DNA from: Candidatus Latescibacterota bacterium | GTDB taxonomy: Bacteria; Latescibacterota; UBA2968 | DNA: 64,000 bases | Assembly: GCA_965204375.1 (NCBI GenBank) | Contig: OZ241986.1 | Location: forward strand, 4,416,001-4,480,000 | Direction: 5' to 3' | Shown: piece by piece, positions 1 to 64,000 of the stretch | How the letters are laid out: every line of letters begins with the position of its first letter | How positions within the stretch are numbered: the first letter of the stretch is position 1 | Position numbers and translations under genes: made by a program | The notes under the pieces: model-generated | Databases searched by the model: none | What the model was told of the DNA's origin: nothing | The model's input: only the letters and a program-made list of their open reading frames with translations

Positions 1-101
1 TGAAACGGCATATAGCTCGTTTCGGGATTATAGCTCTGGAATTTATCTCTGATACACTTCTTGAGCATTTCTGCAATCATCACCTTTTGATACGTGTGCA
101 T
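1..101 (-). CDS. 5' end of a type II restriction endonuclease, TdeIII/MjaII-like (runs off the window edge)
   Basis: Manual translation from ATG 101: MHTYQKVMIAEMLKKCIRDKFQSYNPETSYMPF. Resembles TdeIII-family N-termini from memory and lies directly downstream of the methylase. Confidence 0.6.
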   Translation of the reverse strand, partial: MHTYQKVMIAEMLKKCIRDKFQSYNPETSYMPF

Positions 102-105
102 GTTT

Positions 106-1686
106 TTAATCCTCTTTTTCTTTTAGATGAAATATGGTCTCCGAATACGCCGAAGCCCTGTTTTTTTCCGTACGATTCAAGACGGGACGTTTATACTGTT
201 CGACAATATGCATCCCAACCTTATCTGCGATAGTGGGATACATATTAAATTGGTCATTTGCCACGAGAAACACATCGTAGTCCTTCGCTAAAAACCGCTT
301 GCAATTGTTTAACACATCCGACACGCCTTGAATATACGATTCTCGCGCCGCTCTTCCTTTCCCCTTAAATAGAGGGCCGATCTCCGCCTCATCGCGTCTT
401 TGAAACCCGAATAGATCATAGGCATAGGCGTGCTGTTCGTGATAGTTGATCAAACCGACATACGGCGGACTTGAGAAAATCCCCTTTATTCGTTGCGTCT
501 TCGTGAGTTTTGCGAAATGCGGATTTGCCTGCCTGACCGCAGCGAAAATGTCGATGGTGCGAGAATCCCCTGCCACGCAGTGTTGAAATGTATCTGTTTT
601 TAATGATCGAAACGCCTCCCATCGCTGTATGCTATCCTCGCAGTATCGCTTCCACCAACCTGAAATGGAAAATAGCGGCTTGCAGATTTTGCCGTGCTTT
701 CGGCAATAGTACGCGGTGGTCACCGGGGTTTTTAAGGTGCCCAAATCCGCATGGGTTGTTGCCCTGCACGACCGGATAGTTCGACTCAAAATCAGCATCA
801 GAGCATTTTGAATTGCTTTGTCTTTGACGTCTTGAATCAGACTGTGAACAAGATCGATTTCTGCCCGAATACTCGGCAAATACCATCGTGTTAGGAAGCG
901 ATCAGTATCGGCTGGTATATGTAAATCAATTTGATAGTCTGCAACAAGTTGGCGATACGCGGGCAAAAAATCGGCTTCGCGCTCGCGGCCATACTGTTTT
1001 TGATCGATTTGACCGGCTCTAGCTGCGTGTTTAAAAGCCAAAGAGAAATGCTTGGCATTGAAGGTAGTGAGTTGTTCCGCGAGTTCCGTTTCAAATGCCG
1101 AGATGTTGGAGCGAGACACAAAATGACTGAGCGCAGTCGCAATTTTTCGGCTTTCATCATATAAGGTGATCAAATGATAATCCGCGACTTTGGCGTTGCT
1201 GATCAAAGCGTTAAAAGTCGAAACATCGGTGCCAATGGCGTGTATGCCAAGTTCGTTGGCTTGAACCAATGTTGTCCCACTCCCACAAAAAGGATCGAGG
1301 ACAATATCACCCGGTTGAAAGTAGATATCTCGCTTAAAGTTGTCCGTATGATTACCTAAGAAATATTCAACCAACTGGGGAATGAATTTTCCTTTATAGG
1401 GATGCAATCGATGCACATGCTTTGTGGTTTCCGCTTCTTTAACGTCTTCAAAGGAAAGGTGCCAATTTAGATCGCTTCCAAGTTTTTCTTTCCAGTGGCT
1501 CTCTCGACGTTTTTGGTGCGAGGCGTAGTACTCAATCAAGCTTTCCTGGGGAATTAACTTGGCACCGTTTTTCATAACGCATTTAACTTGAGCGTACTGT
1601 ATTAAATATGAGATATTAGAAGGTGTAACGTTTTTATTTATGTGCTTCGATGCCCATTCGCTTGCTTGTTTAAGAGTTAAGAGCAT
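106..1686 (-). CDS. Amino-DNA methyltransferase (probably N4-cytosine) with N-terminal HTH-like extension
   Basis: SAM-binding motif DPFCGSGTT and catalytic SPPY motif. Start placed at ATG 1686 behind an AGAAAGGAG RBS. Confidence 0.85.
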   Translation of the reverse strand: MLLTLKQASEWASKHINKNVTPSNISYLIQYAQVKCVMKNGAKLIPQESLIEYYASHQKRRESHWKEKLGSDLNWHLSFEDVKEAETTKHVHRLHPYKGKFIPQLVEYFLGNHTDNFKRDIYFQPGDIVLDPFCGSGTTLVQANELGIHAIGTDVSTFNALISNAKVADYHLITLYDESRKIATALSHFVSRSNISAFETELAEQLTTFNAKHFSLAFKHAARAGQIDQKQYGREREADFLPAYRQLVADYQIDLHIPADTDRFLTRWYLPSIRAEIDLVHSLIQDVKDKAIQNALMLILSRTIRSCRATTHADLGTLKTPVTTAYYCRKHGKICKPLFSISGWWKRYCEDSIQRWEAFRSLKTDTFQHCVAGDSRTIDIFAAVRQANPHFAKLTKTQRIKGIFSSPPYVGLINYHEQHAYAYDLFGFQRRDEAEIGPLFKGKGRAARESYIQGVSDVLNNCKRFLAKDYDVFLVANDQFNMYPTIADKVGMHIVEQYKRPVLNRTEKNRASAYSETIFHLKEKED

Positions 1687-2162
1687 TTTTCTCCTTTCTA
1701 ATGAATCAATAGTATAAACTGTTTTAGGCGGCAAGAATACCATTACGAGCTATTTCACACATCAAGCCGTATGGACCTGATTTATACACACCCCTCAAAT
1801 ATATAAAAAACCTCCCTTTATCCTTGATAGTAGCAAAGCTACTTATACACGAGTTACTCATGAATAATCACAAGATAGAGGGAGAGGAACAATAGCGTGG
1901 TCAAAATTGCAGTTGCCGAAGTGAAGAACGGCATAGAGTCCTTTTAATTTTACCTCCTCTGCAGGGGTAAATATCTTCTTTCTTCTTTATTGAAAAAGAT
2001 AAAGCAATAATGTTCTAAATTCAAACATTTTTCTTGACGACTCTTGTTTGTCTCTGTCAGGTGTTTGAGATTCGGGCTATTGTATATATCCTCGCAAAAA
2101 AGGGATGCAAACAATCTTGCATCCCCTTATTATTAATGATAAAAAAATTACAACATCAGGAC

Positions 2163-2363
2163 TTAAAATAGATACTGATAAAACCACCGAGAATAGCGAG
2201 CAATAGAGCAAATTGCCAATAAAATAGTCATGCGACTTGCGAGATTACGCATATCCTGTCGATACTCTCTCTGATTCTCGATCATCATCTCTAACATACC
2301 TTCAAGTCGAGATTGACGCCTATCAACATCGTGAACTTGCCCTTCAACTTCCGTCGTAGCCAT
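2163..2363 (-). CDS. Small hypothetical coiled-coil protein with hydrophobic C-terminal part
   Basis: AGGAG RBS before MATTEVEG; downstream hairpin gggatgcaa-ttgcatccc at ~2102-2125. Confidence 0.4.
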   Translation of the reverse strand: MATTEVEGQVHDVDRRQSRLEGMLEMMIENQREYRQDMRNLASRMTILLAICSIARYSRWFYQYLF

Positions 2364-2589
2364 TTGGTTATCTCCTATTAAAAACACCCATCCGCCTCAC
2401 CCCGCTCTAAACGGAGCCAAATATGTTGTGACAAACAAATATAGCCAAAGGAACACTTGACGACAATCCAAATTTTTATGATGCTTTTTTGTTGTTTTGC
2501 CTGATAGACTGGATTGCGGCTAAAACCCTGCCGCAATGACAATCAAACCTCTGGTTAATAAACAAACTTTTTTTCTAATCATACATCTC

Positions 2590-4575
2590 ATGGCACTCGC
2601 GCAACCCGTAAACAACACCGAACCCTTGCCCAATCGCGACCGCGTAACCGCGCGTTGCGTCCTGCTGGGATTGGGACTCGTCATAAGCGTGAACACCTGG
2701 CCCATCTACGGGCTATATGTCATCCACATCAACCAGATGGTCTTCAGCTACATGGCGATGGCACTCATGATCCCATTTGTAGTGCTATCGCTGGGGCTGA
2801 ACGTACTCTTGCGAAAATTCTGGCCCCGCGCCGCATTTTCTCCCCTCGAAATGGCCGTCGTATTCTCCATGGGATTGGTAGGCGCATTATTCCCCCTCAT
2901 GAATTTCACCGGCCTGATCATGGGGCACCTCGCAACCCCCTATTATTTTGCCTCGGCACAAAATCGGTGGTCCGAATTTCTCCATCCCCACTTGCCGCGC
3001 TGGTTATTCCCCACAGATGACAACGGCGCCATGCGCCTCTTCTTCGAAGGTTTGCCGCCCGGCCATGCAATACCGTGGGAAGTCTGGATCGTCCCCCTAT
3101 TCTGGTGGTTTGCATTTGCAGGCGCAATCATCTGGACCTGCCTGTGTATCGCCGTAATTTTGCGACGACAGTGGGCCGAACACGAAAAACTACCCTTTCC
3201 CGCGGCACAGGTCGCGCTGGAACTCGTACGAGAAGAAAACAAAAAAATATGGCCCCCGCTGGTGGGACGCCCGGCATTCTGGATCGGCATGGCAATTCCA
3301 CTCACCGTAATATGCTGGAATATCTTATCGTATTTCATGCCCGACTTCCCAAAAATACCCATCACGCGAGCGGGCGACGGCGTCACATTCTTGCATATCA
3401 GCCGATACATCCCAGATCGGTACTTTTATATCGGAATACAATTCTTCATCGCGGGATTTGCCTACTGGACCAGCCTGGACGTACTATTCTCAATCTGGTT
3501 TTTTTACTTACTCGTCGTAGCCGAAGTCTATACCTTTAACCGCATCGGATACACCATTGGAACACCCGGCTTGTGGTCCTCAACACACGCGGCCAATGCG
3601 TGGCAGGCATTTGGCGCACTCGCCTGTATGCTGTGCCTGGGATTGTGGATGGGACGCGAACACCTCAAAGGCGTATGGCACGCCATCAGAGGGCGAAAAA
3701 AATTAGACGACGCCGAAGAACTCATGTCCTACCGCACCGCGGGCATAGGTGGCCTGGTCGGATTGTTATTCATCATCGGATGGCTACACACCGCGGACAT
3801 GGCCTGGTATGTGATTATCCCCTTCTTAATCGGTATGGGCATATTGTATGTCGGCATAGCCCGGGTCATAGCCGAAAGCGGACTCGTGTATTTGCGCGGA
3901 TCCATGATGCCCCCAACCTTCGCCCTCTACACCCTCGGCTCGGCGAATATCCCGGCGGCGAGCATGGCAAACTTCGCGTTCTCCTTCGCGTATTTTACAG
4001 ATGCCAAAAGCCTCGCCATGGCCAGCATGGCGCATTGCTCGTGGATCACAGCAGCCATAAAAGGACGCAAACGCATGGTCGCAATTGCCCTCGTATTAGC
4101 CGGCATTGCAGCCGCCATCTCATCAGTCGCATTCACACTGTATCTGGGCTATGAAACAGGCGCGTATAACTTCCGAGCATTTGAATTTCGCACACACCCG
4201 CGGATCTTCGATTACTGGATCCGACAGATGCAAACCTTTAACCCGCCCGACTGGAAGAGAATTGGCTTCTTCGGCTTTGGCGCGGCCGGAATGGCGCTAT
4301 TGACATTCCTGCGGTATCGCGTATCCTGGTGGCCCTTGCACCCGGTCGGATTCGCCATCATGGAAACCCAAGCCGTGCGGGGAACGATCTTCACGATCTT
4401 TCTCGTATGGCTGTGCAAATTGCTCATCCTGCAAATTGGCGGCATCGCCCTATACCGCAAAGGCCAGCCCTTATTTCTCGGTATCCTCGTCGGATTCATC
4501 CTCGGCGTGGCAATCTCGGCAACAGTAGATACCATCTGGTTCCCCGGCAGCGGGCACTCGGTTCACCATTGGTAA
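2590..4575 (+). CDS. Polytopic membrane protein, DUF6785/DUF6784-like (OPT-transporter-like)
   Basis: Many TM segments with QWAEHEKLPFP, RVIAESG and WWPLHPVGF signatures; start could be 2536 or 2590. Confidence 0.65.
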   Translation: MALAQPVNNTEPLPNRDRVTARCVLLGLGLVISVNTWPIYGLYVIHINQMVFSYMAMALMIPFVVLSLGLNVLLRKFWPRAAFSPLEMAVVFSMGLVGALFPLMNFTGLIMGHLATPYYFASAQNRWSEFLHPHLPRWLFPTDDNGAMRLFFEGLPPGHAIPWEVWIVPLFWWFAFAGAIIWTCLCIAVILRRQWAEHEKLPFPAAQVALELVREENKKIWPPLVGRPAFWIGMAIPLTVICWNILSYFMPDFPKIPITRAGDGVTFLHISRYIPDRYFYIGIQFFIAGFAYWTSLDVLFSIWFFYLLVVAEVYTFNRIGYTIGTPGLWSSTHAANAWQAFGALACMLCLGLWMGREHLKGVWHAIRGRKKLDDAEELMSYRTAGIGGLVGLLFIIGWLHTADMAWYVIIPFLIGMGILYVGIARVIAESGLVYLRGSMMPPTFALYTLGSANIPAASMANFAFSFAYFTDAKSLAMASMAHCSWITAAIKGRKRMVAIALVLAGIAAAISSVAFTLYLGYETGAYNFRAFEFRTHPRIFDYWIRQMQTFNPPDWKRIGFFGFGAAGMALLTFLRYRVSWWPLHPVGFAIMETQAVRGTIFTIFLVWLCKLLILQIGGIALYRKGQPLFLGILVGFILGVAISATVDTIWFPGSGHSVHHW

Positions 4576-4581
4576 AATAAA

Positions 4582-4836
4582 ATGAAAAACCCCAACACTC
4601 ACAAACCCTCATCCCTCGCCCAGGCCTATCGCAGCGTCGGACCTTATTTAACCTTGGGCATTCAATTTATCGTGACAATATTGCTATGTGTATTTGCGGG
4701 ACACTGGGCAGATGGCAAATTTGACACCTCGCCTCTGTTGACTTTAATCGGAGGTCTAATAGGCATTGCCGCGGGATTTTACCACTTCTTTAAAGCCGTC
4801 TTAAAAATGGACCGCAAATCGGAGGAAGACACGTGA
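4582..4836 (+). CDS. AtpZ/AtpI family protein
   Basis: Two TM helices with GHWADGKFDTSP; first small gene of the atp cluster. Confidence 0.8.
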   Translation: MKNPNTHKPSSLAQAYRSVGPYLTLGIQFIVTILLCVFAGHWADGKFDTSPLLTLIGGLIGIAAGFYHFFKAVLKMDRKSEEDT

Positions 4837-5222
4837 GGTCTTTTGTCAAACAAATTACTGTAGTCTTATTGGCCGCGTGGGTCCTCGGAGGGTACCCGCT
4901 CTACCTGTGGCAAGGAACAAATGTACTCATCGCCGCAGGGGTTGGTTGTGCGATTTGCACCTTGAATGCACTCGCCGGTGCCTATCTCGCACTGTGGGGC
5001 ATGCGCCGGGATAACCGCACATTTATGACCGTCGTATTCGGCGGAATGGGGATTCGCCTAATTATTGTACTCATTTTCTTTTTTGTCGCCTTAAAATTAG
5101 TCAAACTTCACGTTTTTAGCTTGACTCTTTCACTATTTTTATTTTATGTAGTATTTCAGATTTTAGAGATTCGGTTCTTCGTCGGGCGCCCGCCCGACAA
5201 AGCCAATAATTCAGGAGTCTGA
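4833..5222 (+). CDS. ATP synthase protein I-like membrane protein
   Basis: Four TM helices, directly upstream of atpB; GTG start. Confidence 0.7.
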   Translation: MRSFVKQITVVLLAAWVLGGYPLYLWQGTNVLIAAGVGCAICTLNALAGAYLALWGMRRDNRTFMTVVFGGMGIRLIIVLIFFFVALKLVKLHVFSLTLSLFLFYVVFQILEIRFFVGRPPDKANNSGV

Positions 5223-5225
5223 CGG

Positions 5226-6023
5226 ATGGCAGCACAGGCAGAGGAGCAAAGCAGCGGCAGTTTTATCCTCGAGCATATCACAGACCATCACGAGCTTCAC
5301 CTCGGTCCACTCCATATCCCCCTTCCCCATATTGAGCTTTTTGGCGTTGATATGTCCATCACCGGCCACCTGGTCATGATGTGGGTCGCCTCTCTATTAC
5401 TCATTCTCACCCTCATCATTTCCACAAAACGACGCGGACTCATACCCTCGGGCTTTGCCAATGCGATTGAAGCCATCGCCATATTTATCCGCGATGACGT
5501 CGCCGTGCCCAACCTGGGAGAGCGGGACGGGCCGAAATACATGCCGTTTTTAATGACGGTCTTCTTCTTTATCCTCTTCTGCAATCTATTGGGATTAATA
5601 CCCTTTGGACAAACCGCAACCGGCAATATCAATGTCACGGCCACGCTGGCGGGCATCTCGTTTGCAATGATGCTCGGTGCGGGAATCAAACACAACGGCC
5701 TGTTCGGCTTTTTCAAAGGCTTGATCCCCCCCAATTTGCCAATTGCATTGCTGCCGCTCATGATCCCGCTGGAATTTCTGGGCCTCTTGACCAAACCATT
5801 TGCACTGTGCATTCGTCTCTTTGCCAATATGCTGGCCGGTCACGTCGTAATATTGTCTTTGATCGGCATCATTTTTATTCTCGGTTATTTTGTCGCCCCT
5901 ATCTCCATTGCCTTTGCACTGGCAATGTACATGTTGGAAATTTTCATAGGTTTTCTTCAAGCTTATGTATTCACGCTCCTGACCGCCCTGTTTGTGGGCC
6001 TGTGTATTCATCAGGAGCATTGA
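5226..6023 (+). CDS. atpB: F0 subunit a
   Basis: ALCIRLFANMLAGH with the conserved Arg; FLQAYVFTLL. Confidence 0.97.
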   Translation: MAAQAEEQSSGSFILEHITDHHELHLGPLHIPLPHIELFGVDMSITGHLVMMWVASLLLILTLIISTKRRGLIPSGFANAIEAIAIFIRDDVAVPNLGERDGPKYMPFLMTVFFFILFCNLLGLIPFGQTATGNINVTATLAGISFAMMLGAGIKHNGLFGFFKGLIPPNLPIALLPLMIPLEFLGLLTKPFALCIRLFANMLAGHVVILSLIGIIFILGYFVAPISIAFALAMYMLEIFIGFLQAYVFTLLTALFVGLCIHQEH

Positions 6024-6287
<264 letters not shown>

Positions 6288-6325
6288 ACCGCGCGAACCA
6301 AACGCGGTGAAAGAGAGACATAACA

Positions 6326-6820
6326 ATGGATTTGTTGAGTCCAAACCCCGGCTTGATCATCTGGACGCTCGTCACATTTGTGCTCGTGTTGCTCGTCTTG
6401 AAGAAATTTGTTTGGGGACCGTTATTATCGGCACTCGACCAGCGAGAAACGCGCATCCGCGAAGCACTCGAGCAAGCCGATAAAGCGCGTGCCGAAGCTG
6501 AAAGGTCCGCCGAAGAGAACAAGCAGGCACTCGCACAGGCGCAGGCAGAAGCTCAGGCTGCAATTAACAAAGCGCGCGAAGACGCCGAGCAAATTGCCCG
6601 AGACGTGCAAGCACGCGCCGAAGCCGACGCCCAACAGCTTCTCGAACAGGCGCGTCGCACCATACAACAAGAGCGCAATCAGGCTCTCCAGACATTGCGT
6701 CAGCAAACAGCCGAACTGGCGATTCTCGCTGCCGGACAATTGCTGGAGGAAAATTTGGACGACGAGCACAACAAAAAAATCGTAGATGATTTCATCAACC
6801 GCATGCCAGAACATTCCTGA
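6326..6820 (+). CDS. atpF: F0 subunit b
   Basis: N-terminal TM (LKKFVWGP) followed by a coiled coil. Confidence 0.95.
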
Positions 6821-6829
6821 GTTCGGAAG

Positions 6830-6877
6830 GGGCAGGTTTCGAGCGGGGTACAACTGCGATAGCAGTTCAACCTGCCC
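6830..6877. repeat. Intergenic inverted repeat (gggcaggtt...aacctgccc), REP-like
   Basis: 9-bp arms between atpF and atpH. Confidence 0.45.
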
Positions 6878-6935
6878 GTACAAAACAAGCGTTCAGCTAA
6901 TAGCTAATTGCTGGTAGCTAACAAAGGATTTCCCA

Positions 6936-7475
6936 GTGAGCCAATCCGCCGTTTCCATCCGATATACCAGCGCACTGATCGACGCCGCGCAAGACAGCGG
7001 AGTACTGGATCGGGTTGAAGCCGATGTACAGGCATTATTGGACCTATTGCACGCCTCGGAAGACCTGCGGGGATTTGTCGCAGACCCGATGATGCGATCT
7101 GAACAAAAACGCGCGGTATTGAACAATTTGCTCGCCGGAAAAATCGAGGACGTGACCCTCAGATTTTTGCTCTTACTGTGCGATAATCGCCGCGAACGCG
7201 TATTGCCCGAATTGTTATCGGACTTCCTATCCGTATTGGAAGACCGCCGCGGTCAGGCCACGGCGCAGGTGACGGTTGCTGCCCCCCTGTCCTCTGAACA
7301 GGAAACGCAATTGATCGCAAAACTCTCGACCTATTCTGGCAAGCAGGTGAGATTGGAAACCACAATAGACGAACAATTAAAAGCCGGGTTTGTGGTGCGG
7401 CTCGGTGACCGTGTATTTGATGGCACACTGGCGACGCAACTCAATCGGTTGCGACAGCGCCTCGTGTCTGATTAA
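6936..7475 (+). CDS. atpH: F1 subunit delta
   Basis: RYTSAL N-terminus, [14 protein letters not shown]-terminus and operon position. Confidence 0.93.
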
Positions 7476-7492
7476 AAGAAGGCAGGCAAAAC

Positions 7493-9010
7493 ATGGCGAC
7501 GAATTTGCAGATTCGCCCCGATGAAATTTCGGCACTGCTCAAACAGCAGATCCTGGACTCCAGGATTGACATAGACGTCTATGAAAGCGGCACCGTACAG
7601 CAGGTGGGCGATGGCGTGGCCCGCGTGCAGGGGCTGGGCAATGTGCAGACCAGTGAACTGGTCGAATTTCCCAACGGCATTATGGGGATGGCACTCAACC
7701 TCGAAGAAGACAACGTGGGCTGTGTGCTATTTGGCGATGACACACTAATCCGCGAAGGTGACGAGGCCAAACGCACCGGACGCATTGCCGAAGTGCCCGT
7801 GGGCGAAGCCCTCCTCGGTCGCGTGGTAAACCCACTCGGCATGCCAATAGACGGCAAAGGCCCAATCAACCCCGAAGCGACACTCCCCATTGAACGCAAG
7901 GCACCCGGCGTCATCGAGCGACAGCCCGTAACCGAAGCCCTGATGACCGGATTAAAAGTAATCGACTCAACCGTGCCAATCGGACGGGGACAGCGCGAAC
8001 TGATCATCGGCGACCGGCAAACGGGCAAGACGGCGATTGGCGTCGATACCATCATCAACCAGAAAAACAGCGATGTAAAGTGCATCTATGTCGCCATCGG
8101 GCAGAAAGCCTCTACAGTGGCCAAAGTCGTGGCCGAACTGGAGGCCAATGGCGCAATGGAATACACCATTGTCGTATCGGCCACAGCCAGTGAACCCGCC
8201 CCGCTTCAATTCCTATCGCCTTATTCGGGCTGCTCAATGGGCGAGTATTTCCGCGACAAGGGCGAACACGCGCTGATTATTTACGACGACTTGTCCAAAC
8301 AGGCGTGGGCTTACCGCGAAATGTCCCTGGTATTGCGCCGCCCGCCGGGGCGCGAAGCCTATCCCGGCGACGTATTTTATTTGCACTCGCGCCTGCTCGA
8401 ACGCGCCGCCAAAATGAGTGACGAACAGGGCGCGGGTTCTCTCACCGCATTGCCCGTCATTGAAATTCTGGAAGGCGATGTCTCCACCTTTGTGCCCACC
8501 AATGTGATATCGATCACCGATGGGCAGATCTTGCTCAAACCCGAATTGTTCTACGCGGGTATCCGCCCTGCCATGGACGTGGGCGCGTCCGTATCGCGCG
8601 TGGGCAGTTCAGCACAGACAAGCGCGATGAAAGCCGTTGCCAGAACCATCAAAGCCGACATCTCGCGCTACAACGAAGTCAAAGCTTTTGCGATGTTCGG
8701 CACAGAAGGCCTGGATGCCTCAACTCAAAATTTGCTGAACCACGGCGAAAAACTAATCGAAATCCTCAAGCAAGATCAGTATTCTCCGATGTCGCTGGAA
8801 GAACTCACCGTGGCACTCTTTGCCGCCAATCTGGCCGACGATCTGCCCACTCAAGACGTGCGGCGCTTCGAGCGAGAATTGCTGGCGCACATAGGCCACA
8901 GTGAGTTGATGGAAGAAATCCGCGAAAGCGAAGACTTGAGCGACGAAAATGCCGAAAAGCTCACAGAAATAATTGAAAACTTCAAACGCGGCTTCCGCGT
9001 TTCGGTATAA
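7493..9010 (+). CDS. atpA: F1 subunit alpha
   Basis: GDRQTGKT and [22 protein letters not shown]. Confidence 0.99.
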
Positions 9011-9028
9011 GAGAACAAAGGACCAGAT

Positions 9029-11265
<2,237 letters not shown>

Positions 11266-11270
11266 CAAAA

Positions 11271-11675
11271 ATGGCCACTTTTCAATTAGACATCGTAACA
11301 CCCGAAAAAACCGTGTACTCTGGCGAAATTGAGCATTTTCAAGCGCCGGGCGTTGACGGCAGCTTTGGCGTATTAGCACGCCACCAGCCCCTGCTGGCCG
11401 CACTCGGCATTGGTCGGGTCGGCTTCCGAGAAGCAGACGGCACCGAGCGCACCCTCGCCATCAGCGGTGGCTTCGCCAATGTATCGGGTGACGGTGCAAC
11501 AATCCTCGCAGAAGCCGCCGAATTTGGCGACGAGATCGACATAGAACGCGCCCGCGCCGCACGAGACCGCGCACAAGAGCGATTGGACAACCGCACGCCA
11601 GACGTAGATGTAGAACGCGCACAAGCTGCACTGGGACGGGCATTTATGCGCCTGCGCGTGTCAGGTGTGGAATAG
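11271..11675 (+). CDS. atpC: F1 subunit epsilon
   Basis: IVTPEK, GSFGVLARH and ISGGFA. Confidence 0.96.
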   Translation: MATFQLDIVTPEKTVYSGEIEHFQAPGVDGSFGVLARHQPLLAALGIGRVGFREADGTERTLAISGGFANVSGDGATILAEAAEFGDEIDIERARAARDRAQERLDNRTPDVDVERAQAALGRAFMRLRVSGVE

Positions 11676-11697
11676 CGGTTTTAAAAATAGGAATGAG

Positions 11698-11730
11698 AAA
11701 GCACGCTCTGTTTAGAGCGTGCTTTTTTTA
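11698..11730 (+). terminator. Intrinsic terminator of the atp operon
   Basis: aaagcacgctct-gttt-agagcgtgc followed by a T tract. Confidence 0.85.
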
Positions 11731-12034
11731 TCTGAACAAGAGACGATCAAATTCCGATCACAGCAGATAAATCTCCATAAAACCCGATCTCTATAACTTC
11801 AAAGATCGGATTGGTAAGCAGTATCACGGTCAAACAGCTACAGTCACAGCGCAGTGGAAGTATGACATCGTGGGGCATGCCACGCGGTTGAGTAGTCCTT
11901 ATAAAAATCGCTCACCAGGCTCACTTACCCTGCAAATGTCACATGTAGGAGACAGTTGGTTGGTGAGCGACTTTCGCGGTTTGGTCAATGGGTTGAAAAC
12001 CGATGTGACAAGCCGCTAAATAGCGGAGGTTGCC

Positions 12035-12613
12035 ATGAAGTGCTTTCGGTGCATTCTGCTTGCGTTTTGCATCCTGAGTTGCGGCGATAAGAGCACAGGG
12101 CCAGAACCAGAACCTCAGTATAAAGAACTGAGTTATGAGAACCTCGCTGGTTTTTGGACAGGATATTCAAACCTGTCATATTTCCTGGGCACCCGTGCAG
12201 ATAGTTCTTTCCGTTATATCGAGTCGAATTATGTATTCTTTAGATTTTATGAGCAATTCCGTGGAAAATATTTCCTCAATGATCCGTACATTGGTATAAG
12301 AGGCACATTCAGTATCGGACGTCTGAGAGAGAATCCCGAGGATCGGTATTATTTGTACCTGGCGAGACTCACTGATAGTATTCACGTAAGAGGTGCTGTG
12401 CCTCATCCTGTCGATGTCCTCACACTTCGCAGTGTGCCCGAGGCCTCTCTTCGGGAGATACTGAATTTACCCGATACGACAGGTGTCACACCTGTTGTAA
12501 TGGCAATGAGTGCAGAGGAATTCGCATCTTTTTTGGATTCTCTCAAAACCAATACCAGAGGAAAAATCATCCAAGCAGATAACCCTTTTCAGCTCGTAAA
12601 ATACAGGCAATAG
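12035..12613 (+). CDS. Hypothetical lipoprotein
   Basis: Signal peptide with lipobox ILSC, then GDKSTGPEPEP; GGAGG RBS. Confidence 0.7.
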   Translation: MKCFRCILLAFCILSCGDKSTGPEPEPQYKELSYENLAGFWTGYSNLSYFLGTRADSSFRYIESNYVFFRFYEQFRGKYFLNDPYIGIRGTFSIGRLRENPEDRYYLYLARLTDSIHVRGAVPHPVDVLTLRSVPEASLREILNLPDTTGVTPVVMAMSAEEFASFLDSLKTNTRGKIIQADNPFQLVKYRQ

Positions 12614-12805
12614 CATAGATTCTGCTCTTTTTTTATCTGTATAATACCTGAAAGGAAAAATATGAAAATCACTTCTGAATTAAAAATCAAGGTTCGAACT
12701 CAGATTTTGAGTATGGCAAAGCTGGTTTTTTGTGTTGGGCTTCTGTGTCGCAAGTCATCAGATCGATACTTCACGCTGGCGCGAGGTGTAATTTAAGATG
12801 GTTCG

Positions 12806-12834
12806 TTGACACTTTTTGGGCTTTAGGCTATATT
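12806..12834 (+). promoter_or_regulatory. sigma70 promoter, partial copy of the cassette repeat
   Basis: TTGACA-17 bp-TATATT. Confidence 0.75.
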
Positions 12835-12882
12835 GCACAAAAGATCTCTTTCGACCTTATGCACATCCAAGAGGGGACGGCA

Positions 12883-13107
12883 ATGGCTACTCTAACAGAT
12901 CGTATCACGGTCAATCCCAATCAGTGCGGGGGACGGCCCTGTATTCGAGATATGCGGATTCGCGTAACTGATGTGCTGGATCTGCTCGCTCACGACTTGA
13001 CGCGTGAACAAATTCTATCAGAGCATCCAGACCTTGAACCTGAGGACATCCGTGCCTGTCTGCGATTTGCCAGTGATCGGCTTAACCATCCGGTTCTCGC
13101 TGCATGA
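12883..13107 (+). CDS. DUF433 family antitoxin-like protein with no adjacent toxin
   Basis: RITVNPNQCGGRPCIRDMRIRV...PDLEPEDIRACL. Confidence 0.85.
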   Translation: MATLTDRITVNPNQCGGRPCIRDMRIRVTDVLDLLAHDLTREQILSEHPDLEPEDIRACLRFASDRLNHPVLAA

Positions 13108-13128
13108 TCCTAAGGATAAGAATTAAAC

Positions 13129-14154
13129 ATGACTGATGTTGCGCGACGCGTACTCGTAACAGGTGCTGCGGGATTTATTGGCTTTCATCTCTCCAAACGA
13201 CTGCTCGAAATGGGGCATTCGGTGGTCGGATTGGACAATGTAAACGATTATTACAGTACCCAACTCAAAGAAGACCGCCTATCTATTCTCAAGCGAGAAA
13301 ACGGATTCAAATTTGTTCGCATGCATCTCGAGGACGAAGCGGGAATAGCAGACCTATTTCGCGCAGAGAACTTCTCTCATGTCATCAACCTCGCGGCCCA
13401 GGCGGGCATGCCTTATAGCCTGAAAAATCCCCAGGCCTTCGTCAAAAGCAATGTCATGGGATTTCTCAACATCCTGGAAGGATGTCGCCACTGCGGCATC
13501 GAACACCTGGTCTATGCATCTTCCAGTTCTGTTTATGGCTTGAACACCACCACACCCGCTAACATCCACCAAAATGTCGATCATCCGATCAGCCTGTACG
13601 CAGCGACAAAAAAATCAGATGAATTGATGGCACATGCGTATAGCGATCTATACGACATTCCGACAACCGGATTGCGCTTTTTCTCCGTCTATGGACCCTG
13701 GGGACGTCCGGATGGGGTTGCCTATCTGTGGACCAGAGCCATCCTGAAAAATCGACCGGTCAAAGTCTATAATCACGGGAAAATGCGTCGCAGTTTTACG
13801 TATGTCGGCGACATTGTCGAAGGGGTAGCTCGCGTATTGTCAAATCCCGCAAAGCCAGATCCCGAATGGACAGGGCAATGTCCCGATCCGGGATCGAGTT
13901 CCAGCCCCTATCGGATCTACAATATCGGCAATCCCAATGTTATAGAACTGGAGTATTTCCTCTCGCTATTGGAAGACTTGCTGGGAAAAAAGGCTATCCG
14001 AAAAGATATGCCCATACCGCCTGGAGATTTCACGGATAATGCCGCAGATGTATCGGACCTGATGCGAGATGTCGGCTACAATCCCACAACGCCCATAGAA
14101 ACAGGACTCGCAAATTTTGTCGCCTGGTACAGGGACTATCACAACGTGAAGTAA
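13129..14154 (+). CDS. NAD-dependent epimerase, UDP-glucuronate 4-epimerase-like
   Basis: TGAAGFIG, YAATKK and YGPWGRPD. Confidence 0.92.
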   Translation: MTDVARRVLVTGAAGFIGFHLSKRLLEMGHSVVGLDNVNDYYSTQLKEDRLSILKRENGFKFVRMHLEDEAGIADLFRAENFSHVINLAAQAGMPYSLKNPQAFVKSNVMGFLNILEGCRHCGIEHLVYASSSSVYGLNTTTPANIHQNVDHPISLYAATKKSDELMAHAYSDLYDIPTTGLRFFSVYGPWGRPDGVAYLWTRAILKNRPVKVYNHGKMRRSFTYVGDIVEGVARVLSNPAKPDPEWTGQCPDPGSSSSPYRIYNIGNPNVIELEYFLSLLEDLLGKKAIRKDMPIPPGDFTDNAADVSDLMRDVGYNPTTPIETGLANFVAWYRDYHNVK

Positions 14155-14173
14155 ATCGGATAACGAAAAATGA

Positions 14174-14207
14174 AAAAGCACGCTCTGTTCAGGGCGTGCT
14201 TTTTTTG
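14174..14207. terminator. Bidirectional terminator, near-identical to the atp terminator
   Basis: aaaaagcacgctct-gttc-agggcgtgc followed by a T tract, between convergent genes. Confidence 0.8.
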
Positions 14208-14236
14208 TTGTCCTTTGTGATTGAATATATCACTTT

Positions 14237-15283
14237 TTAGTTTCTAAACTTTCTGACTATTGATTTGACTCTACCTGGAAAAAGGGCAGCATAAGAAGAA
14301 TCTGTCAAATCCAATGCTTGATCTAAATCTTTTATCTTTGGTTCGATTTTTGCCAACATATATCGTTCGTATATTTTCATCGCCGGATACCTTTGAAAAC
14401 CCTCTAATAACTCATCTTCCATCTCTGGTAATTCGGTCTGAACAAAGTGAAACAGGCCATTGTAACAGGGTATATGACCGAGTTCCGCAGTTCTGAATTG
14501 CTGCCCCAGAATGAAATCAATAATTTTACTGAATTTATTCCACGATGGATGATTGCGGAATAATTGATAGACCAGTACAGCCACCAGCGAGTTATTCATA
14601 ACGCCCCAGATAAATCTCGAAAAGTCAATATCGTAAGACAAACGTAGCCCAACTGAGGCAGAGCCGCGTACCCGCCATTCCATCTGATTGATATTTACGC
14701 CATGCATATTTGCGCCATGCATGTTGGCCATGATATATCCCGTCATCATTTCGCCGCCGCTCATTCGCAACCCAGTCATATCCCAAAAATGTGCTTGAAA
14801 ATTTTTAAAATTAGCTCCTGTTGCAACTGCTCCAGTAAAATTTGTGCCTGTTCCAGTTACACTATTAAAATTTGCATCCTTCAACCTTGCGGCGGTAAAA
14901 TCTGAGTAGTCGAGTGTTGCCCCTTCAAAATTGGCTCCGGTAAGATCTGCTTGAGCAAAGTTGAAGTGTGTTAAATCCTCACCTGAGAAATCCATCCCTC
15001 TCAAATCTGCTCCAACATAATACTTATTAGATTCATTGAGCAGATAGTCAGCAGACACTTCGCCGTCTGTTTCCTTTTCAATATAGTCGGCTAAATTCAT
15101 TGCCGTTCTGTCATAAAGCTTGTTCGCCTTTCCGTTGAGAATCCTGCTCAATGTTTGGCGACTGACGTCTGTTTCAGCCTCAATAACCTCTAATTTCAGC
15201 CAGCCATTTTTCCCATTTTTACTATTGCTATAAAGTTGTTTCAGATGTTTAGATATCCTATTAGCCACAACCTCATTAACCAT
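14237..15283 (-). CDS. XRE-type HTH plus pentapeptide-repeat protein
   Basis: DVSRQTLSRILNG HTH, then ADLRG/ADLTG/ANFEG pentapeptide repeats. Confidence 0.8.
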   Translation of the reverse strand: MVNEVVANRISKHLKQLYSNSKNGKNGWLKLEVIEAETDVSRQTLSRILNGKANKLYDRTAMNLADYIEKETDGEVSADYLLNESNKYYVGADLRGMDFSGEDLTHFNFAQADLTGANFEGATLDYSDFTAARLKDANFNSVTGTGTNFTGAVATGANFKNFQAHFWDMTGLRMSGGEMMTGYIMANMHGANMHGVNINQMEWRVRGSASVGLRLSYDIDFSRFIWGVMNNSLVAVLVYQLFRNHPSWNKFSKIIDFILGQQFRTAELGHIPCYNGLFHFVQTELPEMEDELLEGFQRYPAMKIYERYMLAKIEPKIKDLDQALDLTDSSYAALFPGRVKSIVRKFRN

Positions 15284-15592
15284 CGCGTCCCTCAACTGTG
15301 TGAATCGTGTGAAAAGAAATACTCGACAATGAGTATCAAAAAATTAAAATTATTCTTTAAGCCAACTTTTTTACGAGTTGGTGATACGGTCGGAGGCATA
15401 CTTTGCTTTGGACGGTGAAGTATGCCTCTACTTTCATTTCGCAAAATAAGCGACTATAAAATGTAATATAATGCTCCACAATTCAAGACAAAAATGTACC
15501 TATCCTATTTAGATCAAAACCCCGAGATGGTATGATGAGCACGCACGACGAACCACAGAGTAACAGGCATGTCCCTGCAAGTGTAAGCAGGG

Positions 15593-15847
15593 ATGGACAC
15601 AGAGACTAATGAAGATTGGGTGGTAATCCGGGTAAGAGATACAGGCACAGGCATTGAGGAAGAACATCTCACCCAGCTATTTGATCCTTTTTTTACAACC
15701 AAAGAAGTGGGTAAAGGAACGGGACTGGGGCTTTCGGTCAGTTATGGTTTGATCCAAGAGCACGGAGGCCAGATTGAGGTGAGCAGTCAACCGGGCAAAG
15801 GTACTGAGTTCCAGATTTATCTTCCCTTTAGACGAATAGACGAATAG
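15593..15847 (+). pseudogene. C-terminal HATPase fragment of a histidine kinase (deleted paralog of 43324..44484)
   Basis: [24 protein letters not shown]; near-identical to the 3' end of the 43 kb kinase but without PAS and HisKA domains. Confidence 0.85.
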
Positions 15848-16028
15848 ACGAATAGACGAATAGACGAATCAACGAATCAACGAATCAACGAATCAACGAA
15901 TCAACGAATCAACGAATCAACGAATCAACGAATCAACGAATCAACGAATCAACGAATCAACGAATCAACGAATCAACGAATCAACGAATCAACGAATCAA
16001 CGAATCAACGAATCAACGAATCAACGAA
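15829..16028. repeat. 8-bp tandem repeat: (TAGACGAA)x5 + (TCAACGAA)x20
   Basis: Read directly from the sequence. Confidence 0.97.
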
Positions 16029-16147
16029 TCCCGCCACCCAAAATGTATCCGCAGATGGACGCAGATGGGGAAGGCGCAGCTATGAACTGGCGTGGGACGC
16101 AGCGTAGCTATACACCGTTTTGTACAGATGCACAGCGGAGAAAAAAG

Positions 16148-17536
16148 ATGGACAAAGAGAAAATCCTCATCATAGATGACGAGCCGGATATGTTGAGTGG
16201 TTGCCAAAAGTTTCTGGAGGAAGCGGAATACGCTGCTGTCGTGGCAGAATCAGGTGAGGATGGGATCGCGTTGTTCGAGACAGAAAACCCCGATCTGGTC
16301 ATTGTGGATTTGAAGATGCCCGGGATGGACGGGATGGCTGTGCTTCAAAGCATTATGGCACGCGATAGGGAGGCCGTTGTAATTGTCTTTACAGGATATG
16401 GAACCGTTGAGAGTGCAGTGAAAGCGATCAGAGCAGGCGCGTTCGACTTTGTTCAGAAACCATTTGATGTAGATGCATTTCTAATCGTGATAGAGCGGGC
16501 ACTGAAGTTGCGGCAGGTGAGGATGGAGAACAGTGCTTTGAAACAACTGTTGGAGACGCGGTTTCGGTTCGAGAACATCATCGGGCATAGTAAAGCGATC
16601 ACACAGGTATTTGATCTAATGCGAAAAATCAGCGACATAGATGCCAATGTCCTGATCACAGGAGAGAGCGGAACGGGAAAAGAATTGGTGGCGCAGTGTA
16701 TTCACGCCAATAGCAAGCGCAGCCATAAGCCGTTTGTGCCGCTCAACTGCGGGGGCCTGCCAGAGCCTCTCATTGAAAGTGAGATATTTGGTCATACAAA
16801 GGGGGCATTCACAGATGCGAAACAGAACCGCGTCGGGTTAATAGAACACGCTAAGGGTGGGACATTTTTTCTCGATGAAATCGGGGAATTGCCCATGCAC
16901 CTTCAGGTGAAATTCTTGCGCGTTTTGGAAGACCACAAAATTCGCAGGTTGGGAAGCAATGAGGAGATAGAAATCGACATCCGTCTCATCTCGGCGACCA
17001 ATCAGAATATTGAAGCGTTAATAAAAAAGGGCAGATTTCGAGAAGATTTATTTTATCGACTTAACACCTTTGAGATTCACTTACCGCCTCTCAGAGAACG
17101 GCAGGGAGATATTCAACTTCTTGCCATGCACTTTGTGAATCACTTTGCCGAGACCTCTGAAAAGGCGATTCAAGGTATTTCCACCGAGGCAATGGATGTG
17201 TTGTGCGACTATACCTGGCCTGGCAATGTGCGAGAATTGATGCATGTGATGGAGCGAGCTATTGCCCTATCAGATGCGGATGCGATCCAGATCGAGGATT
17301 TACCTGAAAATTTAATCGCTCAGACCGGAGATACCATTGTTTCTCCACAGACCGATTTGCCTTTCCAAGAAGCCAAAGACGCGGTGGTTGAGAAATTTGA
17401 GCGGACCTTTATTGACCGCCTCCTCAAAGCGCACAACGGCAATGTGTCCCGTGCAGCCAGACAGAATGGAATGAATCGGCACAGGCTGCAACGGTTAATC
17501 TCCAAATATGCAATAGATATATCTACTTACAGATAG
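16148..17536 (+). CDS. sigma54-dependent response regulator (REC-AAA+-Fis HTH), copy 1
   Basis: DLKMPGMDG, GESGTGKE, GAFTDA and WPGNVREL. Confidence 0.95.
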   Translation: MDKEKILIIDDEPDMLSGCQKFLEEAEYAAVVAESGEDGIALFETENPDLVIVDLKMPGMDGMAVLQSIMARDREAVVIVFTGYGTVESAVKAIRAGAFDFVQKPFDVDAFLIVIERALKLRQVRMENSALKQLLETRFRFENIIGHSKAITQVFDLMRKISDIDANVLITGESGTGKELVAQCIHANSKRSHKPFVPLNCGGLPEPLIESEIFGHTKGAFTDAKQNRVGLIEHAKGGTFFLDEIGELPMHLQVKFLRVLEDHKIRRLGSNEEIEIDIRLISATNQNIEALIKKGRFREDLFYRLNTFEIHLPPLRERQGDIQLLAMHFVNHFAETSEKAIQGISTEAMDVLCDYTWPGNVRELMHVMERAIALSDADAIQIEDLPENLIAQTGDTIVSPQTDLPFQEAKDAVVEKFERTFIDRLLKAHNGNVSRAARQNGMNRHRLQRLISKYAIDISTYR

Positions 17537-17663
17537 TGGTCAGCCCCTACCCATTCAGCCTTCAATCTTCAGTAGTCATTCCCTAATTTCACATATCCAT
17601 TCCCAATCTCCCGTATCCAGCCTCTCGCTTTTTAGCGGTCATGGTTGGTCAACGGACAGCCAC

Positions 17664-17709
17664 AAGTGCCACATTTATGTTCCAAAAGTGGAACATAAAT
17701 GTGGCACTT
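17664..17709. promoter_or_regulatory. Perfect 21-bp-arm palindrome, candidate upstream activator site
   Basis: aagtgccacatttatgttcca-aaag-tggaacataaatgtggcactt, ~105 bp upstream of the -24 element. Confidence 0.6.
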
Positions 17710-17813
17710 AATCCCTTTTACTCTTACAGCACTTTAAAATATAAAAGTTTTATCTACTTGTCTATCAAGCACTTGAGTGTCTTCAAGTACTTTTTTTATT
17801 CTGAACGAATTTA

Positions 17814-17829
17814 TGGCACGCATCTTGCT
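17814..17829 (+). promoter_or_regulatory. sigma54 -24/-12 promoter
   Basis: TGGCACGCATCTTGCT, exact GG-N10-GC spacing. Confidence 0.85.
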
Positions 17830-17882
17830 CTATAGCAATGTGCGAGACAATAACAACAATCAGATTTTTGATGAGGTGACTT

Positions 17883-18071
17883 ATGACTGCTCAAATAAAA
17901 ATAAAAAGACGCGATCATTTGGCTCATCTCTCCTTGCTCTATGCCATCTGGGGCGATGAAGCCCGATCTGAAGCCTTGCACACGATGATACGTAGAATGA
18001 GCCAGCAAAATAGAGAGATAGACCAGCAATCGTTATTGGCTGGTGAAGTGTGTTTCTATCCGGCAAAATAA
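17883..18071 (+). CDS. Conserved small protein (62 aa), first ORF after the sigma54 promoter
   Basis: GAGGTG RBS; homologous to 46257..46460. Confidence 0.7.
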   Translation: MTAQIKIKRRDHLAHLSLLYAIWGDEARSEALHTMIRRMSQQNREIDQQSLLAGEVCFYPAK

Positions 18072-18126
18072 GCATATATGGACAACAATAAAAATGTAAT
18101 ATCTACGCAATCCAGGGAGGTTTCTC

Positions 18127-19887
18127 ATGGCAAATTCAGAATTATATCGCGTATCGTCCTATACGATTTGTGTCAAGCTGCCTGAAGATCCAAATTACAC
18201 TTTGCTCGTTCACGGCTATACGGGCGCAATAGATAGAGTGAATAAAGAAGTCGCTCAGATGATCAAAAGCAAGGTTGTTCTCTCGGAAGATATGTTTGAT
18301 CAACTGCCTTGTTCAAAAGGGACGATTCATACTTTAATGAAGCGTGGCTATCTGACCAGTCGTTCTCCTGTGGAAGAACGAGAATACGTGCATAGCATGG
18401 CGAATTTTCTCCACCATACCTCAAGTCGAGGTGCCGCATCTTTCCTTTTCTTAGTGGCCTACGATTGCAACTTCCGCTGTCCCTATTGTTATGAAAATGA
18501 CATTTCATCTCATGGAAAGGGGTGGTCAAAACAGGTCTTTACAAAGGAATTGGTTGACCGCGCATATCAGGCTATGCTTGAAATCCAACCGAACAGAGCC
18601 ATACATAGCAAAAATATCACTTTGTATGGTGGAGAGCCTTTGTTAAAAAAAAATAAAGAGATTGTGCAGTATATCGTAGATGAAGGTTTGAAACACGGTT
18701 ACACTTTTTCTGCGATTACAAATGGATATGATCTTCACCATTTTACGGATTTATTAGGTCCCCAAAAAATCAGACGTCTCCAGATTACCTTAGATGGCGA
18801 AGAAGAAAATCACAATCTCAAGCGTCCACATTATCGTGCAGGAGATAGTTTTGATGCGATCATGAAAAATGTGGCACTTGCTCTGTCGCTTGATGTGCAA
18901 GTTTCAATGCGAATCAATACAGATTACGACAATGTGGATATTTTACCTGCATTATTTGATTTGTTCAAAGATAGAGGATTTACAGAGTATCCGAAATTTT
19001 CGGCCTATTCTGCATTGGTGCATCAGGTTGAAGAGAGCCTGTCCTGTAGTTCTACCATGTCAGGAAAAAAGACGCCAGGCAATTATGGCCAGACGACACC
19101 TCTGCTTTCTATTGAATCACCAGCATCAGATTTTGAACCCTCTGAGTCTGTTGCCTCTGTCATATCCTTTAAGGAGAGTAAGACTCAGAAACAAAAAACT
19201 TTTGATCATGAAGAATTTGAACTCCAAGCACAGTTGCACACTGCTTCTGAAATGCTCATAGATGAAGAACAATATATCAATGTGGAACAAGAAGAAAAAA
19301 TTTTCTCGAACTACCAAAACGGCACACGCCCAGTTGGTCTTCATGAACTCTCTCAAGAGATGGAGTCAAACCATCTCGAGAATCGAAAAATTCCTGTTAT
19401 GCCGAGAAGAGAGTTTACACGCAAATATTATCAATTTGCTAAAGAAAATCCTGACTTGATGCATCAAATTTCTTGCCAAGACTATGGCATTAGACAGAGT
19501 TTCAAACAGGCCCTTGATGGTAAAGGTCTGTTGAGTTTTAAACCCATCTTCTGCGGGGCGCAGAACCGTATGTTGATCCTCGATCCTTATGGAGATCTCT
19601 ATACATGTTGGGAAATGGTGGGTTTAGATCGGTATAAAGTTGGTAGCTATATCAATCAAGTTGAATTCAATGATGAACGTTTATCAGAATGGTATGATCG
19701 GAATATTTCCAATGTACCGTCTTGCAGTAAATGCAAATATGCATTCTTTTGTGGTGGAGGGTGTGCTGCACATGCATTTATAAAAAATAATGGAAATGTC
19801 AACACATCCTATTGTGATGAGTATCCCAGGATTTTCCATACAGTTGTGCCTGAGATATTTGAGGAGCAAAAACAAAAAACCTTATAG
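18127..19887 (+). CDS. Radical SAM/SPASM peptide maturase
   Basis: CNFRCPYC, YGGEPL and SPASM cysteines (FCGA...YTCWE...CSKCKYAFFCGGGC...YC); RRE-like N-terminus. Confidence 0.93.
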   Translation: MANSELYRVSSYTICVKLPEDPNYTLLVHGYTGAIDRVNKEVAQMIKSKVVLSEDMFDQLPCSKGTIHTLMKRGYLTSRSPVEEREYVHSMANFLHHTSSRGAASFLFLVAYDCNFRCPYCYENDISSHGKGWSKQVFTKELVDRAYQAMLEIQPNRAIHSKNITLYGGEPLLKKNKEIVQYIVDEGLKHGYTFSAITNGYDLHHFTDLLGPQKIRRLQITLDGEEENHNLKRPHYRAGDSFDAIMKNVALALSLDVQVSMRINTDYDNVDILPALFDLFKDRGFTEYPKFSAYSALVHQVEESLSCSSTMSGKKTPGNYGQTTPLLSIESPASDFEPSESVASVISFKESKTQKQKTFDHEEFELQAQLHTASEMLIDEEQYINVEQEEKIFSNYQNGTRPVGLHELSQEMESNHLENRKIPVMPRREFTRKYYQFAKENPDLMHQISCQDYGIRQSFKQALDGKGLLSFKPIFCGAQNRMLILDPYGDLYTCWEMVGLDRYKVGSYINQVEFNDERLSEWYDRNISNVPSCSKCKYAFFCGGGCAAHAFIKNNGNVNTSYCDEYPRIFHTVVPEIFEEQKQKTL

Positions 19888-19986
19888 TGTATATAAACTC
19901 TTAAGAGAAAGGAGACATTATATTTTGATGCTGATATAAACGAAGATGTCATCTCTGTTTAATTTTCAATCAAGGAGGGTAGTATC

Positions 19987-20235
19987 ATGTCTTCCCCAGT
20001 GTCTTCAGAAGCCGATCTCAAAGCGCACATAGCGTCATACCCTGAACTTTACGAGGATCTGGCTGTTGATGTTCTTGAAGAACGTTTGGAAATGTGGTGT
20101 GTTTGCGATAGTTTGGAGTGCATTTGTGATGAGTTTGAGTGCATTTGTGATGAGTTTGAGTGTATTTGTGATGATCTTTGTATTGATTGTTGGACTGATT
20201 TTTGTGTGATTGATCTGTGTGATATTGATTCTTAG
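19987..20235 (+). CDS. Cys/Asp/Glu-rich RiPP precursor peptide
   Basis: AAGGAGGG RBS; Cys-free 36-aa leader ending LEERLEM; 46-aa core with 12 Cys; directly after the rSAM gene. Confidence 0.85.
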   Translation: MSSPVSSEADLKAHIASYPELYEDLAVDVLEERLEMWCVCDSLECICDEFECICDEFECICDDLCIDCWTDFCVIDLCDIDS

Positions 20236-20634
20236 AAGATCTTTAGAACCCCAACTGTCTTTACACAATGAATCTTCGTGGTCAAGGCCACTCATATTGT
20301 TTTGCAAAAATATAGGTGGTCTCGATCATTCTTAATACTTTTTTGTCGCGCTTGGGGATTCACCAAAGAATTTTTAGAATTGCGATAAAACGAATAACTT
20401 ATACTAATCGTATGAATTAACTTTGCATGACATTTTAGGGTATTTTCGAGAACGATGGCTTGACTGTATTTTGATACGCAGAATAGAATAGGCATGCAAA
20501 TCTGATTACAAATGCAAGATTTCTATTTCTGATTAGTATTACTTATTTAATGATTATATTGCTCGCCAAAGCGTGCTACAACTCGTCTGGCTTCTCTAAT
20601 CATTGATCGCGTAAAATATTCAGGAGGCATACTG

Positions 20635-21528
20635 ATGGTCATTCGCATTTCAAACTTGGCAAAAACATATCGACGCGGTGATACGCCAGTACTAGACGAT
20701 GTCACTTTGAGCATCCCACACGGCACATTTGGTCTGTTGGGACCCAATGGCGCGGGAAAAACTACGCTAATCAAAATCCTGTCGACCCAAATGGACGCAT
20801 CGAGCGGCAACGTTACCATGGATGATTTCGATTTGGTCCAAAACCGCGCAGAAATTCGGCATCGCATTGGATATTTGCCTCAGCATTTTGGCACCTATCC
20901 CCAACTCACCGCTTGGGAATTTCTCGATTATATGGGCATTTTGGGCGGTATCCACAACAGGACAGAGCGTCTAAATCGCGTAGAGCAAGCTCTAAACGAA
21001 GTCGGGTTATACGATGCACGCAAGTGGCACACGGGCACGTTTTCCGGTGGCATGGTGCGGCGTCTTGGCATTGCACAGGCCATTTTGACCGATCCAGAGT
21101 TTCTCATTGTCGATGAACCCACCGTGGGGCTTGATCCGGAAGAACGCATCCGGTTTCGAAGTATTTTGGGACGCTTGAGCAGCGATCGCGCCATTTTGAT
21201 CTCCACGCATATTGTAGGTGATATTTCGAGCACTTGCAAGGATATCGCAATTTTGAATCGTGGACAACTGGTCTTTCGCGGCTCCCCATCAGACCTGATT
21301 TCAAAGGCGGATGGCAAGACGTGGCAAATACAGGTTGATGAGCCCCACTTTGAAAAGCTGTCGCGTGTGTTTCATGTAGTGACGGTCAATGTTGAAGGGG
21401 ATCGCATGAGTGTGCGAATGGTGGGCGATGGCGATCCTCTCGCTGATGCCGAAGCAGTCTCGCCCAATCTGGAAGATGCGTATCTCTATTTTATGAGTGG
21501 CGACATTACTGATGAAATCGCATCGTGA
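20635..21528 (+). CDS. ABC transporter ATP-binding protein
   Basis: GPNGAGKTT, FSGGM and VDEPT. Confidence 0.95.
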   Translation: MVIRISNLAKTYRRGDTPVLDDVTLSIPHGTFGLLGPNGAGKTTLIKILSTQMDASSGNVTMDDFDLVQNRAEIRHRIGYLPQHFGTYPQLTAWEFLDYMGILGGIHNRTERLNRVEQALNEVGLYDARKWHTGTFSGGMVRRLGIAQAILTDPEFLIVDEPTVGLDPEERIRFRSILGRLSSDRAILISTHIVGDISSTCKDIAILNRGQLVFRGSPSDLISKADGKTWQIQVDEPHFEKLSRVFHVVTVNVEGDRMSVRMVGDGDPLADAEAVSPNLEDAYLYFMSGDITDEIAS

Positions 21529-21620
21529 AGATAAAAAAGAAGAAACTTTCTTATTGATCACCAGCCTTGGGCGGTGTAGGTGGTCCTTTTAAGTCTTGTC
21601 CTTGGAAAAGGAGTAATACC

Positions 21621-24600
21621 ATGTTATCTGCTCTTCATAACATACTCGGTGTTGCACGTTACGAGTGCAAAATGCTTTTGAGAACCACAAAATTTCGCAT
21701 TTTGGGTGGATTGACAGTGTGTATTTACGTTTGCTTGGGCATTAATTTTGCCTTGGGATTTTGGAATAAAGCACACAAAGGACTTGAAGGATACGAGTCT
21801 TATGTTCTGTTTCTCGTATACACTACCTTTCAGGCCCTTGTCATTCCATTTCTTGCAGGATCTTTTAGAACTGCTGACGAAAATGCCCATATTTATGAAG
21901 TGGTTGCTGGGCGTCCTATTTCGACAGCAGCACTCGTTGTAGGTAAGTATTTGGGCACTGTCAGTGCGTTTTTCTTTTTTAGTCTTAGTGTTCTGATTTT
22001 GGCCTTGAGCATCCAAGCAGCAGAGATCAGCATGGCGGATAATCCATTTACTATAGAACCTTATCTGTTATACCTTTTGCTCTTGAACTTTCCCACTCTG
22101 ATTTTTTTATCTTCTCTTACATTTTTTCTGGGGGTCTTGCTACGTCGGCCAATAGCTGCTGCCTTGATTGTAACTACATATTCGTTCGCTGCCATATTAT
22201 TCTTCTCAGGTAGTCAATATTTCAACGTGGGATTTGACTTTCTTGGTTTAGATGACTACATGGGTTATTCGGATCTGATGGGTATAGGGAATATTACACA
22301 AGTGGGTTTGCAACGCCTGTTTTACGTTTTGCTCGGCATTGGCTTTTTGGGATTGGCGATTGATCGATATCCCCGTCTTGCACACTCCATGAACGCGCAA
22401 TGGTTTGGTCGCGGATGCGCTCTAACCGGTTTTGGATTGACCACAGGTCTTTACTTTTTTTTTCATGCGGATGTGCAAAACCGGCAGACATATCGCCAGT
22501 CATTGCTCGCGCAACAGGAAGCCGTTGCACATATTCCCGTAACAGAAATCACTCATTATGACTTGGCAGTGACACTTCTGGGCAAAGATCTGCTCTCAGC
22601 CTCTGGCAAGATCATCTTAAAAAATAATCTTGAAGTACCTCTTGATACACTGATTCTTTCACTCAATCCCGGACTGAAAATTCAAAGCCTGATGCAGGAC
22701 AATGGTAGCAACATTGAATGGGATCGGACGGGAAGTGTGATCCGCGTCATGCCAGATGCTCCTTTGCTATCGGATCAAGAACTCGGTCTAAAACTAAATT
22801 ATGCAGGGGATATTGACACAGATGGTTTTGATCTCAAACGAGAAAAAGGCAAATCTAGGTTTTTGCCAGGGCGGATGGGCATGGGATTTTTAACGGCGTG
22901 GATTCGCGATAATTCCATCTTTTTGCCTCCACGCAGCCGATGGTATCCGGTAACGGGCGTTGATTATGGCTACAAGCATGCACGTCCGGCCTCTTTTTCA
23001 ACAGCAAACTTGCACATCACCTTCCCGCAAGGTCTCGAAATCATTACCCAAGGGCAGATAGGCAAGACCGATACCCTCGGCACACAAGTGATCCGCCAAT
23101 GGGTTGTTGAAAATCCCGTACCCGTCCTGTCTCTGAACGCGGGTGTGTATTGCGTGTATCGTGCCACCATTCACGACATCGAATGTGCCCTTTACGTGCA
23201 TCCATCACATTTGCGCTTGATCCGCTTTTTTGAAGATGCTGAAGAAGAGGTTGTGCGTGCGCTTGGGCAAATCGTGGATATGATGGAACAGGAATCAGGT
23301 ATGAAATATCCCTACCCCAATCTCTCTTTAGTGGAAATTCCGTTCCATATTCAGTGGTATTACGAAGGCTGGGAAGAAAAGGGGGGCCTGACGCTACCGG
23401 GCGTGTTGATGATTGAAGAAAAGGTACTTGCAAGGCAGAGTTTTACCCACATTTATAAGCCTTATCAACAGCAATTGAGTGTCAACCGAGAACCTAAAAA
23501 TCTAAAAAAAGACCTTCTGGTACGCGCTGTTTTAGAAACCTTTTTTGCAGAAGAAAGTGCGAATAGTGGGCTTTTTCGTAGCCCTGTTTTTCAACTCTGG
23601 GCTTATGACAAGAATTTTGTGGGCGATCATTATGCTCTGCTCAAAAAGGGCATGCCCCTATACCTTCAGAGTAATTTGAGAAACGATATGGCATCTGCTT
23701 TTTTTTCACGCCGCCGACAGCGTAGTGGGGTTAGCAGAGGGTCAAGCAAGGATTGGAATAGATTGACCGCCAAGATGCAACGGAAGTCGTTTGCCGATTT
23801 AGACCCCGAACAAGAGGCTAAACTCTATCGCCAAGTGCTTGACGTAAAGGGGCCGGGACTCTTTGAGATGATGGCGTCCTTTTTAGGTGAAGAAACCTTC
23901 CGCACCCTCATATCTGACATCAACCAGAATTATAAATATAAGGACATTGATTTTTCGACCTTTGAACGTGCCGCTGTGGGCTATACAGAAGATGAAGATC
24001 GCTTGAGACTACAGCGCTTGGTCAAAGATTGGATATTTAGCACAGAAATCCCAGGCTATACCCTGACAAGTGTAAAAGCCTTAAAGATAGACGATGGCTC
24101 TGGGATATTGGCCTATCAATTGATTGTGCGGATCAAGAACAGCGAACCCGGTAGGGGCTATGTGCAAATTACTGCCTTAAGCGAAAATGATGAGGCGATA
24201 AAAGGCGTCGAGATTGAAAGTGGACAGGAAATTGAAGTTTCGATGGTGCTGTGGGAGCAGCCCTTGCGGGTGATCATTGAACCCTTTTTTGCACGCAACC
24301 GCCAACCGCTCATATCCCCTGTGCGTGTTCCTGAACAGGTTACAAAGGGAGCTCCCATTGCCTATCTTAAAGATGTGACAGGAGAGGAGGATATGACTCA
24401 TGCGGATACGGATCCTATTGAAATTATTGTAGATAATGATGATAAAGGATTTTCAATGCCCATTCACCGCGTGACACGCTTCTCGCGTCCCGGCCTCAAA
24501 GGGGGTAACTGGCGCGAGCGTAGCCTGCCAGTAGCTTATGGACGATATGCAAAAAACTATCGGCAGAAGAAACCGGGCGATGGCGCACAACCTGCTGTGT

Positions 24601-24935
24601 GGACCGCACAAATTCCCAGAGATGGTGAGTTTGATGTGAGCTTCTATTTTCCCGACCAGGCAACAGCTAAGCGCGAGGGTATTGCACCAGCCTTTACCCT
24701 TACTGTTTTTCACGCGGGTAAGGTCGATACCCTTAAAATGGAGCGCGACCTTATGAAAGCGGGCTGGAATCACCTAGGGCGATACAAATTTGTCAATAGG
24801 GAAGAGGCTGTGGTCGAATTGTCTGACCGCGCAGAGGGGGTCCTATATGCTGATGCTGTGCGCTGGCGTTTTGTGGATAAACTCATTCCTCAACAGGCTT
24901 TCTTCGATCCACAAAACCCCGGTGCCCATAGGTAA
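21621..24935 (+). CDS. ABC-2 permease fused to an M1-aminopeptidase-like region (no HEXXH) and a golvesin-like C-terminal domain
   Basis: N-terminal TMs (VVGKYLG); M1-like beta domain (HYDLAVTL, WYP, YPYPNLSLVE); C-terminal GWNHLGRY...ADAVRW. Confidence 0.7.
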   Translation: MLSALHNILGVARYECKMLLRTTKFRILGGLTVCIYVCLGINFALGFWNKAHKGLEGYESYVLFLVYTTFQALVIPFLAGSFRTADENAHIYEVVAGRPISTAALVVGKYLGTVSAFFFFSLSVLILALSIQAAEISMADNPFTIEPYLLYLLLLNFPTLIFLSSLTFFLGVLLRRPIAAALIVTTYSFAAILFFSGSQYFNVGFDFLGLDDYMGYSDLMGIGNITQVGLQRLFYVLLGIGFLGLAIDRYPRLAHSMNAQWFGRGCALTGFGLTTGLYFFFHADVQNRQTYRQSLLAQQEAVAHIPVTEITHYDLAVTLLGKDLLSASGKIILKNNLEVPLDTLILSLNPGLKIQSLMQDNGSNIEWDRTGSVIRVMPDAPLLSDQELGLKLNYAGDIDTDGFDLKREKGKSRFLPGRMGMGFLTAWIRDNSIFLPPRSRWYPVTGVDYGYKHARPASFSTANLHITFPQGLEIITQGQIGKTDTLGTQVIRQWVVENPVPVLSLNAGVYCVYRATIHDIECALYVHPSHLRLIRFFEDAEEEVVRALGQIVDMMEQESGMKYPYPNLSLVEIPFHIQWYYEGWEEKGGLTLPGVLMIEEKVLARQSFTHIYKPYQQQLSVNREPKNLKKDLLVRAVLETFFAEESANSGLFRSPVFQLWAYDKNFVGDHYALLKKGMPLYLQSNLRNDMASAFFSRRRQRSGVSRGSSKDWNRLTAKMQRKSFADLDPEQEAKLYRQVLDVKGPGLFEMMASFLGEETFRTLISDINQNYKYKDIDFSTFERAAVGYTEDEDRLRLQRLVKDWIFSTEIPGYTLTSVKALKIDDGSGILAYQLIVRIKNSEPGRGYVQITALSENDEAIKGVEIESGQEIEVSMVLWEQPLRVIIEPFFARNRQPLISPVRVPEQVTKGAPIAYLKDVTGEEDMTHADTDPIEIIVDNDDKGFSMPIHRVTRFSRPGLKGGNWRERSLPVAYGRYAKNYRQKKPGDGAQPAVWTAQIPRDGEFDVSFYFPDQATAKREGIAPAFTLTVFHAGKVDTLKMERDLMKAGWNHLGRYKFVNREEAVVELSDRAEGVLYADAVRWRFVDKLIPQQAFFDPQNPGAHR

Positions 24936-25030
24936 TGAACTAGCCGCGTTTATGTTTGACCGAGGCAGACATGTCCCCAAAGAAACCTCATTTACCTTTT
25001 ATTTTTAAATTCATTGTGAAAGGTATAGTT

Positions 25031-27550
25031 ATGAAAGTCCTACATGTTTTGAATTATTCACTATGGTCTCGACAGGCAGGCTATACCATAAGAAGTAAAT
25101 ATATCTTCGATACCCAAAGCAAAATAGGGCTTGAACCCATCGTAGCAACCCGCTTCAAAGACACTCATCTTATAGACAGTAAATTTCTTGTTGAAGAGGA
25201 GTATCTGGATGGGGTATTGTACTTAAACGACATGACCCAAGCATCGCTTGATCAACATTTCCATGACCTTAGTTTTTGTCAGCCCCGACATTCTACTGCA
25301 TTACATCGTGAAGGATTGCAGCGGCAGTTCAAGAATCATATTTCTCGTGTTGTCGAAGTTCACAGACCGGAAGTGATCCATGTGGCCTCTCCTGCCCAAA
25401 ATGCATTAATATCGGCTGAAGTTGGACACAAATACAACCTGCCTGTGATCTATGAAGTGCGCGGATTATGGCACGAAACGGACGTGGTCGCTGGAACACT
25501 TGATACTTCTTCAAAAGCATATCAGCACCGACACTTTTTGTTTGTAGAGGCTATGAAACGAGCTGATCTGGTCGTCACATTAGCTGAAACAATGAAAGAG
25601 GAATTTATCCGAGAAGGGATTCCTGAAGATAAAATTTTCATTGTTCCCAATGGCGTAGATACATCAAAATTTACACCGAGGCCATACCCAACCCATTTGG
25701 CGAGAAGATTAGGGCTTGGTTCAGGTCATATAACCATCGGACATATTGGTTCAGTCAGAAAACTCGAAGGCCTCCGTTGGCTATTCAAAGCGGCGAAAAT
25801 GCTCCTATCCCATCATCCTCGTGTTAAAATTCTCATTGTTGGTGATGGAGATGAGTTGGAACCACTCCAAAGGCTTGCAAAAGAGCTAAGTTTAGAATCG
25901 GTTGTACACTTTACAGGACAGGTACCACACGAAGATATTCTCGACTATTATGCCTTAATTGATATTTTCGCGATACCCAGAGTTCGAAGTCGCGTGACGG
26001 AATTGGTGACTCCTATTAAGCCGTATGAAGCCATGGCAATGGGAAAAGCCGTCATTGTCAGCGATGTGGCTGCGCTTCGTGAAATTATAGATGACGGCAC
26101 GACAGGGCGTATATGCAATGCGGATGATCCAGAGGATCTCGCAGAGAAATGCTCGGCTTTAATCCAGGATACACAACTTAGAGCGGAACTTGGGCATCAG
26201 GCAAGACATTGGATTGCAGAACACAGAGATTGGCAGCAAGTAGTGGCAAATTATGAACCCATATATAAGCATGCGATCCAGGAAAAACACCATCGGGCAT
26301 CCAAGCCACTATCAAAATCCCGCCGGAAGCGTATCATCCTTTATAGCCAGCATCTCGTTGGCATGGGCCATCACTTTCGCAACCTTCAGATTGCTCGCGC
26401 ATTAGCAAGAAATCACGATGTTTACTTTGTGAATGGGGGACGCCCAATTCCCGATTTCAGAATGCCAGAATCCATTCGTTTAATTCAATTAATGCCTATT
26501 TCACTGACCCCAGAGGGTTTAGCGTCCGAAGATGGAGATCAAGGTATCCAGGAAACTTTCGAGAAACGGCTGATTGAATTGACCAAGGCAGTTACAGATA
26601 TCCAGCCAGACATGATTATGATTGAACATTTTCCCTTTGGTCGATGGAAGCTACGCCCGGAATTACAATGCCTGTTGGGAATGGTCAAATCGAAGTTTCC
26701 GGATATTCATATCATCTGTTCTTTGCGCGACATCCCGCTACGGGCAAAAACGGCTGATATTTTTAAGCCTCATTCGGGTATCAATGTAGAAAGACCAGAC
26801 CCCCTGATCCCTCAAGACCAGGACCTATATAAAGCCAAGAGGTATTATGAGGAAGTTTGTCCGACATTAAATGCTTACTTTGATGCGTTGCTTATTCATG
26901 GAGATCCGAGCGTGACCCAACTAAAAGAATATTTCCCCTGGGTAGAAGATATTGTCATACCGATTGTATATACTGGATATGTATCTGAAAAGCCGAATGG
27001 CGTGATAGATGGAAAACCCGATGAGAGCATAGACAATTTTGTACTGGTTAGCGCAGGTGGTGGTGTTGATGCCTACGAGCTTGTTGTGCCTTGTATCAAA
27101 GCTTGGGAATTGCTGCATAAACAGAGAAAGGTTGATGGTTGGAAAATGGTCATATTTCCGGGCCCGTTTATCAATGATGATCAATACGAGGCATTGGAAA
27201 GGATGTGTGAAATGGGGCCGTTCTATATGAGGTGCTATACACCTGATTTTCTTCAATGGATGCAGGCGGCTAATTTTGTAATTAGCCGGGCAGGTTACAA
27301 TACTTGTGTCAACATTTTGGAAACCGGTACGACTGCACTACTTGTACCGAGTTTACTATCTGAAGATCAAAATATCAGAGCAAGTAGGCTGGCTGATCTG
27401 GGACTGATAAAGAAAATTGATCCGGTTGATCTGACGCCTGATAGCGTCGCAGACAGTATTATGCAGAATTTATCTCGTCAAAAATCTCTTACCCACGAGA
27501 TTAAATTAAATGGTACAGAACAGACGCTTTCATTTATTGATAGTCTTTAG
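25031..27550 (+). CDS. Fused double glycosyltransferase (GT4 + GT28-C-like)
   Basis: N-half YEVRGLW, VPNGVD, KPYEAMAMG; C-half SQHLVGMGH, SAGGG, SRAGYNT. Confidence 0.85.
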   Translation: MKVLHVLNYSLWSRQAGYTIRSKYIFDTQSKIGLEPIVATRFKDTHLIDSKFLVEEEYLDGVLYLNDMTQASLDQHFHDLSFCQPRHSTALHREGLQRQFKNHISRVVEVHRPEVIHVASPAQNALISAEVGHKYNLPVIYEVRGLWHETDVVAGTLDTSSKAYQHRHFLFVEAMKRADLVVTLAETMKEEFIREGIPEDKIFIVPNGVDTSKFTPRPYPTHLARRLGLGSGHITIGHIGSVRKLEGLRWLFKAAKMLLSHHPRVKILIVGDGDELEPLQRLAKELSLESVVHFTGQVPHEDILDYYALIDIFAIPRVRSRVTELVTPIKPYEAMAMGKAVIVSDVAALREIIDDGTTGRICNADDPEDLAEKCSALIQDTQLRAELGHQARHWIAEHRDWQQVVANYEPIYKHAIQEKHHRASKPLSKSRRKRIILYSQHLVGMGHHFRNLQIARALARNHDVYFVNGGRPIPDFRMPESIRLIQLMPISLTPEGLASEDGDQGIQETFEKRLIELTKAVTDIQPDMIMIEHFPFGRWKLRPELQCLLGMVKSKFPDIHIICSLRDIPLRAKTADIFKPHSGINVERPDPLIPQDQDLYKAKRYYEEVCPTLNAYFDALLIHGDPSVTQLKEYFPWVEDIVIPIVYTGYVSEKPNGVIDGKPDESIDNFVLVSAGGGVDAYELVVPCIKAWELLHKQRKVDGWKMVIFPGPFINDDQYEALERMCEMGPFYMRCYTPDFLQWMQAANFVISRAGYNTCVNILETGTTALLVPSLLSEDQNIRASRLADLGLIKKIDPVDLTPDSVADSIMQNLSRQKSLTHEIKLNGTEQTLSFIDSL

Positions 27551-27687
27551 TTCTGTAATCTTTTGGGGAATACTACGCTCCTCAAGGAAACATGCCGGAG
27601 TAACTATAGGGCCTATGAATGCTGGTCCAATGTCCCCGCAGTGGTTTACGAATTAATCCACAAACCGTTTTCAATAAGGATATTAAC

Positions 27688-28695
27688 ATGAATAAACATT
27701 TACCATCAGATCCCTTTGAATCTCTTGAGGATGAAATTTCTTCACTGAACTTTGGTCTTCAGGATGATCTTTCAATCAAAAAATCCGAAGTCGAATTTTA
27801 TCAATTCATGTCGCAGATTTGTGAAGAATATAATCTGGAGGCAGCGTTACAACAGTATCCCGTATTTTTAGCCACTGATTTACATACTTCCTTTACATCG
27901 CAGTTCTCGGAGGTATTTGTCTTAGACGAAGATACGCATCAGAAATTGTATTTTGTCAATCGAGCACTGTATATCTATACGTCGTATATGGATAGTGTTT
28001 TGGATGATCGAAAGACTCTTAAAGCAGATGCCTATTTTTTAGCTTCTCTTTTGAGAGATCATGCATTTGGTCTTCTCAATGACTTATTTCCCCCATGTTC
28101 GGATTTTTGGGCCTTTGCCAAAAAGTATCAGCGTTGCGCCATTGCTGCAACACTACAAGAAAGAATAAAATGGAATAATCCCACATCTTATTCATTGGAT
28201 GAGGCATTTAACATTGCCTCTGGCAAAGCCGCCACAGCTCAGATGGTGACAACGGCTTTAGCCTGTTTGTCCAATTCTTCCGAGTTGATCCCTCCCTTTG
28301 AAAAATCTTTAGATGCCTTTTTTATGGGCTTACAATTTCATAATGATCTTAAAAATTGGCGATCAGACTTTATCGCTGGAAGATATTCGTATCTTTTGAA
28401 TCAAATTATTGAAAGAAAGGAACTTCACGAAAAATTAGAATCCGTTACCATGGAAGAACTGGCGCGTATGATTTACTTTACAGGGTTGGTAGAAGAAATT
28501 CTCGATCATTCAATAGATTGCTACAGGCAAGCCTTGTCGTATGTTCATCAATTACCCTGCACGGACTGGAAGATTGCGATTGACCGTAGCATATCTGAAA
28601 CGTCTGTTTTGCTCCGCAACTTGCAAAAACATAAGGAGCAAGAAATTGATCGGGTAAGTAAACTTGTAATGGAAAAGAAAAACAAAAGCCCTTAG
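27688..28695 (+). CDS. Class I isoprenoid-synthase-fold protein (prenyltransferase/terpene-synthase-like)
   Basis: Helical character with Asp-rich-like motifs DSVLDD and QFHNDLKNWRSD, plus SGKA. Confidence 0.6.
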   Translation: MNKHLPSDPFESLEDEISSLNFGLQDDLSIKKSEVEFYQFMSQICEEYNLEAALQQYPVFLATDLHTSFTSQFSEVFVLDEDTHQKLYFVNRALYIYTSYMDSVLDDRKTLKADAYFLASLLRDHAFGLLNDLFPPCSDFWAFAKKYQRCAIAATLQERIKWNNPTSYSLDEAFNIASGKAATAQMVTTALACLSNSSELIPPFEKSLDAFFMGLQFHNDLKNWRSDFIAGRYSYLLNQIIERKELHEKLESVTMEELARMIYFTGLVEEILDHSIDCYRQALSYVHQLPCTDWKIAIDRSISETSVLLRNLQKHKEQEIDRVSKLVMEKKNKSP

Positions 28696-28715
28696 AGGCG
28701 AGATAGGAATACACC

Positions 28716-30023
28716 ATGCAAGAATCCTTACCAGACCCGATTAAGTTGGTTCCCGAAATTTCTATGTATAAATTCGATACCTCTTTGGTAGAGAAGAGTT
28801 ATGTTTTATGCATCGGTACGAAACGGTTTGAAATAAGCGAAGGTATCTATCAACTCATAGAGTTGATAGATGGAAAAAGAACACTGTCTGAAATTGCAAG
28901 CGAATACTCTGCTATCAGGAATAAGACATACTCTGCCAAAGACATTGAGGCAATTATTCATTCATTTCTCGTGCCTTATGGAATCATCGCAAACACCACC
29001 TCAGATGACGATACTCAAACAAGTAATTCGTATTTTTATTTTCAATACCCTTTTATTCGAGTGAATGCGGTTCATGCCGTCAGTAATTTTCTCAAGATTC
29101 TCTATCATCCAAAAATTCTGATTTTCTTTATTCTATTCTCTTTTGTCTTTTTGTTGTATTTCTGTTTTTTTGTGTTCTCAGTCATAGATTTTACTATTTA
29201 TGATATTTCGTTTCGAGATGCGATTCTAATACTGATGATTTTTGGAATTTTAGGAATTTTTCACGAGTTAGGTCATTCTTCAGCTTGTGCTCATTATGGC
29301 GCGTCACCTGGCGAGATTGGGGTAGGCTTGTATCTGCGCTTTCCCGTTCTTTACTCTGATGTAACAGATGCTTGGAAGCTACCGAGAACGCAACGCGCGA
29401 TGGTGGATTTCGGCGGCATATATTTTCAGCTTATTTTTGTTCCTATACTCTTCATCTTGTATCTAACGACATCAAGTAGCGTATTTTTGTATGTCATTCT
29501 TTTTAACTACGGATCAGCACTGTTTAATTTGAATCCGATTTTCCGATTTGATGGGTATTGGCTTTTTTCAGATATAGCAGGTGTGCCAAATCTCAGGAAA
29601 AGATCTTTAGAAATTCTAAAATACTTTGCCAAGCGTTTCATTTTAAGGCAGAAAGAGATTGTCGAACCTGTCTTTCTGCGCATCAGTGGGAAAATAAAAT
29701 CGTTTCTTTGTGTGTATGGAATTGTCAGTACGAGCTTCTTCATTTTGTTCTTTTACAAGATTTTTTTTCTTTTTCCCGATTTGGTTTTAAATTATCCCGG
29801 TCTCGTATATAAGACTTTTAGCGAGATAATAAGCGGCTTTGCCGTTGGAGATTGGCAAACTGTTGGGCGTGCCCTTTCCAGCTTCTTTTTTCCTTCCCTG
29901 ATCATTTTGATGTTAAGTTTTGCTACATATCGAATGATGAAAAGGATAATGAGATTGACAAAGACCGTAGTGCGATGGGGAATACAAGTGACACGACACT
30001 TAAAAACACCAGGAATACACTGA
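28716..30023 (+). CDS. M50 (site-2) membrane metallopeptidase with N-terminal PqqD/RRE-like domain
   Basis: HELGH and NLNPIFRFDG; N-terminal LIELIDGKRTLSEIA. Confidence 0.85.
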   Translation: MQESLPDPIKLVPEISMYKFDTSLVEKSYVLCIGTKRFEISEGIYQLIELIDGKRTLSEIASEYSAIRNKTYSAKDIEAIIHSFLVPYGIIANTTSDDDTQTSNSYFYFQYPFIRVNAVHAVSNFLKILYHPKILIFFILFSFVFLLYFCFFVFSVIDFTIYDISFRDAILILMIFGILGIFHELGHSSACAHYGASPGEIGVGLYLRFPVLYSDVTDAWKLPRTQRAMVDFGGIYFQLIFVPILFILYLTTSSSVFLYVILFNYGSALFNLNPIFRFDGYWLFSDIAGVPNLRKRSLEILKYFAKRFILRQKEIVEPVFLRISGKIKSFLCVYGIVSTSFFILFFYKIFFLFPDLVLNYPGLVYKTFSEIISGFAVGDWQTVGRALSSFFFPSLIILMLSFATYRMMKRIMRLTKTVVRWGIQVTRHLKTPGIH

Positions 30024-30033
30024 GGAGGTAAGT

Positions 30034-31224
30034 ATGAATATCTGCTTGATTACCTACCAGTATCCACCATACCCAGGAGGAGTTGGAAGTGCAATGTATC
30101 GAATTGCCAAAAATTTGGCAAAACAGGGTGTCAATATCCACATTATCGCGCCAGGTCCTCATCAATTAAGGGATAAAATCTCACCTGTCATAGAAGACGG
30201 TGTGACAGTACATCGAACATTTTCAATATTATCAGATTACCATGCTGATCCGCATAGTTTACAAGTACTTGGCGAATATATTGTAAAACTCCATCAAAAA
30301 CAGAGTTTTGACTTGATCCATGCAGCTTTTCTTATGCCACCTGGGTTCTTAGGTGCAATCGTGGCTACAGAGATTGAGTGTCCCCTTATCGTCAGTATTA
30401 GGGGCAATGATTGGGAGGTTTTGCGATATAGCATCCAACACTTGGCGAATCTAAGGTGGGTATTAGAAAGAGCCGATTATGTAACATCAGTATCTCATGA
30501 ACTCATGGAAAAGATGCGCCGAATGGTAAGAATCAAAGCAGGAAAAGTCCTTTCCAATGTGTTTGATGCGTCAATATTTGATGCACGTTTACTTTCAGAA
30601 ATAACAGAAGAGCATAATAATAGACTGCAGGTACTTACGGAAACCTTTTTTCGGATGAAATCAGAAGGTAGATCAGTCATCGGAACTGCTGGATTTCTGC
30701 GGCCTAAAAAGGGGTTTCACATTCTTTTACGAGCATTTGGAGGGATTGTTAAAGCTTATCCCAATACTTGTTTGCTCGTTGTAGGACAGTTTGCACAAGA
30801 ATCCTACAAAAGAGATATGTTGCAGCAGATCAGTGACCTGGGTATCAAAAGGCAAGTTTTATTTACAGGTTATATTCCACACCGAGAAGTATTAGCGTGG
30901 ATGAGAGAGATGGATATTTTTGCATTCCCTTCGCTTCATGAAGGTTCACCAAATGCACTGTTGGAGGCGATGGGTTTTGGACTTCCTATCGTGGCTTCCC
31001 AAATCGGTGGTATTATCGATATAGTTGAAGATAATAGGGATTGCCTTATTGTTCCCGGCGGTGACGCCGGTAGGTTATCCCAAAAATTGCAACTATTACT
31101 TGAAGATACAGAACTCAGAAAAAGACTTGGTAAGGCCGCAAAACATAAAGTGGAAAACCAATTTTCTCCAACTCAAGAAACAGAACAGTGGCTTGACATC
31201 TATCACCGTATATTGAATAACTGA
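30034..31224 (+). CDS. GT4 glycosyltransferase
   Basis: YPPYPGG, KKGF and HEGSPNALLEAMG. Confidence 0.92.
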   Translation: MNICLITYQYPPYPGGVGSAMYRIAKNLAKQGVNIHIIAPGPHQLRDKISPVIEDGVTVHRTFSILSDYHADPHSLQVLGEYIVKLHQKQSFDLIHAAFLMPPGFLGAIVATEIECPLIVSIRGNDWEVLRYSIQHLANLRWVLERADYVTSVSHELMEKMRRMVRIKAGKVLSNVFDASIFDARLLSEITEEHNNRLQVLTETFFRMKSEGRSVIGTAGFLRPKKGFHILLRAFGGIVKAYPNTCLLVVGQFAQESYKRDMLQQISDLGIKRQVLFTGYIPHREVLAWMREMDIFAFPSLHEGSPNALLEAMGFGLPIVASQIGGIIDIVEDNRDCLIVPGGDAGRLSQKLQLLLEDTELRKRLGKAAKHKVENQFSPTQETEQWLDIYHRILNN

Positions 31225-31300
31225 TGTTACGCAGCTTTAAGCATTTGTAGTTCATCGAAAGCATATTGAAATAGCTCTGAGTGGACTTGACCCGTTTTAG

Positions 31301-31428
31301 ATGCTGTTGCCGAATTCCGAATTCTGTCCCGATGCAACTGAGCATAGGTCTTACAGAGCCTGAATTGCGACCCCAAACAGCCGTTTTTCCTACCGCAGGC
31401 TCCCTCTCGATCAATTCGGCAACAGCAT
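31301..31428. mobile_element. 128-bp MITE, copy 1, inside the IS3 left IR
   Basis: 16-bp TIR ATGCTGTTGCCGAATT; 8-bp duplication CGTTTTAG. Confidence 0.85.
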
Positions 31429-32658
31429 CGTTTTAGTGGACAACTTATCTCTTTCAGAGAAAGGAGTCCAAAATGGGCAAAAAAAGATCATATCCAGCAG
31501 CATTTCGCCAGCAAATGGTCGCGCTGGTCAGATCGGGTCGTAGTGCCAACGATTTGGCCAAAGAGTTTGAACCCACCGCCCAGACGATCAGTGCCTGGGT
31601 GCGTCAAGCAGATCGCGATGAAGGCCGTCGAGACGATGGGTTGACCAGTCGTGAGCGAGTAGAACTTCAAAGGCTTCGTAGAGAGAATAAACGCTTACGA
31701 CAAGAGCGCGAAATCCTTGCAGAAGCCGCGGCCTGGTTCGCAGCGGAGACCGATGCGATACCCAAAAAATCTTCAGATATATAAAGGCGCATCAGGCCAT
31801 CTATCCGATCACCATGCTATGCCAAGTGCTGGGCGTCTCCACCAGCGGGTATTATGCCTGGTGTCATCGACCTGTATCTAAACGGGCAAAGGACGATGAA
31901 AAGTTGACAGAACAAATAAGCACCTTTCACCAGCGTTCCAATGGGACCTATGGCGCACCTCGTATCTTATCTTTCAGGATCTGCGAGAAGTAGGTGTTCA
32001 CACCAGTCGTAAACGAGTTGCAAGACTGATGCGACAAGCCAATATATGTGGTCTCAGCCGAAGAAAAGGTATCCTGACAACATTCTATCACAGACGAGAA
32101 AGTCCCTGATCTGGTTAAGCGAGACTTTAGAGTTGATAAACCGAATAAGCTGTGGGTCGCTGATATTACCTACATAAAAACCTGGTCTGGCTTTTTGTAT
32201 CTATCTGTTGTCATAGACGCCTTCTCCAGACGTGTGGTTGGTTGGGCAATGGCCTCACACTTGAAGACGCAACTGGTCTTAGATGCTCTGGATATGGCAC
32301 TTTGGAACCGACGATCAGATGGGGTCATTCATCATTCGAATCAAGGGTCTCAATATACCTCCTACGCTTTTGGTCAACGCTGTGCAAAAATGGGGTCAGA
32401 CCCTCTGTTGGATCGGTTGGCGATTGTTTTGACAATGCCTTGTGTGAAAGCTTCTTTGCCACCCTTGAGTGCGAGTTGATAGACCGACATAGCTTCCCCA
32501 ATCATAGCCAGGCCAAACTGGCGATCTTCGAGTATATTGAAGGGTGGTATAATCCACACCGCAGGCACTCTGCACTGAAGTACCAATCGCCCATCACCTA
32601 TGAAAAACTGATGGCAAAAGGTGATTGGGTTGAAAGTTCGACACTATCCACTAAAGCG

Positions 32659-32786
32659 GTGCTGTTGCCGAATTCCGAATTCTGTCTCAATGCAAATAAA
32701 CATAAGGCTTACAGAGCCTGAATTCAGGCCACAAACAACAGTTTTTCTAACCGCAGACGCCCTCTTGACCAATTCGGCAACAGCAT
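32659..32786. mobile_element. 128-bp MITE, copy 2, inside the IS3 right IR
   Basis: Same TIR with one mismatch; duplication CTAAAGCG/CTAAAGTG. Confidence 0.85.
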
Positions 32787-32863
32787 CTAAAGTGAGGTAA
32801 CTCCAAGGTTTCATAAATTGGTTGTGATATCTACCAGAAGCGATGCGAGAGGATAAGACTTCA

Positions 32864-33658
32864 ATGAATCTAAACAATCCCATTTTTATTGTGGGCTGTG
32901 GACGAAGCGGAACATCAATGCTTACAAACATGATGGCAACTCATGAGGATATCGCGGTTTTTCCTCATGAAGGTAATAATTTTTGGCACCCAAAATCTTA
33001 TCCATGGCGACAATCGAAGGGCAATAGAGTACCTATATGGTTAGATCCACGCTGTTTTACACACACTTCATTACAAGATTGGACCGATCAGGACAAAAAA
33101 AAAATAAAAGACACGTTCACCAAATTTCAAAGAATATCTAATAAGGAATATTTCCTAAATAAAAGTACTATGATCATTTTTATGATTGACTTTATTTTAG
33201 AGTTATTTTCCGAAAGTCGTTTTATTCATCTGTATCGTGATGGTAGAGCTGTTGCGTTTTCTCATGGCAGGCGAGAATCTGTAAAAATGCAATTAGATCC
33301 CTTACTCTACAAAACAAGAGGTGTTTATTATTCTTGCGCCACATTATTTGAGAAGTGTGCTATAGCTTGGCGAGATCAAATATTAGAAATGGAGTCACAG
33401 ATAAAAAAACTGCGAAAACGTGGTATTATTCACGAATTGAGTTATGAAACTCTTTGTGAAAGTCCCATTCACTCCCTCGTTGGAATAGCATCCTTCTTAG
33501 GAGCGGATCCAAAGAAGTTCCAAAGAGATATTATTCCCTTAACAAAGAATATGAACTACAAATACAAACAAGCCCTAACACCTTTCTTCATAGACTATTT
33601 AACTGAGTTGATGAAACCTGCGTTAAAAATAAAAGGGTATTTACCGGCAATTGCATAG
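32864..33658 (+). CDS. PAPS-dependent sulfotransferase
   Basis: IFIVGCGRSGTS (5'-PSB), IHLYRDGRAVAFS (3'-PB) and LSYETL. Confidence 0.88.
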   Translation: MNLNNPIFIVGCGRSGTSMLTNMMATHEDIAVFPHEGNNFWHPKSYPWRQSKGNRVPIWLDPRCFTHTSLQDWTDQDKKKIKDTFTKFQRISNKEYFLNKSTMIIFMIDFILELFSESRFIHLYRDGRAVAFSHGRRESVKMQLDPLLYKTRGVYYSCATLFEKCAIAWRDQILEMESQIKKLRKRGIIHELSYETLCESPIHSLVGIASFLGADPKKFQRDIIPLTKNMNYKYKQALTPFFIDYLTELMKPALKIKGYLPAIA

Positions 33659-33757
33659 GAAATTATTATAAGTGCATGGAGTTACCCAACGTCAGCGTCG
33701 AAATCCACAAACCATTTGAGCTTATTAAACAATACTTCGGACAGTTTTTAGGTGTAG

Positions 33758-34660
33758 ATGACCGATGAGAAGCCGGTGGTTTCCTGCCACAATCGGCTTA
33801 GAGAAGCCCTCTATCCGAGTTGCTTGCGTCCAACAAGGGAGGTGAAAAAGTATTACGAGCGCACAATCCGGGACTTATCCATCACTTGTCTGCGCGTTGC
33901 GCGCAAGCAGGCGGGTCGCGCAGTCTATCTGAAGTTGGAAGAACGACAGTTTTTCTGCTCTGACTGCACGCGTCATTTTAGTGAACGCTTCTCCTTTGTC
34001 CGGCCTAATCGAACCACCACAACCCGTTATGAAGCCTACCTTTTTGAGCGTTGTGAGAAGACGCCGATCTCTCAGATAGCAATTTTGGAGAACCTGTGCT
34101 GGGTCTGTGGTGCAGGCGATTTATGTACGTCACGCCAACGATCATATCGCAAGTGCCGAAGGAGTGCGCTTTCTCGGCATTGACGAGTTAGTAGGGACAT
34201 AAAAGCTATGTCATGAGACAACTTCATCAGGCACTTGACAAGTATCGTCGTGCCATGCGCCAGCAGAAGAACCCGGATGAAGAAGCACTCAAACACCTTA
34301 AGTGTATCTTACTTAAAAATTTAGAATACCTAATTTAAGAAGAACCTACACGCATAGAACAGGCATTTCAAGCTTTCCCTCAACTCGAACAAGTCTGGCA
34401 ATTGAAAGAAGACCTGTTCCTGCGATTTGAAACTTCGATATCCGGATCTGTTTGTGGGCACGCTTGAAAGGTGGCGAAAGTATATTGTCGCCTTCTTTCA
34501 GCACCTGCTTGCGCGGAAAACCTGTACACAGGCAAGTCGGATTACGAATAGACTGATGGAGGGCATCAATAATCTGATCAAAACCATCAAACGAATGGGG
34601 TATGGTTTTCGCAACTTCGACCACTTCCGCATAAGAGTCCTCTGCGAATGTCGAGGATAG
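33758..34660 (+). pseudogene. ISL3-family transposase remnant
   Basis: RTIRDLSI...CSDC zinc-finger region, GIDE and EGINNLIKTIKRMGYGFRNFDHFR in broken frames. Confidence 0.85.
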
Positions 34661-34726
34661 ACGCTCAGCCTAAAAATCTTACATAAACCAAATTCAAAAA
34701 TAACTTTCTGATCTCGTGAGGAGTAT

Positions 34727-35809
34727 GTGAAAATTATCCTTGTTGCAGGTGCGCGGCCCAATTTTATGAAAGTTGCCCCGCTGTGGAATCAACTGACCGA
34801 GACACCCGATTGGTTTGAGCCGATTCTGGTGCATACGGGCCAACACTACGACGACCTCATGTCCGAGATTTTCTTGCGAGACTTAAATCTACCCAGACCG
34901 CATTATGAATTGAATGTAGGGTCGGGCAGTCACGCGTATCAGACGGCGCAGATCATGACGGGTTTTGAGAAGGTTTTATCGTTGGAAAGACCGGATTGGG
35001 TGCTCGTCGTTGGGGACGTAAATTCCACTTTGGCATGTGCGATGGATGCCGCAAAATTGCAGATTCCCATTGGACACATAGAGGCAGGGTTGCGAAGTTG
35101 GGATCGGTCGATGCCCGAAGAGATCAATCGAATCGTTGTGGATGCCATATCTGATCTTTTGTTTGCACCCTCGAAGCAGGCGTGTGAAAATCTAAGGCGC
35201 GAAGGCATAGAAGATCGCCGCATTCATTTTGTGGGCAATGTGATGATCGATTCTCTGATGTTGCTATCCCCCAAAGCCGATGAATCCCGCATCCTGGACA
35301 TACACGGTTTATCGGTTCGAGAATACGTTTTTCTAACCCTCCATCGCGCCTCAAATGTCGATTGTCCAGATACGTTGGCTGGCATTGTATCCGCGTTGCA
35401 AACCCTCAGATGTCCAATCGCATGGCCTTTGCATCCGAGAACCCGCAATCGCCTGTCCCAATTTGGTTTTTTGAAAAGGCTTGGGAAGATGCGCCATATC
35501 AAACTTATGGATCCCGTTGGCTACCTCGATTCTTTGAAACTTCAGAAAAATGCAAAATTTGTGATGACAGATTCCGGGGGATTGCAAGAAGAGACAACGG
35601 CTTTGGGGGTGCCGTGTTTGACGCTTAGAGAGAATACAGAACGACCAGAGACCATAAATATTGGGACGAATACACTTGTGGGTGTTTGTCCCGAACGCAT
35701 TGTTGCAGAGACTGAATCTGTTTTGAATGGGCAGTATAAATCCGGTTGCTTGCCCGAGTTGTGGGATGGTAATGCCGCAGAGCGTATCGTTGCTGTATTA
35801 AAAAATTAA
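34727..35809 (+). CDS. wecB: UDP-N-acetylglucosamine 2-epimerase (non-hydrolysing)
   Basis: GARPNFMK, HTGQHYD, HIEAGLRS and TDSGGLQEE. Confidence 0.93.
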   Translation: MKIILVAGARPNFMKVAPLWNQLTETPDWFEPILVHTGQHYDDLMSEIFLRDLNLPRPHYELNVGSGSHAYQTAQIMTGFEKVLSLERPDWVLVVGDVNSTLACAMDAAKLQIPIGHIEAGLRSWDRSMPEEINRIVVDAISDLLFAPSKQACENLRREGIEDRRIHFVGNVMIDSLMLLSPKADESRILDIHGLSVREYVFLTLHRASNVDCPDTLAGIVSALQTLRCPIAWPLHPRTRNRLSQFGFLKRLGKMRHIKLMDPVGYLDSLKLQKNAKFVMTDSGGLQEETTALGVPCLTLRENTERPETINIGTNTLVGVCPERIVAETESVLNGQYKSGCLPELWDGNAAERIVAVLKN

Positions 35810-35854
35810 TCCTGTCCTAAAAATCAAATAGATTTGCTCTGAGAGGATGACACA

Positions 35855-37201
35855 ATGGCTATAACAGAAAGATTACCCTGGAGAATCGCCGATCCCATAC
35901 ATCTGCTAAAAGAGAAGATCGCCTCGCACGAAGCGCAGGTGGCAGTGATGGGATTGGGATATGTGGGATTGCCTTTATCTGTGGCATTGGGTAAGGTGGG
36001 ATTTTCCGTCACGGGAATCGATACATCGGCGCGCAAAGTAGAGCTAATAGAATCGGGAAAGTCCGATGTGCAGGGTGTATCGGAATTTGAGGTGACAAGT
36101 CTTAAAACTGTGGGGAAATTGACAGCGACTCGAGAATGCGATGTGCTCAATGAGGCCGATGTGGTGGTGGTATGTGTGCCCACACCCTTGAATAAAGCAC
36201 GCGACCCAGACGTCTCATTTATACAACAAGCATGTGATGCAATCAAAGACCGACTGCACTGCGGACAACTGGTGATTCTGGAGAGCACGACATATCCAGG
36301 TACGACTCATGAACTGGTATTGCCCCTTCTCGAAGAAAGTGGCTTGAAGGTTGGACGAGATTTTTTTCTGGCATTTTCCCCAGAGCGCGTCGATCCGGGC
36401 AACAGGGTTTATACCATCACCAACACGCCCAAAGTCGTGGGTGGTATTACCCCGTCTTGCACAAAAATAGGCACGCATTTTTACCGACAATCGATCGGCG
36501 AAGTCGTACCGGTCTCATCGACCCAGGCAGCAGAAATGACCAAGTTGCTGGAAAATACTTTTCGCAGTGTAAATATCGGCCTTGTCAATGAAGTGGCCCT
36601 GATGTGTGACCGCCTGGGGGTGGATGTTTGGGAAGTAATCGATGCCGCAGCGACCAAGCCGTTTGGATTTATGCCGTTTTATCCCGGTCCTGGGTTGGGC
36701 GGGCATTGCATCCCGGTTGATCCTCACTTTCTGGCCTGGAAGCTCAAGACCTTGAATTACAATGCGCGCTTTATCGAATTGGCCAGCGAAGTGACGCGTA
36801 GCATGCCGGGCTATGTGGTCGAAAAAATCACCGACGCACTCAACGAATACGAGCGGTGTTTGAAAGGCTCGAACATCCTGATATTGGGCGTGACGTATAA
36901 ACCCGATGTACGCGATATTCGCGAGTCTCCGGCATTGGATATTATAGAAATGCTTCAGGAGAAAGGGGTGAAGGTCTCGTATTGCGATCCGTTTGTAGAT
37001 CACTTGCAGACAGAAAGCCTGGACTTGAAGAGCATTACTTTAAATAAAAAAAATACAACTGAAGCCCATTGTGTGGTGATAGTGACACATCACAGCAATT
37101 GGGATTATGAATGGATAGTAAGGCACGCGCGTTGTATTGTCGATACGCGCAATGCCACGCAGGCTGTATCTGGCAAGAAAGATCACGTTTTTAAATTATA
37201 G
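35855..37201 (+). CDS. UDP-HexNAc dehydrogenase (WecC/WbpA family)
   Basis: GLGYVGLP, ESTTYPGTT and GGHCIPVDP. Confidence 0.92.
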   Translation: MAITERLPWRIADPIHLLKEKIASHEAQVAVMGLGYVGLPLSVALGKVGFSVTGIDTSARKVELIESGKSDVQGVSEFEVTSLKTVGKLTATRECDVLNEADVVVVCVPTPLNKARDPDVSFIQQACDAIKDRLHCGQLVILESTTYPGTTHELVLPLLEESGLKVGRDFFLAFSPERVDPGNRVYTITNTPKVVGGITPSCTKIGTHFYRQSIGEVVPVSSTQAAEMTKLLENTFRSVNIGLVNEVALMCDRLGVDVWEVIDAAATKPFGFMPFYPGPGLGGHCIPVDPHFLAWKLKTLNYNARFIELASEVTRSMPGYVVEKITDALNEYERCLKGSNILILGVTYKPDVRDIRESPALDIIEMLQEKGVKVSYCDPFVDHLQTESLDLKSITLNKKNTTEAHCVVIVTHHSNWDYEWIVRHARCIVDTRNATQAVSGKKDHVFKL

Positions 37202-37349
37202 CATCGGAGTCCTTGTGGGCTTTTCCTATGAGGGCCTCGCTGATGACTTCTCAGGCACCTTTAGTTCTGCGTTCAGTATTGAAAAGAGCGAGTCCTTTTT
37301 GGCTCGTTCTTTTTTTAATTTAAAATGCCTATTCATCATCATTGCAAGT

Positions 37350-37612
37350 GTGCCGCAATGTTGTTTAAGATGCGTGGAAATCCTGGTGATCACGACCTCA
37401 TTCACCATCGCGTACCTAAACTGTGTGAATCGTGTGAAAAGAAACACTCGACAACGAGTATTAAAAAATTAAATTTGTTTTTTAAGCCACCTTTCTTACG
37501 GGTTGGTGATACGGTCAGAGGCGTACTTTGCTTTAGGCAGTGAAGTATGCCTCTATTGTCATCCCGCAAAATGAGCGTATAACATAATGCCCCGCAATTC
37601 AAGACAAAAATG
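37350..37612. repeat. Copy of the divergent control region at ~15230-15500, including the truncated 5' end of the XRE-pentapeptide gene
   Basis: MVNEVVITRISTHLKQ versus MVNEVVANRISKHLKQ; extended DNA identity. Confidence 0.85.
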
Positions 37613-37641
37613 CAAGGGACAGTAAGACATCGGAGGTTCCA

Positions 37642-39924
37642 ATGGCAGCCAAACAAAATGAATCGTATGTATGTCCTCCCAAGTGCGAGTCGTTTAATAT
37701 TCCAGAGGATATCATGGATGAGGAGATTAAAATCATATGCAAGAGGCGAAAAAATGTCCAAACCGAGTCCCCCAATTCTGATGAACAAAAAGCCAAAGAA
37801 CCAGAACTCAGGAAAAATCTCGTCGGTCTGGCACTCTCGGGAGGGGGTATCCGGTCAGCGACTTTCTCACTGGGGGTTCTGCAAAGACTCGCCAAAGAGG
37901 ATTGCCTCAAACATGTGGATTACCTCTCGACGGTTTCTGGAGGCGGATACATCGGAGGTGCTTTGACATGGCTCCTCAGCGACAAAGTCAGGAGTCCAAA
38001 AAACGGCAGAGATTTCAGGACCACCAGTGACAAATTTCCTTACGGCGTTGAGGCCCCTCGAGAAGAGCAGCTACGCGAGAACGAGTCCAATATTCTCAAG
38101 CATCTGCGCCTGCACGGCAAATACCTCATGCCCGGCAAGGGAATCACGACAACATCGCTAATCGCCGTGATTCTCCGGGGCATCCTTCTCAATCTTTTGG
38201 TGTGGCTACCGCTGGTGGTCTTGCTTATGGTTGTGCTCATGTTCGTGTCGTGCGCTATTTGGTATATAGGGAGTTTCGGTGAGGCGACCAGCAGTTGGGA
38301 GGCTATATGGAGTGCTATCAAAGAGACCTGCTTGGCATGCATCGCTAAGAACGAGAGGGGACTTAATTTACTACTTTACCCCGCGGGACTCATGGGGGGC
38401 GTGTTCCTACTTGTCAGTATTCTTTATTCACTGTCCACTCGGAAACCCATTCTCAAAGACCCATACCTGAGACGACGAAAATTTGAGGAGTGGATCCGGT
38501 GGGTACTGTGGATAGGTCTGGGGCTCCTCGTGGTAGGATCTCTTCCAGTCGTGGAAAGATGGCTGGGTGACTACCTGGAGGAAGTCGGTGTCGCGTCAGT
38601 CTTGCTCGCTATCGTTAGTGGGGTGTTGGCTTTCCGCTCGGATAGCAATGGCAAAGGAAAGATTCCCCTCGGCGTTCTCGCACCGCTTGCGTCCATTCCG
38701 TTTTTCTATGGACTGGCGTTAGCGTCGTATAAGCTGGCCTTGTTGTACTTGGGGGCTGACCCTACCTGGATCAAATGGGTGCTCTTGGGAGGTAGTGTAT
38801 TCATCCCGCTCTTGACAGGTTGGTGTGTGAATCTCAACTACATCTCGATCCACCGCTACTATCGGGACCGTCTCATGGAAGCTTTCATGCCCTGCCCGAA
38901 TACGGACGGAAAACCCGCTGCAGCAATAAAAGCCGACAAAGCGAAACTGAGTGACATGTGGAGTAAGCACGCGCCTTATCATCTGGTGAATACCAATGTG
39001 ATACTGGTGGACTCGGACGATTCCAGATGGCGGGTGAGGGGTGGAGATGCTTTTCTTTTATCGCCAAAATATTGCGGTAGCACAGCGACGGGTTGGAGAA
39101 AAACCGCCTGTTATATGAAGAAAGACTCCCTTACCCTGGCGACAGCAGTAGCCATATCTGGGGCTGCTGCCAATCCGAACACAGGTGCCGGAGGCTCAGG
39201 ACCTACAAGAAAACCTTTGTTGTCCCTACTGATGTCCTTGCTGAACGTACGCCTCGGTTATTGGGTCCCACATCCCAACCCTGAAAAATCCAAGTTCCGA
39301 ATAGTCGCAAATCACTTTCGCGCTGCCTACCACGAACTAAGTCCGCGCGGCTACACAGAACACCAGAAGTTGCTTCAAATTAGTGACGGCGGTCATTTTG
39401 AAAACCTGGGTGTATATGAGTTGGTGCGCCGCAAAGTGAAACTAATCATCTGTTGCGATGGCAGCGCTGATCCCGAGTTTAGTTTTTCAGATTTGCAAGT
39501 TCTGGTGCGCCGGATCGGCACTGACTTCGGAGCAAAAATCAAATTTGACAGCAACAACTATCTGGAACGCATCATTCCCCGTGATCCCGATCCCCAAAAG
39601 GTCATCGACCGACATCCGAACACCGACGCTTATCCCGTAGGTGTCAAGTTTGCGGAACGAGGCTATATCAAGGGCAAGATTATCTACCGGGACGGGTCCA
39701 AGAGTACGCTGATCCTGCTCAAAACAACAATGATCAAGGGCCTTGGCATACGGCTCAAAGGCTACAAAGGCGCACATCCTGATTTTCCCGATCAGAGCAC
39801 TGCCGACCAGTTCTTTGATGAAGAACAGTTTGAGGCATACCGAAAACTGGGTTACGAGATTGCAAAGAGAATGATCAACGACCCATGGGTAGGTCTTCAG
39901 AGACTGCTGGATGAATGTAGATAG
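37642..39924 (+). CDS. Membrane-associated patatin-like phospholipase
   Basis: GLALSGGGIRSA, STVSGG and SDGGHFENLG, with a central TM bundle. Confidence 0.85.
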   Translation: MAAKQNESYVCPPKCESFNIPEDIMDEEIKIICKRRKNVQTESPNSDEQKAKEPELRKNLVGLALSGGGIRSATFSLGVLQRLAKEDCLKHVDYLSTVSGGGYIGGALTWLLSDKVRSPKNGRDFRTTSDKFPYGVEAPREEQLRENESNILKHLRLHGKYLMPGKGITTTSLIAVILRGILLNLLVWLPLVVLLMVVLMFVSCAIWYIGSFGEATSSWEAIWSAIKETCLACIAKNERGLNLLLYPAGLMGGVFLLVSILYSLSTRKPILKDPYLRRRKFEEWIRWVLWIGLGLLVVGSLPVVERWLGDYLEEVGVASVLLAIVSGVLAFRSDSNGKGKIPLGVLAPLASIPFFYGLALASYKLALLYLGADPTWIKWVLLGGSVFIPLLTGWCVNLNYISIHRYYRDRLMEAFMPCPNTDGKPAAAIKADKAKLSDMWSKHAPYHLVNTNVILVDSDDSRWRVRGGDAFLLSPKYCGSTATGWRKTACYMKKDSLTLATAVAISGAAANPNTGAGGSGPTRKPLLSLLMSLLNVRLGYWVPHPNPEKSKFRIVANHFRAAYHELSPRGYTEHQKLLQISDGGHFENLGVYELVRRKVKLIICCDGSADPEFSFSDLQVLVRRIGTDFGAKIKFDSNNYLERIIPRDPDPQKVIDRHPNTDAYPVGVKFAERGYIKGKIIYRDGSKSTLILLKTTMIKGLGIRLKGYKGAHPDFPDQSTADQFFDEEQFEAYRKLGYEIAKRMINDPWVGLQRLLDECR

Positions 39925-40135
39925 TCAAAACAGGCACTCATTAAGAAATGAGGCCGGGCCTGGTGGACCTGTTGCGCCTGCCTGAAGCAACTCTTGAACC
40001 CCTCTCCATTTTGCGCGACCAATGGTGCGCCGAGCGTCCACGGCGACAAATCGACGCGGATTGACCTTTAAATCAGGTGTCGCGTATTGCGGCATTATTG
40101 TAAGAGGAAAACGAATGGTAGGAGGAATTAGGATA

Positions 40136-40774
40136 ATGAAAAGAGGATGCATCTCAGTGGATGATATTGATTGCTCAAAGCCCAAGCCCGTTGAGGAGTT
40201 CAGTTGTAGGTCCAATAACAGAAGACAAGGAGATTCAACGCTTGCTGATCTTGTCTCCGATTATATCGAAAAATATAGGGGCGGAATGAAGCGACGCTTA
40301 AGAGATTATAAGGATCAGCTCACCCTGAATGATGCGATTGAAATCGCTGCACTCTGCGTATCGTCCAATGGCAAACGTCATGGACACCAAAGGAGAATAA
40401 CACAGTCTGCACTTAATGAATCAGCAAGGAGACTCCTTGGTGTTCAGGACGAAATCAAAATGTGCAGGGACTTTGATAGTTTGAGAGGTTTTGTAGATAG
40501 CACAGTAAGGGGTATCCGTGGCATTGGACCTCTCACTATTTATGACACTGCACTGAGAATCGGAGCAAAACTTGACTTATATCCCAAGGCTGTCTATCTG
40601 TACAGAGGAGTGATTAGTGGCGCAAAGGCTCTTGGACTAAATTACAGGCAAAAATCAATACCAATTGAGGACATACCAGAGCCTATTTCGAGCAATCTTG
40701 AGCCTTATGAAATTGAGGATTTTCTATGTATCTACAAAGGGAATTTGTGGAATCTCAGGAGCAAAAATACATAA
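40136..40774 (+). CDS. Hypothetical protein with HhH-like motif
   Basis: IRGIGPLTIYD...EIEDFLC; start uncertain. Confidence 0.55.
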   Translation: MKRGCISVDDIDCSKPKPVEEFSCRSNNRRQGDSTLADLVSDYIEKYRGGMKRRLRDYKDQLTLNDAIEIAALCVSSNGKRHGHQRRITQSALNESARRLLGVQDEIKMCRDFDSLRGFVDSTVRGIRGIGPLTIYDTALRIGAKLDLYPKAVYLYRGVISGAKALGLNYRQKSIPIEDIPEPISSNLEPYEIEDFLCIYKGNLWNLRSKNT

Positions 40775-40939
40775 TCCCGTAACCGCCCGCTCTTTATAGT
40801 CGCTGATAACCTGCTATCGCAGTTGTACCCCGCTACGCGCCTCAAGTATAACATAAAAGCCTGCTGATCACAACCGATCAACGGGCTTTTTTTATAGTCA
40901 TCAGCACCGACGCACCACACTATCCTCTGCATGCCATTT

Positions 40940-41437
40940 TCAAACAAGCGGCCAAATTTGTTTCCCAAACACCTCATCTGGATAGAGCCCTATCACTGCC
41001 TTCTGTGACAAATGCTCTGCGTTTTTCGTCGGCTTGCTATTCAAAAACTCTTGAATGGTCTGAATAACTACCTTCGGTTTCAGATGCGGCTGTGCCCCAG
41101 GAACAACCGTGCGAATAAAGTCTATTGGTACATTTGGGAAGGCTCCTACACACCCAAAGTTGCGTTTGACTGCTCGAGACAACCGCGGTTTGTCCGAATT
41201 CTGTGCGTAAAAAAAATGAACATCAAAATCTTTTACTCCGCAACCACGACCTAAATACTGAAGCGCAGCACCTTGACATAGAGCTACGAGGATCAAGCGT
41301 TGGCGGTAAAATCCGATCAAGTGCGAATTGCGCTCAAAGAACGCCTTTTCCTCCTCGGCTGCTAGTGTTGCTAAGCTTCGAAGTTCATCCAAGGTCACTG
41401 GCTGATCAATATAGCTATTTTCCATAATAGACCTCAT
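40940..41437 (-). CDS. Hypothetical protein with nucleotidyltransferase-like motif
   Basis: CQGAALQY...GVKDFDVHFFY; start uncertain. Confidence 0.5.
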   Translation of the reverse strand: MRSIMENSYIDQPVTLDELRSLATLAAEEEKAFFERNSHLIGFYRQRLILVALCQGAALQYLGRGCGVKDFDVHFFYAQNSDKPRLSRAVKRNFGCVGAFPNVPIDFIRTVVPGAQPHLKPKVVIQTIQEFLNSKPTKNAEHLSQKAVIGLYPDEVFGKQIWPLV

Positions 41438-41660
41438 GCATTTAGGGATGGGCACGAGGAAGTCGTCAAACAGGCTCTTGTACAGGAAAGTGAGTTGGCA
41501 AAAAAATTTATATTATTCAATACCTATTGTCGAACTTTTTCTTTCACACGATTCACACATTTGAGATTACGCGATGAATTGACAGGCTATATTCCTTTTC
41601 TCAATCACAATAGTATTCGTCGTCACACTGTCATTGGGATATAGCACACAATACGGTTCG

Positions 41661-41689
41661 TTGACACTCCTTTGGCTTTGGGCTATATT
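41661..41689 (+). promoter_or_regulatory. sigma70 promoter, partial cassette repeat
   Basis: TTGACA-17 bp-TATATT. Confidence 0.75.
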
Positions 41690-41724
41690 GCAAAATAAGA
41701 AGTGTGAATTGGAAGATTTAAGTC

Positions 41725-41967
41725 ATGAATACTTATCGCAGGCGTCTTGTAGTCCAAGACCCCAAACAGATTGTGCTTTCTGATGTTCCTTTTCAAACAG
41801 GTCAAGAAGTGGAAATTACCCTGCGTTCAGTAGAGCAGCCCACAGTAGAGCGGAAGAATGAGTTACGCGCTCTGTTTAAGAAGACGCAATCACTTCCTCA
41901 GATTCAAACCCTCACAGAAGAGGATATTCTTGCTGAGATTGAAGCCTATCGGATTCGTATCAGCTAA
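41725..41967 (+). CDS. Small antitoxin-like protein (duplicate of 54359..54598)
   Basis: Near-identical paralog; LSDVPFQTGQEVEI. Confidence 0.65.
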   Translation: MNTYRRRLVVQDPKQIVLSDVPFQTGQEVEITLRSVEQPTVERKNELRALFKKTQSLPQIQTLTEEDILAEIEAYRIRIS

Positions 41968-42032
41968 CTGCTGCCCGCTGACCACTATCTTATAGTCACA
42001 CCTGACGTGAACATAAAACAAAAGGCAGTACA

Positions 42033-42347
42033 ATGCTGGACCAATCAACATTGGACGACATCATCCGGCGCATTGTAGAGGTCGCTCATCCGGAGAAGAT
42101 CATTCTCTTTGGGTCCGCCGCGAGGGACGACCTGAACCGCCATAGCGACGTTGACCTGCTCGTCGTAAAGGACGACAGTGATCCGTGGGCTGTTATGGGA
42201 GACATCTACGGGAATCTGCGCGGCGTTGGTGTGGCAGTCGATGCAATCGTGGTCACGCCAGCGCAGATGGAACGTTACAAGGATAGTCACGCACTGGTGA
42301 TCAAGCCCGCACTGCGGGAGGGAAGAGTCATATATGAAGCCGCCTGA
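42033..42347 (+). CDS. MNT minimal nucleotidyltransferase (antitoxin)
   Basis: LFGSAARDD...SDVDLLVV. Confidence 0.88.
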   Translation: MLDQSTLDDIIRRIVEVAHPEKIILFGSAARDDLNRHSDVDLLVVKDDSDPWAVMGDIYGNLRGVGVAVDAIVVTPAQMERYKDSHALVIKPALREGRVIYEAA

Positions 42348-42432
42348 ACGCTTCCCACTCGACGATCCTCGGGAATGGCTGAACCGCGCCAGAAGCAACC
42401 TGGTTCGGGCAAAAAACCGATTACCTTGTTGA
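42334..42432 (+). pseudogene. Truncated HEPN toxin
   Basis: MKPPERFPLDDPREWLNRARSNLVRAK, stopping after 32 codons; overlaps the MNT stop codon. Confidence 0.65.
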
Positions 42433-42525
42433 CGACCTGCTTGGGCAATGGTTCTACATCCGCTTCGGCATTTGCCCCTTCTTCTGTTCTAAGGTCAGGT
42501 TAGGAGAAGAGAAAGGAGACATCCG

Positions 42526-43050
42526 ATGATCGCAAAAACCGTGTTGTTCGTGTTCGTCATTCTATTTCTTCCGCTTCAAAAGGGCGATGCCCAAGACCAA
42601 GAAGGGCGCGCCGAAGTCTTCCTTGCGATGGGCAGGCATGTCGAACTCAATGAGTTAGACGATTTGGGACCGCGGGATAACAAAATGTATCTGGCGGGAC
42701 ACCTGCTCTATAATTTTTCTGAAACGCAGTCCATCGGTGTGCGGTTTGGGCGCACAGCGCATTCAAAGATCGAATGGTTTGCCACATATCGGCATAGTTG
42801 GCGACAAAGACAGCCCACACGCATTTATTTTGGGGCTGGATTGGGTGCGAGCGAGTCTCTTGAAACTTTTTACGGCGGAGGTATGCGATTTTCTATGTCC
42901 TTCGCGGTGGGGATAAAGCGTTTTTTGGGAGAACATTGGTCTTTGGATCTTGAATCGAGAGGTGTGGGCTTTACGCAGAAAAAGGATCCATTTACAGATG
43001 AGACAGTCACTGTCAATGAACTCACATTTGCATTGGGATACCTGTTCTAA
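42526..43050 (+). CDS. Outer-membrane beta-barrel protein
   Basis: Signal peptide, alternating beta pattern, C-terminal LGYLF. Confidence 0.7.
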   Translation: MIAKTVLFVFVILFLPLQKGDAQDQEGRAEVFLAMGRHVELNELDDLGPRDNKMYLAGHLLYNFSETQSIGVRFGRTAHSKIEWFATYRHSWRQRQPTRIYFGAGLGASESLETFYGGGMRFSMSFAVGIKRFLGEHWSLDLESRGVGFTQKKDPFTDETVTVNELTFALGYLF

Positions 43051-43323
43051 CACGCAATGAAAGCGATTTTATATTTCGCAATGGTGCTGTTTTGGACTTG
43101 ACCCGTTTTGGTGGGTACCTTTCAAACGATACACAATGTTGTATTCCCATTTCGACCAGCCATCAGGTTGGTGGTACGATCGGAGGCATACTTTGCTTTG
43201 ACAGGTGAAGTATGCCTTCTCTTTTTATTTTTTGTTCTACAAAATAAGCGTATCATGTAATGCCCCGCAATTCAAGACAAAAATGTACCAGTCCTGATGA
43301 CACCAAACTCTCGAGGTGGTGCG

Positions 43324-44484
43324 ATGAACACTCAAAGCGAGCACAGAGACCAAATCCTCACAGCCCTTGAAGAGACGGCGAGCCATTACAAGGCGATCCT
43401 GGAAACCACCGTTGACGCGATTATCACGATTGACAGTCAGGGAATTGTACAAACATTCAATTCCGCTGCCGAGAAAATATTCGGCTATCAGGCTGAGGAA
43501 GTGATCGGAAACAATGTCAAGATGCTGATGCCCGAACCCTATCGAAGTGAACATGACAACTATATTGGCAGATATCTCAAAACCGGCGTACCCAAAATTA
43601 TCGGAATAGGACGTCAGGTGAACGGCCTGCGTAAAGATGGGACTGAATTTCCAATGGATCTGGCTGTCAGCGAGGTCCCCTTAAAAGACAAGCGATTATT
43701 TGCTGGCATTATCCGCGACATGACAGAGCGCATACTTTTGGAGGAGCAATTGGTGCAATCAACCAAACTCGCAGCCGTGGGGAGATTGATTAGCGGGATT
43801 GCACATGAGGTGAACAACCCCGTGAGCATTATCAAACTCCATATCGCCAGTGTGATGCAAAATATCGAAAGTCAAAAATTGCCAGAGGACCTGATCGAGA
43901 CACTAAGGGTCATTCAACGCCAGAACAATAAGATCGGGCAGATCATATCGGGGCTACAGGCTTTTTCTCGGCAGGAATCTTTCAGCCCTGACTGGATCAA
44001 TGTCAACCAGACCGTGCATACTGCCTTGAGACTGGTTGAAAATACGCTACAAAATCAGGACATTGTGTATCAGGCTGAATTGGAAGACAGTTTGCCCAAA
44101 GTGTTTTTGGATCCCATACGCATAGAGCAGGTGTTTTTGAACCTGTTTAACAATGCGATTGAAGCGATGCCCGATGGCGGTGTTTTGACCGTATCAACGA
44201 CACTGGAGACAGACCAGACAGATGAAGATTGGATGGTGATTCGGGTAAGAGATACAGGCACAGGCATTGAGAAAGAACATCTCACCCAGCTATTTGATCC
44301 ATTTTTTACAACCAAAGAAGTGGGTGAAGGAACGGGGCTGGGTCTTTCGGTCAGTTATGGTTTAATTCAAGAGCATGGAGGCCGAATTGAGGTGAGCAGT
44401 CAACCGGGCAAAGGCAGTGAGTTCCAGATTTATCTTCCCTTTAGACGAATAGACGAATCAACGAATAGACGGAACGGGGTATAA
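43324..44484 (+). CDS. FixL-like PAS histidine kinase
   Basis: LMPEPYRSEHDNYI...KIIGIGR...RKDG PAS; AHEVNNP; HATPase. Confidence 0.92.
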   Translation: MNTQSEHRDQILTALEETASHYKAILETTVDAIITIDSQGIVQTFNSAAEKIFGYQAEEVIGNNVKMLMPEPYRSEHDNYIGRYLKTGVPKIIGIGRQVNGLRKDGTEFPMDLAVSEVPLKDKRLFAGIIRDMTERILLEEQLVQSTKLAAVGRLISGIAHEVNNPVSIIKLHIASVMQNIESQKLPEDLIETLRVIQRQNNKIGQIISGLQAFSRQESFSPDWINVNQTVHTALRLVENTLQNQDIVYQAELEDSLPKVFLDPIRIEQVFLNLFNNAIEAMPDGGVLTVSTTLETDQTDEDWMVIRVRDTGTGIEKEHLTQLFDPFFTTKEVGEGTGLGLSVSYGLIQEHGGRIEVSSQPGKGSEFQIYLPFRRIDESTNRRNGV

Positions 44485-44648
44485 CTGGTCGTTCCCAGAC
44501 CAGTTCATCAACGGAGCGGTGTAAAACTGGTCGTCTCCCAGACCAGTTCATAGACGAATCCCGCCACCCAAAATGTATCCGCAGATGGACGCAGATGGGG
44601 AAGGCGCAGCTATACACCGTTTTGTACAGATGCACAGCGGAGAAAAAT

Positions 44649-46004
44649 ATGGACAAAGAGAAAATCCTCATCATAGATGACGAGCGGGACATGTTGCGCG
44701 GTTGCCAGAAGTTTTTGGGGACAGCAGGATACGCTGTTGTCGTGGCAGAATCAGGTGAGGATGGTCTCGCGTTGTTCGAGACAGAAAACCCCGACCTGAC
44801 CATTGTGGATTTGAAGATGCCCGGAATGGACGGGATGGCAGTACTTGAAAGCATTATGGCACGCGATCAAGAGGCTGTTGTGATCGTCTTTACCGGGTAT
44901 GGAACCATCGAGAGTGCCGTGAAAGCGATCAGGGCAGGCGCGTTCGACTTTGTTCAGAAACCATTTGATCCAGATGCATTTCTAATCGTGATAGAACGAG
45001 CATTGAAACTGCGGCAGGTGAGGATGGAGAACATAGCTCTGAAGCAAATGCTGGACACGCGGTTTCGATTCGAAAATATCATTGGGAATAGTGAGGCAAT
45101 CTCTCAGGTTTTTGATTTGATACGAAAAATCAGTAATACACCTGCCAATGTCCTGATCACAGGAGAGAGCGGAACGGGAAAAGAACTGGTGGCCCGGTGT
45201 ATTCATGCCAATAGCAAGCGCAGCCATAAGCCGTTTGTTCCGCTCAACTGCGGGGGCCTGCCAGAGCCTCTCATTGAAAGTGAGATATTTGGTCATACAG
45301 AGGGAGCATTCACAGATGCGAAACAGAACCGCGTAGGGTTAATCGAACACGCTAAGGGCGGGACATTTTTTCTCGATGAAATCGGGGAATTGCCCATGTC
45401 CCTTCAGGTGAAATTCTTGCGGGTTTTGGAAGACCACAAAATTCGCAGGCTGGGAAGCAATGAGGAGATAGAAATCGACATCCGTCTCATCTCAGCGACC
45501 AATCAGAATATCGAGGCGTTGATTGGAGAGGGCAGGTTTCGAGAAGATTTATTTTATCGACTTAACACATTTGAAATTCACTTACCGCCTCTCAGGGAAC
45601 GGCAGGGAGATATTCAACTTCTTACTCATCACTTTTTGAACTACTTCGCCGAGACCTCTGAAAAGGCGATTCAAGGTATTTCAACTGAGGCGATGGATGT
45701 ATTGTGCGAATATACCTGGCCAGGCAATGTGCGGGAATTGATGCATGTGATGGAGCGAGCCGTTGCCCTGTCAGAAGAAGATCGTGAAATTACGCCTGAT
45801 TTGTTCCCAGAGCCTATTGGGGGTAGCCTGGGGGTAGAGCCACAGACTAAAGGCCATTTAAAAGCGAGGGTCGCGGAGTTTGAAAAGCATATAATCCAGG
45901 ATGTGCTCAAGAAACACGCAGGCAATATCACGCATGCAGCTAAAGAATTAGGGCTGACCCGCGATGGTTTAATAAAAAAGATGGAGCGTCTAAAGATGCG
46001 TTAG
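44649..46004 (+). CDS. sigma54-dependent response regulator, copy 2
   Basis: Same REC/AAA+ motifs as copy 1; C-terminal GNITHAAKELGLTR HTH. Confidence 0.95.
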   Translation: MDKEKILIIDDERDMLRGCQKFLGTAGYAVVVAESGEDGLALFETENPDLTIVDLKMPGMDGMAVLESIMARDQEAVVIVFTGYGTIESAVKAIRAGAFDFVQKPFDPDAFLIVIERALKLRQVRMENIALKQMLDTRFRFENIIGNSEAISQVFDLIRKISNTPANVLITGESGTGKELVARCIHANSKRSHKPFVPLNCGGLPEPLIESEIFGHTEGAFTDAKQNRVGLIEHAKGGTFFLDEIGELPMSLQVKFLRVLEDHKIRRLGSNEEIEIDIRLISATNQNIEALIGEGRFREDLFYRLNTFEIHLPPLRERQGDIQLLTHHFLNYFAETSEKAIQGISTEAMDVLCEYTWPGNVRELMHVMERAVALSEEDREITPDLFPEPIGGSLGVEPQTKGHLKARVAEFEKHIIQDVLKKHAGNITHAAKELGLTRDGLIKKMERLKMR

Positions 46005-46027
46005 CAAATCGGACGTGACCTTGTGAG

Positions 46028-46078
46028 GTGTATAATTTTTTCGTGGTTTCTTTTCCAATCGTATAAAAAATTATACAC
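46028..46078. promoter_or_regulatory. 14-bp-arm inverted repeat, candidate upstream activator site
   Basis: gtgtataatttttt-N23-aaaaaattatacac, ~108 bp upstream of the -24 element. Confidence 0.55.
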
Positions 46079-46185
46079 TCGCAGAAAGCGACAACTTATA
46101 GCACCTGAAACATAAAAATTTTATCTTTTTGTTTTTTCAAGCACTTGAGCGTTTTCAAGTGCTTTTTTTATTTTAAATGAACTTA

Positions 46186-46201
46186 TGGCACAAATTTTGC
46201 T
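46186..46201 (+). promoter_or_regulatory. sigma54 -24/-12 promoter
   Basis: TGGCACAAATTTTGCT, GG-N10-GC. Confidence 0.85.
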
Positions 46202-46256
46202 TAATAATAAAAGCGAAGACAGCAATAACATGAGATTTTTACATGTGAGGTGACTT

Positions 46257-46460
46257 ATGGTTATCCAGGAGCCTTTAACAAAACGTCTGGCGTATCGGTC
46301 TCTGATTTATGCCATGTTGGGCGACAAAACTCAATCTGAAGCATTGCGCGCAACGATGGATCGACTGAATCATCAAAGAGCAGGTTTAGAAGGTCAGTCA
46401 GGCAAAGACGATTCTGCAAAATCTTACCCCGGACCACAGGATACGATCTTTGAACGTTAA
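46257..46460 (+). CDS. Conserved small protein (67 aa), paralog of 17883..18071
   Basis: GAGGTG RBS; LAYRSLIYAMLGDKTQSEAL. Confidence 0.7.
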   Translation: MVIQEPLTKRLAYRSLIYAMLGDKTQSEALRATMDRLNHQRAGLEGQSGKDDSAKSYPGPQDTIFER

Positions 46461-46749
46461 TCGCATATCTTTAGGCGCGCTATCGCCATTAACTGGCAGT
46501 TGATGATGTATATTTGAGAGTGCTGGCTAAAGCGAATAACTGCTATGAGACAGACCTGATTGACCTGTTCAATACCCTTCGCAACATCTATGGGATTACA
46601 CCTGAGCATATTCATAAGTTCGCGGATCGAAATTCTACACTCCCACCAGACGCTCAAAAAAGAAAACAGAATGCCTGTTATATGACAATTTTCAATACGT
46701 TTTTTCGGCACTGAATGTACAATCGAAGAGATTAAAAACTGAGGGAGGA

Positions 46750-48450
46750 ATGACCATGAAATCTCTCAAGATATGGCTCGTATTGCTTTCGATTGGATTC
46801 TTGCAGTGTGGCAAGTCTCCGGATTATTCTCAGGGACCGACAAGTTCTGGCGGTGAGGTTAGTATTCATCTGCTGAGTGTTGTGTATCAGCCGGACAAGG
46901 GTGCTGTTCTAATTCAATGGAACCAGACGGGTGATGCCGGCAAGGGCAATTTTCACATCCAACGCAAAGCAAGCGGTGGCGAGTTTGCAGAAATCGGTCA
47001 GAAAGCCGCTGATAGTTCGGGTTCTGATGCGGGCATTTTCTCTTTTTTAGACACAGAAGCACTTGCTGGCGAATTGATGTCTTATCGGGTAGTCTTGCGT
47101 TTGGAAGATAAGTGGACCTCTCCAAGCAATGTGCTGCAAACCCAGATACCTGGTGCAAGGTTGTTGGATGTGCGTCTTGACCCAAAGGCTGCAACGGTTC
47201 AGATACGTTGGTGGAATCCCGATGTAGAGCAGGGGATGACTTATGAGGTGGTTCGACGCATTGGAGAGGATTCAGAAGCAGTGGTGTATCGGACGATGGA
47301 TGCAGTGTCGAAAGCGTTTGTGGATGGACCGATAGTGGGAAACGAAGTGCATACATATTGGATTCGCACGCTGACGCAGGGGGGATCGAAGTTGGAAAGC
47401 AGGTCTCATGAAACGGGTCTCTACCTCCCATCTTACTCGACTCAGTTTACGAAAACACCCGAAATATCCGTACGTCTTGCGGTAGGTACTATTAGTTCCT
47501 ATACGACGCACCCGCTTCTTTGTGTATTTGAGGCTGGTGGTGTGACAATGCACCGCAAGGCATATTACCCACCAGAGAGTCGGGTAGTCCCTCCCGGAAG
47601 ACCGCCGACGGTTGATGAAGCATCTATCTATCTGAATGAGGGTCCTGCTCTGGCAACTTCTTCTATTTCTGCGGCAGGCTCTTCCTTACCAGTGATTTGG
47701 AATCCAGTGACTGCTCGTTTGGATGGCCGCCGCGACGGAGAGACTTTTATTGCGGGTATTGACCCTCATACACGAGCGATTCATATTAAGCTTTTTTCTA
47801 CCGATATGTCCAGATGGATTTTTCAGTTTATGTTACCGTATCCCTATCTATCTGAACCGCCTGTCTGGCATGTTGATTCCACTGACCGTATAGCCATGAC
47901 ACAAGAATTTGTAAAACGGTATGATCAGTATGATCATTGGCGGCTCTACGTGGTCGCAGGTGGCACGCTGAAAATTTTCAACATTTTTCAATTTAGGGAC
48001 CTTCCGAAGAGAGCTGAAATCGTTGAAGTGTGGTCTGAATTCATCCAGGCGACAACTCCACCTTATGATCTGTTATTCTGGAAAAACACGCTCTGGATGT
48101 CCTTTCCCAAAGAACACCGCCTTGTAAAAGCACAGATCGACTTTAGCAATGATGAAAAACCTCAGAATATTATCTGGCGCGATATTCCGCTGATGGATGG
48201 TATGCAGCCCAGCGCATTGACAGTCAATTTTTCAGGTCAGTTGTGTGTGCTGGATATGCACAACAGTAAAATTTGGATGCTAAATCAAGATGGCGATCCC
48301 ATAACCCATATTGAAGTCAAAGGTCCGGGTTTTATGCAGGACGGGCGCCTGAATGGCGATCTTGTCTCTGGTCTCGAAGAGGGACAGGATGTGCTCTATG
48401 TGCTCAAACCATCGGGTCATCTGATGGTGCTTAAGACCGAGATGCCATGA
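46750..48450 (+). CDS. Lipoprotein with FN3-like and possible beta-propeller regions
   Basis: Lipobox-like FLQC; FHIQRK...FLD...SYRV and YEVVRR...FVD...YWIR repeats. Confidence 0.6.
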   Translation: MTMKSLKIWLVLLSIGFLQCGKSPDYSQGPTSSGGEVSIHLLSVVYQPDKGAVLIQWNQTGDAGKGNFHIQRKASGGEFAEIGQKAADSSGSDAGIFSFLDTEALAGELMSYRVVLRLEDKWTSPSNVLQTQIPGARLLDVRLDPKAATVQIRWWNPDVEQGMTYEVVRRIGEDSEAVVYRTMDAVSKAFVDGPIVGNEVHTYWIRTLTQGGSKLESRSHETGLYLPSYSTQFTKTPEISVRLAVGTISSYTTHPLLCVFEAGGVTMHRKAYYPPESRVVPPGRPPTVDEASIYLNEGPALATSSISAAGSSLPVIWNPVTARLDGRRDGETFIAGIDPHTRAIHIKLFSTDMSRWIFQFMLPYPYLSEPPVWHVDSTDRIAMTQEFVKRYDQYDHWRLYVVAGGTLKIFNIFQFRDLPKRAEIVEVWSEFIQATTPPYDLLFWKNTLWMSFPKEHRLVKAQIDFSNDEKPQNIIWRDIPLMDGMQPSALTVNFSGQLCVLDMHNSKIWMLNQDGDPITHIEVKGPGFMQDGRLNGDLVSGLEEGQDVLYVLKPSGHLMVLKTEMP

Positions 48451-48473
48451 TGGTATGACAGAGAAATGGGTCG

Positions 48474-50867
48474 ATGCTCAAAAATTACTTCACAGTTTCA
48501 ATTCGAAACGTACTGCGAAACCGCATCTATTCCCTGATCAATATTTTGGGCCTGGCAATGGGCATCGCGCTTTGCATTCTGGTCTATCTCTATGTTTATC
48601 ACGAGTGGACTTACGACACATTTCACGAAAATGCAGACCGCATTTACAGGGTCTATAAAATAGAAGAGCGGGCACGCGGTCAAACATCACATGGGGCCTA
48701 TGTTCGCGCCCCCTTATCACTGGCACTTGAGAATCGATTCGCGGACATTGAGCACTGCGTTAGACTCACAAAAAAGAAGGTCCAGGTGAATTATGGCGAT
48801 AACGCCTTTCATGAAAATATACTCTTTGTCGATACGGGTTTTTTCGATGTATTCACTTTTCCGCTGCTTCAGGGACAATCTGAATCTGTTTTCAGGCATA
48901 AAAATGCGATTATTTTGAGCGAGAGGATGGCCCGTAAATATTTCGGTGATGAATATCCTCTATATGAAAAACTCTCAATAAAATTATGGGAAGTACACGA
49001 ATTTATCGTCACGGGAATTGTGCAAAATCCTCCTGAAAACTCCAGTATTCAATTTGATTTTTTACTCCCCTATCAGAGCATGCCTCTTTTTGGAACGGAT
49101 ATCGACAGTTGGAATATTTATATGCCAACTTCGCTTTATGTCCAATTGCCCGGTACGGCACGGGCGACAGACCTTGAAGCGCGATTTCCAGACCTTGTTG
49201 AAGCGGTCATAAATAAAAGCGCGAGCAGGTTCCCATTCCAGTTAAAACTGCAACCGATAACAGACATACATCTCAATCCCGACATTCCTGGCCCTGAATC
49301 TGTGGGCAATCCGATATATGCCTATATTTTATCGGGCATTGCACTGGGAGTTCTCCTGATTGCGTGTATCAATTTTATGAACCTGTCCATTGCGGTTTCT
49401 TTCACGCGCGCAAAAGAAATTGGCATGCGCAAGGTGGTTGGTGCTTCACGCACGCAACTCGTTCAGCAATTCTGGTGTGAGTCATTTTTGTTGACATTGA
49501 TCTCCTGTGTTCTTGGCGCGGTGCTGGCAGCCTCTTTTTTGCCGACCTTTAATCGTTTGATAGATAAACATCTCTCTGTTGATTATTACATCCATAACAT
49601 GACGCTTGTCATCCTTCTTGGCCTGATCTTTTGCGTGAGCTTTATTGCTGGCGGTTATCCCGCAGCATTCTTATCGGGGTTTCGTCCTGTAGAATCATTA
49701 AAAAATACATTGAATATCGAGTGGAGAAATTATTTTCGTCAGGGTTTTGTCCTTTTTCAGTTCATCCTATCTACATTTTTTATCATCAGCACGATTCTTA
49801 TGTACAGTCAAATAGGTTTTTTGAAATCCAAAAATTTGGGTTTTGATGCAGAGCAAATCGTTGTATTCCGCATCGGCAATTTGGAATCTTCTGATCAGGC
49901 GAGGATGCTGGATATTTTCAAGAATGAATTACCCAAACATCCTGCCATCATCGGGGTCTCTGGGGCTTCTTTTATATTTAACGATCCATTCATCGGACGC
50001 GCTTTTTATTCGATAAAAAAAGGGGATAGAAAACGAACTGAGATTCATCGTTTGGGTGTTGATTCCAATTTTTTTAGTATGCTCGATATTGACTTAGATA
50101 GTGGTCGCGGTTTTAGGCAGAGGATCGCGCCCGATGGCATTGTGATAAACAATGCGTGGAAAGAGACTTTTAAGTGGGATGAACCGACGGAAAATCATGT
50201 CAGATATAGATTTGAAGACTTGCGATATCCCACACTCCAAAATCCTCGAGTAATCGGCGTTGTAGAAGATTTTCATTATCTGTCACTACATCATGCGATT
50301 AAACCCACCATTTTCTATCAGACTTCCTCACCCAGATATTTGTACGTTAAAATTCGTTCTGACAATATCTCCACTGCGCTATCATTAATAAAAGATAGGT
50401 GGAACGAATTCGATGCTGGCCTTCCTCTCGAATACATATTTCTCGACAAACACGTTGAACGTCAGTATCAAGAAGAAGAAAGGTGGGGACAAGTTGTTGC
50501 CTACGCTTCCTGTTTTGCAATTGTTATCGCCTGCCTCGGTGCCTTTGGCTCGACAATGCTTGCAATGACCCGGAGAACAAAAGAGATTGGCATTCGAAAA
50601 ATTCTCGGTGCTTCTGTAATGCATATTATCTCGTTGGTTTCAAGAGACTTTATACGACTGGTGTTCATTGGCAATATGATTGCCTGGCCTATTGTCTATT
50701 ATGTGATAGATCGATGGTTACAGGATTTTTCTTACCGCATTGATCCCAATATTGGGCATTTTCTATGCGGCGGGGGACTCGTCGTGCTCATCGTATTTTT
50801 GACGGTGGGCTGTTTAGCTGTCAAAGTCGCCAAAAATGATCCCGTGAAAGCCATTCGGTATGAATAG
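48474..50867 (+). CDS. MacB/FtsX-family ABC permease
   Basis: INILGLAMG, RAKEIGMRKVVGA and RTKEIGIRKILGA. Confidence 0.92.
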   Translation: MLKNYFTVSIRNVLRNRIYSLINILGLAMGIALCILVYLYVYHEWTYDTFHENADRIYRVYKIEERARGQTSHGAYVRAPLSLALENRFADIEHCVRLTKKKVQVNYGDNAFHENILFVDTGFFDVFTFPLLQGQSESVFRHKNAIILSERMARKYFGDEYPLYEKLSIKLWEVHEFIVTGIVQNPPENSSIQFDFLLPYQSMPLFGTDIDSWNIYMPTSLYVQLPGTARATDLEARFPDLVEAVINKSASRFPFQLKLQPITDIHLNPDIPGPESVGNPIYAYILSGIALGVLLIACINFMNLSIAVSFTRAKEIGMRKVVGASRTQLVQQFWCESFLLTLISCVLGAVLAASFLPTFNRLIDKHLSVDYYIHNMTLVILLGLIFCVSFIAGGYPAAFLSGFRPVESLKNTLNIEWRNYFRQGFVLFQFILSTFFIISTILMYSQIGFLKSKNLGFDAEQIVVFRIGNLESSDQARMLDIFKNELPKHPAIIGVSGASFIFNDPFIGRAFYSIKKGDRKRTEIHRLGVDSNFFSMLDIDLDSGRGFRQRIAPDGIVINNAWKETFKWDEPTENHVRYRFEDLRYPTLQNPRVIGVVEDFHYLSLHHAIKPTIFYQTSSPRYLYVKIRSDNISTALSLIKDRWNEFDAGLPLEYIFLDKHVERQYQEEERWGQVVAYASCFAIVIACLGAFGSTMLAMTRRTKEIGIRKILGASVMHIISLVSRDFIRLVFIGNMIAWPIVYYVIDRWLQDFSYRIDPNIGHFLCGGGLVVLIVFLTVGCLAVKVAKNDPVKAIRYE

Positions 50868-51057
50868 GCGCACTTTTATACTATTTACGGTAAGACAGGA
50901 AATTTATAGAAATGAGATATTCTCTTTCAATTTTATTCCTCGTGTTTTCTGCGTCGCGGCTAAATCCAGTGATCCTTATGGTGACGCACTCAGCCCATCC
51001 ACAACATTGACAATTTTCAATACGTTTTTTCGGCACTGAATGTACAAGGGAGGAGAT

Positions 51058-51711
51058 ATGAGATACTTTATGGGTATTCTGATATTAGCGGTCCTGTTCT
51101 ATCCCGCCTCGATTCTTGGACAACCGACACTCTCTATTAGGGAGGGCCTGAATCTGGCAACCTTGAGCGGAGAGATAATGGATAGGCATCCAGTGAATGC
51201 ACGCGCCACCCTCAAGATGGGTGTTTCCGGGACTTTTCCAGTACGGGGCAGATTTGGCTTTCAACTCAATGGTGACTATGTGCAAAAGGGTGCTCATGAC
51301 TTCTTATACGATTTCATCATAGAAGTTGACTATATTGAGTTTTCTGGGCTAGTCAATATCACACTTATCTCCCCCTATCGTGCCCCTTCTTTATTTATAC
51401 TCGCAGGGCCATCAGTGGCATTCAAAGTTAGGAGCGAGGGCGAACAGTTAGCGAGAAGACACTGGAGAGACCGCTTCGAGTTCAAGACCACAGACTTTGG
51501 TATCATTGTAGGACTTGGCACGCAAATGACATTTTCTGAAGCGATGATACTCAAGGCAGAATTGCTATACACCGAGGGCATCCAATCTATTAACAAAACC
51601 ATTTTCGATGATCCCAACTATAGAATGGGAAAAGCCAATAGTATTAGAAACCGAGCGCTCTCCGTCTGTGTCGGATTCGGTTTTCCTTATGGGCGAAGAA
51701 CGGGAGGTTAA
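51058..51711 (+). CDS. Porin-family outer-membrane beta-barrel protein
   Basis: Signal peptide; GLNLA, YVQKG and DFGIIVGLG. Confidence 0.7.
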   Translation: MRYFMGILILAVLFYPASILGQPTLSIREGLNLATLSGEIMDRHPVNARATLKMGVSGTFPVRGRFGFQLNGDYVQKGAHDFLYDFIIEVDYIEFSGLVNITLISPYRAPSLFILAGPSVAFKVRSEGEQLARRHWRDRFEFKTTDFGIIVGLGTQMTFSEAMILKAELLYTEGIQSINKTIFDDPNYRMGKANSIRNRALSVCVGFGFPYGRRTGG

Positions 51712-51712
51712 A

Positions 51713-53107
51713 ATGGACTCTGTCATGTCAACATGTATTCGCATGATCATCGTGGTAGCAATAGCTACTGGTGTGATGGAGAGCACTGGATGGGCACAGG
51801 AGATTGAGCCGGCTGTGACTTCATTTGTGATAGGCGGCGTGACACTCCAGGAAGATGTGAAGAATCCCCCCGTGCCGAGTGGCATGCAGAGATTTGAAAT
51901 TACAATGAATAAACCAGTCGTAACTTTTAACGAATTGAGGGAACCTGAAACTTTGCCCTATTTCGATGGCGACAGCATTGCTATAGCAACTATCACTAAG
52001 TACTTTGATATTGACCGAGATTTTATTTCCTATCCTCCTGATCTGATTGTAGAAGTTCTAACTGCTCCTGACCTATCAGCCAGTGCGGATGGCTTTACAT
52101 TAACAGGGACTATCAATTTGCCTGACAGTATGAGCTACCAGGTACTTATTGGTGAGTCGGATCCAGACCCTATTGATGAACAGCAGCAATATTTCTTTGG
52201 GACTTCAGAACTGCCAGATGCTGTTATTTCCGGTGTAGGCACCTTACCTGATGGTTTTACAGTCAACACGCGGTCACACCCAGGCGGAGCCATAATTATT
52301 GACCCTGAACGATTTGTGACGGCTTTCCCATACTACCAAGAATGGGATGATCTGATCATATTATCTATGGTTCGCATTGCCGATTTCAATGAACAACAGA
52401 TGTTTGAGATAAAACATGTCCCTGATGGCGCTTATGCAATGATAATGGGAGCGGATCTGCTCGATTCAGTGGGAAATAGGTTTCAGTCACTTACTCCCAG
52501 AGGAATCAATCTTACGACAGGTGAGGTCGATTCTACCGAATTTGTTCATGTCATTGGTGGCAAAAGTGTAACAGATTTACAAATGATGTTACAGATAGTA
52601 CCGCGGGATCCAGAGCCACAGATTTCTGAAATTCTGGAGGTCAGGGTTCAAAGCGTCAATGCTGAAACAAAATCTTTTGTCATTCAACCTGGCAACCAAC
52701 AGATACAGATAGATGCTTCAGAGGCCCTGGCAGTTTCCCCAGACCAAATAAGTGCTGAGGAGATACTCAAGATCTTTTTGTTCAATTCTGATGATTTCGC
52801 ACGAATCATTTTTCCTATTACCGACCTGATGGTAGGAGATACCGTTTCTCTCCTGGGAACATACACTTCTAAAACGATGTTCCAGGCCTTTATAGTAATC
52901 CGCCATGAATCGCCTCTGGCACGGAATGGAGATATAGATGGGGACGGAGATGTCGATTTCTCTGATTTTATACTTTTTACTTCTGCCTTCGGCACAATTG
53001 AAGGGGGAATAGGATACAATCCCGCAGCAGATTTGGACGGGGATGGTGCGGTCGTCTTCTCAGACTTTCTGATATTTGCCAGTGCCTTTGGCAAGCCCGT
53101 GGGTTAG
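51713..53107 (+). CDS. Secreted protein with C-terminal dockerin/EF-hand-like pair
   Basis: GDIDGDGDVDFSDF and ADLDGDGAVVFSDF. Confidence 0.75.
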   Translation: MDSVMSTCIRMIIVVAIATGVMESTGWAQEIEPAVTSFVIGGVTLQEDVKNPPVPSGMQRFEITMNKPVVTFNELREPETLPYFDGDSIAIATITKYFDIDRDFISYPPDLIVEVLTAPDLSASADGFTLTGTINLPDSMSYQVLIGESDPDPIDEQQQYFFGTSELPDAVISGVGTLPDGFTVNTRSHPGGAIIIDPERFVTAFPYYQEWDDLIILSMVRIADFNEQQMFEIKHVPDGAYAMIMGADLLDSVGNRFQSLTPRGINLTTGEVDSTEFVHVIGGKSVTDLQMMLQIVPRDPEPQISEILEVRVQSVNAETKSFVIQPGNQQIQIDASEALAVSPDQISAEEILKIFLFNSDDFARIIFPITDLMVGDTVSLLGTYTSKTMFQAFIVIRHESPLARNGDIDGDGDVDFSDFILFTSAFGTIEGGIGYNPAADLDGDGAVVFSDFLIFASAFGKPVG

Positions 53108-53172
53108 GCGTATGGTATGACACACCATAAACAGCCCAGAGGCTGCCCCCCGGGCTGTTTTCTATTTCTCTA

Positions 53173-53292
53173 AAATGAAAAGATCGAGTCCTTTTTAGCT
53201 CGCTCTTTTTTTGCTAAAATGCTTCATTGTGCTACGCGGGGCATAATTTAATACGGCTCGTTGACACCCTTTTGAATTTGGGCTATATTGCT
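53173..53292 (+). repeat. ~120-bp terminator+promoter cassette repeat (full copy)
   Basis: Hairpin with T tract, conserved spacer, TTGACA(53261)-17-TATATT. Confidence 0.9.
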
Positions 53293-53336
53293 TGAAATGA
53301 TCAAGATCACCTGAAAATCAGTTCTGGAGTTTAATA

Positions 53337-53717
53337 ATGGCAACATTTACTGTTGATGAATTGGTCAAAGCTGCTGAGAAATTGCCTCAAATAGATTTGG
53401 AAAATTTGACAGCGCAGGTACTTACTCTCAAGGCAAGACGCGCAGCACCAGAGTTGTCAAAAAATGAAGCCAAGTTGCTCCGGAATATCAACCGGGGAAT
53501 GCCCGATGCGTTACAGAATCGATATCGGGAACTCATCGCTGGCAGACGCGCAGAAACACTGACTGAATCCGAACATGCCGAATTGCTTCATCTGACAAAT
53601 CAGGTTGAAAAACATGATACAGAACGACTGAAATATCTTACCGAACTTGCACGTATTCGAAAAATTTCTCTGACCGACCTTTTGGATGAACTCGGCATTG
53701 AACCAGCCTATAAATAA
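53337..53717 (+). CDS. Hypothetical protein, putative partner of the HNH nuclease
   Basis: Helical, translationally adjacent to the HNH gene. Confidence 0.65.
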   Translation: MATFTVDELVKAAEKLPQIDLENLTAQVLTLKARRAAPELSKNEAKLLRNINRGMPDALQNRYRELIAGRRAETLTESEHAELLHLTNQVEKHDTERLKYLTELARIRKISLTDLLDELGIEPAYK

Positions 53718-53720
53718 ACT

Positions 53721-54149
53721 GTGAATGCAAGACTGAAACAAGCCGTTATTCATCGTGCTCAGGGATGTTGTGAATACTGTCAGAGCCAGGCTCGTTTTGC
53801 AACCCACCCATTCTCTATTGAGCATATTCATCCACTTAGCCAAGGTGGCGAAGATACGCTCAATAATTTGGCTCTGGCTTGCCAGGGATGTAACAACTAC
53901 AAATACACCAAAGTCGAGGCACTTGATCCCGTCAATGGTCAGCCTGTTCCACTCTTTCATCCAAGACAGCAATATTGGACAGATCATTTTAGATGGGCGG
54001 ATGGCTTCACTCACATTGTAGGAATTACGCCAACAGGTCGTGCAACTGTAGAGGCTTTACAACTAAACCGTAGAGGTCTTGTAAACTTGCGTCGAATCCT
54101 ATTTTCCGTAGGTGTACACCCTCCATCAAATTCTAACCGCAATGAATAA
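53721..54149 (+). CDS. HNH endonuclease
   Basis: CEYC...EHIHP...NLALACQGCN. Confidence 0.9.
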   Translation: MNARLKQAVIHRAQGCCEYCQSQARFATHPFSIEHIHPLSQGGEDTLNNLALACQGCNNYKYTKVEALDPVNGQPVPLFHPRQQYWTDHFRWADGFTHIVGITPTGRATVEALQLNRRGLVNLRRILFSVGVHPPSNSNRNE

Positions 54150-54207
54150 ATCTCCATAACTTCAAAGATCGGATTGGCAAACACAAAAAGCCCTCACATT
54201 TGAACTA

Positions 54208-54326
54208 AAATGAAAAAAGCGAGTCATTTCTGGCTCGCTCTTTTTGCTTAAAATGATTCATTGTGCTGCGCGGAGCATAATTCAAGACGGCTCGTTGACA
54301 CTCCTTTGGCTTTGGGCTATATTGCA
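54208..54326 (+). repeat. Cassette repeat (full copy)
   Basis: Hairpin and TTGACA(54295)-17-TATATT. Confidence 0.9.
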
Positions 54327-54358
54327 AAATAAGAAGTGTGAATTGGAGGATTTAAGTC

Positions 54359-54598
54359 ATGAATACTTATCGCAGGCGTCTTGTAGTCCAAGACCCCAAA
54401 CAGATTGTGCTTTCTGATGTTCCTTTTCAAACAGGTCAAGAAGTGGAAATTACCCTGCGTTCAATAGAGCAACCCACAGTAGAGCAGAAGAATGAGTTAC
54501 GCGCCCTGTTGAAGAAGACGCAATCACTTCCTCAGATTCAAACCATTACAGAAGAGGATATTTTTGCTGAGATTGAAGCCTATCGGAAAGGCCAATGA
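54359..54598 (+). CDS. Small antitoxin-like protein
   Basis: Duplicate of 41725..41967. Confidence 0.65.
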   Translation: MNTYRRRLVVQDPKQIVLSDVPFQTGQEVEITLRSIEQPTVEQKNELRALLKKTQSLPQIQTITEEDIFAEIEAYRKGQ

Positions 54599-54614
54599 AA
54601 GTTGTCAGGGACGC

Positions 54615-54987
54615 TATGATGACACAGGAACAAAATGAGAAAGTCCAGACCATTGTCCGCGAGACCCTTGCGGAACGCTTCTCGTCGGACGAGTTCGTGT
54701 TCGACCCCATTGTGGTGGTACCGACTGTTGATGAATACGGTTCTGACGCCAGCGGCGAAACGTATCTTAGTATCATTATTGTCTTTGAGGGCGATCAGAA
54801 GCAACTCGACTCCAGTTGGACATCCAGCTTCATCAGACGCATTCGCCCGAAGCTGATTGAGGCAGGCATAGAAGAGTTCCCCAGTCCGTCATGGGTTGAG
54901 AAATTTGAGTGGTGGAGTCTGTATCCCAAATGGCGACAACAACACCCAGAGGTAACTATTGAAACCGCCCGTTACATTGGAGTCTAA
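54615..54987 (+). CDS. Hypothetical protein (duplicate of 56924..57295)
   Basis: MMTQEQNEK... near-identical paralog; the ORF track extends the start to 54595. Confidence 0.65.
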
Positions 54988-54992
54988 GCGAT

Positions 54993-55196
54993 ATGGACAA
55001 TGGAAATTATCGAGGCAGGATTGCGGTTGATCCCCAAATTCATTTTGGTAAGCCTTGTGTGGCAGGAACGCGGATTCCCGTAGTTGATGTTCTCGAATTG
55101 GTGCGTGAGGGAATTGCGTTTAAGACGATCCTCCCTGATTATTTTCCCAACCTTCAAGAAGACGACATTCGCGCTTGCATTCATTATGCGCTCTGA
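54993..55196 (+). pseudogene. DUF433 protein, 3'-truncated, PIN partner missing
   Basis: Matches 57301..57546 up to IHYA, then stops. Confidence 0.75.
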
Positions 55197-55225
55197 ACCT
55201 TGAAAACTGACTGAAACCTTGAACT

Positions 55226-55346
55226 AAATGAAAAGAGCGAGTCTTTTTTGACTCGCTCTTTTTTGCTTAAAATGCTTCGTTGTGCTGCGCGAGACATAAT
55301 GTTAATACAGTTCGTTGACACCCTTTGGGATTTGGGCTATATTGCA
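55226..55346 (+). repeat. Cassette repeat (full copy)
   Basis: Hairpin and TTGACA(55315)-17-TATATT. Confidence 0.9.
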
Positions 55347-55401
55347 CAAAAGGTCACTATAATTATTCGAAATACGACCTTAGAGGAGAATAATCCAGAG
55401 A

Positions 55402-56358
55402 ATGAATACGCATAATTGGACATTTATTGATTTGTTTGCTGGCATTGGCGGGATGCGTATTCCGTTTGAAGACTTAGGTGGCACCTGTGTGTTTAGTTCT
55501 GAGTGGGACGAACCTGCTCAACAGACCTATTATCACAACTTTGGCGAAATGCCAGTGGGCGACATTACGCAAATTGAGGAAGATACGCTTCCGAAACACG
55601 ATATTTTATTGGCTGGGTTCCCTTGCCAACCGTTTAGTATTATCGGCAACAAACAGGGGTTTGAAGATACGCGAGGCACGTTGTTCTTTGATATAGAACG
55701 GATTTTAAGAGCAAAGCAACCACAGGCATTTCTTCTTGAAAATGTGAGGCAGTTGGTGAGCCACGATAGTGGAAGAACCTTTCGGGTGATATGCGAACAT
55801 CTTCAAGAACTGGGGTACACTATATACCATAAAATTTTGAACGCTCTCGATTTTGGAGTGCCTCAAAAGAGAGAACGGATTTTTATTGTCGGATTTCGGG
55901 AACCCATCGCATTCACTTTTCCGACCGGTAACGGGTATTATAAGCCCCTATCAGAGATTATCGAGCCAGATAGCGAAGTAGATCCAAGTTTGTTTGCATC
56001 GGAGAGAATCCGAAAATCGCGTTTTGAAAAATGCAAAATTGAGCCGTTTTATCCCTCTATCTGGCATGAGAATAAAGGTGGTAATATATCAGTATTGCCG
56101 TTTTCATGTGCTTTGCGAGCCGGGGCATCTTATAACTATCTTCTGGTCAATGGCATTCGTCGCCTTTCAGGGCGAGAACTCTTGCGGCTACAAGGTTTCC
56201 CCGAAGATTTTAAGATTGTCGTAAATATCACACAACTTCGGAAGCAGACCGGAAATAGTGTGGCAATTCCAGTAATTCGCGCTATTGCAGAGCAAATGCA
56301 GGAAGCCCTAATACAACGGAACCGCGCAGAACTTATTTTGGCGTCGCTATTCAAATAA
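55402..56358 (+). CDS. C5-cytosine DNA methyltransferase
   Basis: FAGIGG, GFPCQ, ENV, QKRER and GNSV. Confidence 0.95.
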   Translation: MNTHNWTFIDLFAGIGGMRIPFEDLGGTCVFSSEWDEPAQQTYYHNFGEMPVGDITQIEEDTLPKHDILLAGFPCQPFSIIGNKQGFEDTRGTLFFDIERILRAKQPQAFLLENVRQLVSHDSGRTFRVICEHLQELGYTIYHKILNALDFGVPQKRERIFIVGFREPIAFTFPTGNGYYKPLSEIIEPDSEVDPSLFASERIRKSRFEKCKIEPFYPSIWHENKGGNISVLPFSCALRAGASYNYLLVNGIRRLSGRELLRLQGFPEDFKIVVNITQLRKQTGNSVAIPVIRAIAEQMQEALIQRNRAELILASLFK

Positions 56359-56702
56359 AGCATTTATCCCTGACGCCCGAAATGGCAGACGATATCTCTA
56401 ATAACATTTCAGCCGATAGAATCATCATTGTTTGCAAAGCGTGCGAGAAAGACGTTCTAATTTCGGTATTGCGACAATTTGGTGGTGCGAACAGAATTCA
56501 AAGCGTAATAACAGAAGATGAGCTTGATGTATGGTACGAAAAAGCCTTACAGGGAAAATCGGCAATACTAATAGGCGACAAAGTCCTGCAAAGATTGGAG
56601 AACGAAATCACTGTTGAATTTCCTTCCACGGTCGAGTTTGATAAATTTTTCAAGTCGCGGAGCTACCATCAGTTGCCAATTCGCGATATCTGGCGCGATT
56701 GA
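56331..56702 (+). pseudogene. C-terminal fragment of a HaeII-like restriction endonuclease
   Basis: Frame reads FGVAIQIKHLSLTPEMADDI...ADRIIIVCK...WYEKAL, which resembles the HaeII-family C-terminus from memory; 5' part absent. Confidence 0.6.
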
Positions 56703-56756
56703 ACCTTTGTTGCCAGACCATTTCGCGACCGTCCTATGTGACCTCGGGAATCACTG

Positions 56757-56875
56757 AAATGAAAAGAGCGAGTCCTTTTTGGCTCGCTCTTTTTTATTGA
56801 AATACTTCATTGTGCTGCGCGGGGCATAATTTAATACGGCTCGTTGACACCCTTTTCGATTTGGGCTATATTGCA
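56757..56875 (+). repeat. Cassette repeat (full copy)
   Basis: Hairpin and TTGACA(56844)-17-TATATT. Confidence 0.9.
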
Positions 56876-56923
56876 CAAAATATCATCCGCAGAAGAAGGA
56901 TCCTATACATTGACGGAGACGCT

Positions 56924-57295
56924 ATGATGACACAGGAACAAAATGAGAAGATCCAGACCATTGTCCGCGAGACTATTGAGGAACGTTTCTCGTCGGATGA
57001 GTTCGTGTTCGACCCCATTGTGGTGGTACCGACTGTTGATGAATACGGTTCTGACGCCAGCGGTGAAACGTATCTTAGCATCATTATTGTCTTTGAGGGC
57101 GATCAGAAGCAACTCGACTCCAGTTGGACATCCAGCTTCATCAGACGCATTCGCCCGAAGCTGATTGAGGCAGGCATAGAAGAGTTCCCCAGTCCGTCAT
57201 GGGTCGAAAAATCTGAGTGGTGGAGTCTGTATCCCAAATGGCGGCACCAACACCCAGAGGTAAACATTGAAACTACTCGTTACATTGGAGCTTAA
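56924..57295 (+). CDS. Hypothetical protein
   Basis: GGAG RBS; paralog at 54.6 kb. Confidence 0.65.
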   Translation: MMTQEQNEKIQTIVRETIEERFSSDEFVFDPIVVVPTVDEYGSDASGETYLSIIIVFEGDQKQLDSSWTSSFIRRIRPKLIEAGIEEFPSPSWVEKSEWWSLYPKWRHQHPEVNIETTRYIGA

Positions 57296-57300
57296 GCGAT

Positions 57301-57546
57301 ATGGAAAATGGAAATTATCGAGGTAGAATTGCGGTTGATCCCCAGATTCATTTTGGTAAGCCTTGTGTTGCAGGAACCCGAATCCCCGTCGTTGATGTTC
57401 TCGAATTGGTGCGTGAGGGAATCTCGTTTAAGACGATCCTCTCTGATTATTTTCCCGACCTTCAAGAAGACGACATTCGCGCTTGCATTCATTATGCGAT
57501 TAACTTAGTGCAGGTCGAAGATATTCATATTTCAGAGGCGAGATGA
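57301..57546 (+). CDS. DUF433 antitoxin
   Basis: DPQIHFGKPCVAGTRIPV. Confidence 0.88.
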   Translation: MENGNYRGRIAVDPQIHFGKPCVAGTRIPVVDVLELVREGISFKTILSDYFPDLQEDDIRACIHYAINLVQVEDIHISEAR

Positions 57547-57911
57547 GGTTATTTCTCGATCACGATGTCTATGCAATTACAACGCAATTTCTCAAAGATC
57601 TTGGGCATGATGTAGTGACTGCGAGTGAATCGGGACATGCACAAACTGACGATAGTGAGTTGTTGCGTATTGCGCGTAATGATGACAGGCTTCTGGTAAC
57701 CCGAGATCGAGATTTTGGTCGTCTTGTGTTTGTTTTCCGCGCAGGTTCAGGTGTCATATATCTACGGCTTAATCCCACAAATCTATCTGTGGTTCACGAG
57801 GAATTGAAACGCGTTTTAGAAACGTACTCTGAATCAGAACTCAAAGAAGCATTTGTCGTGGTCGAGACAGGACGACATCGTTTTCGCAATGTTGCTGGAT
57901 TTGGGGATTGA
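57543..57911 (+). CDS. DUF5615 PIN-like toxin
   Basis: LFLDHDV, GHDV and LVTRDRDFG; coupled to DUF433. Confidence 0.88.
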   Translation: MRLFLDHDVYAITTQFLKDLGHDVVTASESGHAQTDDSELLRIARNDDRLLVTRDRDFGRLVFVFRAGSGVIYLRLNPTNLSVVHEELKRVLETYSESELKEAFVVVETGRHRFRNVAGFGD

Positions 57912-57952
57912 CTGAAATTGTCCCGTTACGCGATATGTCGGAAGAAATTCAA

Positions 57953-57978
57953 AAGCCCCCACATTATGCGGGGGCTTG
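57953..57978. terminator. Hairpin between convergent genes
   Basis: aagcccccacattatgcgggggctt. Confidence 0.6.
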
Positions 57979-58006
57979 TAGATTACTGCATCATATCCTT
58001 TAGCAA

Positions 58007-58507
58007 CTACTGAGCCTTTATTGGCAATATAAGTTGCATCCTGAATGTGGTGCTTTTGTCTTCAACGCTAAGATCAGTGCGAATTTTGGGATTGTCTTTA
58101 TTTCTGATTGATATATTGCAAGGGGTTGAAAATATCACCTGTCGGTGGGCTTGTTGGTTGATCTCAACGAGACCGGGAAAAATATTAATCACTGCGCGTT
58201 GATTAATCTCGCGAACACGGTCAAAGGAACCATACTCGCTTATGACGCCCTCAGCCAGGCCACCCACTCGCCTACAGGTCTCGACAGCGGATTTCACAGA
58301 GGAATATTGCTGATTAACAGTAAATTTGACAAACTTTTGATCATTTTCAAACCTTGCAAGAGCGTCCAAACCCCACAACTTCCCTTTATAGCTCCCCTTA
58401 TCTGGTCCCACTTCTACTTTTTTCCATGTTTCTTCTGCTCGGATGGATGACGTATGCAAAGTCACCCAAAAGAAACATAGTGTTGCTAAAATCACACTGG
58501 CCCTCAT
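58007..58507 (-). CDS. Hypothetical secreted protein
   Basis: Signal peptide MRASVILATLCFFW after a GAGG RBS, downstream of nadE. Confidence 0.65.
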   Translation of the reverse strand: MRASVILATLCFFWVTLHTSSIRAEETWKKVEVGPDKGSYKGKLWGLDALARFENDQKFVKFTVNQQYSSVKSAVETCRRVGGLAEGVISEYGSFDRVREINQRAVINIFPGLVEINQQAHRQVIFSTPCNISIRNKDNPKIRTDLSVEDKSTTFRMQLILPIKAQ

Positions 58508-58520
58508 AGCATCCTCGCAC

Positions 58521-60248
58521 CTAATATTCCCTGCACCGATTCGTAATCGGCAAGCGCCTATCGCGACCGAAAGCGCGGGGCGTAATCTTGATACCCGGAG
58601 GTGCCTGACGGCGTTTGTACTCGTTGATATCCACCGTGCGGATAACCCGGGTAACGAGTTCCTCGTCATAGCCCAGCGCGATAATATCTTGCAAACTGGC
58701 ATCGTCCTCCACATACGCTTTGAGAATGGGATCCAGCACCGGATAAGGAGGCAAACTATCCGTATCTTTCTGGTCATCGCGCAACTCAGCCGTGGGCGGT
58801 CGCTCAATAATCGAAACGGGAATAACGGGATGATCCGACAGACCATTGCGATAATGCGCCAGATCATAAACAACCGTCTTGTAAATATCCTTAATAACCG
58901 CAAACCCACCCGCCATATCGCCGTAAAGCGTGGCATAACCCATACTCAGTTCGCTTTTATTCCCCGGCGCCAGCACGAGCGCACGGAACTTATTGGCAAG
59001 CGCCATCAGCAAAGTACCCCGAATGCGCGGCTGGATATTCTCCTCCGCAGTATCAGAAGGCAAATCGCCAAACTCATCCGCAAGAAGACCGAGATACTGG
59101 TCGAACAACTTTTGAATCGGCAACGTCAGAATGCGAATATCGAGATTACCCGCCATCTGCAGGGCATCGTTAAACGTGCCCTCTGAAGAGAACTGGGTAG
59201 GCATCGTCACACACACCACATTCTCTCTCCCCAGCGCATCATAGGCAACAGCCGTGACAAGTGCCGAGTCAATCCCACCAGACAACCCGATAAAAACCTT
59301 CTCAAACCCATTCTTCACAACATAATCGCGCGTACCCAGAACAAGCGCATCGTAAATATTCTCGAGACGCTCATCTGGACGCGGAAAATCGGGGCTCTCA
59401 GACGGAGAAAGACAGACAGCTTTGGGTTTCAGATCGGGCAAATCAATGGCAGTCGGAGCAGAAACATCGCGCTTCTCCTTGCGCCGACGCGAATCGTGCA
59501 GGCGATTGCGAAAAACAGCCTCAACATCAACATCCGCCACCAGCAAATCTTCCTCAAACCGGGGTGCCCGCGCAACAACGCGCCCTTCCTGATCAACGAT
59601 CAAGCTGCCTCCATCAAAAATCAACTCATCCTGCCCGCCGACGAGATTGCAAAAAGCCAGAACAGCACTATTATCAGTCGCGCGCGTAGCAATCATCTGC
59701 TCGCGCAACAACTCTTTGCCATCGTGGAAAGGAGAGGAAGAAATATTGATCAGCACCTCGGCATCGCCGGCAAGTGCTTGCTCCCGGGCGGGACCGCCGG
59801 GATACCAGATATCTTCGCAGATTGTAACCCCAAAAGTGATACCATTGAGGCGATACACCCCCGCGGTCTTCCCAGATTGGAAATAGCGGTCTTCGTCAAA
59901 GACGCCGTAATTGGGCAAATAGGTCTTGTGATAAACATCGATCAAGCGCCCATCGCAAGCAACAGCTGCGGCATTGTAGATATCGTCGTGACGATCCACA
60001 AAACCGAAAATCGCAGCAATACCCTGCGTCGCCCGAACGAGTTCATTCAACACATCGAGGTTGGATTGGATAAACCGGGGCTTAAAAAGCAAATCCTCGG
60101 GCGGATAGCCCGGAATCGCGAGTTCGGGAAAAACGACAACATGCGCCCCCAAATCGCGTGCACTGTGAACATGGTCGAGAATTTTATCACGGTTGCCCGC
60201 AAGATCACCGACGGTAACATTGATTTGCGATAGGGCAAGGCGAATCAC
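58521..60248 (-). CDS. nadE: Glutamine-dependent NAD+ synthetase
   Basis: Nitrilase domain (FPEL, ICEDIW), GLSGGIDS and EYKRRQ. Confidence 0.97.
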   Translation of the reverse strand: MIRLALSQINVTVGDLAGNRDKILDHVHSARDLGAHVVVFPELAIPGYPPEDLLFKPRFIQSNLDVLNELVRATQGIAAIFGFVDRHDDIYNAAAVACDGRLIDVYHKTYLPNYGVFDEDRYFQSGKTAGVYRLNGITFGVTICEDIWYPGGPAREQALAGDAEVLINISSSPFHDGKELLREQMIATRATDNSAVLAFCNLVGGQDELIFDGGSLIVDQEGRVVARAPRFEEDLLVADVDVEAVFRNRLHDSRRRKEKRDVSAPTAIDLPDLKPKAVCLSPSESPDFPRPDERLENIYDALVLGTRDYVVKNGFEKVFIGLSGGIDSALVTAVAYDALGRENVVCVTMPTQFSSEGTFNDALQMAGNLDIRILTLPIQKLFDQYLGLLADEFGDLPSDTAEENIQPRIRGTLLMALANKFRALVLAPGNKSELSMGYATLYGDMAGGFAVIKDIYKTVVYDLAHYRNGLSDHPVIPVSIIERPPTAELRDDQKDTDSLPPYPVLDPILKAYVEDDASLQDIIALGYDEELVTRVIRTVDINEYKRRQAPPGIKITPRAFGRDRRLPITNRCREY

Positions 60249-60260
60249 GTGTCCGGTCCT

Positions 60261-62084
60261 CTAATAATCGGAGTAGAAGAAGTGACGATAATCGACAATC
60301 TCGGCATTCTCTCGCAAATCGGCAAACCAGGCAGTGAAAACCTCCTGGCGTTTTTGTGAAAGCACCTGCTGCAATAACGTCCCTTTTGCCGACCCTAAAC
60401 CCGTTTCATCAACAGATTGTCTTTCCTCCACGCGCAAAATATAAGCCCCGCGGTCAGTCTTGACGACCTCGCTGGTCTGACCCGTTGACAAACGAAATGC
60501 CGCGCCCACAAAAGCATTGCGACTGCCCACACTGGGAACAAAGCCCGTGCGCGCAAAAGACTGCGGTGTCTGAACCGTGAGATTGAAAAACTCGGCTGCC
60601 TCTTCGAGTGATTTGCCCGTCTTGATCTGCCCCATCACCTCGGCCAGCCGACCGGCGGCAACCTCGACCTTCTTTTTATTTATCAAACTCGCCTCAATCT
60701 GCGGTTTAACCTCGTCCAGAGGCTGGGGACCTGCCTCGCGGATCTCCCGCAAAGCGAAAACGTGGATGCCCTGGTCATTTTCATAAACACTGGAAACATC
60801 ACCCGGAGAACCGCGCAGGAATTTATTGACCAACCCCGACGTACTATTGCCCAGCAAGGGGAAAAAGCTGCCAGCGGTAATAAACTCCGAGTCCTGACTC
60901 TGCAAATCCCTCTGATTGACAGCTGCGTCAAACCCGATATCTTCGGCTATCTCTGCAAACTCTTCGACAACCACGCGCAAACTATCGAGCGTATCGCGCC
61001 CGGGACGCACCTCAATGAGAATATGCCGCGCGTGAACCTCAAGGCTATCAGCCGCGCCTCTCGTCTCCTCCACCTTAATAACATGCCAGCCAAACTGCGT
61101 TTTGACCGGATCGGATATTTCCCCCGCATTGAGCGCGAAAGCTGCATCTTCAAAAGGCTTGACCATGCGACCTCGCCCAAAGAAGCCGAGATCGCCACCG
61201 CGCGGGCCACTTGGCCCATCGGAATACACCCTGGCGAGTTCGGCAAAATCATCACCGGCTTTGGCCTCGGCGAAAACCCGATCAATCTCGGCTTTGGCTT
61301 CGGCCTCATCGCGTGCGGTTGCCGTTTTTTGCAACGAAACAAAAGCGACGCGCACGGCGGCATCTTCCTGGTATTCATCCCGATGCGCTTCGTAATAAGT
61401 TTGAATCTCAGCATCCGCGACCAGCGCGAGCGAGTCGGGAATGGCATTGACATCAAAGCCGACATAAGACACGCGCACTTTTTCGTTCTGTTCGATATAC
61501 GCCTGCTCAATCTCCGCATCGGAAACTTTGACCGAACCAACAATAAGGGTCTCGAGCTTTTGCGAAAGCAACTGGCTTCGCGCATTCTCTTCGGCAAACA
61601 GAACAAACTGCTTCATTCGGGGATCGCTGTACGTGCTGGGATCGTCGAGAAACTGGTTATATTTAGCGGGATCAAATGTACCGTCAGTCTGGAAAAATTC
61701 TTGTTGTTGTATCCACTCAGCGGGTTGTGTGCGGTTGATGTGATCGACCTCAGCATCGGAAACCGCAATACCGTATTTGTCAATCTGTTGCCCAAACAGG
61801 GTTTGCGTAACCACGCGTTCCCACGTCTGAGAAATAATCTGACTGACATCGGGATCTTCATTACCCCGCGCTTTGGCCTGCTGAAGATCATTTCGGATTT
61901 CGGCTTCAAACTGCTTGACAGAAATATCCTGACCATTCACAGAACCGATATTGTCACCAACAGCGGCAAACCCCCGACTGCTAAAATCAGCCCCCCATTC
62001 AAACACCATAAGGCCGACAAAAGCAACAGCAACAATAATCATCATCGCCTTGATAAAAGTAGCACTACGCATTTGAGCGAGCAT
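60261..62084 (-). CDS. SurA/PpiD-like parvulin peptidylprolyl isomerase
   Basis: N-terminal anchor; GGDLGFF...PFEDAAF...TQFGWHVI. Confidence 0.9.
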
Positions 62085-62326
62085 TGGGACTTTCCTCCAG
62101 ATAGGATCAGGATTAACAGGATAAACAGGATTGTACAGGATGCCACCCAGCCACACCAGTTTTGTAATCTACTTGTTGGACTTTGTACTGGCAAGGTTTT
62201 TTTATGTAAATGCAAGCAATTCAGCTTCTTGACGAGGATGAGCAAAAGCCCTATAATGAAAAGTTAGAAGTGAGAAGTGAGAAGTGAGAAAGCCCCACCC
62301 AACCGCCCAAAGGCGGCACCTCATTC

Positions 62327-62529
62327 CACTTCACACTTCACACTTCACACTTCACACTTCACACTTCACACTTCACACTTCACACTTCACACTTCACACT
62401 TCACACTTCACACTTCACACTTCACACTTCACACTTCACACTTCACACTTCACACTTCACACTTCACACTTCACACTTCACACTTCACACTTCACACTTC
62501 ACACTTCATCCTTCACACTTCACACTTCA
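62327..62529. repeat. 7-bp tandem repeat (CACTTCA)x~29
   Basis: Read directly; one variant unit; ends just before the M23 ATG. Confidence 0.97.
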
Positions 62530-62530
62530 C

Positions 62531-64000
62531 ATGCTCCGCATATCTGCCATAACTTATATTCTCCTATCCTTCATCACCACTGCACACGCAGAAAATTATC
62601 ACTGGCCCATGGATGCCCCCCCGGCATTGACATCGACCTTTGGCGAATACCGGGGGGGGCGATTGCACGCGGCCATTGACCTGAAAACCTATGGCAAAGA
62701 AGGGTATCCCATAACAGCGATTGCCGATGGGTACGTCTGGCGGGTCCGCACATCGCCCTGGGGATACGGGCGAGTGGTATATGTACAACTCGACAACGGC
62801 AAGTTCGCACTCTGGGCGCACTTATCGGGATTTTCCAAACGCATCGAAAAATACGTCCAGCAAGAACAAGACCGCCGCGGAACATACAGCGTAAACCTGT
62901 ATTTTCGCCCCGATCAAATCCCCGTCAAACGCGGAGAAGTATTGGGCTATTCGGGCAGCACGGGCATTGGCGTACCGCATCTGCACTTCGAATTGCGCGA
63001 CGCAAAACACCGCCCCATCAATCCCCTGCTCCATGGATTTGATATCAAAGACACCATACCCCCAACCATACAGGCGATCGGCCTCGTACCCTTAAACGCA
63101 AATGCACGGGTCAAAGGCAGACACAAGCCAGTGTCACATCGCCTCGCCTATCGAAAAAAAGAAAAGATCTTCACACATCCCGATACCATATCAGTCTGGG
63201 GACCTATTGGTATTGGCCTGAAAGCGTTTGACCGCGCAAATGACTCGCAACTAACAAATCGATTGGCCCCTTATCGCATGCGACTCCTAATAAATGGCGA
63301 AGAGATATTTCAAAAAACCTGTGGCCTGTTTGGATACGACGTAACGCGCCACGGAGAACTCGCCTATGACTTTTACATGAGCCGTCGCGGCCTGGGGCGA
63401 TTTCACAGCATGTATCGCAAACCCGGCAATCGCCTGCCTTTCTACGGCAATTACAAAGTGGGAGCAGGCGTATTATTTGCGGGGACAAAAACCAACGGTG
63501 CGGGGCATGAACTCTCGCCAGGCGTACATCGCCTGCAGATTATTGCTGAAGACGTAAAGGGAAATCGCGCAAAAGCAGTCGTATTTCTTCGGGTGCAGAA
63601 CGCGGATAAAATATTCCCCTCAAAAAATTCACCACAGCACACCCCAAAAATAACCAGCAAAATATCGTATTTCCCCACCTTCGCAGTTATCGACATCGCA
63701 ACCACTCAGACCCTATCAGAAACACCAATCGTCCGAGCACAACTTTCCAAACAATGGACGCGAACCCTCGCAGTTCAACAGACAGGTTTGAAAACATATC
63801 AGACTATCATCCCATTTGATGAAAAGCACGCCGACGACATAGACCTGCAAATTGAAACAAACGGACAAACACAGAAACTGCAAATCACCCAGCAAACCGT
63901 CACACCAGATGGCGGAGAAATGCGCTCGGATGACGGATTGGTGCGGGTGCGATTTGAGAAAGAAGGCGTTTACGAAACCCTATTTGGACGCATAGAGTCC
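62531..64000 (+). CDS. M23 family metallopeptidase (runs off the window edge; missing from the ORF track)
   Basis: Manual translation: signal peptide, TFGEYRGGRLHAAIDL, WAHL and PHLHFE. Confidence 0.88.
   Translation, partial: MLRISAITYILLSFITTAHAENYHWPMDAPPALTSTFGEYRGGRLHAAIDLKTYGKEGYPITAIADGYVWRVRTSPWGYGRVVYVQLDNGKFALWAHLSGFSKRIEKYVQQEQDRRGTYSVNLYFRPDQIPVKRGEVLGYSGSTGIGVPHLHFELRDAKHRPINPLLHGFDIKDTIPPTIQAIGLVPLNANARVKGRHKPVSHRLAYRKKEKIFTHPDTISVWGPIGIGLKAFDRANDSQLTNRLAPYRMRLLINGEEIFQKTCGLFGYDVTRHGELAYDFYMSRRGLGRFHSMYRKPGNRLPFYGNYKVGAGVLFAGTKTNGAGHELSPGVHRLQIIAEDVKGNRAKAVVFLRVQNADKIFPSKNSPQHTPKITSKISYFPTFAVIDIATTQTLSETPIVRAQLSKQWTRTLAVQQTGLKTYQTIIPFDEKHADDIDLQIETNGQTQKLQITQQTVTPDGGEMRSDDGLVRVRFEKEGVYETLFGRIES

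What the first reader, a model, noticed from the sequence alone, without database searches (positions are those of the whole stretch)
17664..37201. Candidate new RiPP pathway combining radical-SAM crosslinking with prenyl-, glycosyl- and sulfotransferase-like tailoring
Seen: a same-strand run behind a sigma54 promoter encoding a small ORF, rSAM/SPASM, Cys-rich peptide, ABC ATPase and permease, double GT, isoprenoid-synthase-fold enzyme, RRE-like M50 peptidase, GT4, sulfotransferase and WecB/WecC-like genes, broken only by IS debris. Established: rSAM + M50 peptidase + ABC is the layout of the Bacillus yydFGHIJ epipeptide locus, and SPASM enzymes install thioethers in sacti/ranthipeptides. Inference: the product is a polycyclic thioether peptide that may also be lipidated, glycosylated and sulfated. 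I know of no characterised RiPP class with this combination.
Basis: partly seen in the sequence, partly recalled or inferred. Interest (0 to 1): 0.92.

Follow-up and report, generated by a model that had tools for sequence, protein, structure and literature searches.

The report
Radical-SAM peptide operon with add-on enzymes
This is a real gene cluster for a cysteine-rich modified peptide from a widespread but unstudied family; a prenyl-enzyme-like partner and one sugar transferase seem to belong to it, while the sulfotransferase is a recent insertion.

Summary
A sigma54 promoter (17814-17829) precedes a radical-SAM/SPASM maturase. An 82-aa precursor follows, with a conserved leader and a variable Cys/Asp-rich core. 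Then come an ABC exporter, a double glycosyltransferase and an isoprenoid-synthase-fold protein. An RRE-fused site-2-protease-like peptidase, a GT4, WecB and WecC complete the run, which ends at a terminator (37281-37314).

The core is maturase, precursor and peptidase. It recurs in the FCB-group loci found: the peptidase is in 61 of 80 related loci. No curated family or paper I found describes it.

The isoprenoid-fold protein is an old partner, present in 18 of 80 sources. It is usually fused to a squalene-cyclase-like toroid.

GT4 copies at 77% identity or more occur only in this genus and only in such loci: four intact and one truncated remnant.

WecB, WecC and the double GT also occur in maturase-free polysaccharide loci. 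One such locus sits at the same chromosomal site in a sister genome.

The sulfotransferase lies inside a 3.5-kb IS-flanked insertion that is absent from relatives.

Verdict: a new variant of thioether-type RiPP. Lipidation is plausible, glycosylation is possible and sulfation is unlikely. No chemistry has been shown.

The parts
16043..17536 (+). Sigma54-dependent response regulator (receiver + AAA+ sigma54-interaction + Fis-type HTH domains)
   Evidence: Pfam Sigma54_activat 6e-70, Response_reg 6e-30, HTH_8. Orthologue at 89% identity upstream of the G008 locus.
17664..17709 (.). 20-bp-stem palindrome, probably the enhancer (activator-binding) site
   Evidence: Sequence read. Reported as a 20-pair inverted repeat. 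The function is inferred.
17814..17829 (+). Sigma54 -24/-12 promoter TGGCACGCATCTTGCT
   Evidence: 2 matches in the window against 0.10 expected. One-mismatch versions lie 75-369 bp upstream of the maturase gene in all 4 other loci of the genus.
17883..18071 (+). 62-aa ORF of unknown function between promoter and maturase
   Evidence: Translation. No Pfam or NCBIfam hit. 76% identical in G008, and 67% identical at a second regulator unit there. Absent from G001, G019 and G000b.
18127..19887 (+). Radical SAM/SPASM peptide maturase (586 aa) with N-terminal extension and an insertion at about residues 300-450
   Evidence: Pfam Radical_SAM; NCBIfam SPASM domain at 60.3 bits against a cutoff of 27. 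Best equivalogs are CefB 2e-37, PapB 3e-34 and geopeptide 7e-34, all far below their cutoffs. CX3CX2C at 114-121 and Cys 476, 494, 533, 536, 542, 546, 563. Nearest solved structure is CteB 5wgg, 2e-18.
19987..20235 (+). Precursor peptide: 36-aa leader ending RLEM, then a 46-aa core with 12 Cys, 10 Asp, 5 Glu and no Lys or Arg
   Evidence: The leader is nearly invariant in 6 peptides of the genus while the cores vary strongly. The leader motif ELEERLE(T/M) recurs next to homologous maturases in other phyla.
20635..21528 (+). ABC transporter ATPase
   Evidence: Pfam ABC_tran 7e-31. 86% identical in G008.
21567..24935 (+). 1122-aa ABC-2-type permease with a large extra domain (weak M1-like stretch, Golvesin_C)
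   Evidence: Pfam Golvesin_C 4e-15; ABC2_membrane_3 and Peptidase_M1 are below cutoff. Hydrophobic segments lie at residues 43-265 and there is no HExxH. A homologue lies directly upstream of the maturase in G019.
24956..27550 (+). Double glycosyltransferase: GT4 (residues about 27-441) plus a GT28_C-type half
   Evidence: Pfam. NCBIfam TIGR04063 PEP-CTERM/XrtA-system GT at 4e-97, 325 bits against a cutoff of 442. Present in G008 (88%), and its GT4 half in G019 (64%). Relatives at 42-45% identity sit in maturase-free polysaccharide loci.
27619..28695 (+). Isoprenoid-synthase-fold protein (probable start at 27688) with Asp motifs D125-x3-D129 and N242-D243-x2-N246-W-x2-D250
   Evidence: AF2 model. 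All listed Foldseek matches are prenyl or polyprenyl diphosphate synthases, TM about 0.5-0.7. The motif Asp residues are conserved in 122-128 of 131 family rows. The family is in 18 of 80 sources.
28716..30023 (+). RRE-like domain fused to a site-2-protease-type intramembrane metallopeptidase; probable leader peptidase
   Evidence: NCBIfam daptide HExxH protease 2e-36 (126 bits against 300) and YydH/LiaK 1e-12 (48 against 225). HELGH and NxxPxxxxDG motifs. AF2 pLDDT 86 with three strands then three helices at residues 15-84. Foldseek top rows are S2P, SpoIVFB, PqqD, TbiB1 and lasso B1, but none reaches E<=1e-3. Found in 61 of 80 related loci.
30034..31224 (+). GT4 glycosyltransferase of a clade restricted to these loci
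   Evidence: Pfam Glycos_transf_1 3e-34. Copies at 80-86% identity lie directly after the peptidase region in G008, G001 and G000b. In 21 genomes of the genus, copies at 77% or more occur only there plus a truncated remnant in G006; the next relatives are 50% or less.
31225..34726 (.). 3.5-kb strain-specific insertion: IS3-family remnant (about 31282-32805), sulfotransferase (32843-33658, + strand) and ISL3 fragment (33758-34183)
   Evidence: Pfam HTH_Tnp_1, rve_3, Sulfotransfer_3 6e-23 and Zn_ribbon_ISL3. Repeats. G008 joins GT4 to WecB directly. Contigs in runs X4 and X6 join 31224 to 34727. The sulfotransferase is unique in the genome.
34727..35809 (+). UDP-N-acetylglucosamine 2-epimerase (WecB type)
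   Evidence: Pfam Epimerase_2 8e-109. Single copy in this genome. Orthologues in 13 of 21 genomes of the genus, mostly in maturase-free loci.
35855..37201 (+). UDP-sugar 6-dehydrogenase (WecC type)
   Evidence: Pfam UDPG_MGDP_dh N, central and C domains. A second copy at 93% identity lies elsewhere in the genome.
37281..37314 (+). Intrinsic-terminator-like hairpin (14 pairs followed by a T run); probable operon end
   Evidence: The overall number of terminator-like sites in the region is not above chance (23 against 18.2 expected).

Best explanation
A sigma54-activated operon makes a ribosomal peptide natural product of an uncharacterised family that is widespread in the FCB group.

Proposed mechanism:
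1. The response regulator binds the palindrome and opens the -24/-12 promoter.
2. The 82-aa precursor is bound through its conserved leader by RRE-type domains of the maturase and the peptidase.
3. The rSAM/SPASM enzyme cross-links the Cys/Asp-rich core. The most likely products are Cys-to-Asp/Glu or Cys-to-C-alpha thioethers, as in ranthi- and sactipeptides.
4. The membrane site-2-protease-like enzyme removes the leader near RLEM.
5. The ABC ATPase and permease export the product or protect the producer.

Roles of the other genes:
- The isoprenoid-synthase-fold protein is an ancient dedicated partner. It most likely ionises a prenyl diphosphate and attaches it to the peptide, like ComQ.
- The GT4 directly after the peptidase is a genus-specific dedicated partner and may glycosylate the product.
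- WecB, WecC and the double GT were recruited from a polysaccharide locus that occupies the same site in a sister genome. They may supply or transfer ManNAc(A)-type sugars, but their acceptor is open.
- The sulfotransferase arrived with IS elements in this strain and is not part of the conserved pathway.

Shown: gene content, folds, motifs, synteny and co-occurrence. Inferred: every chemical step.
For: Precursor signature:
- Six peptides of the genus share a nearly invariant leader and strongly variable cores with 3-12 Cys and 7-13 Asp.
- The same ELEERLE(T/M) leader sits beside homologous maturases in Bacteroidota, Ignavibacteria, Kryptoniota and other phyla.

Core co-occurrence:
- The peptidase is in 61 of 80 related loci, and many of the other 19 are short contigs.
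- It is fused to a neighbouring CarboxypepD_reg protein in 5 loci.

Maturase:
- CX3CX2C plus 7 SPASM Cys.
- Its nearest relatives are thioether maturases: CefB, PapB and SCIFF in NCBIfam, and CteB in the PDB.
- PapB links Cys to Asp/Glu, according to the abstract of PMC9413430 shown in the listing.

Isoprenoid-fold protein:
- Fold shown.
- Asp motifs are kept in 122-128 of 131 rows.
- The family is in 18 of 80 sources, 14 of them outside the genus.
- In 7 further loci found by searching for this family alone, 5 have the peptidase and/or an rSAM next to it.
- Eleven of the 18 are fused to a SQHop_cyclase_C toroid.

GT4:
- Copies at 77% identity or more occur only in these loci: 4 intact in 3 genomes plus 1 truncated remnant next to the same c21-S41 genes. 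The next relatives are 50% or less.

Operon structure:
- Sigma54 promoter.
- Gaps of 10-68 bp from the ABC ATPase gene to GT4.
- In G008 the GT4 stop overlaps the WecB ORF.
- Terminator after WecC.

Insertion.
Against: - No product, mass or transcript data exist. No RNA run was available.
- The maturase scores far below every curated cutoff, for example 129 against 600 for CefB, so the type of cross-link is not predictable.
- The window's copy of the isoprenoid-fold protein has Asn at two positions where 123-124 of 131 relatives have Asp. It also lacks the toroid domain that most relatives carry.
- It has no Pfam polyprenyl_synt hit.
- GT evidence comes from one genus only: 5 loci in 4 genomes, which are kin and not independent.
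- G019's locus lacks the isoprenoid-fold protein, the peptidase and this GT4 clade within 40 kb.
- WecB, WecC and relatives of the double GT occur without the maturase.
- WecB is the only copy in this genome, which fits a general cell-surface role.
Confidence: 0.6

Rival explanations
1. There are two unrelated functions in one transcription unit. One is a plain thioether RiPP: maturase, precursor, peptidase, exporter and possibly the isoprenoid-fold protein. The other is a sigma54-controlled surface-glycan module (double GT, GT4, WecB, WecC) that acts on a lipid-linked or polysaccharide acceptor, not on the peptide.
For: - In G016 the same chromosomal site (same flanking genes, regulator at 83% identity, sigma54-like promoter) carries WecC, WecB and GT4 genes and no maturase.
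- WecB is in 13 of 21 genomes of the genus, the maturase in 4 of 21.
- The double GT is closest to an exopolysaccharide-system GT.
- Among 80 related loci none has WecB or WecC, and GT4 hits outside the genus reduce to one weak case.
Against: - The GT4 clade at 77% identity or more is never found away from RiPP-type loci in 21 genomes.
- It stays directly downstream of the peptidase at three different chromosomal sites.
- G001 and G000b carry other sugar genes (a GT1, an NAD-dependent epimerase/dehydratase) inside their loci.
- The GT genes are interleaved with the peptide genes rather than appended to them.
Confidence: 0.3
2. One reading: a single product that is thioether-bridged, prenylated, glycosylated and also sulfated.
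For: - All the genes lie on one strand between one promoter and one terminator.
- The sulfotransferase ORF is intact with a full-length Pfam match.
Against: - The sulfotransferase lies in a 3.5-kb insertion bounded by IS remnants. The insertion is absent from G008 and from contigs in runs X4 and X6.
- It is present in 1 of 5 loci of the genus and 0 of 80 related loci.
Confidence: 0.05
3. The isoprenoid-fold protein and its toroid partner in relatives are not isoprenoid enzymes. Instead they are peptide-binding scaffold, cyclase or immunity proteins, as the LanC toroid acts on peptides.
For: - No Pfam polyprenyl_synt hit.
- Only 47 of 130 fused relatives keep a strict DxDD-type motif.
- The window's copy has Asn for two motif Asp residues.
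Against: - The Asp pairs at both motifs are conserved in 122-128 of 131 rows.
- All listed structural matches are prenyl or polyprenyl diphosphate synthases.
- The toroid passes the Pfam cutoff for SQHop_cyclase_C, at 45-62 bits against 26.
Confidence: 0.2

Closest known systems
Ranthipeptide and SCIFF thioether maturases (PapB, CteB, CefB families)
   Same: rSAM plus SPASM with 7 auxiliary Cys, an N-terminal leader-binding extension and an adjacent Cys-rich precursor. The core is rich in Cys together with Asp/Glu, as in PapB substrates. These are the best NCBIfam and PDB matches.
   Different: Scores are far below all curated cutoffs. The maturase has an insertion of about 150 aa. The leader motif is different. 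The partner set is an RRE-S2P peptidase plus an isoprenoid-fold protein.
Bacillus yydFGHIJ epipeptide locus
   Same: The layout is rSAM enzyme, small peptide, M50-type membrane peptidase and ABC transporter. The peptidase hits NCBIfam 'YydH/LiaK family' at 1e-12.
   Different: The hit is below cutoff (48 bits against 225). The window's maturase has a SPASM domain and thioether-type relatives. The core is Cys-rich. That YydG is an epimerase is recalled, not tested here.
Daptide intramembrane HExxH metalloprotease (NF041824)
   Same: This is the best-scoring named relative of the peptidase (2e-36, covering residues 35-357 and so including the N-terminal domain).
   Different: The score is below cutoff (126 bits against 300). 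Pfam shows no other daptide-type tailoring genes in the locus. The daptide gene set is recalled.
ComQ and PalQ, RiPP prenyltransferases with the isoprenyl-diphosphate-synthase fold
   Same: An all-helical isoprenoid-synthase fold enzyme encoded inside a RiPP locus, with two Asp-rich motifs. For PalQ I saw only the search listing and the start of the abstract of PMC10853753.
   Different: There is no detectable sequence match to Pfam polyprenyl_synt. Relatives are fused to a squalene-cyclase-like toroid. The likely acceptor residue is unknown.
GG-Bacteroidales rSAM peptide system with its glycosyltransferase (TIGR04157)
   Same: A computationally defined rSAM-peptide system of the same bacterial group that includes a GT4-type glycosyltransferase. 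The system description is recalled; the family name comes.
   Different: Both GTs of the window score 61-69 bits against a cutoff of 400. The leader lacks the GG-type motif.

Membership tests
Thioether rSAM RiPPs (sacti-, ranthipeptides) | rSAM enzyme with CX3CX2C and a SPASM domain holding auxiliary-cluster Cys | tested here: met
   C114, C118, C121; SPASM domain TIGR04085 at 60.3 bits against a cutoff of 27; Cys 476, 494, 533, 536, 542, 546, 563.
Thioether rSAM RiPPs (sacti-, ranthipeptides) | Adjacent precursor with a conserved leader and a Cys-bearing variable core | tested here: met
Thioether rSAM RiPPs (sacti-, ranthipeptides) | Maturase passes a curated family model (PapB, SCIFF, CefB, CcpM and others) | tested here: not met
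   Best are CefB at 129 bits against 600 and PapB at 119 against 340.
Thioether rSAM RiPPs (sacti-, ranthipeptides) | Cys sulfur to carbon thioether in the product | not testable with these tools
   Needs mass spectrometry or NMR of the modified peptide.
Epipeptide (YydFGHIJ) system | YydH/LiaK-family metalloprotease | tested here: not met
   NF058609 at 48 bits against a cutoff of 225. The HExxH and NxxPxxxxDG motifs are present.
Daptide system | Daptide HExxH intramembrane protease equivalog | tested here: not met
   NF041824 at 125.7 bits against a cutoff of 300.
trans-Isoprenyl diphosphate synthase / ComQ superfamily | All-alpha isoprenoid-synthase fold | tested here: met
   AF2 pLDDT 80.9. 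77 PDB matches at E<=1e-3, and all listed are prenyl or polyprenyl diphosphate synthases.
trans-Isoprenyl diphosphate synthase / ComQ superfamily | Sequence membership (Pfam polyprenyl_synt) with DDxxD motifs | tested here: not met
   No Pfam hit at E<=0.01. The motifs are DxxxD and (D/N)Dxx(D/N)WxxD instead.
trans-Isoprenyl diphosphate synthase / ComQ superfamily | Prenyl diphosphate binding or transfer activity | not testable with these tools
   Needs an enzyme assay.
Site-2-protease (M50) family | HExxH in one membrane helix and NxxPxxxxDG in another | tested here: met
   HELGH 183-187 and NLNPIFRFDG 271-280, invariant in 21 homologues. The Pfam M50 hit is below cutoff (17.9 bits against 27.2).
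RiPP recognition element (PqqD-like) | Three-stranded sheet followed by three helices that binds a leader | tested here: inconclusive
   The topology is present at residues 15-84 with pLDDT 77-94. Foldseek rows for PqqD, TbiB1 and lasso B1 have TM about 0.65 on the target but E of 0.1-0.5. Binding was not tested.
Sigma54-dependent operon | GG-N10-GC promoter plus a cognate AAA+ activator upstream | tested here: met

The most novel reading that the evidence does not exclude
These loci encode hybrid peptide-isoprenoid natural products. A thioether-bridged, highly acidic Cys/Asp peptide is prenylated by a terpene-synthase-like alpha-domain enzyme. In most relatives the prenyl chain is then cyclised by the fused class-II-like DxDD toroid. 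In this Latescibacterota genus the peptide is additionally decorated with ManNAc(A)-type sugars by a dedicated GT4. That would be a new RiPP class, present from sponge-associated bacteria to human-gut Bacteroides and Prevotella.
Probability: 0.2. Interest if true: 0.9.

Novelty: new variant of a known kind. Interest (0 to 1): 0.62.

Why it matters
Three things would follow if this holds.
- It defines an unnamed RiPP family. Maturase homologues at about 40-50% identity were found in many FCB lineages, including common gut genera. No curated model or paper found here covers it.
- It ties a large orphan family to peptide biosynthesis. The terpene-synthase-like alpha+toroid family has 639 clusters at E<=1e-30. 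This could reveal peptide prenylation or cyclisation chemistry without precedent.
- It shows how accessory modules (glycan genes, IS-borne genes) are bolted onto a RiPP core. That is a caution against reading every same-strand neighbour as a tailoring enzyme.

Tried and rejected
As a result, the contexts of the 22 close homologues of the isoprenoid-fold protein and of the 639 family clusters could not be read.
- Complex prediction with the isoprenoid-fold protein (residues 24-358) and the precursor gave no answer: score 0.02 against a mark of 0.32, and the controls were not run. This is not evidence either way.
- The look-up of sequencing runs listed no RNA holder, so co-transcription could not be examined. 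The runs laid are contigs only.
The scan with A3 found no relative. The scan with A1 found 7 loci, all at 49% identity or less, so it yielded no new close locus.
- Foldseek of the peptidase model gave no match at E<=1e-3. The S2P and RRE rows are weak leads.
- The ORF at 17641-17835 is rejected as a gene because it overlaps the palindrome and the promoter.
- The permease's M1-like stretch is rejected as a leader peptidase. It has no HExxH, and its Pfam hit is below cutoff.
- The second half of the double GT matches the GT1 of G001 only weakly (E 0.002 over 101 aa), so they cannot be equated.
- The literature search for 'LETDPL' found 0 papers. PMC10352776 has no 'M50' or 'TPR' term in its main text, but its supplementary tables were closed and may list the Bacteroidales members.
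- PMC12993501 reports antiSMASH 'ranthipeptide' and 'RRE' clusters in sponge Latescibacterota MAGs, without detail (passages read).
- The terminator-like and sigma70-like scans of the region are at chance level overall.

Full report
**What is there.** The window is G000:C1:4416001-4480000. Between 16043 and 37314 every substantial ORF lies on the + strand. Pfam and NCBIfam give the following order:
- a sigma54-dependent response regulator;
- a 62-aa ORF;
- an rSAM/SPASM enzyme;
- an 82-aa Cys-rich ORF;
- an ABC ATPase;
- a 1122-aa ABC-2-type permease;
- an 864-aa double glycosyltransferase;
- a 358-aa protein with no family hit;
- an M50-like peptidase;
- a GT4;
- IS3 and ISL3 remnants around a sulfotransferase;
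- WecB and WecC.

The strict sigma54 pattern TGGCAC-N5-TTGCW occurs at 17814-17829. The window holds 2 matches against 0.10 expected, and 0 of 100 shuffles reach 2. A 20-pair palindrome lies upstream at 17664-17709. The best terminator-like hairpin follows WecC at 37281-37314. The one correction is that the ORF at 17641-17835 overlaps the promoter region and is probably not a gene.

**The RiPP core.**
- *Maturase.* It has CX3CX2C at residues 114-121 and seven C-terminal Cys. Its best named relatives are thioether maturases: CefB 2e-37, PapB 3e-34, geopeptide and SCIFF. All fall far below their curated cutoffs. The nearest solved structure is CteB (5wgg, 2e-18).
- *Precursor.* The genome holds a second copy of the locus. 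Three sister genomes (G008, G001, G019) hold one each, so the maturase is in 5 of 41 relatives at E<=1e-20, one of them (G009) only a partial match, and in 4 of 168 genomes of the phylum at E<=1e-40, all in one genus. The six precursors share a nearly invariant leader (…SSEADLKAHIASYPELYEDLAVDxLEERLEM). Their cores differ strongly, with 3-12 Cys, 7-13 Asp and 0-2 Lys+Arg. That contrast is the classic RiPP signature.
- *Wider distribution.* A scan of one genome per species returned 80 loci with maturase homologues, mostly at 40-50% identity. They come from Bacteroides, Prevotella, Phocaeicola, Elizabethkingia, Saprospiraceae, Balneolaceae, Ignavibacteria, Melioribacteraceae, Kryptoniota and Calditrichota. 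Small ORFs directly downstream carry the same leader motif (LNxxLYDxFxxxELEERLET/M) before Cys-bearing tails.
- *Peptidase.* A homologue is present in 61 of 80 loci by tblastn, and many of the rest are short contigs. It keeps HELGH and NxxPxxxxDG, which are invariant in 21 homologues. It is related to the daptide and YydH/LiaK membrane proteases, below cutoff. Its AF2 model (pLDDT 86) has an N-terminal unit of three strands then three helices. The top Foldseek rows are S2P, SpoIVFB and RRE domains (PqqD, TbiB1, lasso B1), though none reaches E<=1e-3.

I found no curated model for the precursor. I also found no paper describing this family.

**The isoprenoid-fold protein.** AF2 with 13 homologues gave pLDDT 80.9. 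Foldseek returned 77 PDB chains at E<=1e-3, and every listed one is a prenyl or polyprenyl diphosphate synthase, with TM about 0.5-0.7.
- In a clustering of all ORFs around the maturase, the family occurs in 18 of 80 sources. Those sources are 78 loci plus the window and the second copy; L093 and L097 were dropped because their maturase hit was too weak. Fourteen of the 18 lie outside the genus.
- In 11 of these it is the N-terminal half of a protein of about 650-740 aa. The C-terminal half passes Pfam SQHop_cyclase_C at 45-62 bits against a cutoff of 26. It carries a DxDD(L/T)A motif in the six fused sequences of alignment A2.
- A profile search of 1.84 billion representatives found 6731 proteins at E<=1e-3, 2052 at E<=1e-10 and 639 at E<=1e-30. 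Of the 149 of the best 150 held as sequence files, 130 are 600-760 aa long.
- In an alignment of those 130 plus the window's protein, D125, D129, D243 and D250 are kept in 122-128 of 131 rows. Positions 242 and 246 are Asp in 123-124 rows but Asn in the window's copy. A strict DxDD-type motif is found in 47 of 130.
- Searching for the family alone in 401 genomes of another phylum found it in 9. Of the 7 loci that I then fetched with flanks, one (L125) is the same Ignavibacterium contig as L052. Five of the 7 have the peptidase and/or an rSAM gene adjacent.

The family therefore behaves as a dedicated partner of this peptide system. The spacing of its second motif resembles terpene-synthase metal-binding motifs. 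That comparison is recalled, not tested.

**The glycosyl genes.** Outside the genus, the 80 loci give 0 hits for WecB, WecC or the sulfotransferase. GT4 hits reduce to one weak case, L022. Bacteroidales loci instead carry a CarboxypepD_reg protein and a protein of about 700 aa present in 32 sources. The one member of that second family that I scanned has Wzy_C plus TPR domains.

Within the genus the picture is layered.
- *GT4 at 30034-31224.* Copies at 80-86% identity lie directly after the peptidase in G008 and G001, and one gene further on in G000b. These are three different chromosomal sites. Across 21 genomes, copies at 77% or more occur only there, plus a truncated copy in G006. That copy is followed by the same c21-S41 genes as in G000b. 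The next relatives are 50% identical or less.
- *WecB.* Orthologues are in 13 of 21 genomes. Ten contexts from nine genomes, two of which (G001, G008) carry the maturase at another site, showed no rSAM nearby.
- *G016.* The same chromosomal site holds the same flanking genes, a regulator at 83% identity and a one-mismatch sigma54 element. It carries WecC, a weak toroid protein, WecB and GT4s at 48% identity, but no maturase.
- *Double GT.* Its first half is closest to an exopolysaccharide-system GT (TIGR04063, 4e-97, below cutoff). Relatives at 42-45% identity sit in the polysaccharide loci.
- *Copy number.* WecB is single-copy in this genome, and WecC has a second copy at 93% identity.

I therefore rank GT4 as a likely pathway member, and WecB, WecC and the double GT as recruited polysaccharide genes whose acceptor is open.

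**The sulfotransferase.** G008 is collinear from the regulator to WecC but lacks 31225-34726. Its GT4 stop overlaps the WecB ORF. Contigs in two other runs (X4, X6) join 31224 to 34727 with 20 other letters between, while runs X1 and X3 hold the insertion. The insertion contains an IS3-family remnant bounded by 128-nt hairpin repeats that occur about 25 times in the genome, the sulfotransferase (unique in the genome), and an ISL3 fragment. Sulfation as a conserved step is therefore not supported.

**Regulation.** One-mismatch versions of the -24/-12 element lie 75-369 bp upstream of the maturase gene in all four other loci of the genus. From the strict pattern's chance rate I estimate about 0.1 such site per 4.1 kb single strand. 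That estimate is my own arithmetic, not a tool output.

**Verdict.** This is a genuine RiPP operon and a new variant of the thioether-type rSAM RiPPs. It belongs to a widespread, uncurated family. It has an unusual terpene-synthase-like partner and, in this genus, a dedicated GT4. All chemistry is inferred.

Noticed in passing
G000:C1:3563562-3603561 (loci L016, L017): The same genome holds a second, diverged copy of the locus, with the maturase 84% identical. Its order is precursor with an Asp/Gly/Ser-rich tail, DUF5686/CarboxypepD_reg protein, isoprenoid-fold protein, peptidase, methyltransferase, GT4, a 250-aa unknown, an S41 peptidase and an NAD-dependent epimerase/dehydratase.
   Followed up: partly
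window 43297-50867: There is a second sigma54 unit. A PAS histidine kinase and a sigma54 regulator (43297-46004) are followed by the promoter TGGCACAAATTTTGCT at 46186-46201. After that come a 566-aa protein with no Pfam hit and a MacB/FtsX-type permease.
   Followed up: no
window 31302-31429 and 32660-32787: A 128-nt hairpin-forming repeat flanks the IS3 remnant and gives about 25 BLAST hits across the genome. It looks like a small mobile or REP-like element.
   Followed up: partly
loci L062, L067, L078, L083, L085, L086, L023, L025, L026, L088, L096: These loci hold a large orphan family of proteins of about 650-740 aa. Each fuses an isoprenoid-synthase-like alpha domain to a squalene-cyclase-like toroid, and many carry DxDD. 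The genes sit next to RRE-S2P peptidases and rSAM maturases. The family has 639 clusters at E<=1e-30 among 1.84 billion representatives.
   Followed up: partly
loci L028-L091 (Bacteroidales), e.g. L030:5450-17218: The gut Bacteroidales version of the system has a fixed set. It comprises a TPR protein, a DUF3244 protein, a 650-aa protein, the maturase, the precursor, a CarboxypepD_reg protein of about 770 aa, the peptidase and a protein of about 700 aa with Wzy_C (O-antigen-ligase-like) plus TPR domains. In 5 loci (L046, L047, L050, L051, L059) the 770-aa protein and the peptidase are fused into 1094-1097 aa.
   Followed up: partly
L106 (G016:C1:178500-197576): The sister genome has, at the syntenic site behind the orthologous regulator, a glycan-type operon. 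It holds WecC, a 422-aa weak squalene-cyclase-like protein, WecB, two GT4s, a redoxin and an NHL protein, with no maturase.
   Followed up: partly
L132 (G006:C1:2340000-2359900), about 12743-15345: This is a remnant locus: a GT4 truncated to residues 149-396 (77% identical), followed by the c21 and S41 genes. No maturase, isoprenoid-fold protein or peptidase is present.
   Followed up: yes
window 37642-39924 and 55402-56358: A 760-aa patatin-like phospholipase lies just after the terminator, and a C-5 cytosine DNA methylase lies further downstream.
   Followed up: no
L020 (VXYV01000119.1, 4374 bp): A short contig labelled Gammaproteobacteria carries a maturase 81% identical to the window's, plus the start of a matching precursor. 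It may be a misbinned contig of the same genus.
   Followed up: no

Follow-up and report, generated by a model that had tools for sequence, protein, structure and literature searches.

To our knowledge, thioether-forming radical-SAM (rSAM) systems with known rules relating sequence to ring pattern are few. Passages of PMC8172795 and PMC9389541 deal with rSAM enzymes that form β-thioethers: PapB uses Asp as acceptor, and NxxcB uses Asn but also tolerates Asp, Gln and Ala. CteB joins Cys to the γ-carbon of Thr according to a passage of PMC8172795. Passages of PMC12373016 and PMC8172795 state that PapB, the best-studied Cys–Asp enzyme, needs a carboxylate acceptor; it would accordingly reject Asn and His. 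The data sets of PMC10288494 comprise 3,421 predicted sacti- and ranthipeptide clusters, and members of the family described here may be among them. For Candidatus Latescibacterota, the sole related report found in a literature search (PMC12993501) offers, in the portion available, automatic 'ranthipeptide' cluster labels.

The window analysed here is a stretch of 64,000 nt from a Candidatus Latescibacterota genome, and all coordinates refer to it. It includes a gene for a short Cys-rich peptide with the following parts.

19972 to 19978, forward strand: Shine-Dalgarno sequence AAGGAGG, 8 nt 5′ of the ATG, kept in the syntenic locus L007
19987 to 20235, forward strand: precursor peptide gene, 82 aa plus stop, assigned from the ORF, its translation and relatives with a near-invariant leader
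19987 to 20094, forward strand: leader, aa 1–36, without Cys, with 19 invariant columns in alignment A1
20095 to 20232, forward strand: core, aa 37–82 (46 aa), a hypervariable cassette between conserved flanks
20218 to 20232, forward strand: C-terminal unit C-D-I-D-S, which fits the family terminal motif C-x-x-[D/N/H]-[S/T]-end

Judged by sequence, the ORF is a genuine RiPP precursor gene; it combines the conserved leader, variable core and adjoining modifying-enzyme gene that define such precursors. The translation is identical to that in an earlier note on this DNA, which had described a 36-aa leader lacking Cys and a core with 12 Cys, 15 Asp/Glu and no basic residue. These counts were reproduced, with no Lys, Arg or His in the translated core. 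Recounting also returned the numbers given there for two spacings, namely seven C-x-x-D starting at core positions 2, 9, 16, 23, 32, 37 and 42, four of which are C-x-C-D, and six C-x3-[D/E] starting at core positions 4, 9, 11, 16, 18 and 23. The leader carries a recognition-type motif, ...SYPELYEDLAVDVLEERLEM.

Searches with the peptide revealed 21–22 relatives, in which the leader is near-invariant and the core hypervariable; a third match in its own genome (E 0.336) was set aside as noise. Nineteen leader columns are invariant across the 20 peptides of A1. The leader is under purifying selection, with pN 0.067, pS 0.45 and pN/pS 0.15 over seven genes forming 21 non-independent pairs. Protein conservation ends after ...LEERLEM, where the leader/core boundary had been placed, and the DNA agrees closely, since identity to L007 collapses right after the Met-Trp-Cys codons and returns past the stop codon. 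No NCBIfam or Pfam model matches the leader. Its profile matches leaders found with a wider clade of related enzymes at an hhalign probability of 80% (E 1.4e-5, 19 columns). The literature searched, mostly open-access, describes neither this leader, nor a C-x-x-[D/N/H] thioether family, nor FlmE/OhkG. In P0011 and in the paralogue at L002, the peptide ends in a poly-Asp or (DDGS)n tail and has only 2–3 Cys.

The position of polar residues relative to Cys was analysed in 24 cores with 173 Cys against 2000 shuffles; P0279, which obeys the +3 rule described below as judged by eye, and the fragment P0280 were left out. The residue three positions downstream of Cys is Asp in 68, Asn in 30, His in 14 and Glu in 11 of the 173 cases. 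Counting Asp, Asn, Glu, Gln and His together, this position is occupied in 72% of cases as compared with 32% in the shuffled cores (z 11.7), while the +4 position is at background level (28% versus 32%, z −1.1). The +3 residue is polar for 77% of the 125 lone Cys and for the first Cys of C-x-C in 23 of 24 cases. All Cys lie inside C-x-x-polar units in nine of the 24 cores; 20 of the 24 close with C-x-x-[DNH]-[ST], and 19 have the first unit. P0010, a short family member, has four units in a core of 24 aa. The second Cys of C-x-C is followed by an acid or amide at +1 in 23/24 and at +2 in 15/24 cases, and its +4 residue is mostly the next Cys (13/24), not an acid. Another Cys stands at +5 in 51 of 153 cases. 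Overall, the family cores consist of 23% Asp/Glu, 18% Cys and 0.8% Lys/Arg.

The recurrence of the leader/core architecture in 21 peptides and a +3 register far above that of shuffled cores show that the Cys/acid pattern exceeds chance. In the window core, five of the 12 Cys are without a polar +3 partner. Peptides of the wider enzyme clade, whose enzymes are 44–51% identical and come from Bacteroidota-like contigs, show no significant excess at +3 (16/46, z 1.7); hence the register is a property of the peptides of this subfamily and not demonstrably of the enzyme. The earlier note had compared the core with the C-x3-[D/E] register of PapB and freyrasin. This PapB-like reading is borne out only in part: the conserved spacing is +3, not the repeated Cys-X3-Asp/Glu of the freyrasin type, and the enzyme falls outside the PapB family. 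As +4 is not enriched across the family, the six C-x3-[D/E] spacings of the window peptide look like a by-product of its heptad, C-I-C-D-E-F-E, which is encoded by a tandem repeat.

20102 to 20174, forward strand: in-frame tandem repeat with 3.5 copies of a 21-bp unit that codes for the heptad C-I-C-D-E-F-E

Tandem Repeats Finder located this repeat with a period of 21 bp, 92% matches and a score of 116, which bears out its earlier description as near-perfect; by direct reading, the central units at 20119–20139 and 20140–20160 are identical. The heptad could represent one ring unit plus a spacer, multiplied through in-frame 21-bp duplication. In-frame core repeats were found in three of the four family loci examined, with periods of 21 bp in the window, 18 bp at L004 and 12 bp at the paralogous locus L002, so that the in-frame expansion proposed for the window gene recurs in the family. 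Core change is thus repeat-driven. Two runs (X1 and X2), probably the source of the sequence, contain the exact locus and also a paralogous cassette, and a run from another study (X4) yielded three short identical contigs, one spanning 20117–20267. Among the data sets listed as containing the stretch, none is recorded as RNA. No 21-bp insertion or deletion was seen at 19300–20900 in the assembled contigs of four of five runs, contigs of a kind that drop rare variants. The precursor family appears to be a rare and undescribed one, whose putative ring-bearing half has been rebuilt repeatedly, partly via repeat expansion.

The gene upstream of the precursor encodes the candidate modifying enzyme.

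18127 to 19887, forward strand: radical SAM/SPASM peptide maturase, 586 aa (Pfam Radical_SAM and Fer4_12; TIGR04085)

The enzyme class is clear. The maturase scores 49.7 against the Pfam Radical_SAM cut-off of 29.5 and 60.3 bits against the cut-off of 27 for the SPASM domain model TIGR04085. The CX3CX2C motif (C114/C118/C121) is invariant, and the 7-Cys SPASM motif, C476-x12-G-x4-C494, C533-x2-C536-x5-C542-x3-C546 and C563, is invariant or nearly so; together, CX3CX2C and the 7-Cys motif for two auxiliary clusters place the protein in the radical SAM/SPASM superfamily. The maturase further includes a putative N-terminal domain of peptide-binding type and, before the SPASM domain, a partly disordered insert of 130–170 aa that is absent from characterised enzymes and has additional invariant residues (C307, C450 and a QYI..E block). 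In the AF2 model, pLDDT is below 50 at residues 300–378 and 400–423, and residues 10–96 (pLDDT 75–92) align with the N-terminal domains of CteB and TigE. No RRE or PqqD match was returned for the maturase by Pfam.

The five best NCBIfam models for the maturase are CefB, PapB, geopeptide, TIGR04463 and SCIFF, all for maturases of Cys-rich peptides or thioether maturases. Scores remain well below the curated cut-offs, at 129.1 bits versus 600 for CefB (NF038107), 118.7 versus 340 for PapB (NF047865) and 93.5 versus 425 for SCIFF (TIGR03974), and no equivalog model reached its cut-off among the NCBIfam matches listed. The maturase and its 46 relatives give weak matches to curated NCBIfam models; the best E value of the group, 1.8e-48, probably corresponds to far fewer bits than the cut-offs of 340–600. 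Function therefore cannot be transferred to the maturase by family membership. Among proteins of solved structure, CteB is closest in sequence (E 2.3e-18). The fold of CteB also matches that of the model (Z 23.8, rmsd 4.1, 402/440 residues aligned over model residues 10–581, 16% identity); ChlB, anSME and TigE equal CteB by fold score, and the epimerase EpeE is lower. The proposed pairing of the peptide with an rSAM enzyme is thus upheld, the enzyme being of SPASM type with Cys-rich-peptide and thioether maturases as its nearest curated and structural relatives. A complex prediction for maturase residues 1–300 and precursor residues 1–46, with each partner entered as an alignment and run without controls, scored 0.00 against a mark of 0.32 and speaks neither for nor against an interaction.

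The maturase gene ends ~100 nt 5′ of the precursor gene in six cassettes (window, L002/L096, L004, L005, L006 and L007), and maturases of the family are 77–86% conserved. Among the 31 genomes of the taxonomic family, four contain the maturase gene, and the same four hold an intact precursor; one further genome, G082, has a 29-aa precursor remnant and no maturase. The cassette is best explained as a two-gene RiPP unit of a Candidatus Latescibacterota genome, maturase first and precursor second.

Elements around the cassette that may act in expression, processing or export are as follows.

16043 to 17536, forward strand: NtrC-type sigma-54-dependent response regulator (REC, AAA+, HTH_8; Pfam, NCBIfam)
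17664 to 17709, no strand assigned: inverted repeat with perfect 20-bp arms, ~130 bp 5′ of the −24/−12 element, largely kept in L007
17814 to 17829, forward strand: sigma-54-type −24/−12 promoter, perfect TGGCAC-N5-TTGCT, ~300 nt 5′ of the maturase gene
20278 to 20291, forward strand: terminator-like hairpin, weak with 5 pairs only, 3′ of the precursor gene, sequence kept in L007
20635 to 21528, forward strand: ABC transporter ATPase, DrrA/ABC-2 type (Pfam, NCBIfam)
21567 to 24935, forward strand: 1122-aa ABC-2 membrane protein with M1-peptidase-like region and Golvesin_C (Pfam)
27619 to 28695, forward strand: 358-aa all-helical protein that accompanies the HExxH protease and the cassette
28716 to 30023, forward strand: intramembrane HExxH metalloprotease, daptide/YydH-like, candidate leader peptidase
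30034 to 31224, forward strand: GT4 glycosyltransferase, 396 aa (Pfam), also in the paralogous cluster

The −24/−12 element is one of two zero-mismatch matches in the 64 kb and is kept, with one change each, in L007 and L004; rpoN is present in the genome. Sites with up to two mismatches are no more frequent in the window than expected by chance (40 versus 35.7), and hence weight can be given only to the perfect match and to its being conserved. The NtrC-type regulator is syntenic in L007 (89%) and L005, and the paralogous cassette has a REC-AraC regulator, which is not of the sigma-54 type, in its place. The inverted repeat may be an enhancer site for the adjoining activator or a terminator of the activator gene. 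An Rfam search of 17400–20700 gave nothing at gathering score. A 62-aa ORF between promoter and maturase gene was not counted as part of the core cluster, being found only in the window and L007.

Linkage of the ABC ATPase is variable; its gene adjoins the cassette in the window and L007 only, and it possibly has an exporter or immunity function. The 1122-aa ABC-2 fusion is encoded close to the cassette in three loci (window, L007 and L004). The M1-peptidase-like region of this fusion was rejected as a leader peptidase because it is without HExxH, and no match to HE..H or H...H was found in the protein. The cassette has the conserved HExxH protease gene as a neighbour in the window, in L096 (80%) and in L005 (81%). 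The protease has a HELGH motif in its translation and scores 125.7 bits against the cut-off of 300 for NF041824; it is, on this score, related to that family and a non-member by the curated rule. In L096 and L005, a gene next to the cassette encodes a homologue of the 358-aa protein (75–79% identity). The 358-aa protein gave no Pfam or NCBIfam match, its AF2 model from a three-row alignment has a mean pLDDT of 47, too poor for a fold comparison, and a low-ranked Atlas lead (rank 17, score 0.93) points to class-1 isoprenoid-enzyme-like clusters. The GT4 glycosyltransferase is 80% identical to its L096 copy.

The preferred reading, to which we give a probability of roughly 0.6, is that the rSAM/SPASM maturase builds C-x-x-[D/N/H] thioether mini-rings on a leader-guided precursor, with expression from the sigma-54 promoter and leader removal by the HExxH protease. 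Among rSAM RiPPs of the thioether type, the family is accordingly best read as a new branch that is confined to Latescibacterota and built from such mini-rings. We infer thioether chemistry for the maturase. Expression would probably be driven by the sigma-54 promoter under the control of the adjoining NtrC-type regulator. The putative N-terminal peptide-binding domain most likely binds the near-invariant leader, and the maturase would then most likely bond the Cys sulfur to a carbon of the +3 residue. The β-carbon is favoured as acceptor, since in each of the residues most frequent at +3 (Asp, Asn and His) a CH2 group adjoins an sp2 carbon; attack at the α-carbon is also conceivable. By class definition, a thioether to a non-α carbon would make the product a ranthipeptide and one to the α-carbon a sactipeptide. 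With Asn and His among the acceptors, the enzyme would need an acceptor rule other than that of PapB. Modification would thus yield consecutive thioether mini-rings of four residues each, C-x-[I/V/T/C]-[D/N/H], with seven units in the window peptide. The five other Cys, namely the inner Cys of the four C-x-C-D units and one more, have no conserved +3 acceptor; they may remain as free thiols, pair as disulfides, act as metal ligands, or close a second ring onto the Asp/Glu that comes next. The intramembrane HExxH protease is the likely leader peptidase.

A bolder proposal, possible and put forward only tentatively, is a new thioether class in which a single maturase would use the +3 residue, whether Asp, Asn or His, to build ladders of four-residue mini-rings, each C-x-C-[D/N/E]-[D/E] unit would bear two crossing or nested bridges, and repeat copy number would set ring number. 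Rigid and polyanionic, such a product would serve to bind cations or mineral surfaces and not as an antibiotic. For the nested or interlocking ladder, the second Cys in each C-x-C-[D/N/E]-[D/E] unit may be the only remaining basis, and binding of cations or mineral surfaces by the product is a guess. If this proposal is true, ring number follows repeat copy number and the scaffold evolves by slippage.

SPASM enzymes also form C–C and C–O links and epimerise residues. It is doubtful that such non-thioether radical chemistry, or a transformation of Cys, takes place here with C-x-x-[D/N/H] acting as a recognition or structural motif. Such chemistry would suit a maturase that lies under the cut-off of each curated family among the NCBIfam matches listed, shares its fold rank with ChlB, the sulfatase maturase anSME and TigE, with EpeE lower, and has the conserved insert with C307, C450 and QYI..E. 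However, the substrates are defined by Cys, which makes up 18% of core residues, each of the five best sequence models represents a Cys-rich-peptide maturase, and a fixed donor–acceptor spacing is typical of thioether RiPPs.

An unlikely alternative, in line with the nested rings inferred in the earlier note, is a PapB-like ranthipeptide that uses most of the 12 Cys in C-x3-[D/E] as well as C-x2-D links, giving nested or interlocked rings. PapB is the second-best HMM for the maturase, makes Cys–Asp/Glu links and takes minimal C-Xn-D substrates with n = 0–6, as set out in the abstract of PMC9413430. The six C-x3-[D/E] spacings of the window peptide and the acid or amide after the second Cys of C-x-C (+1 in 23/24, +2 in 15/24) would fit, as two donors followed by two acceptors allow bridges from C1 to +4 and from C3 to +1 (nested) or from C1 to +3 and from C3 to +2 (crossing). 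Nevertheless, +4 is unenriched, the +4 residue of the second C-x-C Cys is mostly another Cys, and the PapB model stays at 118.7 against 340. Asn and His at the conserved position are also unfit for a carboxylate-dependent enzyme, as PapB is portrayed in a passage of PMC12373016.

It is still less probable that the peptide is primarily a metal- or mineral-binding polyanion with Cys, Asp and His ligands, in which cross-links are few, absent or serve only to pre-organise the chain. Cys, Asp and His are classic metal ligands; Asp, His and Glu at +3 could all serve in this way, and the composition of the cores (23% Asp/Glu, 18% Cys, 0.8% Lys/Arg) and the poly-Asp or (DDGS)n tails of P0011 and the L002 paralogue, with their 2–3 Cys, point in the same direction. 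Yet Asn, a poor ligand, is second commonest at +3 (30/173), and an unmodified metallopeptide needs neither a conserved leader nor a strictly co-occurring rSAM/SPASM enzyme. Metal binding is compatible with the mini-ring reading as a downstream function.

That the ORF is a chance frame, or that the true gene is the 90-aa antisense ORF listed at 20035 to 20307 on the reverse strand, is refuted in practice, as purifying selection on the leader in the precursor frame, the Shine-Dalgarno sequence with its ATG, 21 homologues of the same architecture and the fixed place downstream of the maturase gene outweigh the fact that several frames stay open in the repetitive GAT/TGT-rich DNA.

The family is a natural series, with at least 24 different cores behind a near-fixed leader and a 77–86%-conserved enzyme, and it offers a simple rule, Cys to the +3 residue, which may be Asp, Asn or His. 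If this rule of the mini-ring reading is true, ranthipeptide-type chemistry would extend to rings shorter than those of PapB and to a wider range of acceptors, and peptide engineering gains a compact, repeatable stapling unit. The loci further show core diversification via in-frame tandem duplication inside a RiPP gene, three independent times among family members, and the analysis provides a description at the peptide level of a Candidatus Latescibacterota RiPP.

Compared with known systems, the locus resembles PapA/PapB (freyrasin, a ranthipeptide) in its rSAM/SPASM enzyme, leader-bearing acidic precursor, repeated Cys-to-acid motif and acceptor C-terminal to the donor. It differs in the register, which is +3 and not +4, in acceptors that include Asn and His, and in a maturase that has the extra 130–170-aa insert and scores 118.7 against the PapB cut-off of 340. 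CefB (NF038107) is the best-scoring model for the maturase. Four of 20 family peptides match CefA (NF038108) weakly (best E 0.0016), and 51 of 153 cases show a further Cys at +5, but the window peptide itself gives no CefA match at E values up to 10. The terms 'Cys-every-fifth' and 'NF038107' had 0 occurrences in the literature searched and 'CefB' appeared, in the papers listed, only as unrelated acronyms; thus no chemistry was found that could be transferred from this system.

CteB, the SCIFF maturase of thermocellin (PDB 5WGG/5WHY), is the nearest structure, and its N-terminal peptide-binding and SPASM domains are covered by the alignment with the model of the window maturase. Identity in the structural alignment is however 16%, TIGR03974 is below its cut-off and the precursor is different. 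The streptococcal NxxcA/NxxcB system, with its rSAM β-thioether, is a precedent for a mixed Asp/Asn acceptor two residues away, as described in a passage of PMC9389541. Going by the motif name, the acceptor there precedes the Cys, whereas in the window family it follows. No NxxcB model is among the 25 of 63 NCBIfam matches listed for the maturase.

Enzymes of the same kind occur in a Bacteroidota-type clade (Elizabethkingia, Saprospiraceae, Balneolaceae, Rikenella and others) and are 43–55% identical over the full length, insert included. These enzymes are annotated only as 'radical SAM protein', and no curated precursor family matches the precursors of the clade. Of the 15 closest metagenome loci, 11 have a short precursor gene after that of the enzyme, and the leader of this precursor shares the ...LEeRLE[T/M] block. 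Unlike the window family, in which the core begins after this block, Bacteroidota-type leaders go on with DPL-x-x-GG-L and a spacer, followed by a short Cys-rich tail.

The two genes listed here, carried by a genome that consists of a single contig of 6.34 Mb, very probably form a cassette in which the second encodes the substrate of the first (probability about 0.9).

18127–19887, + strand: radical-SAM/SPASM maturase of 586 aa, ending 99 nt before the precursor
19987–20235, + strand: precursor ORF of 82 codons, with AAGGAGG eight bases before the start

The order maturase then precursor is shared by the window, by loci L004, L005, L006 and L007, and by L002/L096, a further cassette of this genome with an enzyme 83% identical to the window maturase; L004 carries two precursors after its enzyme. 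Within the taxonomic family, the maturase was found in four of 31 genomes, and precisely these four have intact precursors. A fifth genome lacks the enzyme and holds a decayed remnant (L008, G082:C1:3191189-3191275), in which the leader breaks off after residue 29 and unrelated sequence follows. In the phylum, matches occur in 5 of 168 genomes, all of one genus, and the system is rare and patchy. L006, a 4.4-kb contig recorded as 'Gammaproteobacteria bacterium', carries the cassette too (enzyme identity to the window maturase 81%), and the cassette of peptide P0011, named 'Gemmatimonadetes bacterium', likewise lies on a short MAG contig of another phylum; for both assignments misbinning seems likelier than transfer.

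The translated precursor ORF agrees exactly with the description in the earlier note: a 36-residue leader free of Cys is followed by a 46-residue core that has 12 Cys and 15 Asp/Glu but lacks basic residues. The C-x-x-D spacing occurs in it seven times and C-x3-[D/E] six times. Among 5.8 billion proteins, a word-indexed search revealed 19 relatives, to which a profile search added two; none of them bears a functional name, one being labelled merely 'hypothetical protein'. Their leaders are nearly invariant (19 invariant columns, ending ...YPELYEDL....LE.RLEM), and their C-terminal halves are unalignable. The possibility that the peptide is not translated, which the earlier note had raised against its own proposal, is countered by the leader, where synonymous sites differ by 0.45 but non-synonymous sites by 0.067 (pooled over 30 codons of seven genes in 21 non-independent gene pairs); the ratio of 0.15 indicates that the frame is translated. 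In L007, which is syntenic to the window with flanking genes 83–89% identical, DNA identity is high across the leader, collapses directly past the Met-Trp-Cys codons and recovers after the stop codon. This loss places the leader/core boundary where it had been proposed, and defines the core as a replaceable cassette. On this sequence evidence, the ORF is genuine and encodes a RiPP precursor.

The tandem repeat previously reported in the core was recovered, with its two central units identical.

20102–20174, + strand: 21-bp tandem repeat (Tandem Repeats Finder, 3.5 copies, 92% matches)

Comparison of homologous loci, as the earlier note had suggested, revealed in-frame tandem repeats within the cores at three of the four loci examined, the others being L004, where an 18-bp unit encoding C-G-C-[D/N]-x-A is present in 3.3 copies, and the paralogue, where a 12-bp unit encoding DDGS recurs 3.7 times at 100% identity; the L007 core has none. 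Thus, repeat expansion is a recurrent route of core change, and a neat evolutionary mode. Contigs from four runs included no copy-number variant at the window repeat, though assembled contigs drop rare variants. L004 also has a 108-bp tandem repeat (6848–7094 of that locus, 2.3 copies) separating its two precursor genes, with a translated consensus that seems to resemble Sel1-type repeats.

Two signatures mark the maturase: the radical-SAM motif CX3CX2C and, with all seven Cys, the SPASM motif. The curated models that it matches best each describe maturases of Cys-rich peptides, and its scores stay far under their cut-offs: CefB (129 against 600), PapB (119 against 340), geopeptide (118 against 400), TIGR04463 (113 against 525) and SCIFF (94 against 425). 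Among solved proteins, the thioether synthase CteB is nearest (sequence E 2.3e-18; Foldseek E 4e-12), and the maturase model aligns to it by VIA-align with Z 23.8 over 402 residues from model residue 10; hence, the predicted model would share the N-terminal peptide-binding domain. Over the catalytic part, ChlB and anSME give fold scores equal to that of CteB. The AF2 model has a mean pLDDT of 71, and its insert, despite being largely disordered at 300–378 and 400–423, holds residues invariant among relatives. A HMMER search of 1.84 billion representatives gave one cluster at 84% identity and the next at ≤52%; named relatives (43–50% identical) are Bacteroidota 'radical SAM protein' entries, e.g. 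from Elizabethkingia, Saprospiraceae and Rikenella. Of 47 members sampled, not one approached a curated family (best E-value 1.8e-48).

Among the 15 closest metagenome loci, 11 encode a short peptide after the enzyme. Peptides of this wider clade have a leader of the type L-E-x-R-L-E-T-D-P-L...G-G and a short Cys-rich tail, and their leader block aligns with that of the window family (hhalign probability 80%, E 1.4e-5). No curated peptide family was found for either group, except for weak CefA matches in 4 of 20 peptides. Thousands of radical-SAM Cys-rich RiPP clusters of this type are known from mining, and the present family is a genuine, undescribed, genus-restricted branch of the rSAM/SPASM-modified kind.

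Further elements accompany the cassette.

17814–17829: sigma-54 −24/−12 element, perfect match, one of two perfect in the window
21567–24935: 1122-aa fusion of an ABC-2 membrane domain, an M1-peptidase-like region and Golvesin_C
27619–28695: all-helical 358-aa protein without Pfam/NCBIfam family, adjoining the HExxH protease in three versions of the cluster

The 358-aa protein and the HExxH intramembrane protease occur with the cassette in the window, L096 and L005, in differing gene orders, and a GT4 transferase in two of these three loci; a low-ranked Atlas lead connects the 358-aa protein to class-1 isoprenoid-enzyme-like clusters. Linkage to the cassette is limited to some loci for an ABC ATPase and for the 1122-aa fusion. 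The fusion, whose M1-like region lacks HExxH, has an unusual architecture that is 66–74% conserved in L004 and L007. The −24/−12 element follows the gene of an NtrC-type regulator and precedes that of the maturase; a perfect palindrome with 20-bp arms is found ~130 bp upstream of the element. L007 and L004 keep the element, and rpoN is present in the genome. In the paralogous cassette a REC-AraC regulator replaces the NtrC-type, and regulation is therefore not a fixed feature of the family. That cluster (L096; G000:C1:3588000-3607000, outside the window) further includes the maturase (83% identical), the HExxH protease, a methyltransferase, GT4, a DUF5686/CarboxypepD_reg protein, the 358-aa protein, and an 83-aa precursor with 3 Cys only and a (DDGS)n tail.

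The second perfect sigma-54-type site (TGGCAC-N5-TTGCT) is at 46186–46201 (+). Downstream of the candidate sigma-54 promoter and before the maturase start is a 62-aa ORF without family (17883–18071, +), which is conserved at 76% in L007 and absent from the other cassette loci. The otherwise syntenic L007 lacks the ~260 bp (20490–20750) that in the window separate the precursor's terminator-like hairpin from the gene of the ABC ATPase. Upstream of the regulator lies the gene of a pentapeptide-repeat protein (14237–15295, −), 83% conserved in L007, whose N-terminal region is HTH-like.

The Cys register was assessed in 24 distinct cores (20 from the relatives' alignment set and four from loci; 173 Cys) against 2000 shuffles of the cores. 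D/N/E/Q/H occupy 72% of positions three residues C-terminal to Cys (D68, N30, H14, E11; shuffles 32%, z 11.7), as compared with 28% at +4, the PapB position (shuffles 32%, z −1.1); hence, the family unit is C-x-x-[D/N/H]. The +3 residue belongs to this D/N/E/Q/H set for 77% of lone Cys (n=125), for the first Cys in 23/24 C-x-C motifs and for 25% of second Cys. The middle ring position is Ile/Val/Thr in lone units and Cys in C-x-C units. Nine of the 24 cores have all Cys within C-x-x-[D/N/H/E/Q] units, 19 start with C-x-x-[D/N/H], and 20 end in C-x-x-[D/N/H]-[S/T]. Thioether rings would probably form in this +3 register, a clear and testable rule. In wider-clade tails the rule is non-significant (16/46, z 1.7).

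The earlier note had envisaged PapB-like Cys-to-acid thioethers at C-x3-[D/E] and C-x2-D spacings, nested into an interlocking ladder. The window heptad reads as one putative unit, C-I-C-D, plus a spacer, E-F-E, and this composition accounts for the C-x3-[D/E] spacings. Five window Cys lie outside +3 units, namely core Cys29 and, in four C-x-C-D units, the inner Cys. Since the next two residues past the inner Cys are acid/amide in 23/24 and 15/24 cases, a second bridge per C-x-C unit is possible. The ladder might thus apply to inner Cys only, but with +4 at background across the cores it is improbable as a whole.

As to the predicted +3 rings, Phe and Tyr are next in frequency at that position, and Asp, Asn, His, Phe and Tyr all have a β-CH2 beside an sp2 carbon. 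This common feature hints at attack on the β-carbon of the +3 residue. The known PapB is reported to form six Cys-to-Asp β-carbon links in C-x3-D motifs and to require the acceptor carboxylate, a carboxamide being unprocessed (PMC8172795, PMC12373016, PMC9413430). On that account, Asn and His at the conserved position of the present family, which is +3 rather than +4, fall outside the PapB rule. NxxcB is reported to form a β-thioether to Asn and to accept Asp, Gln and Ala as well (PMC9389541), so that a broad acceptor set would be chemically feasible.
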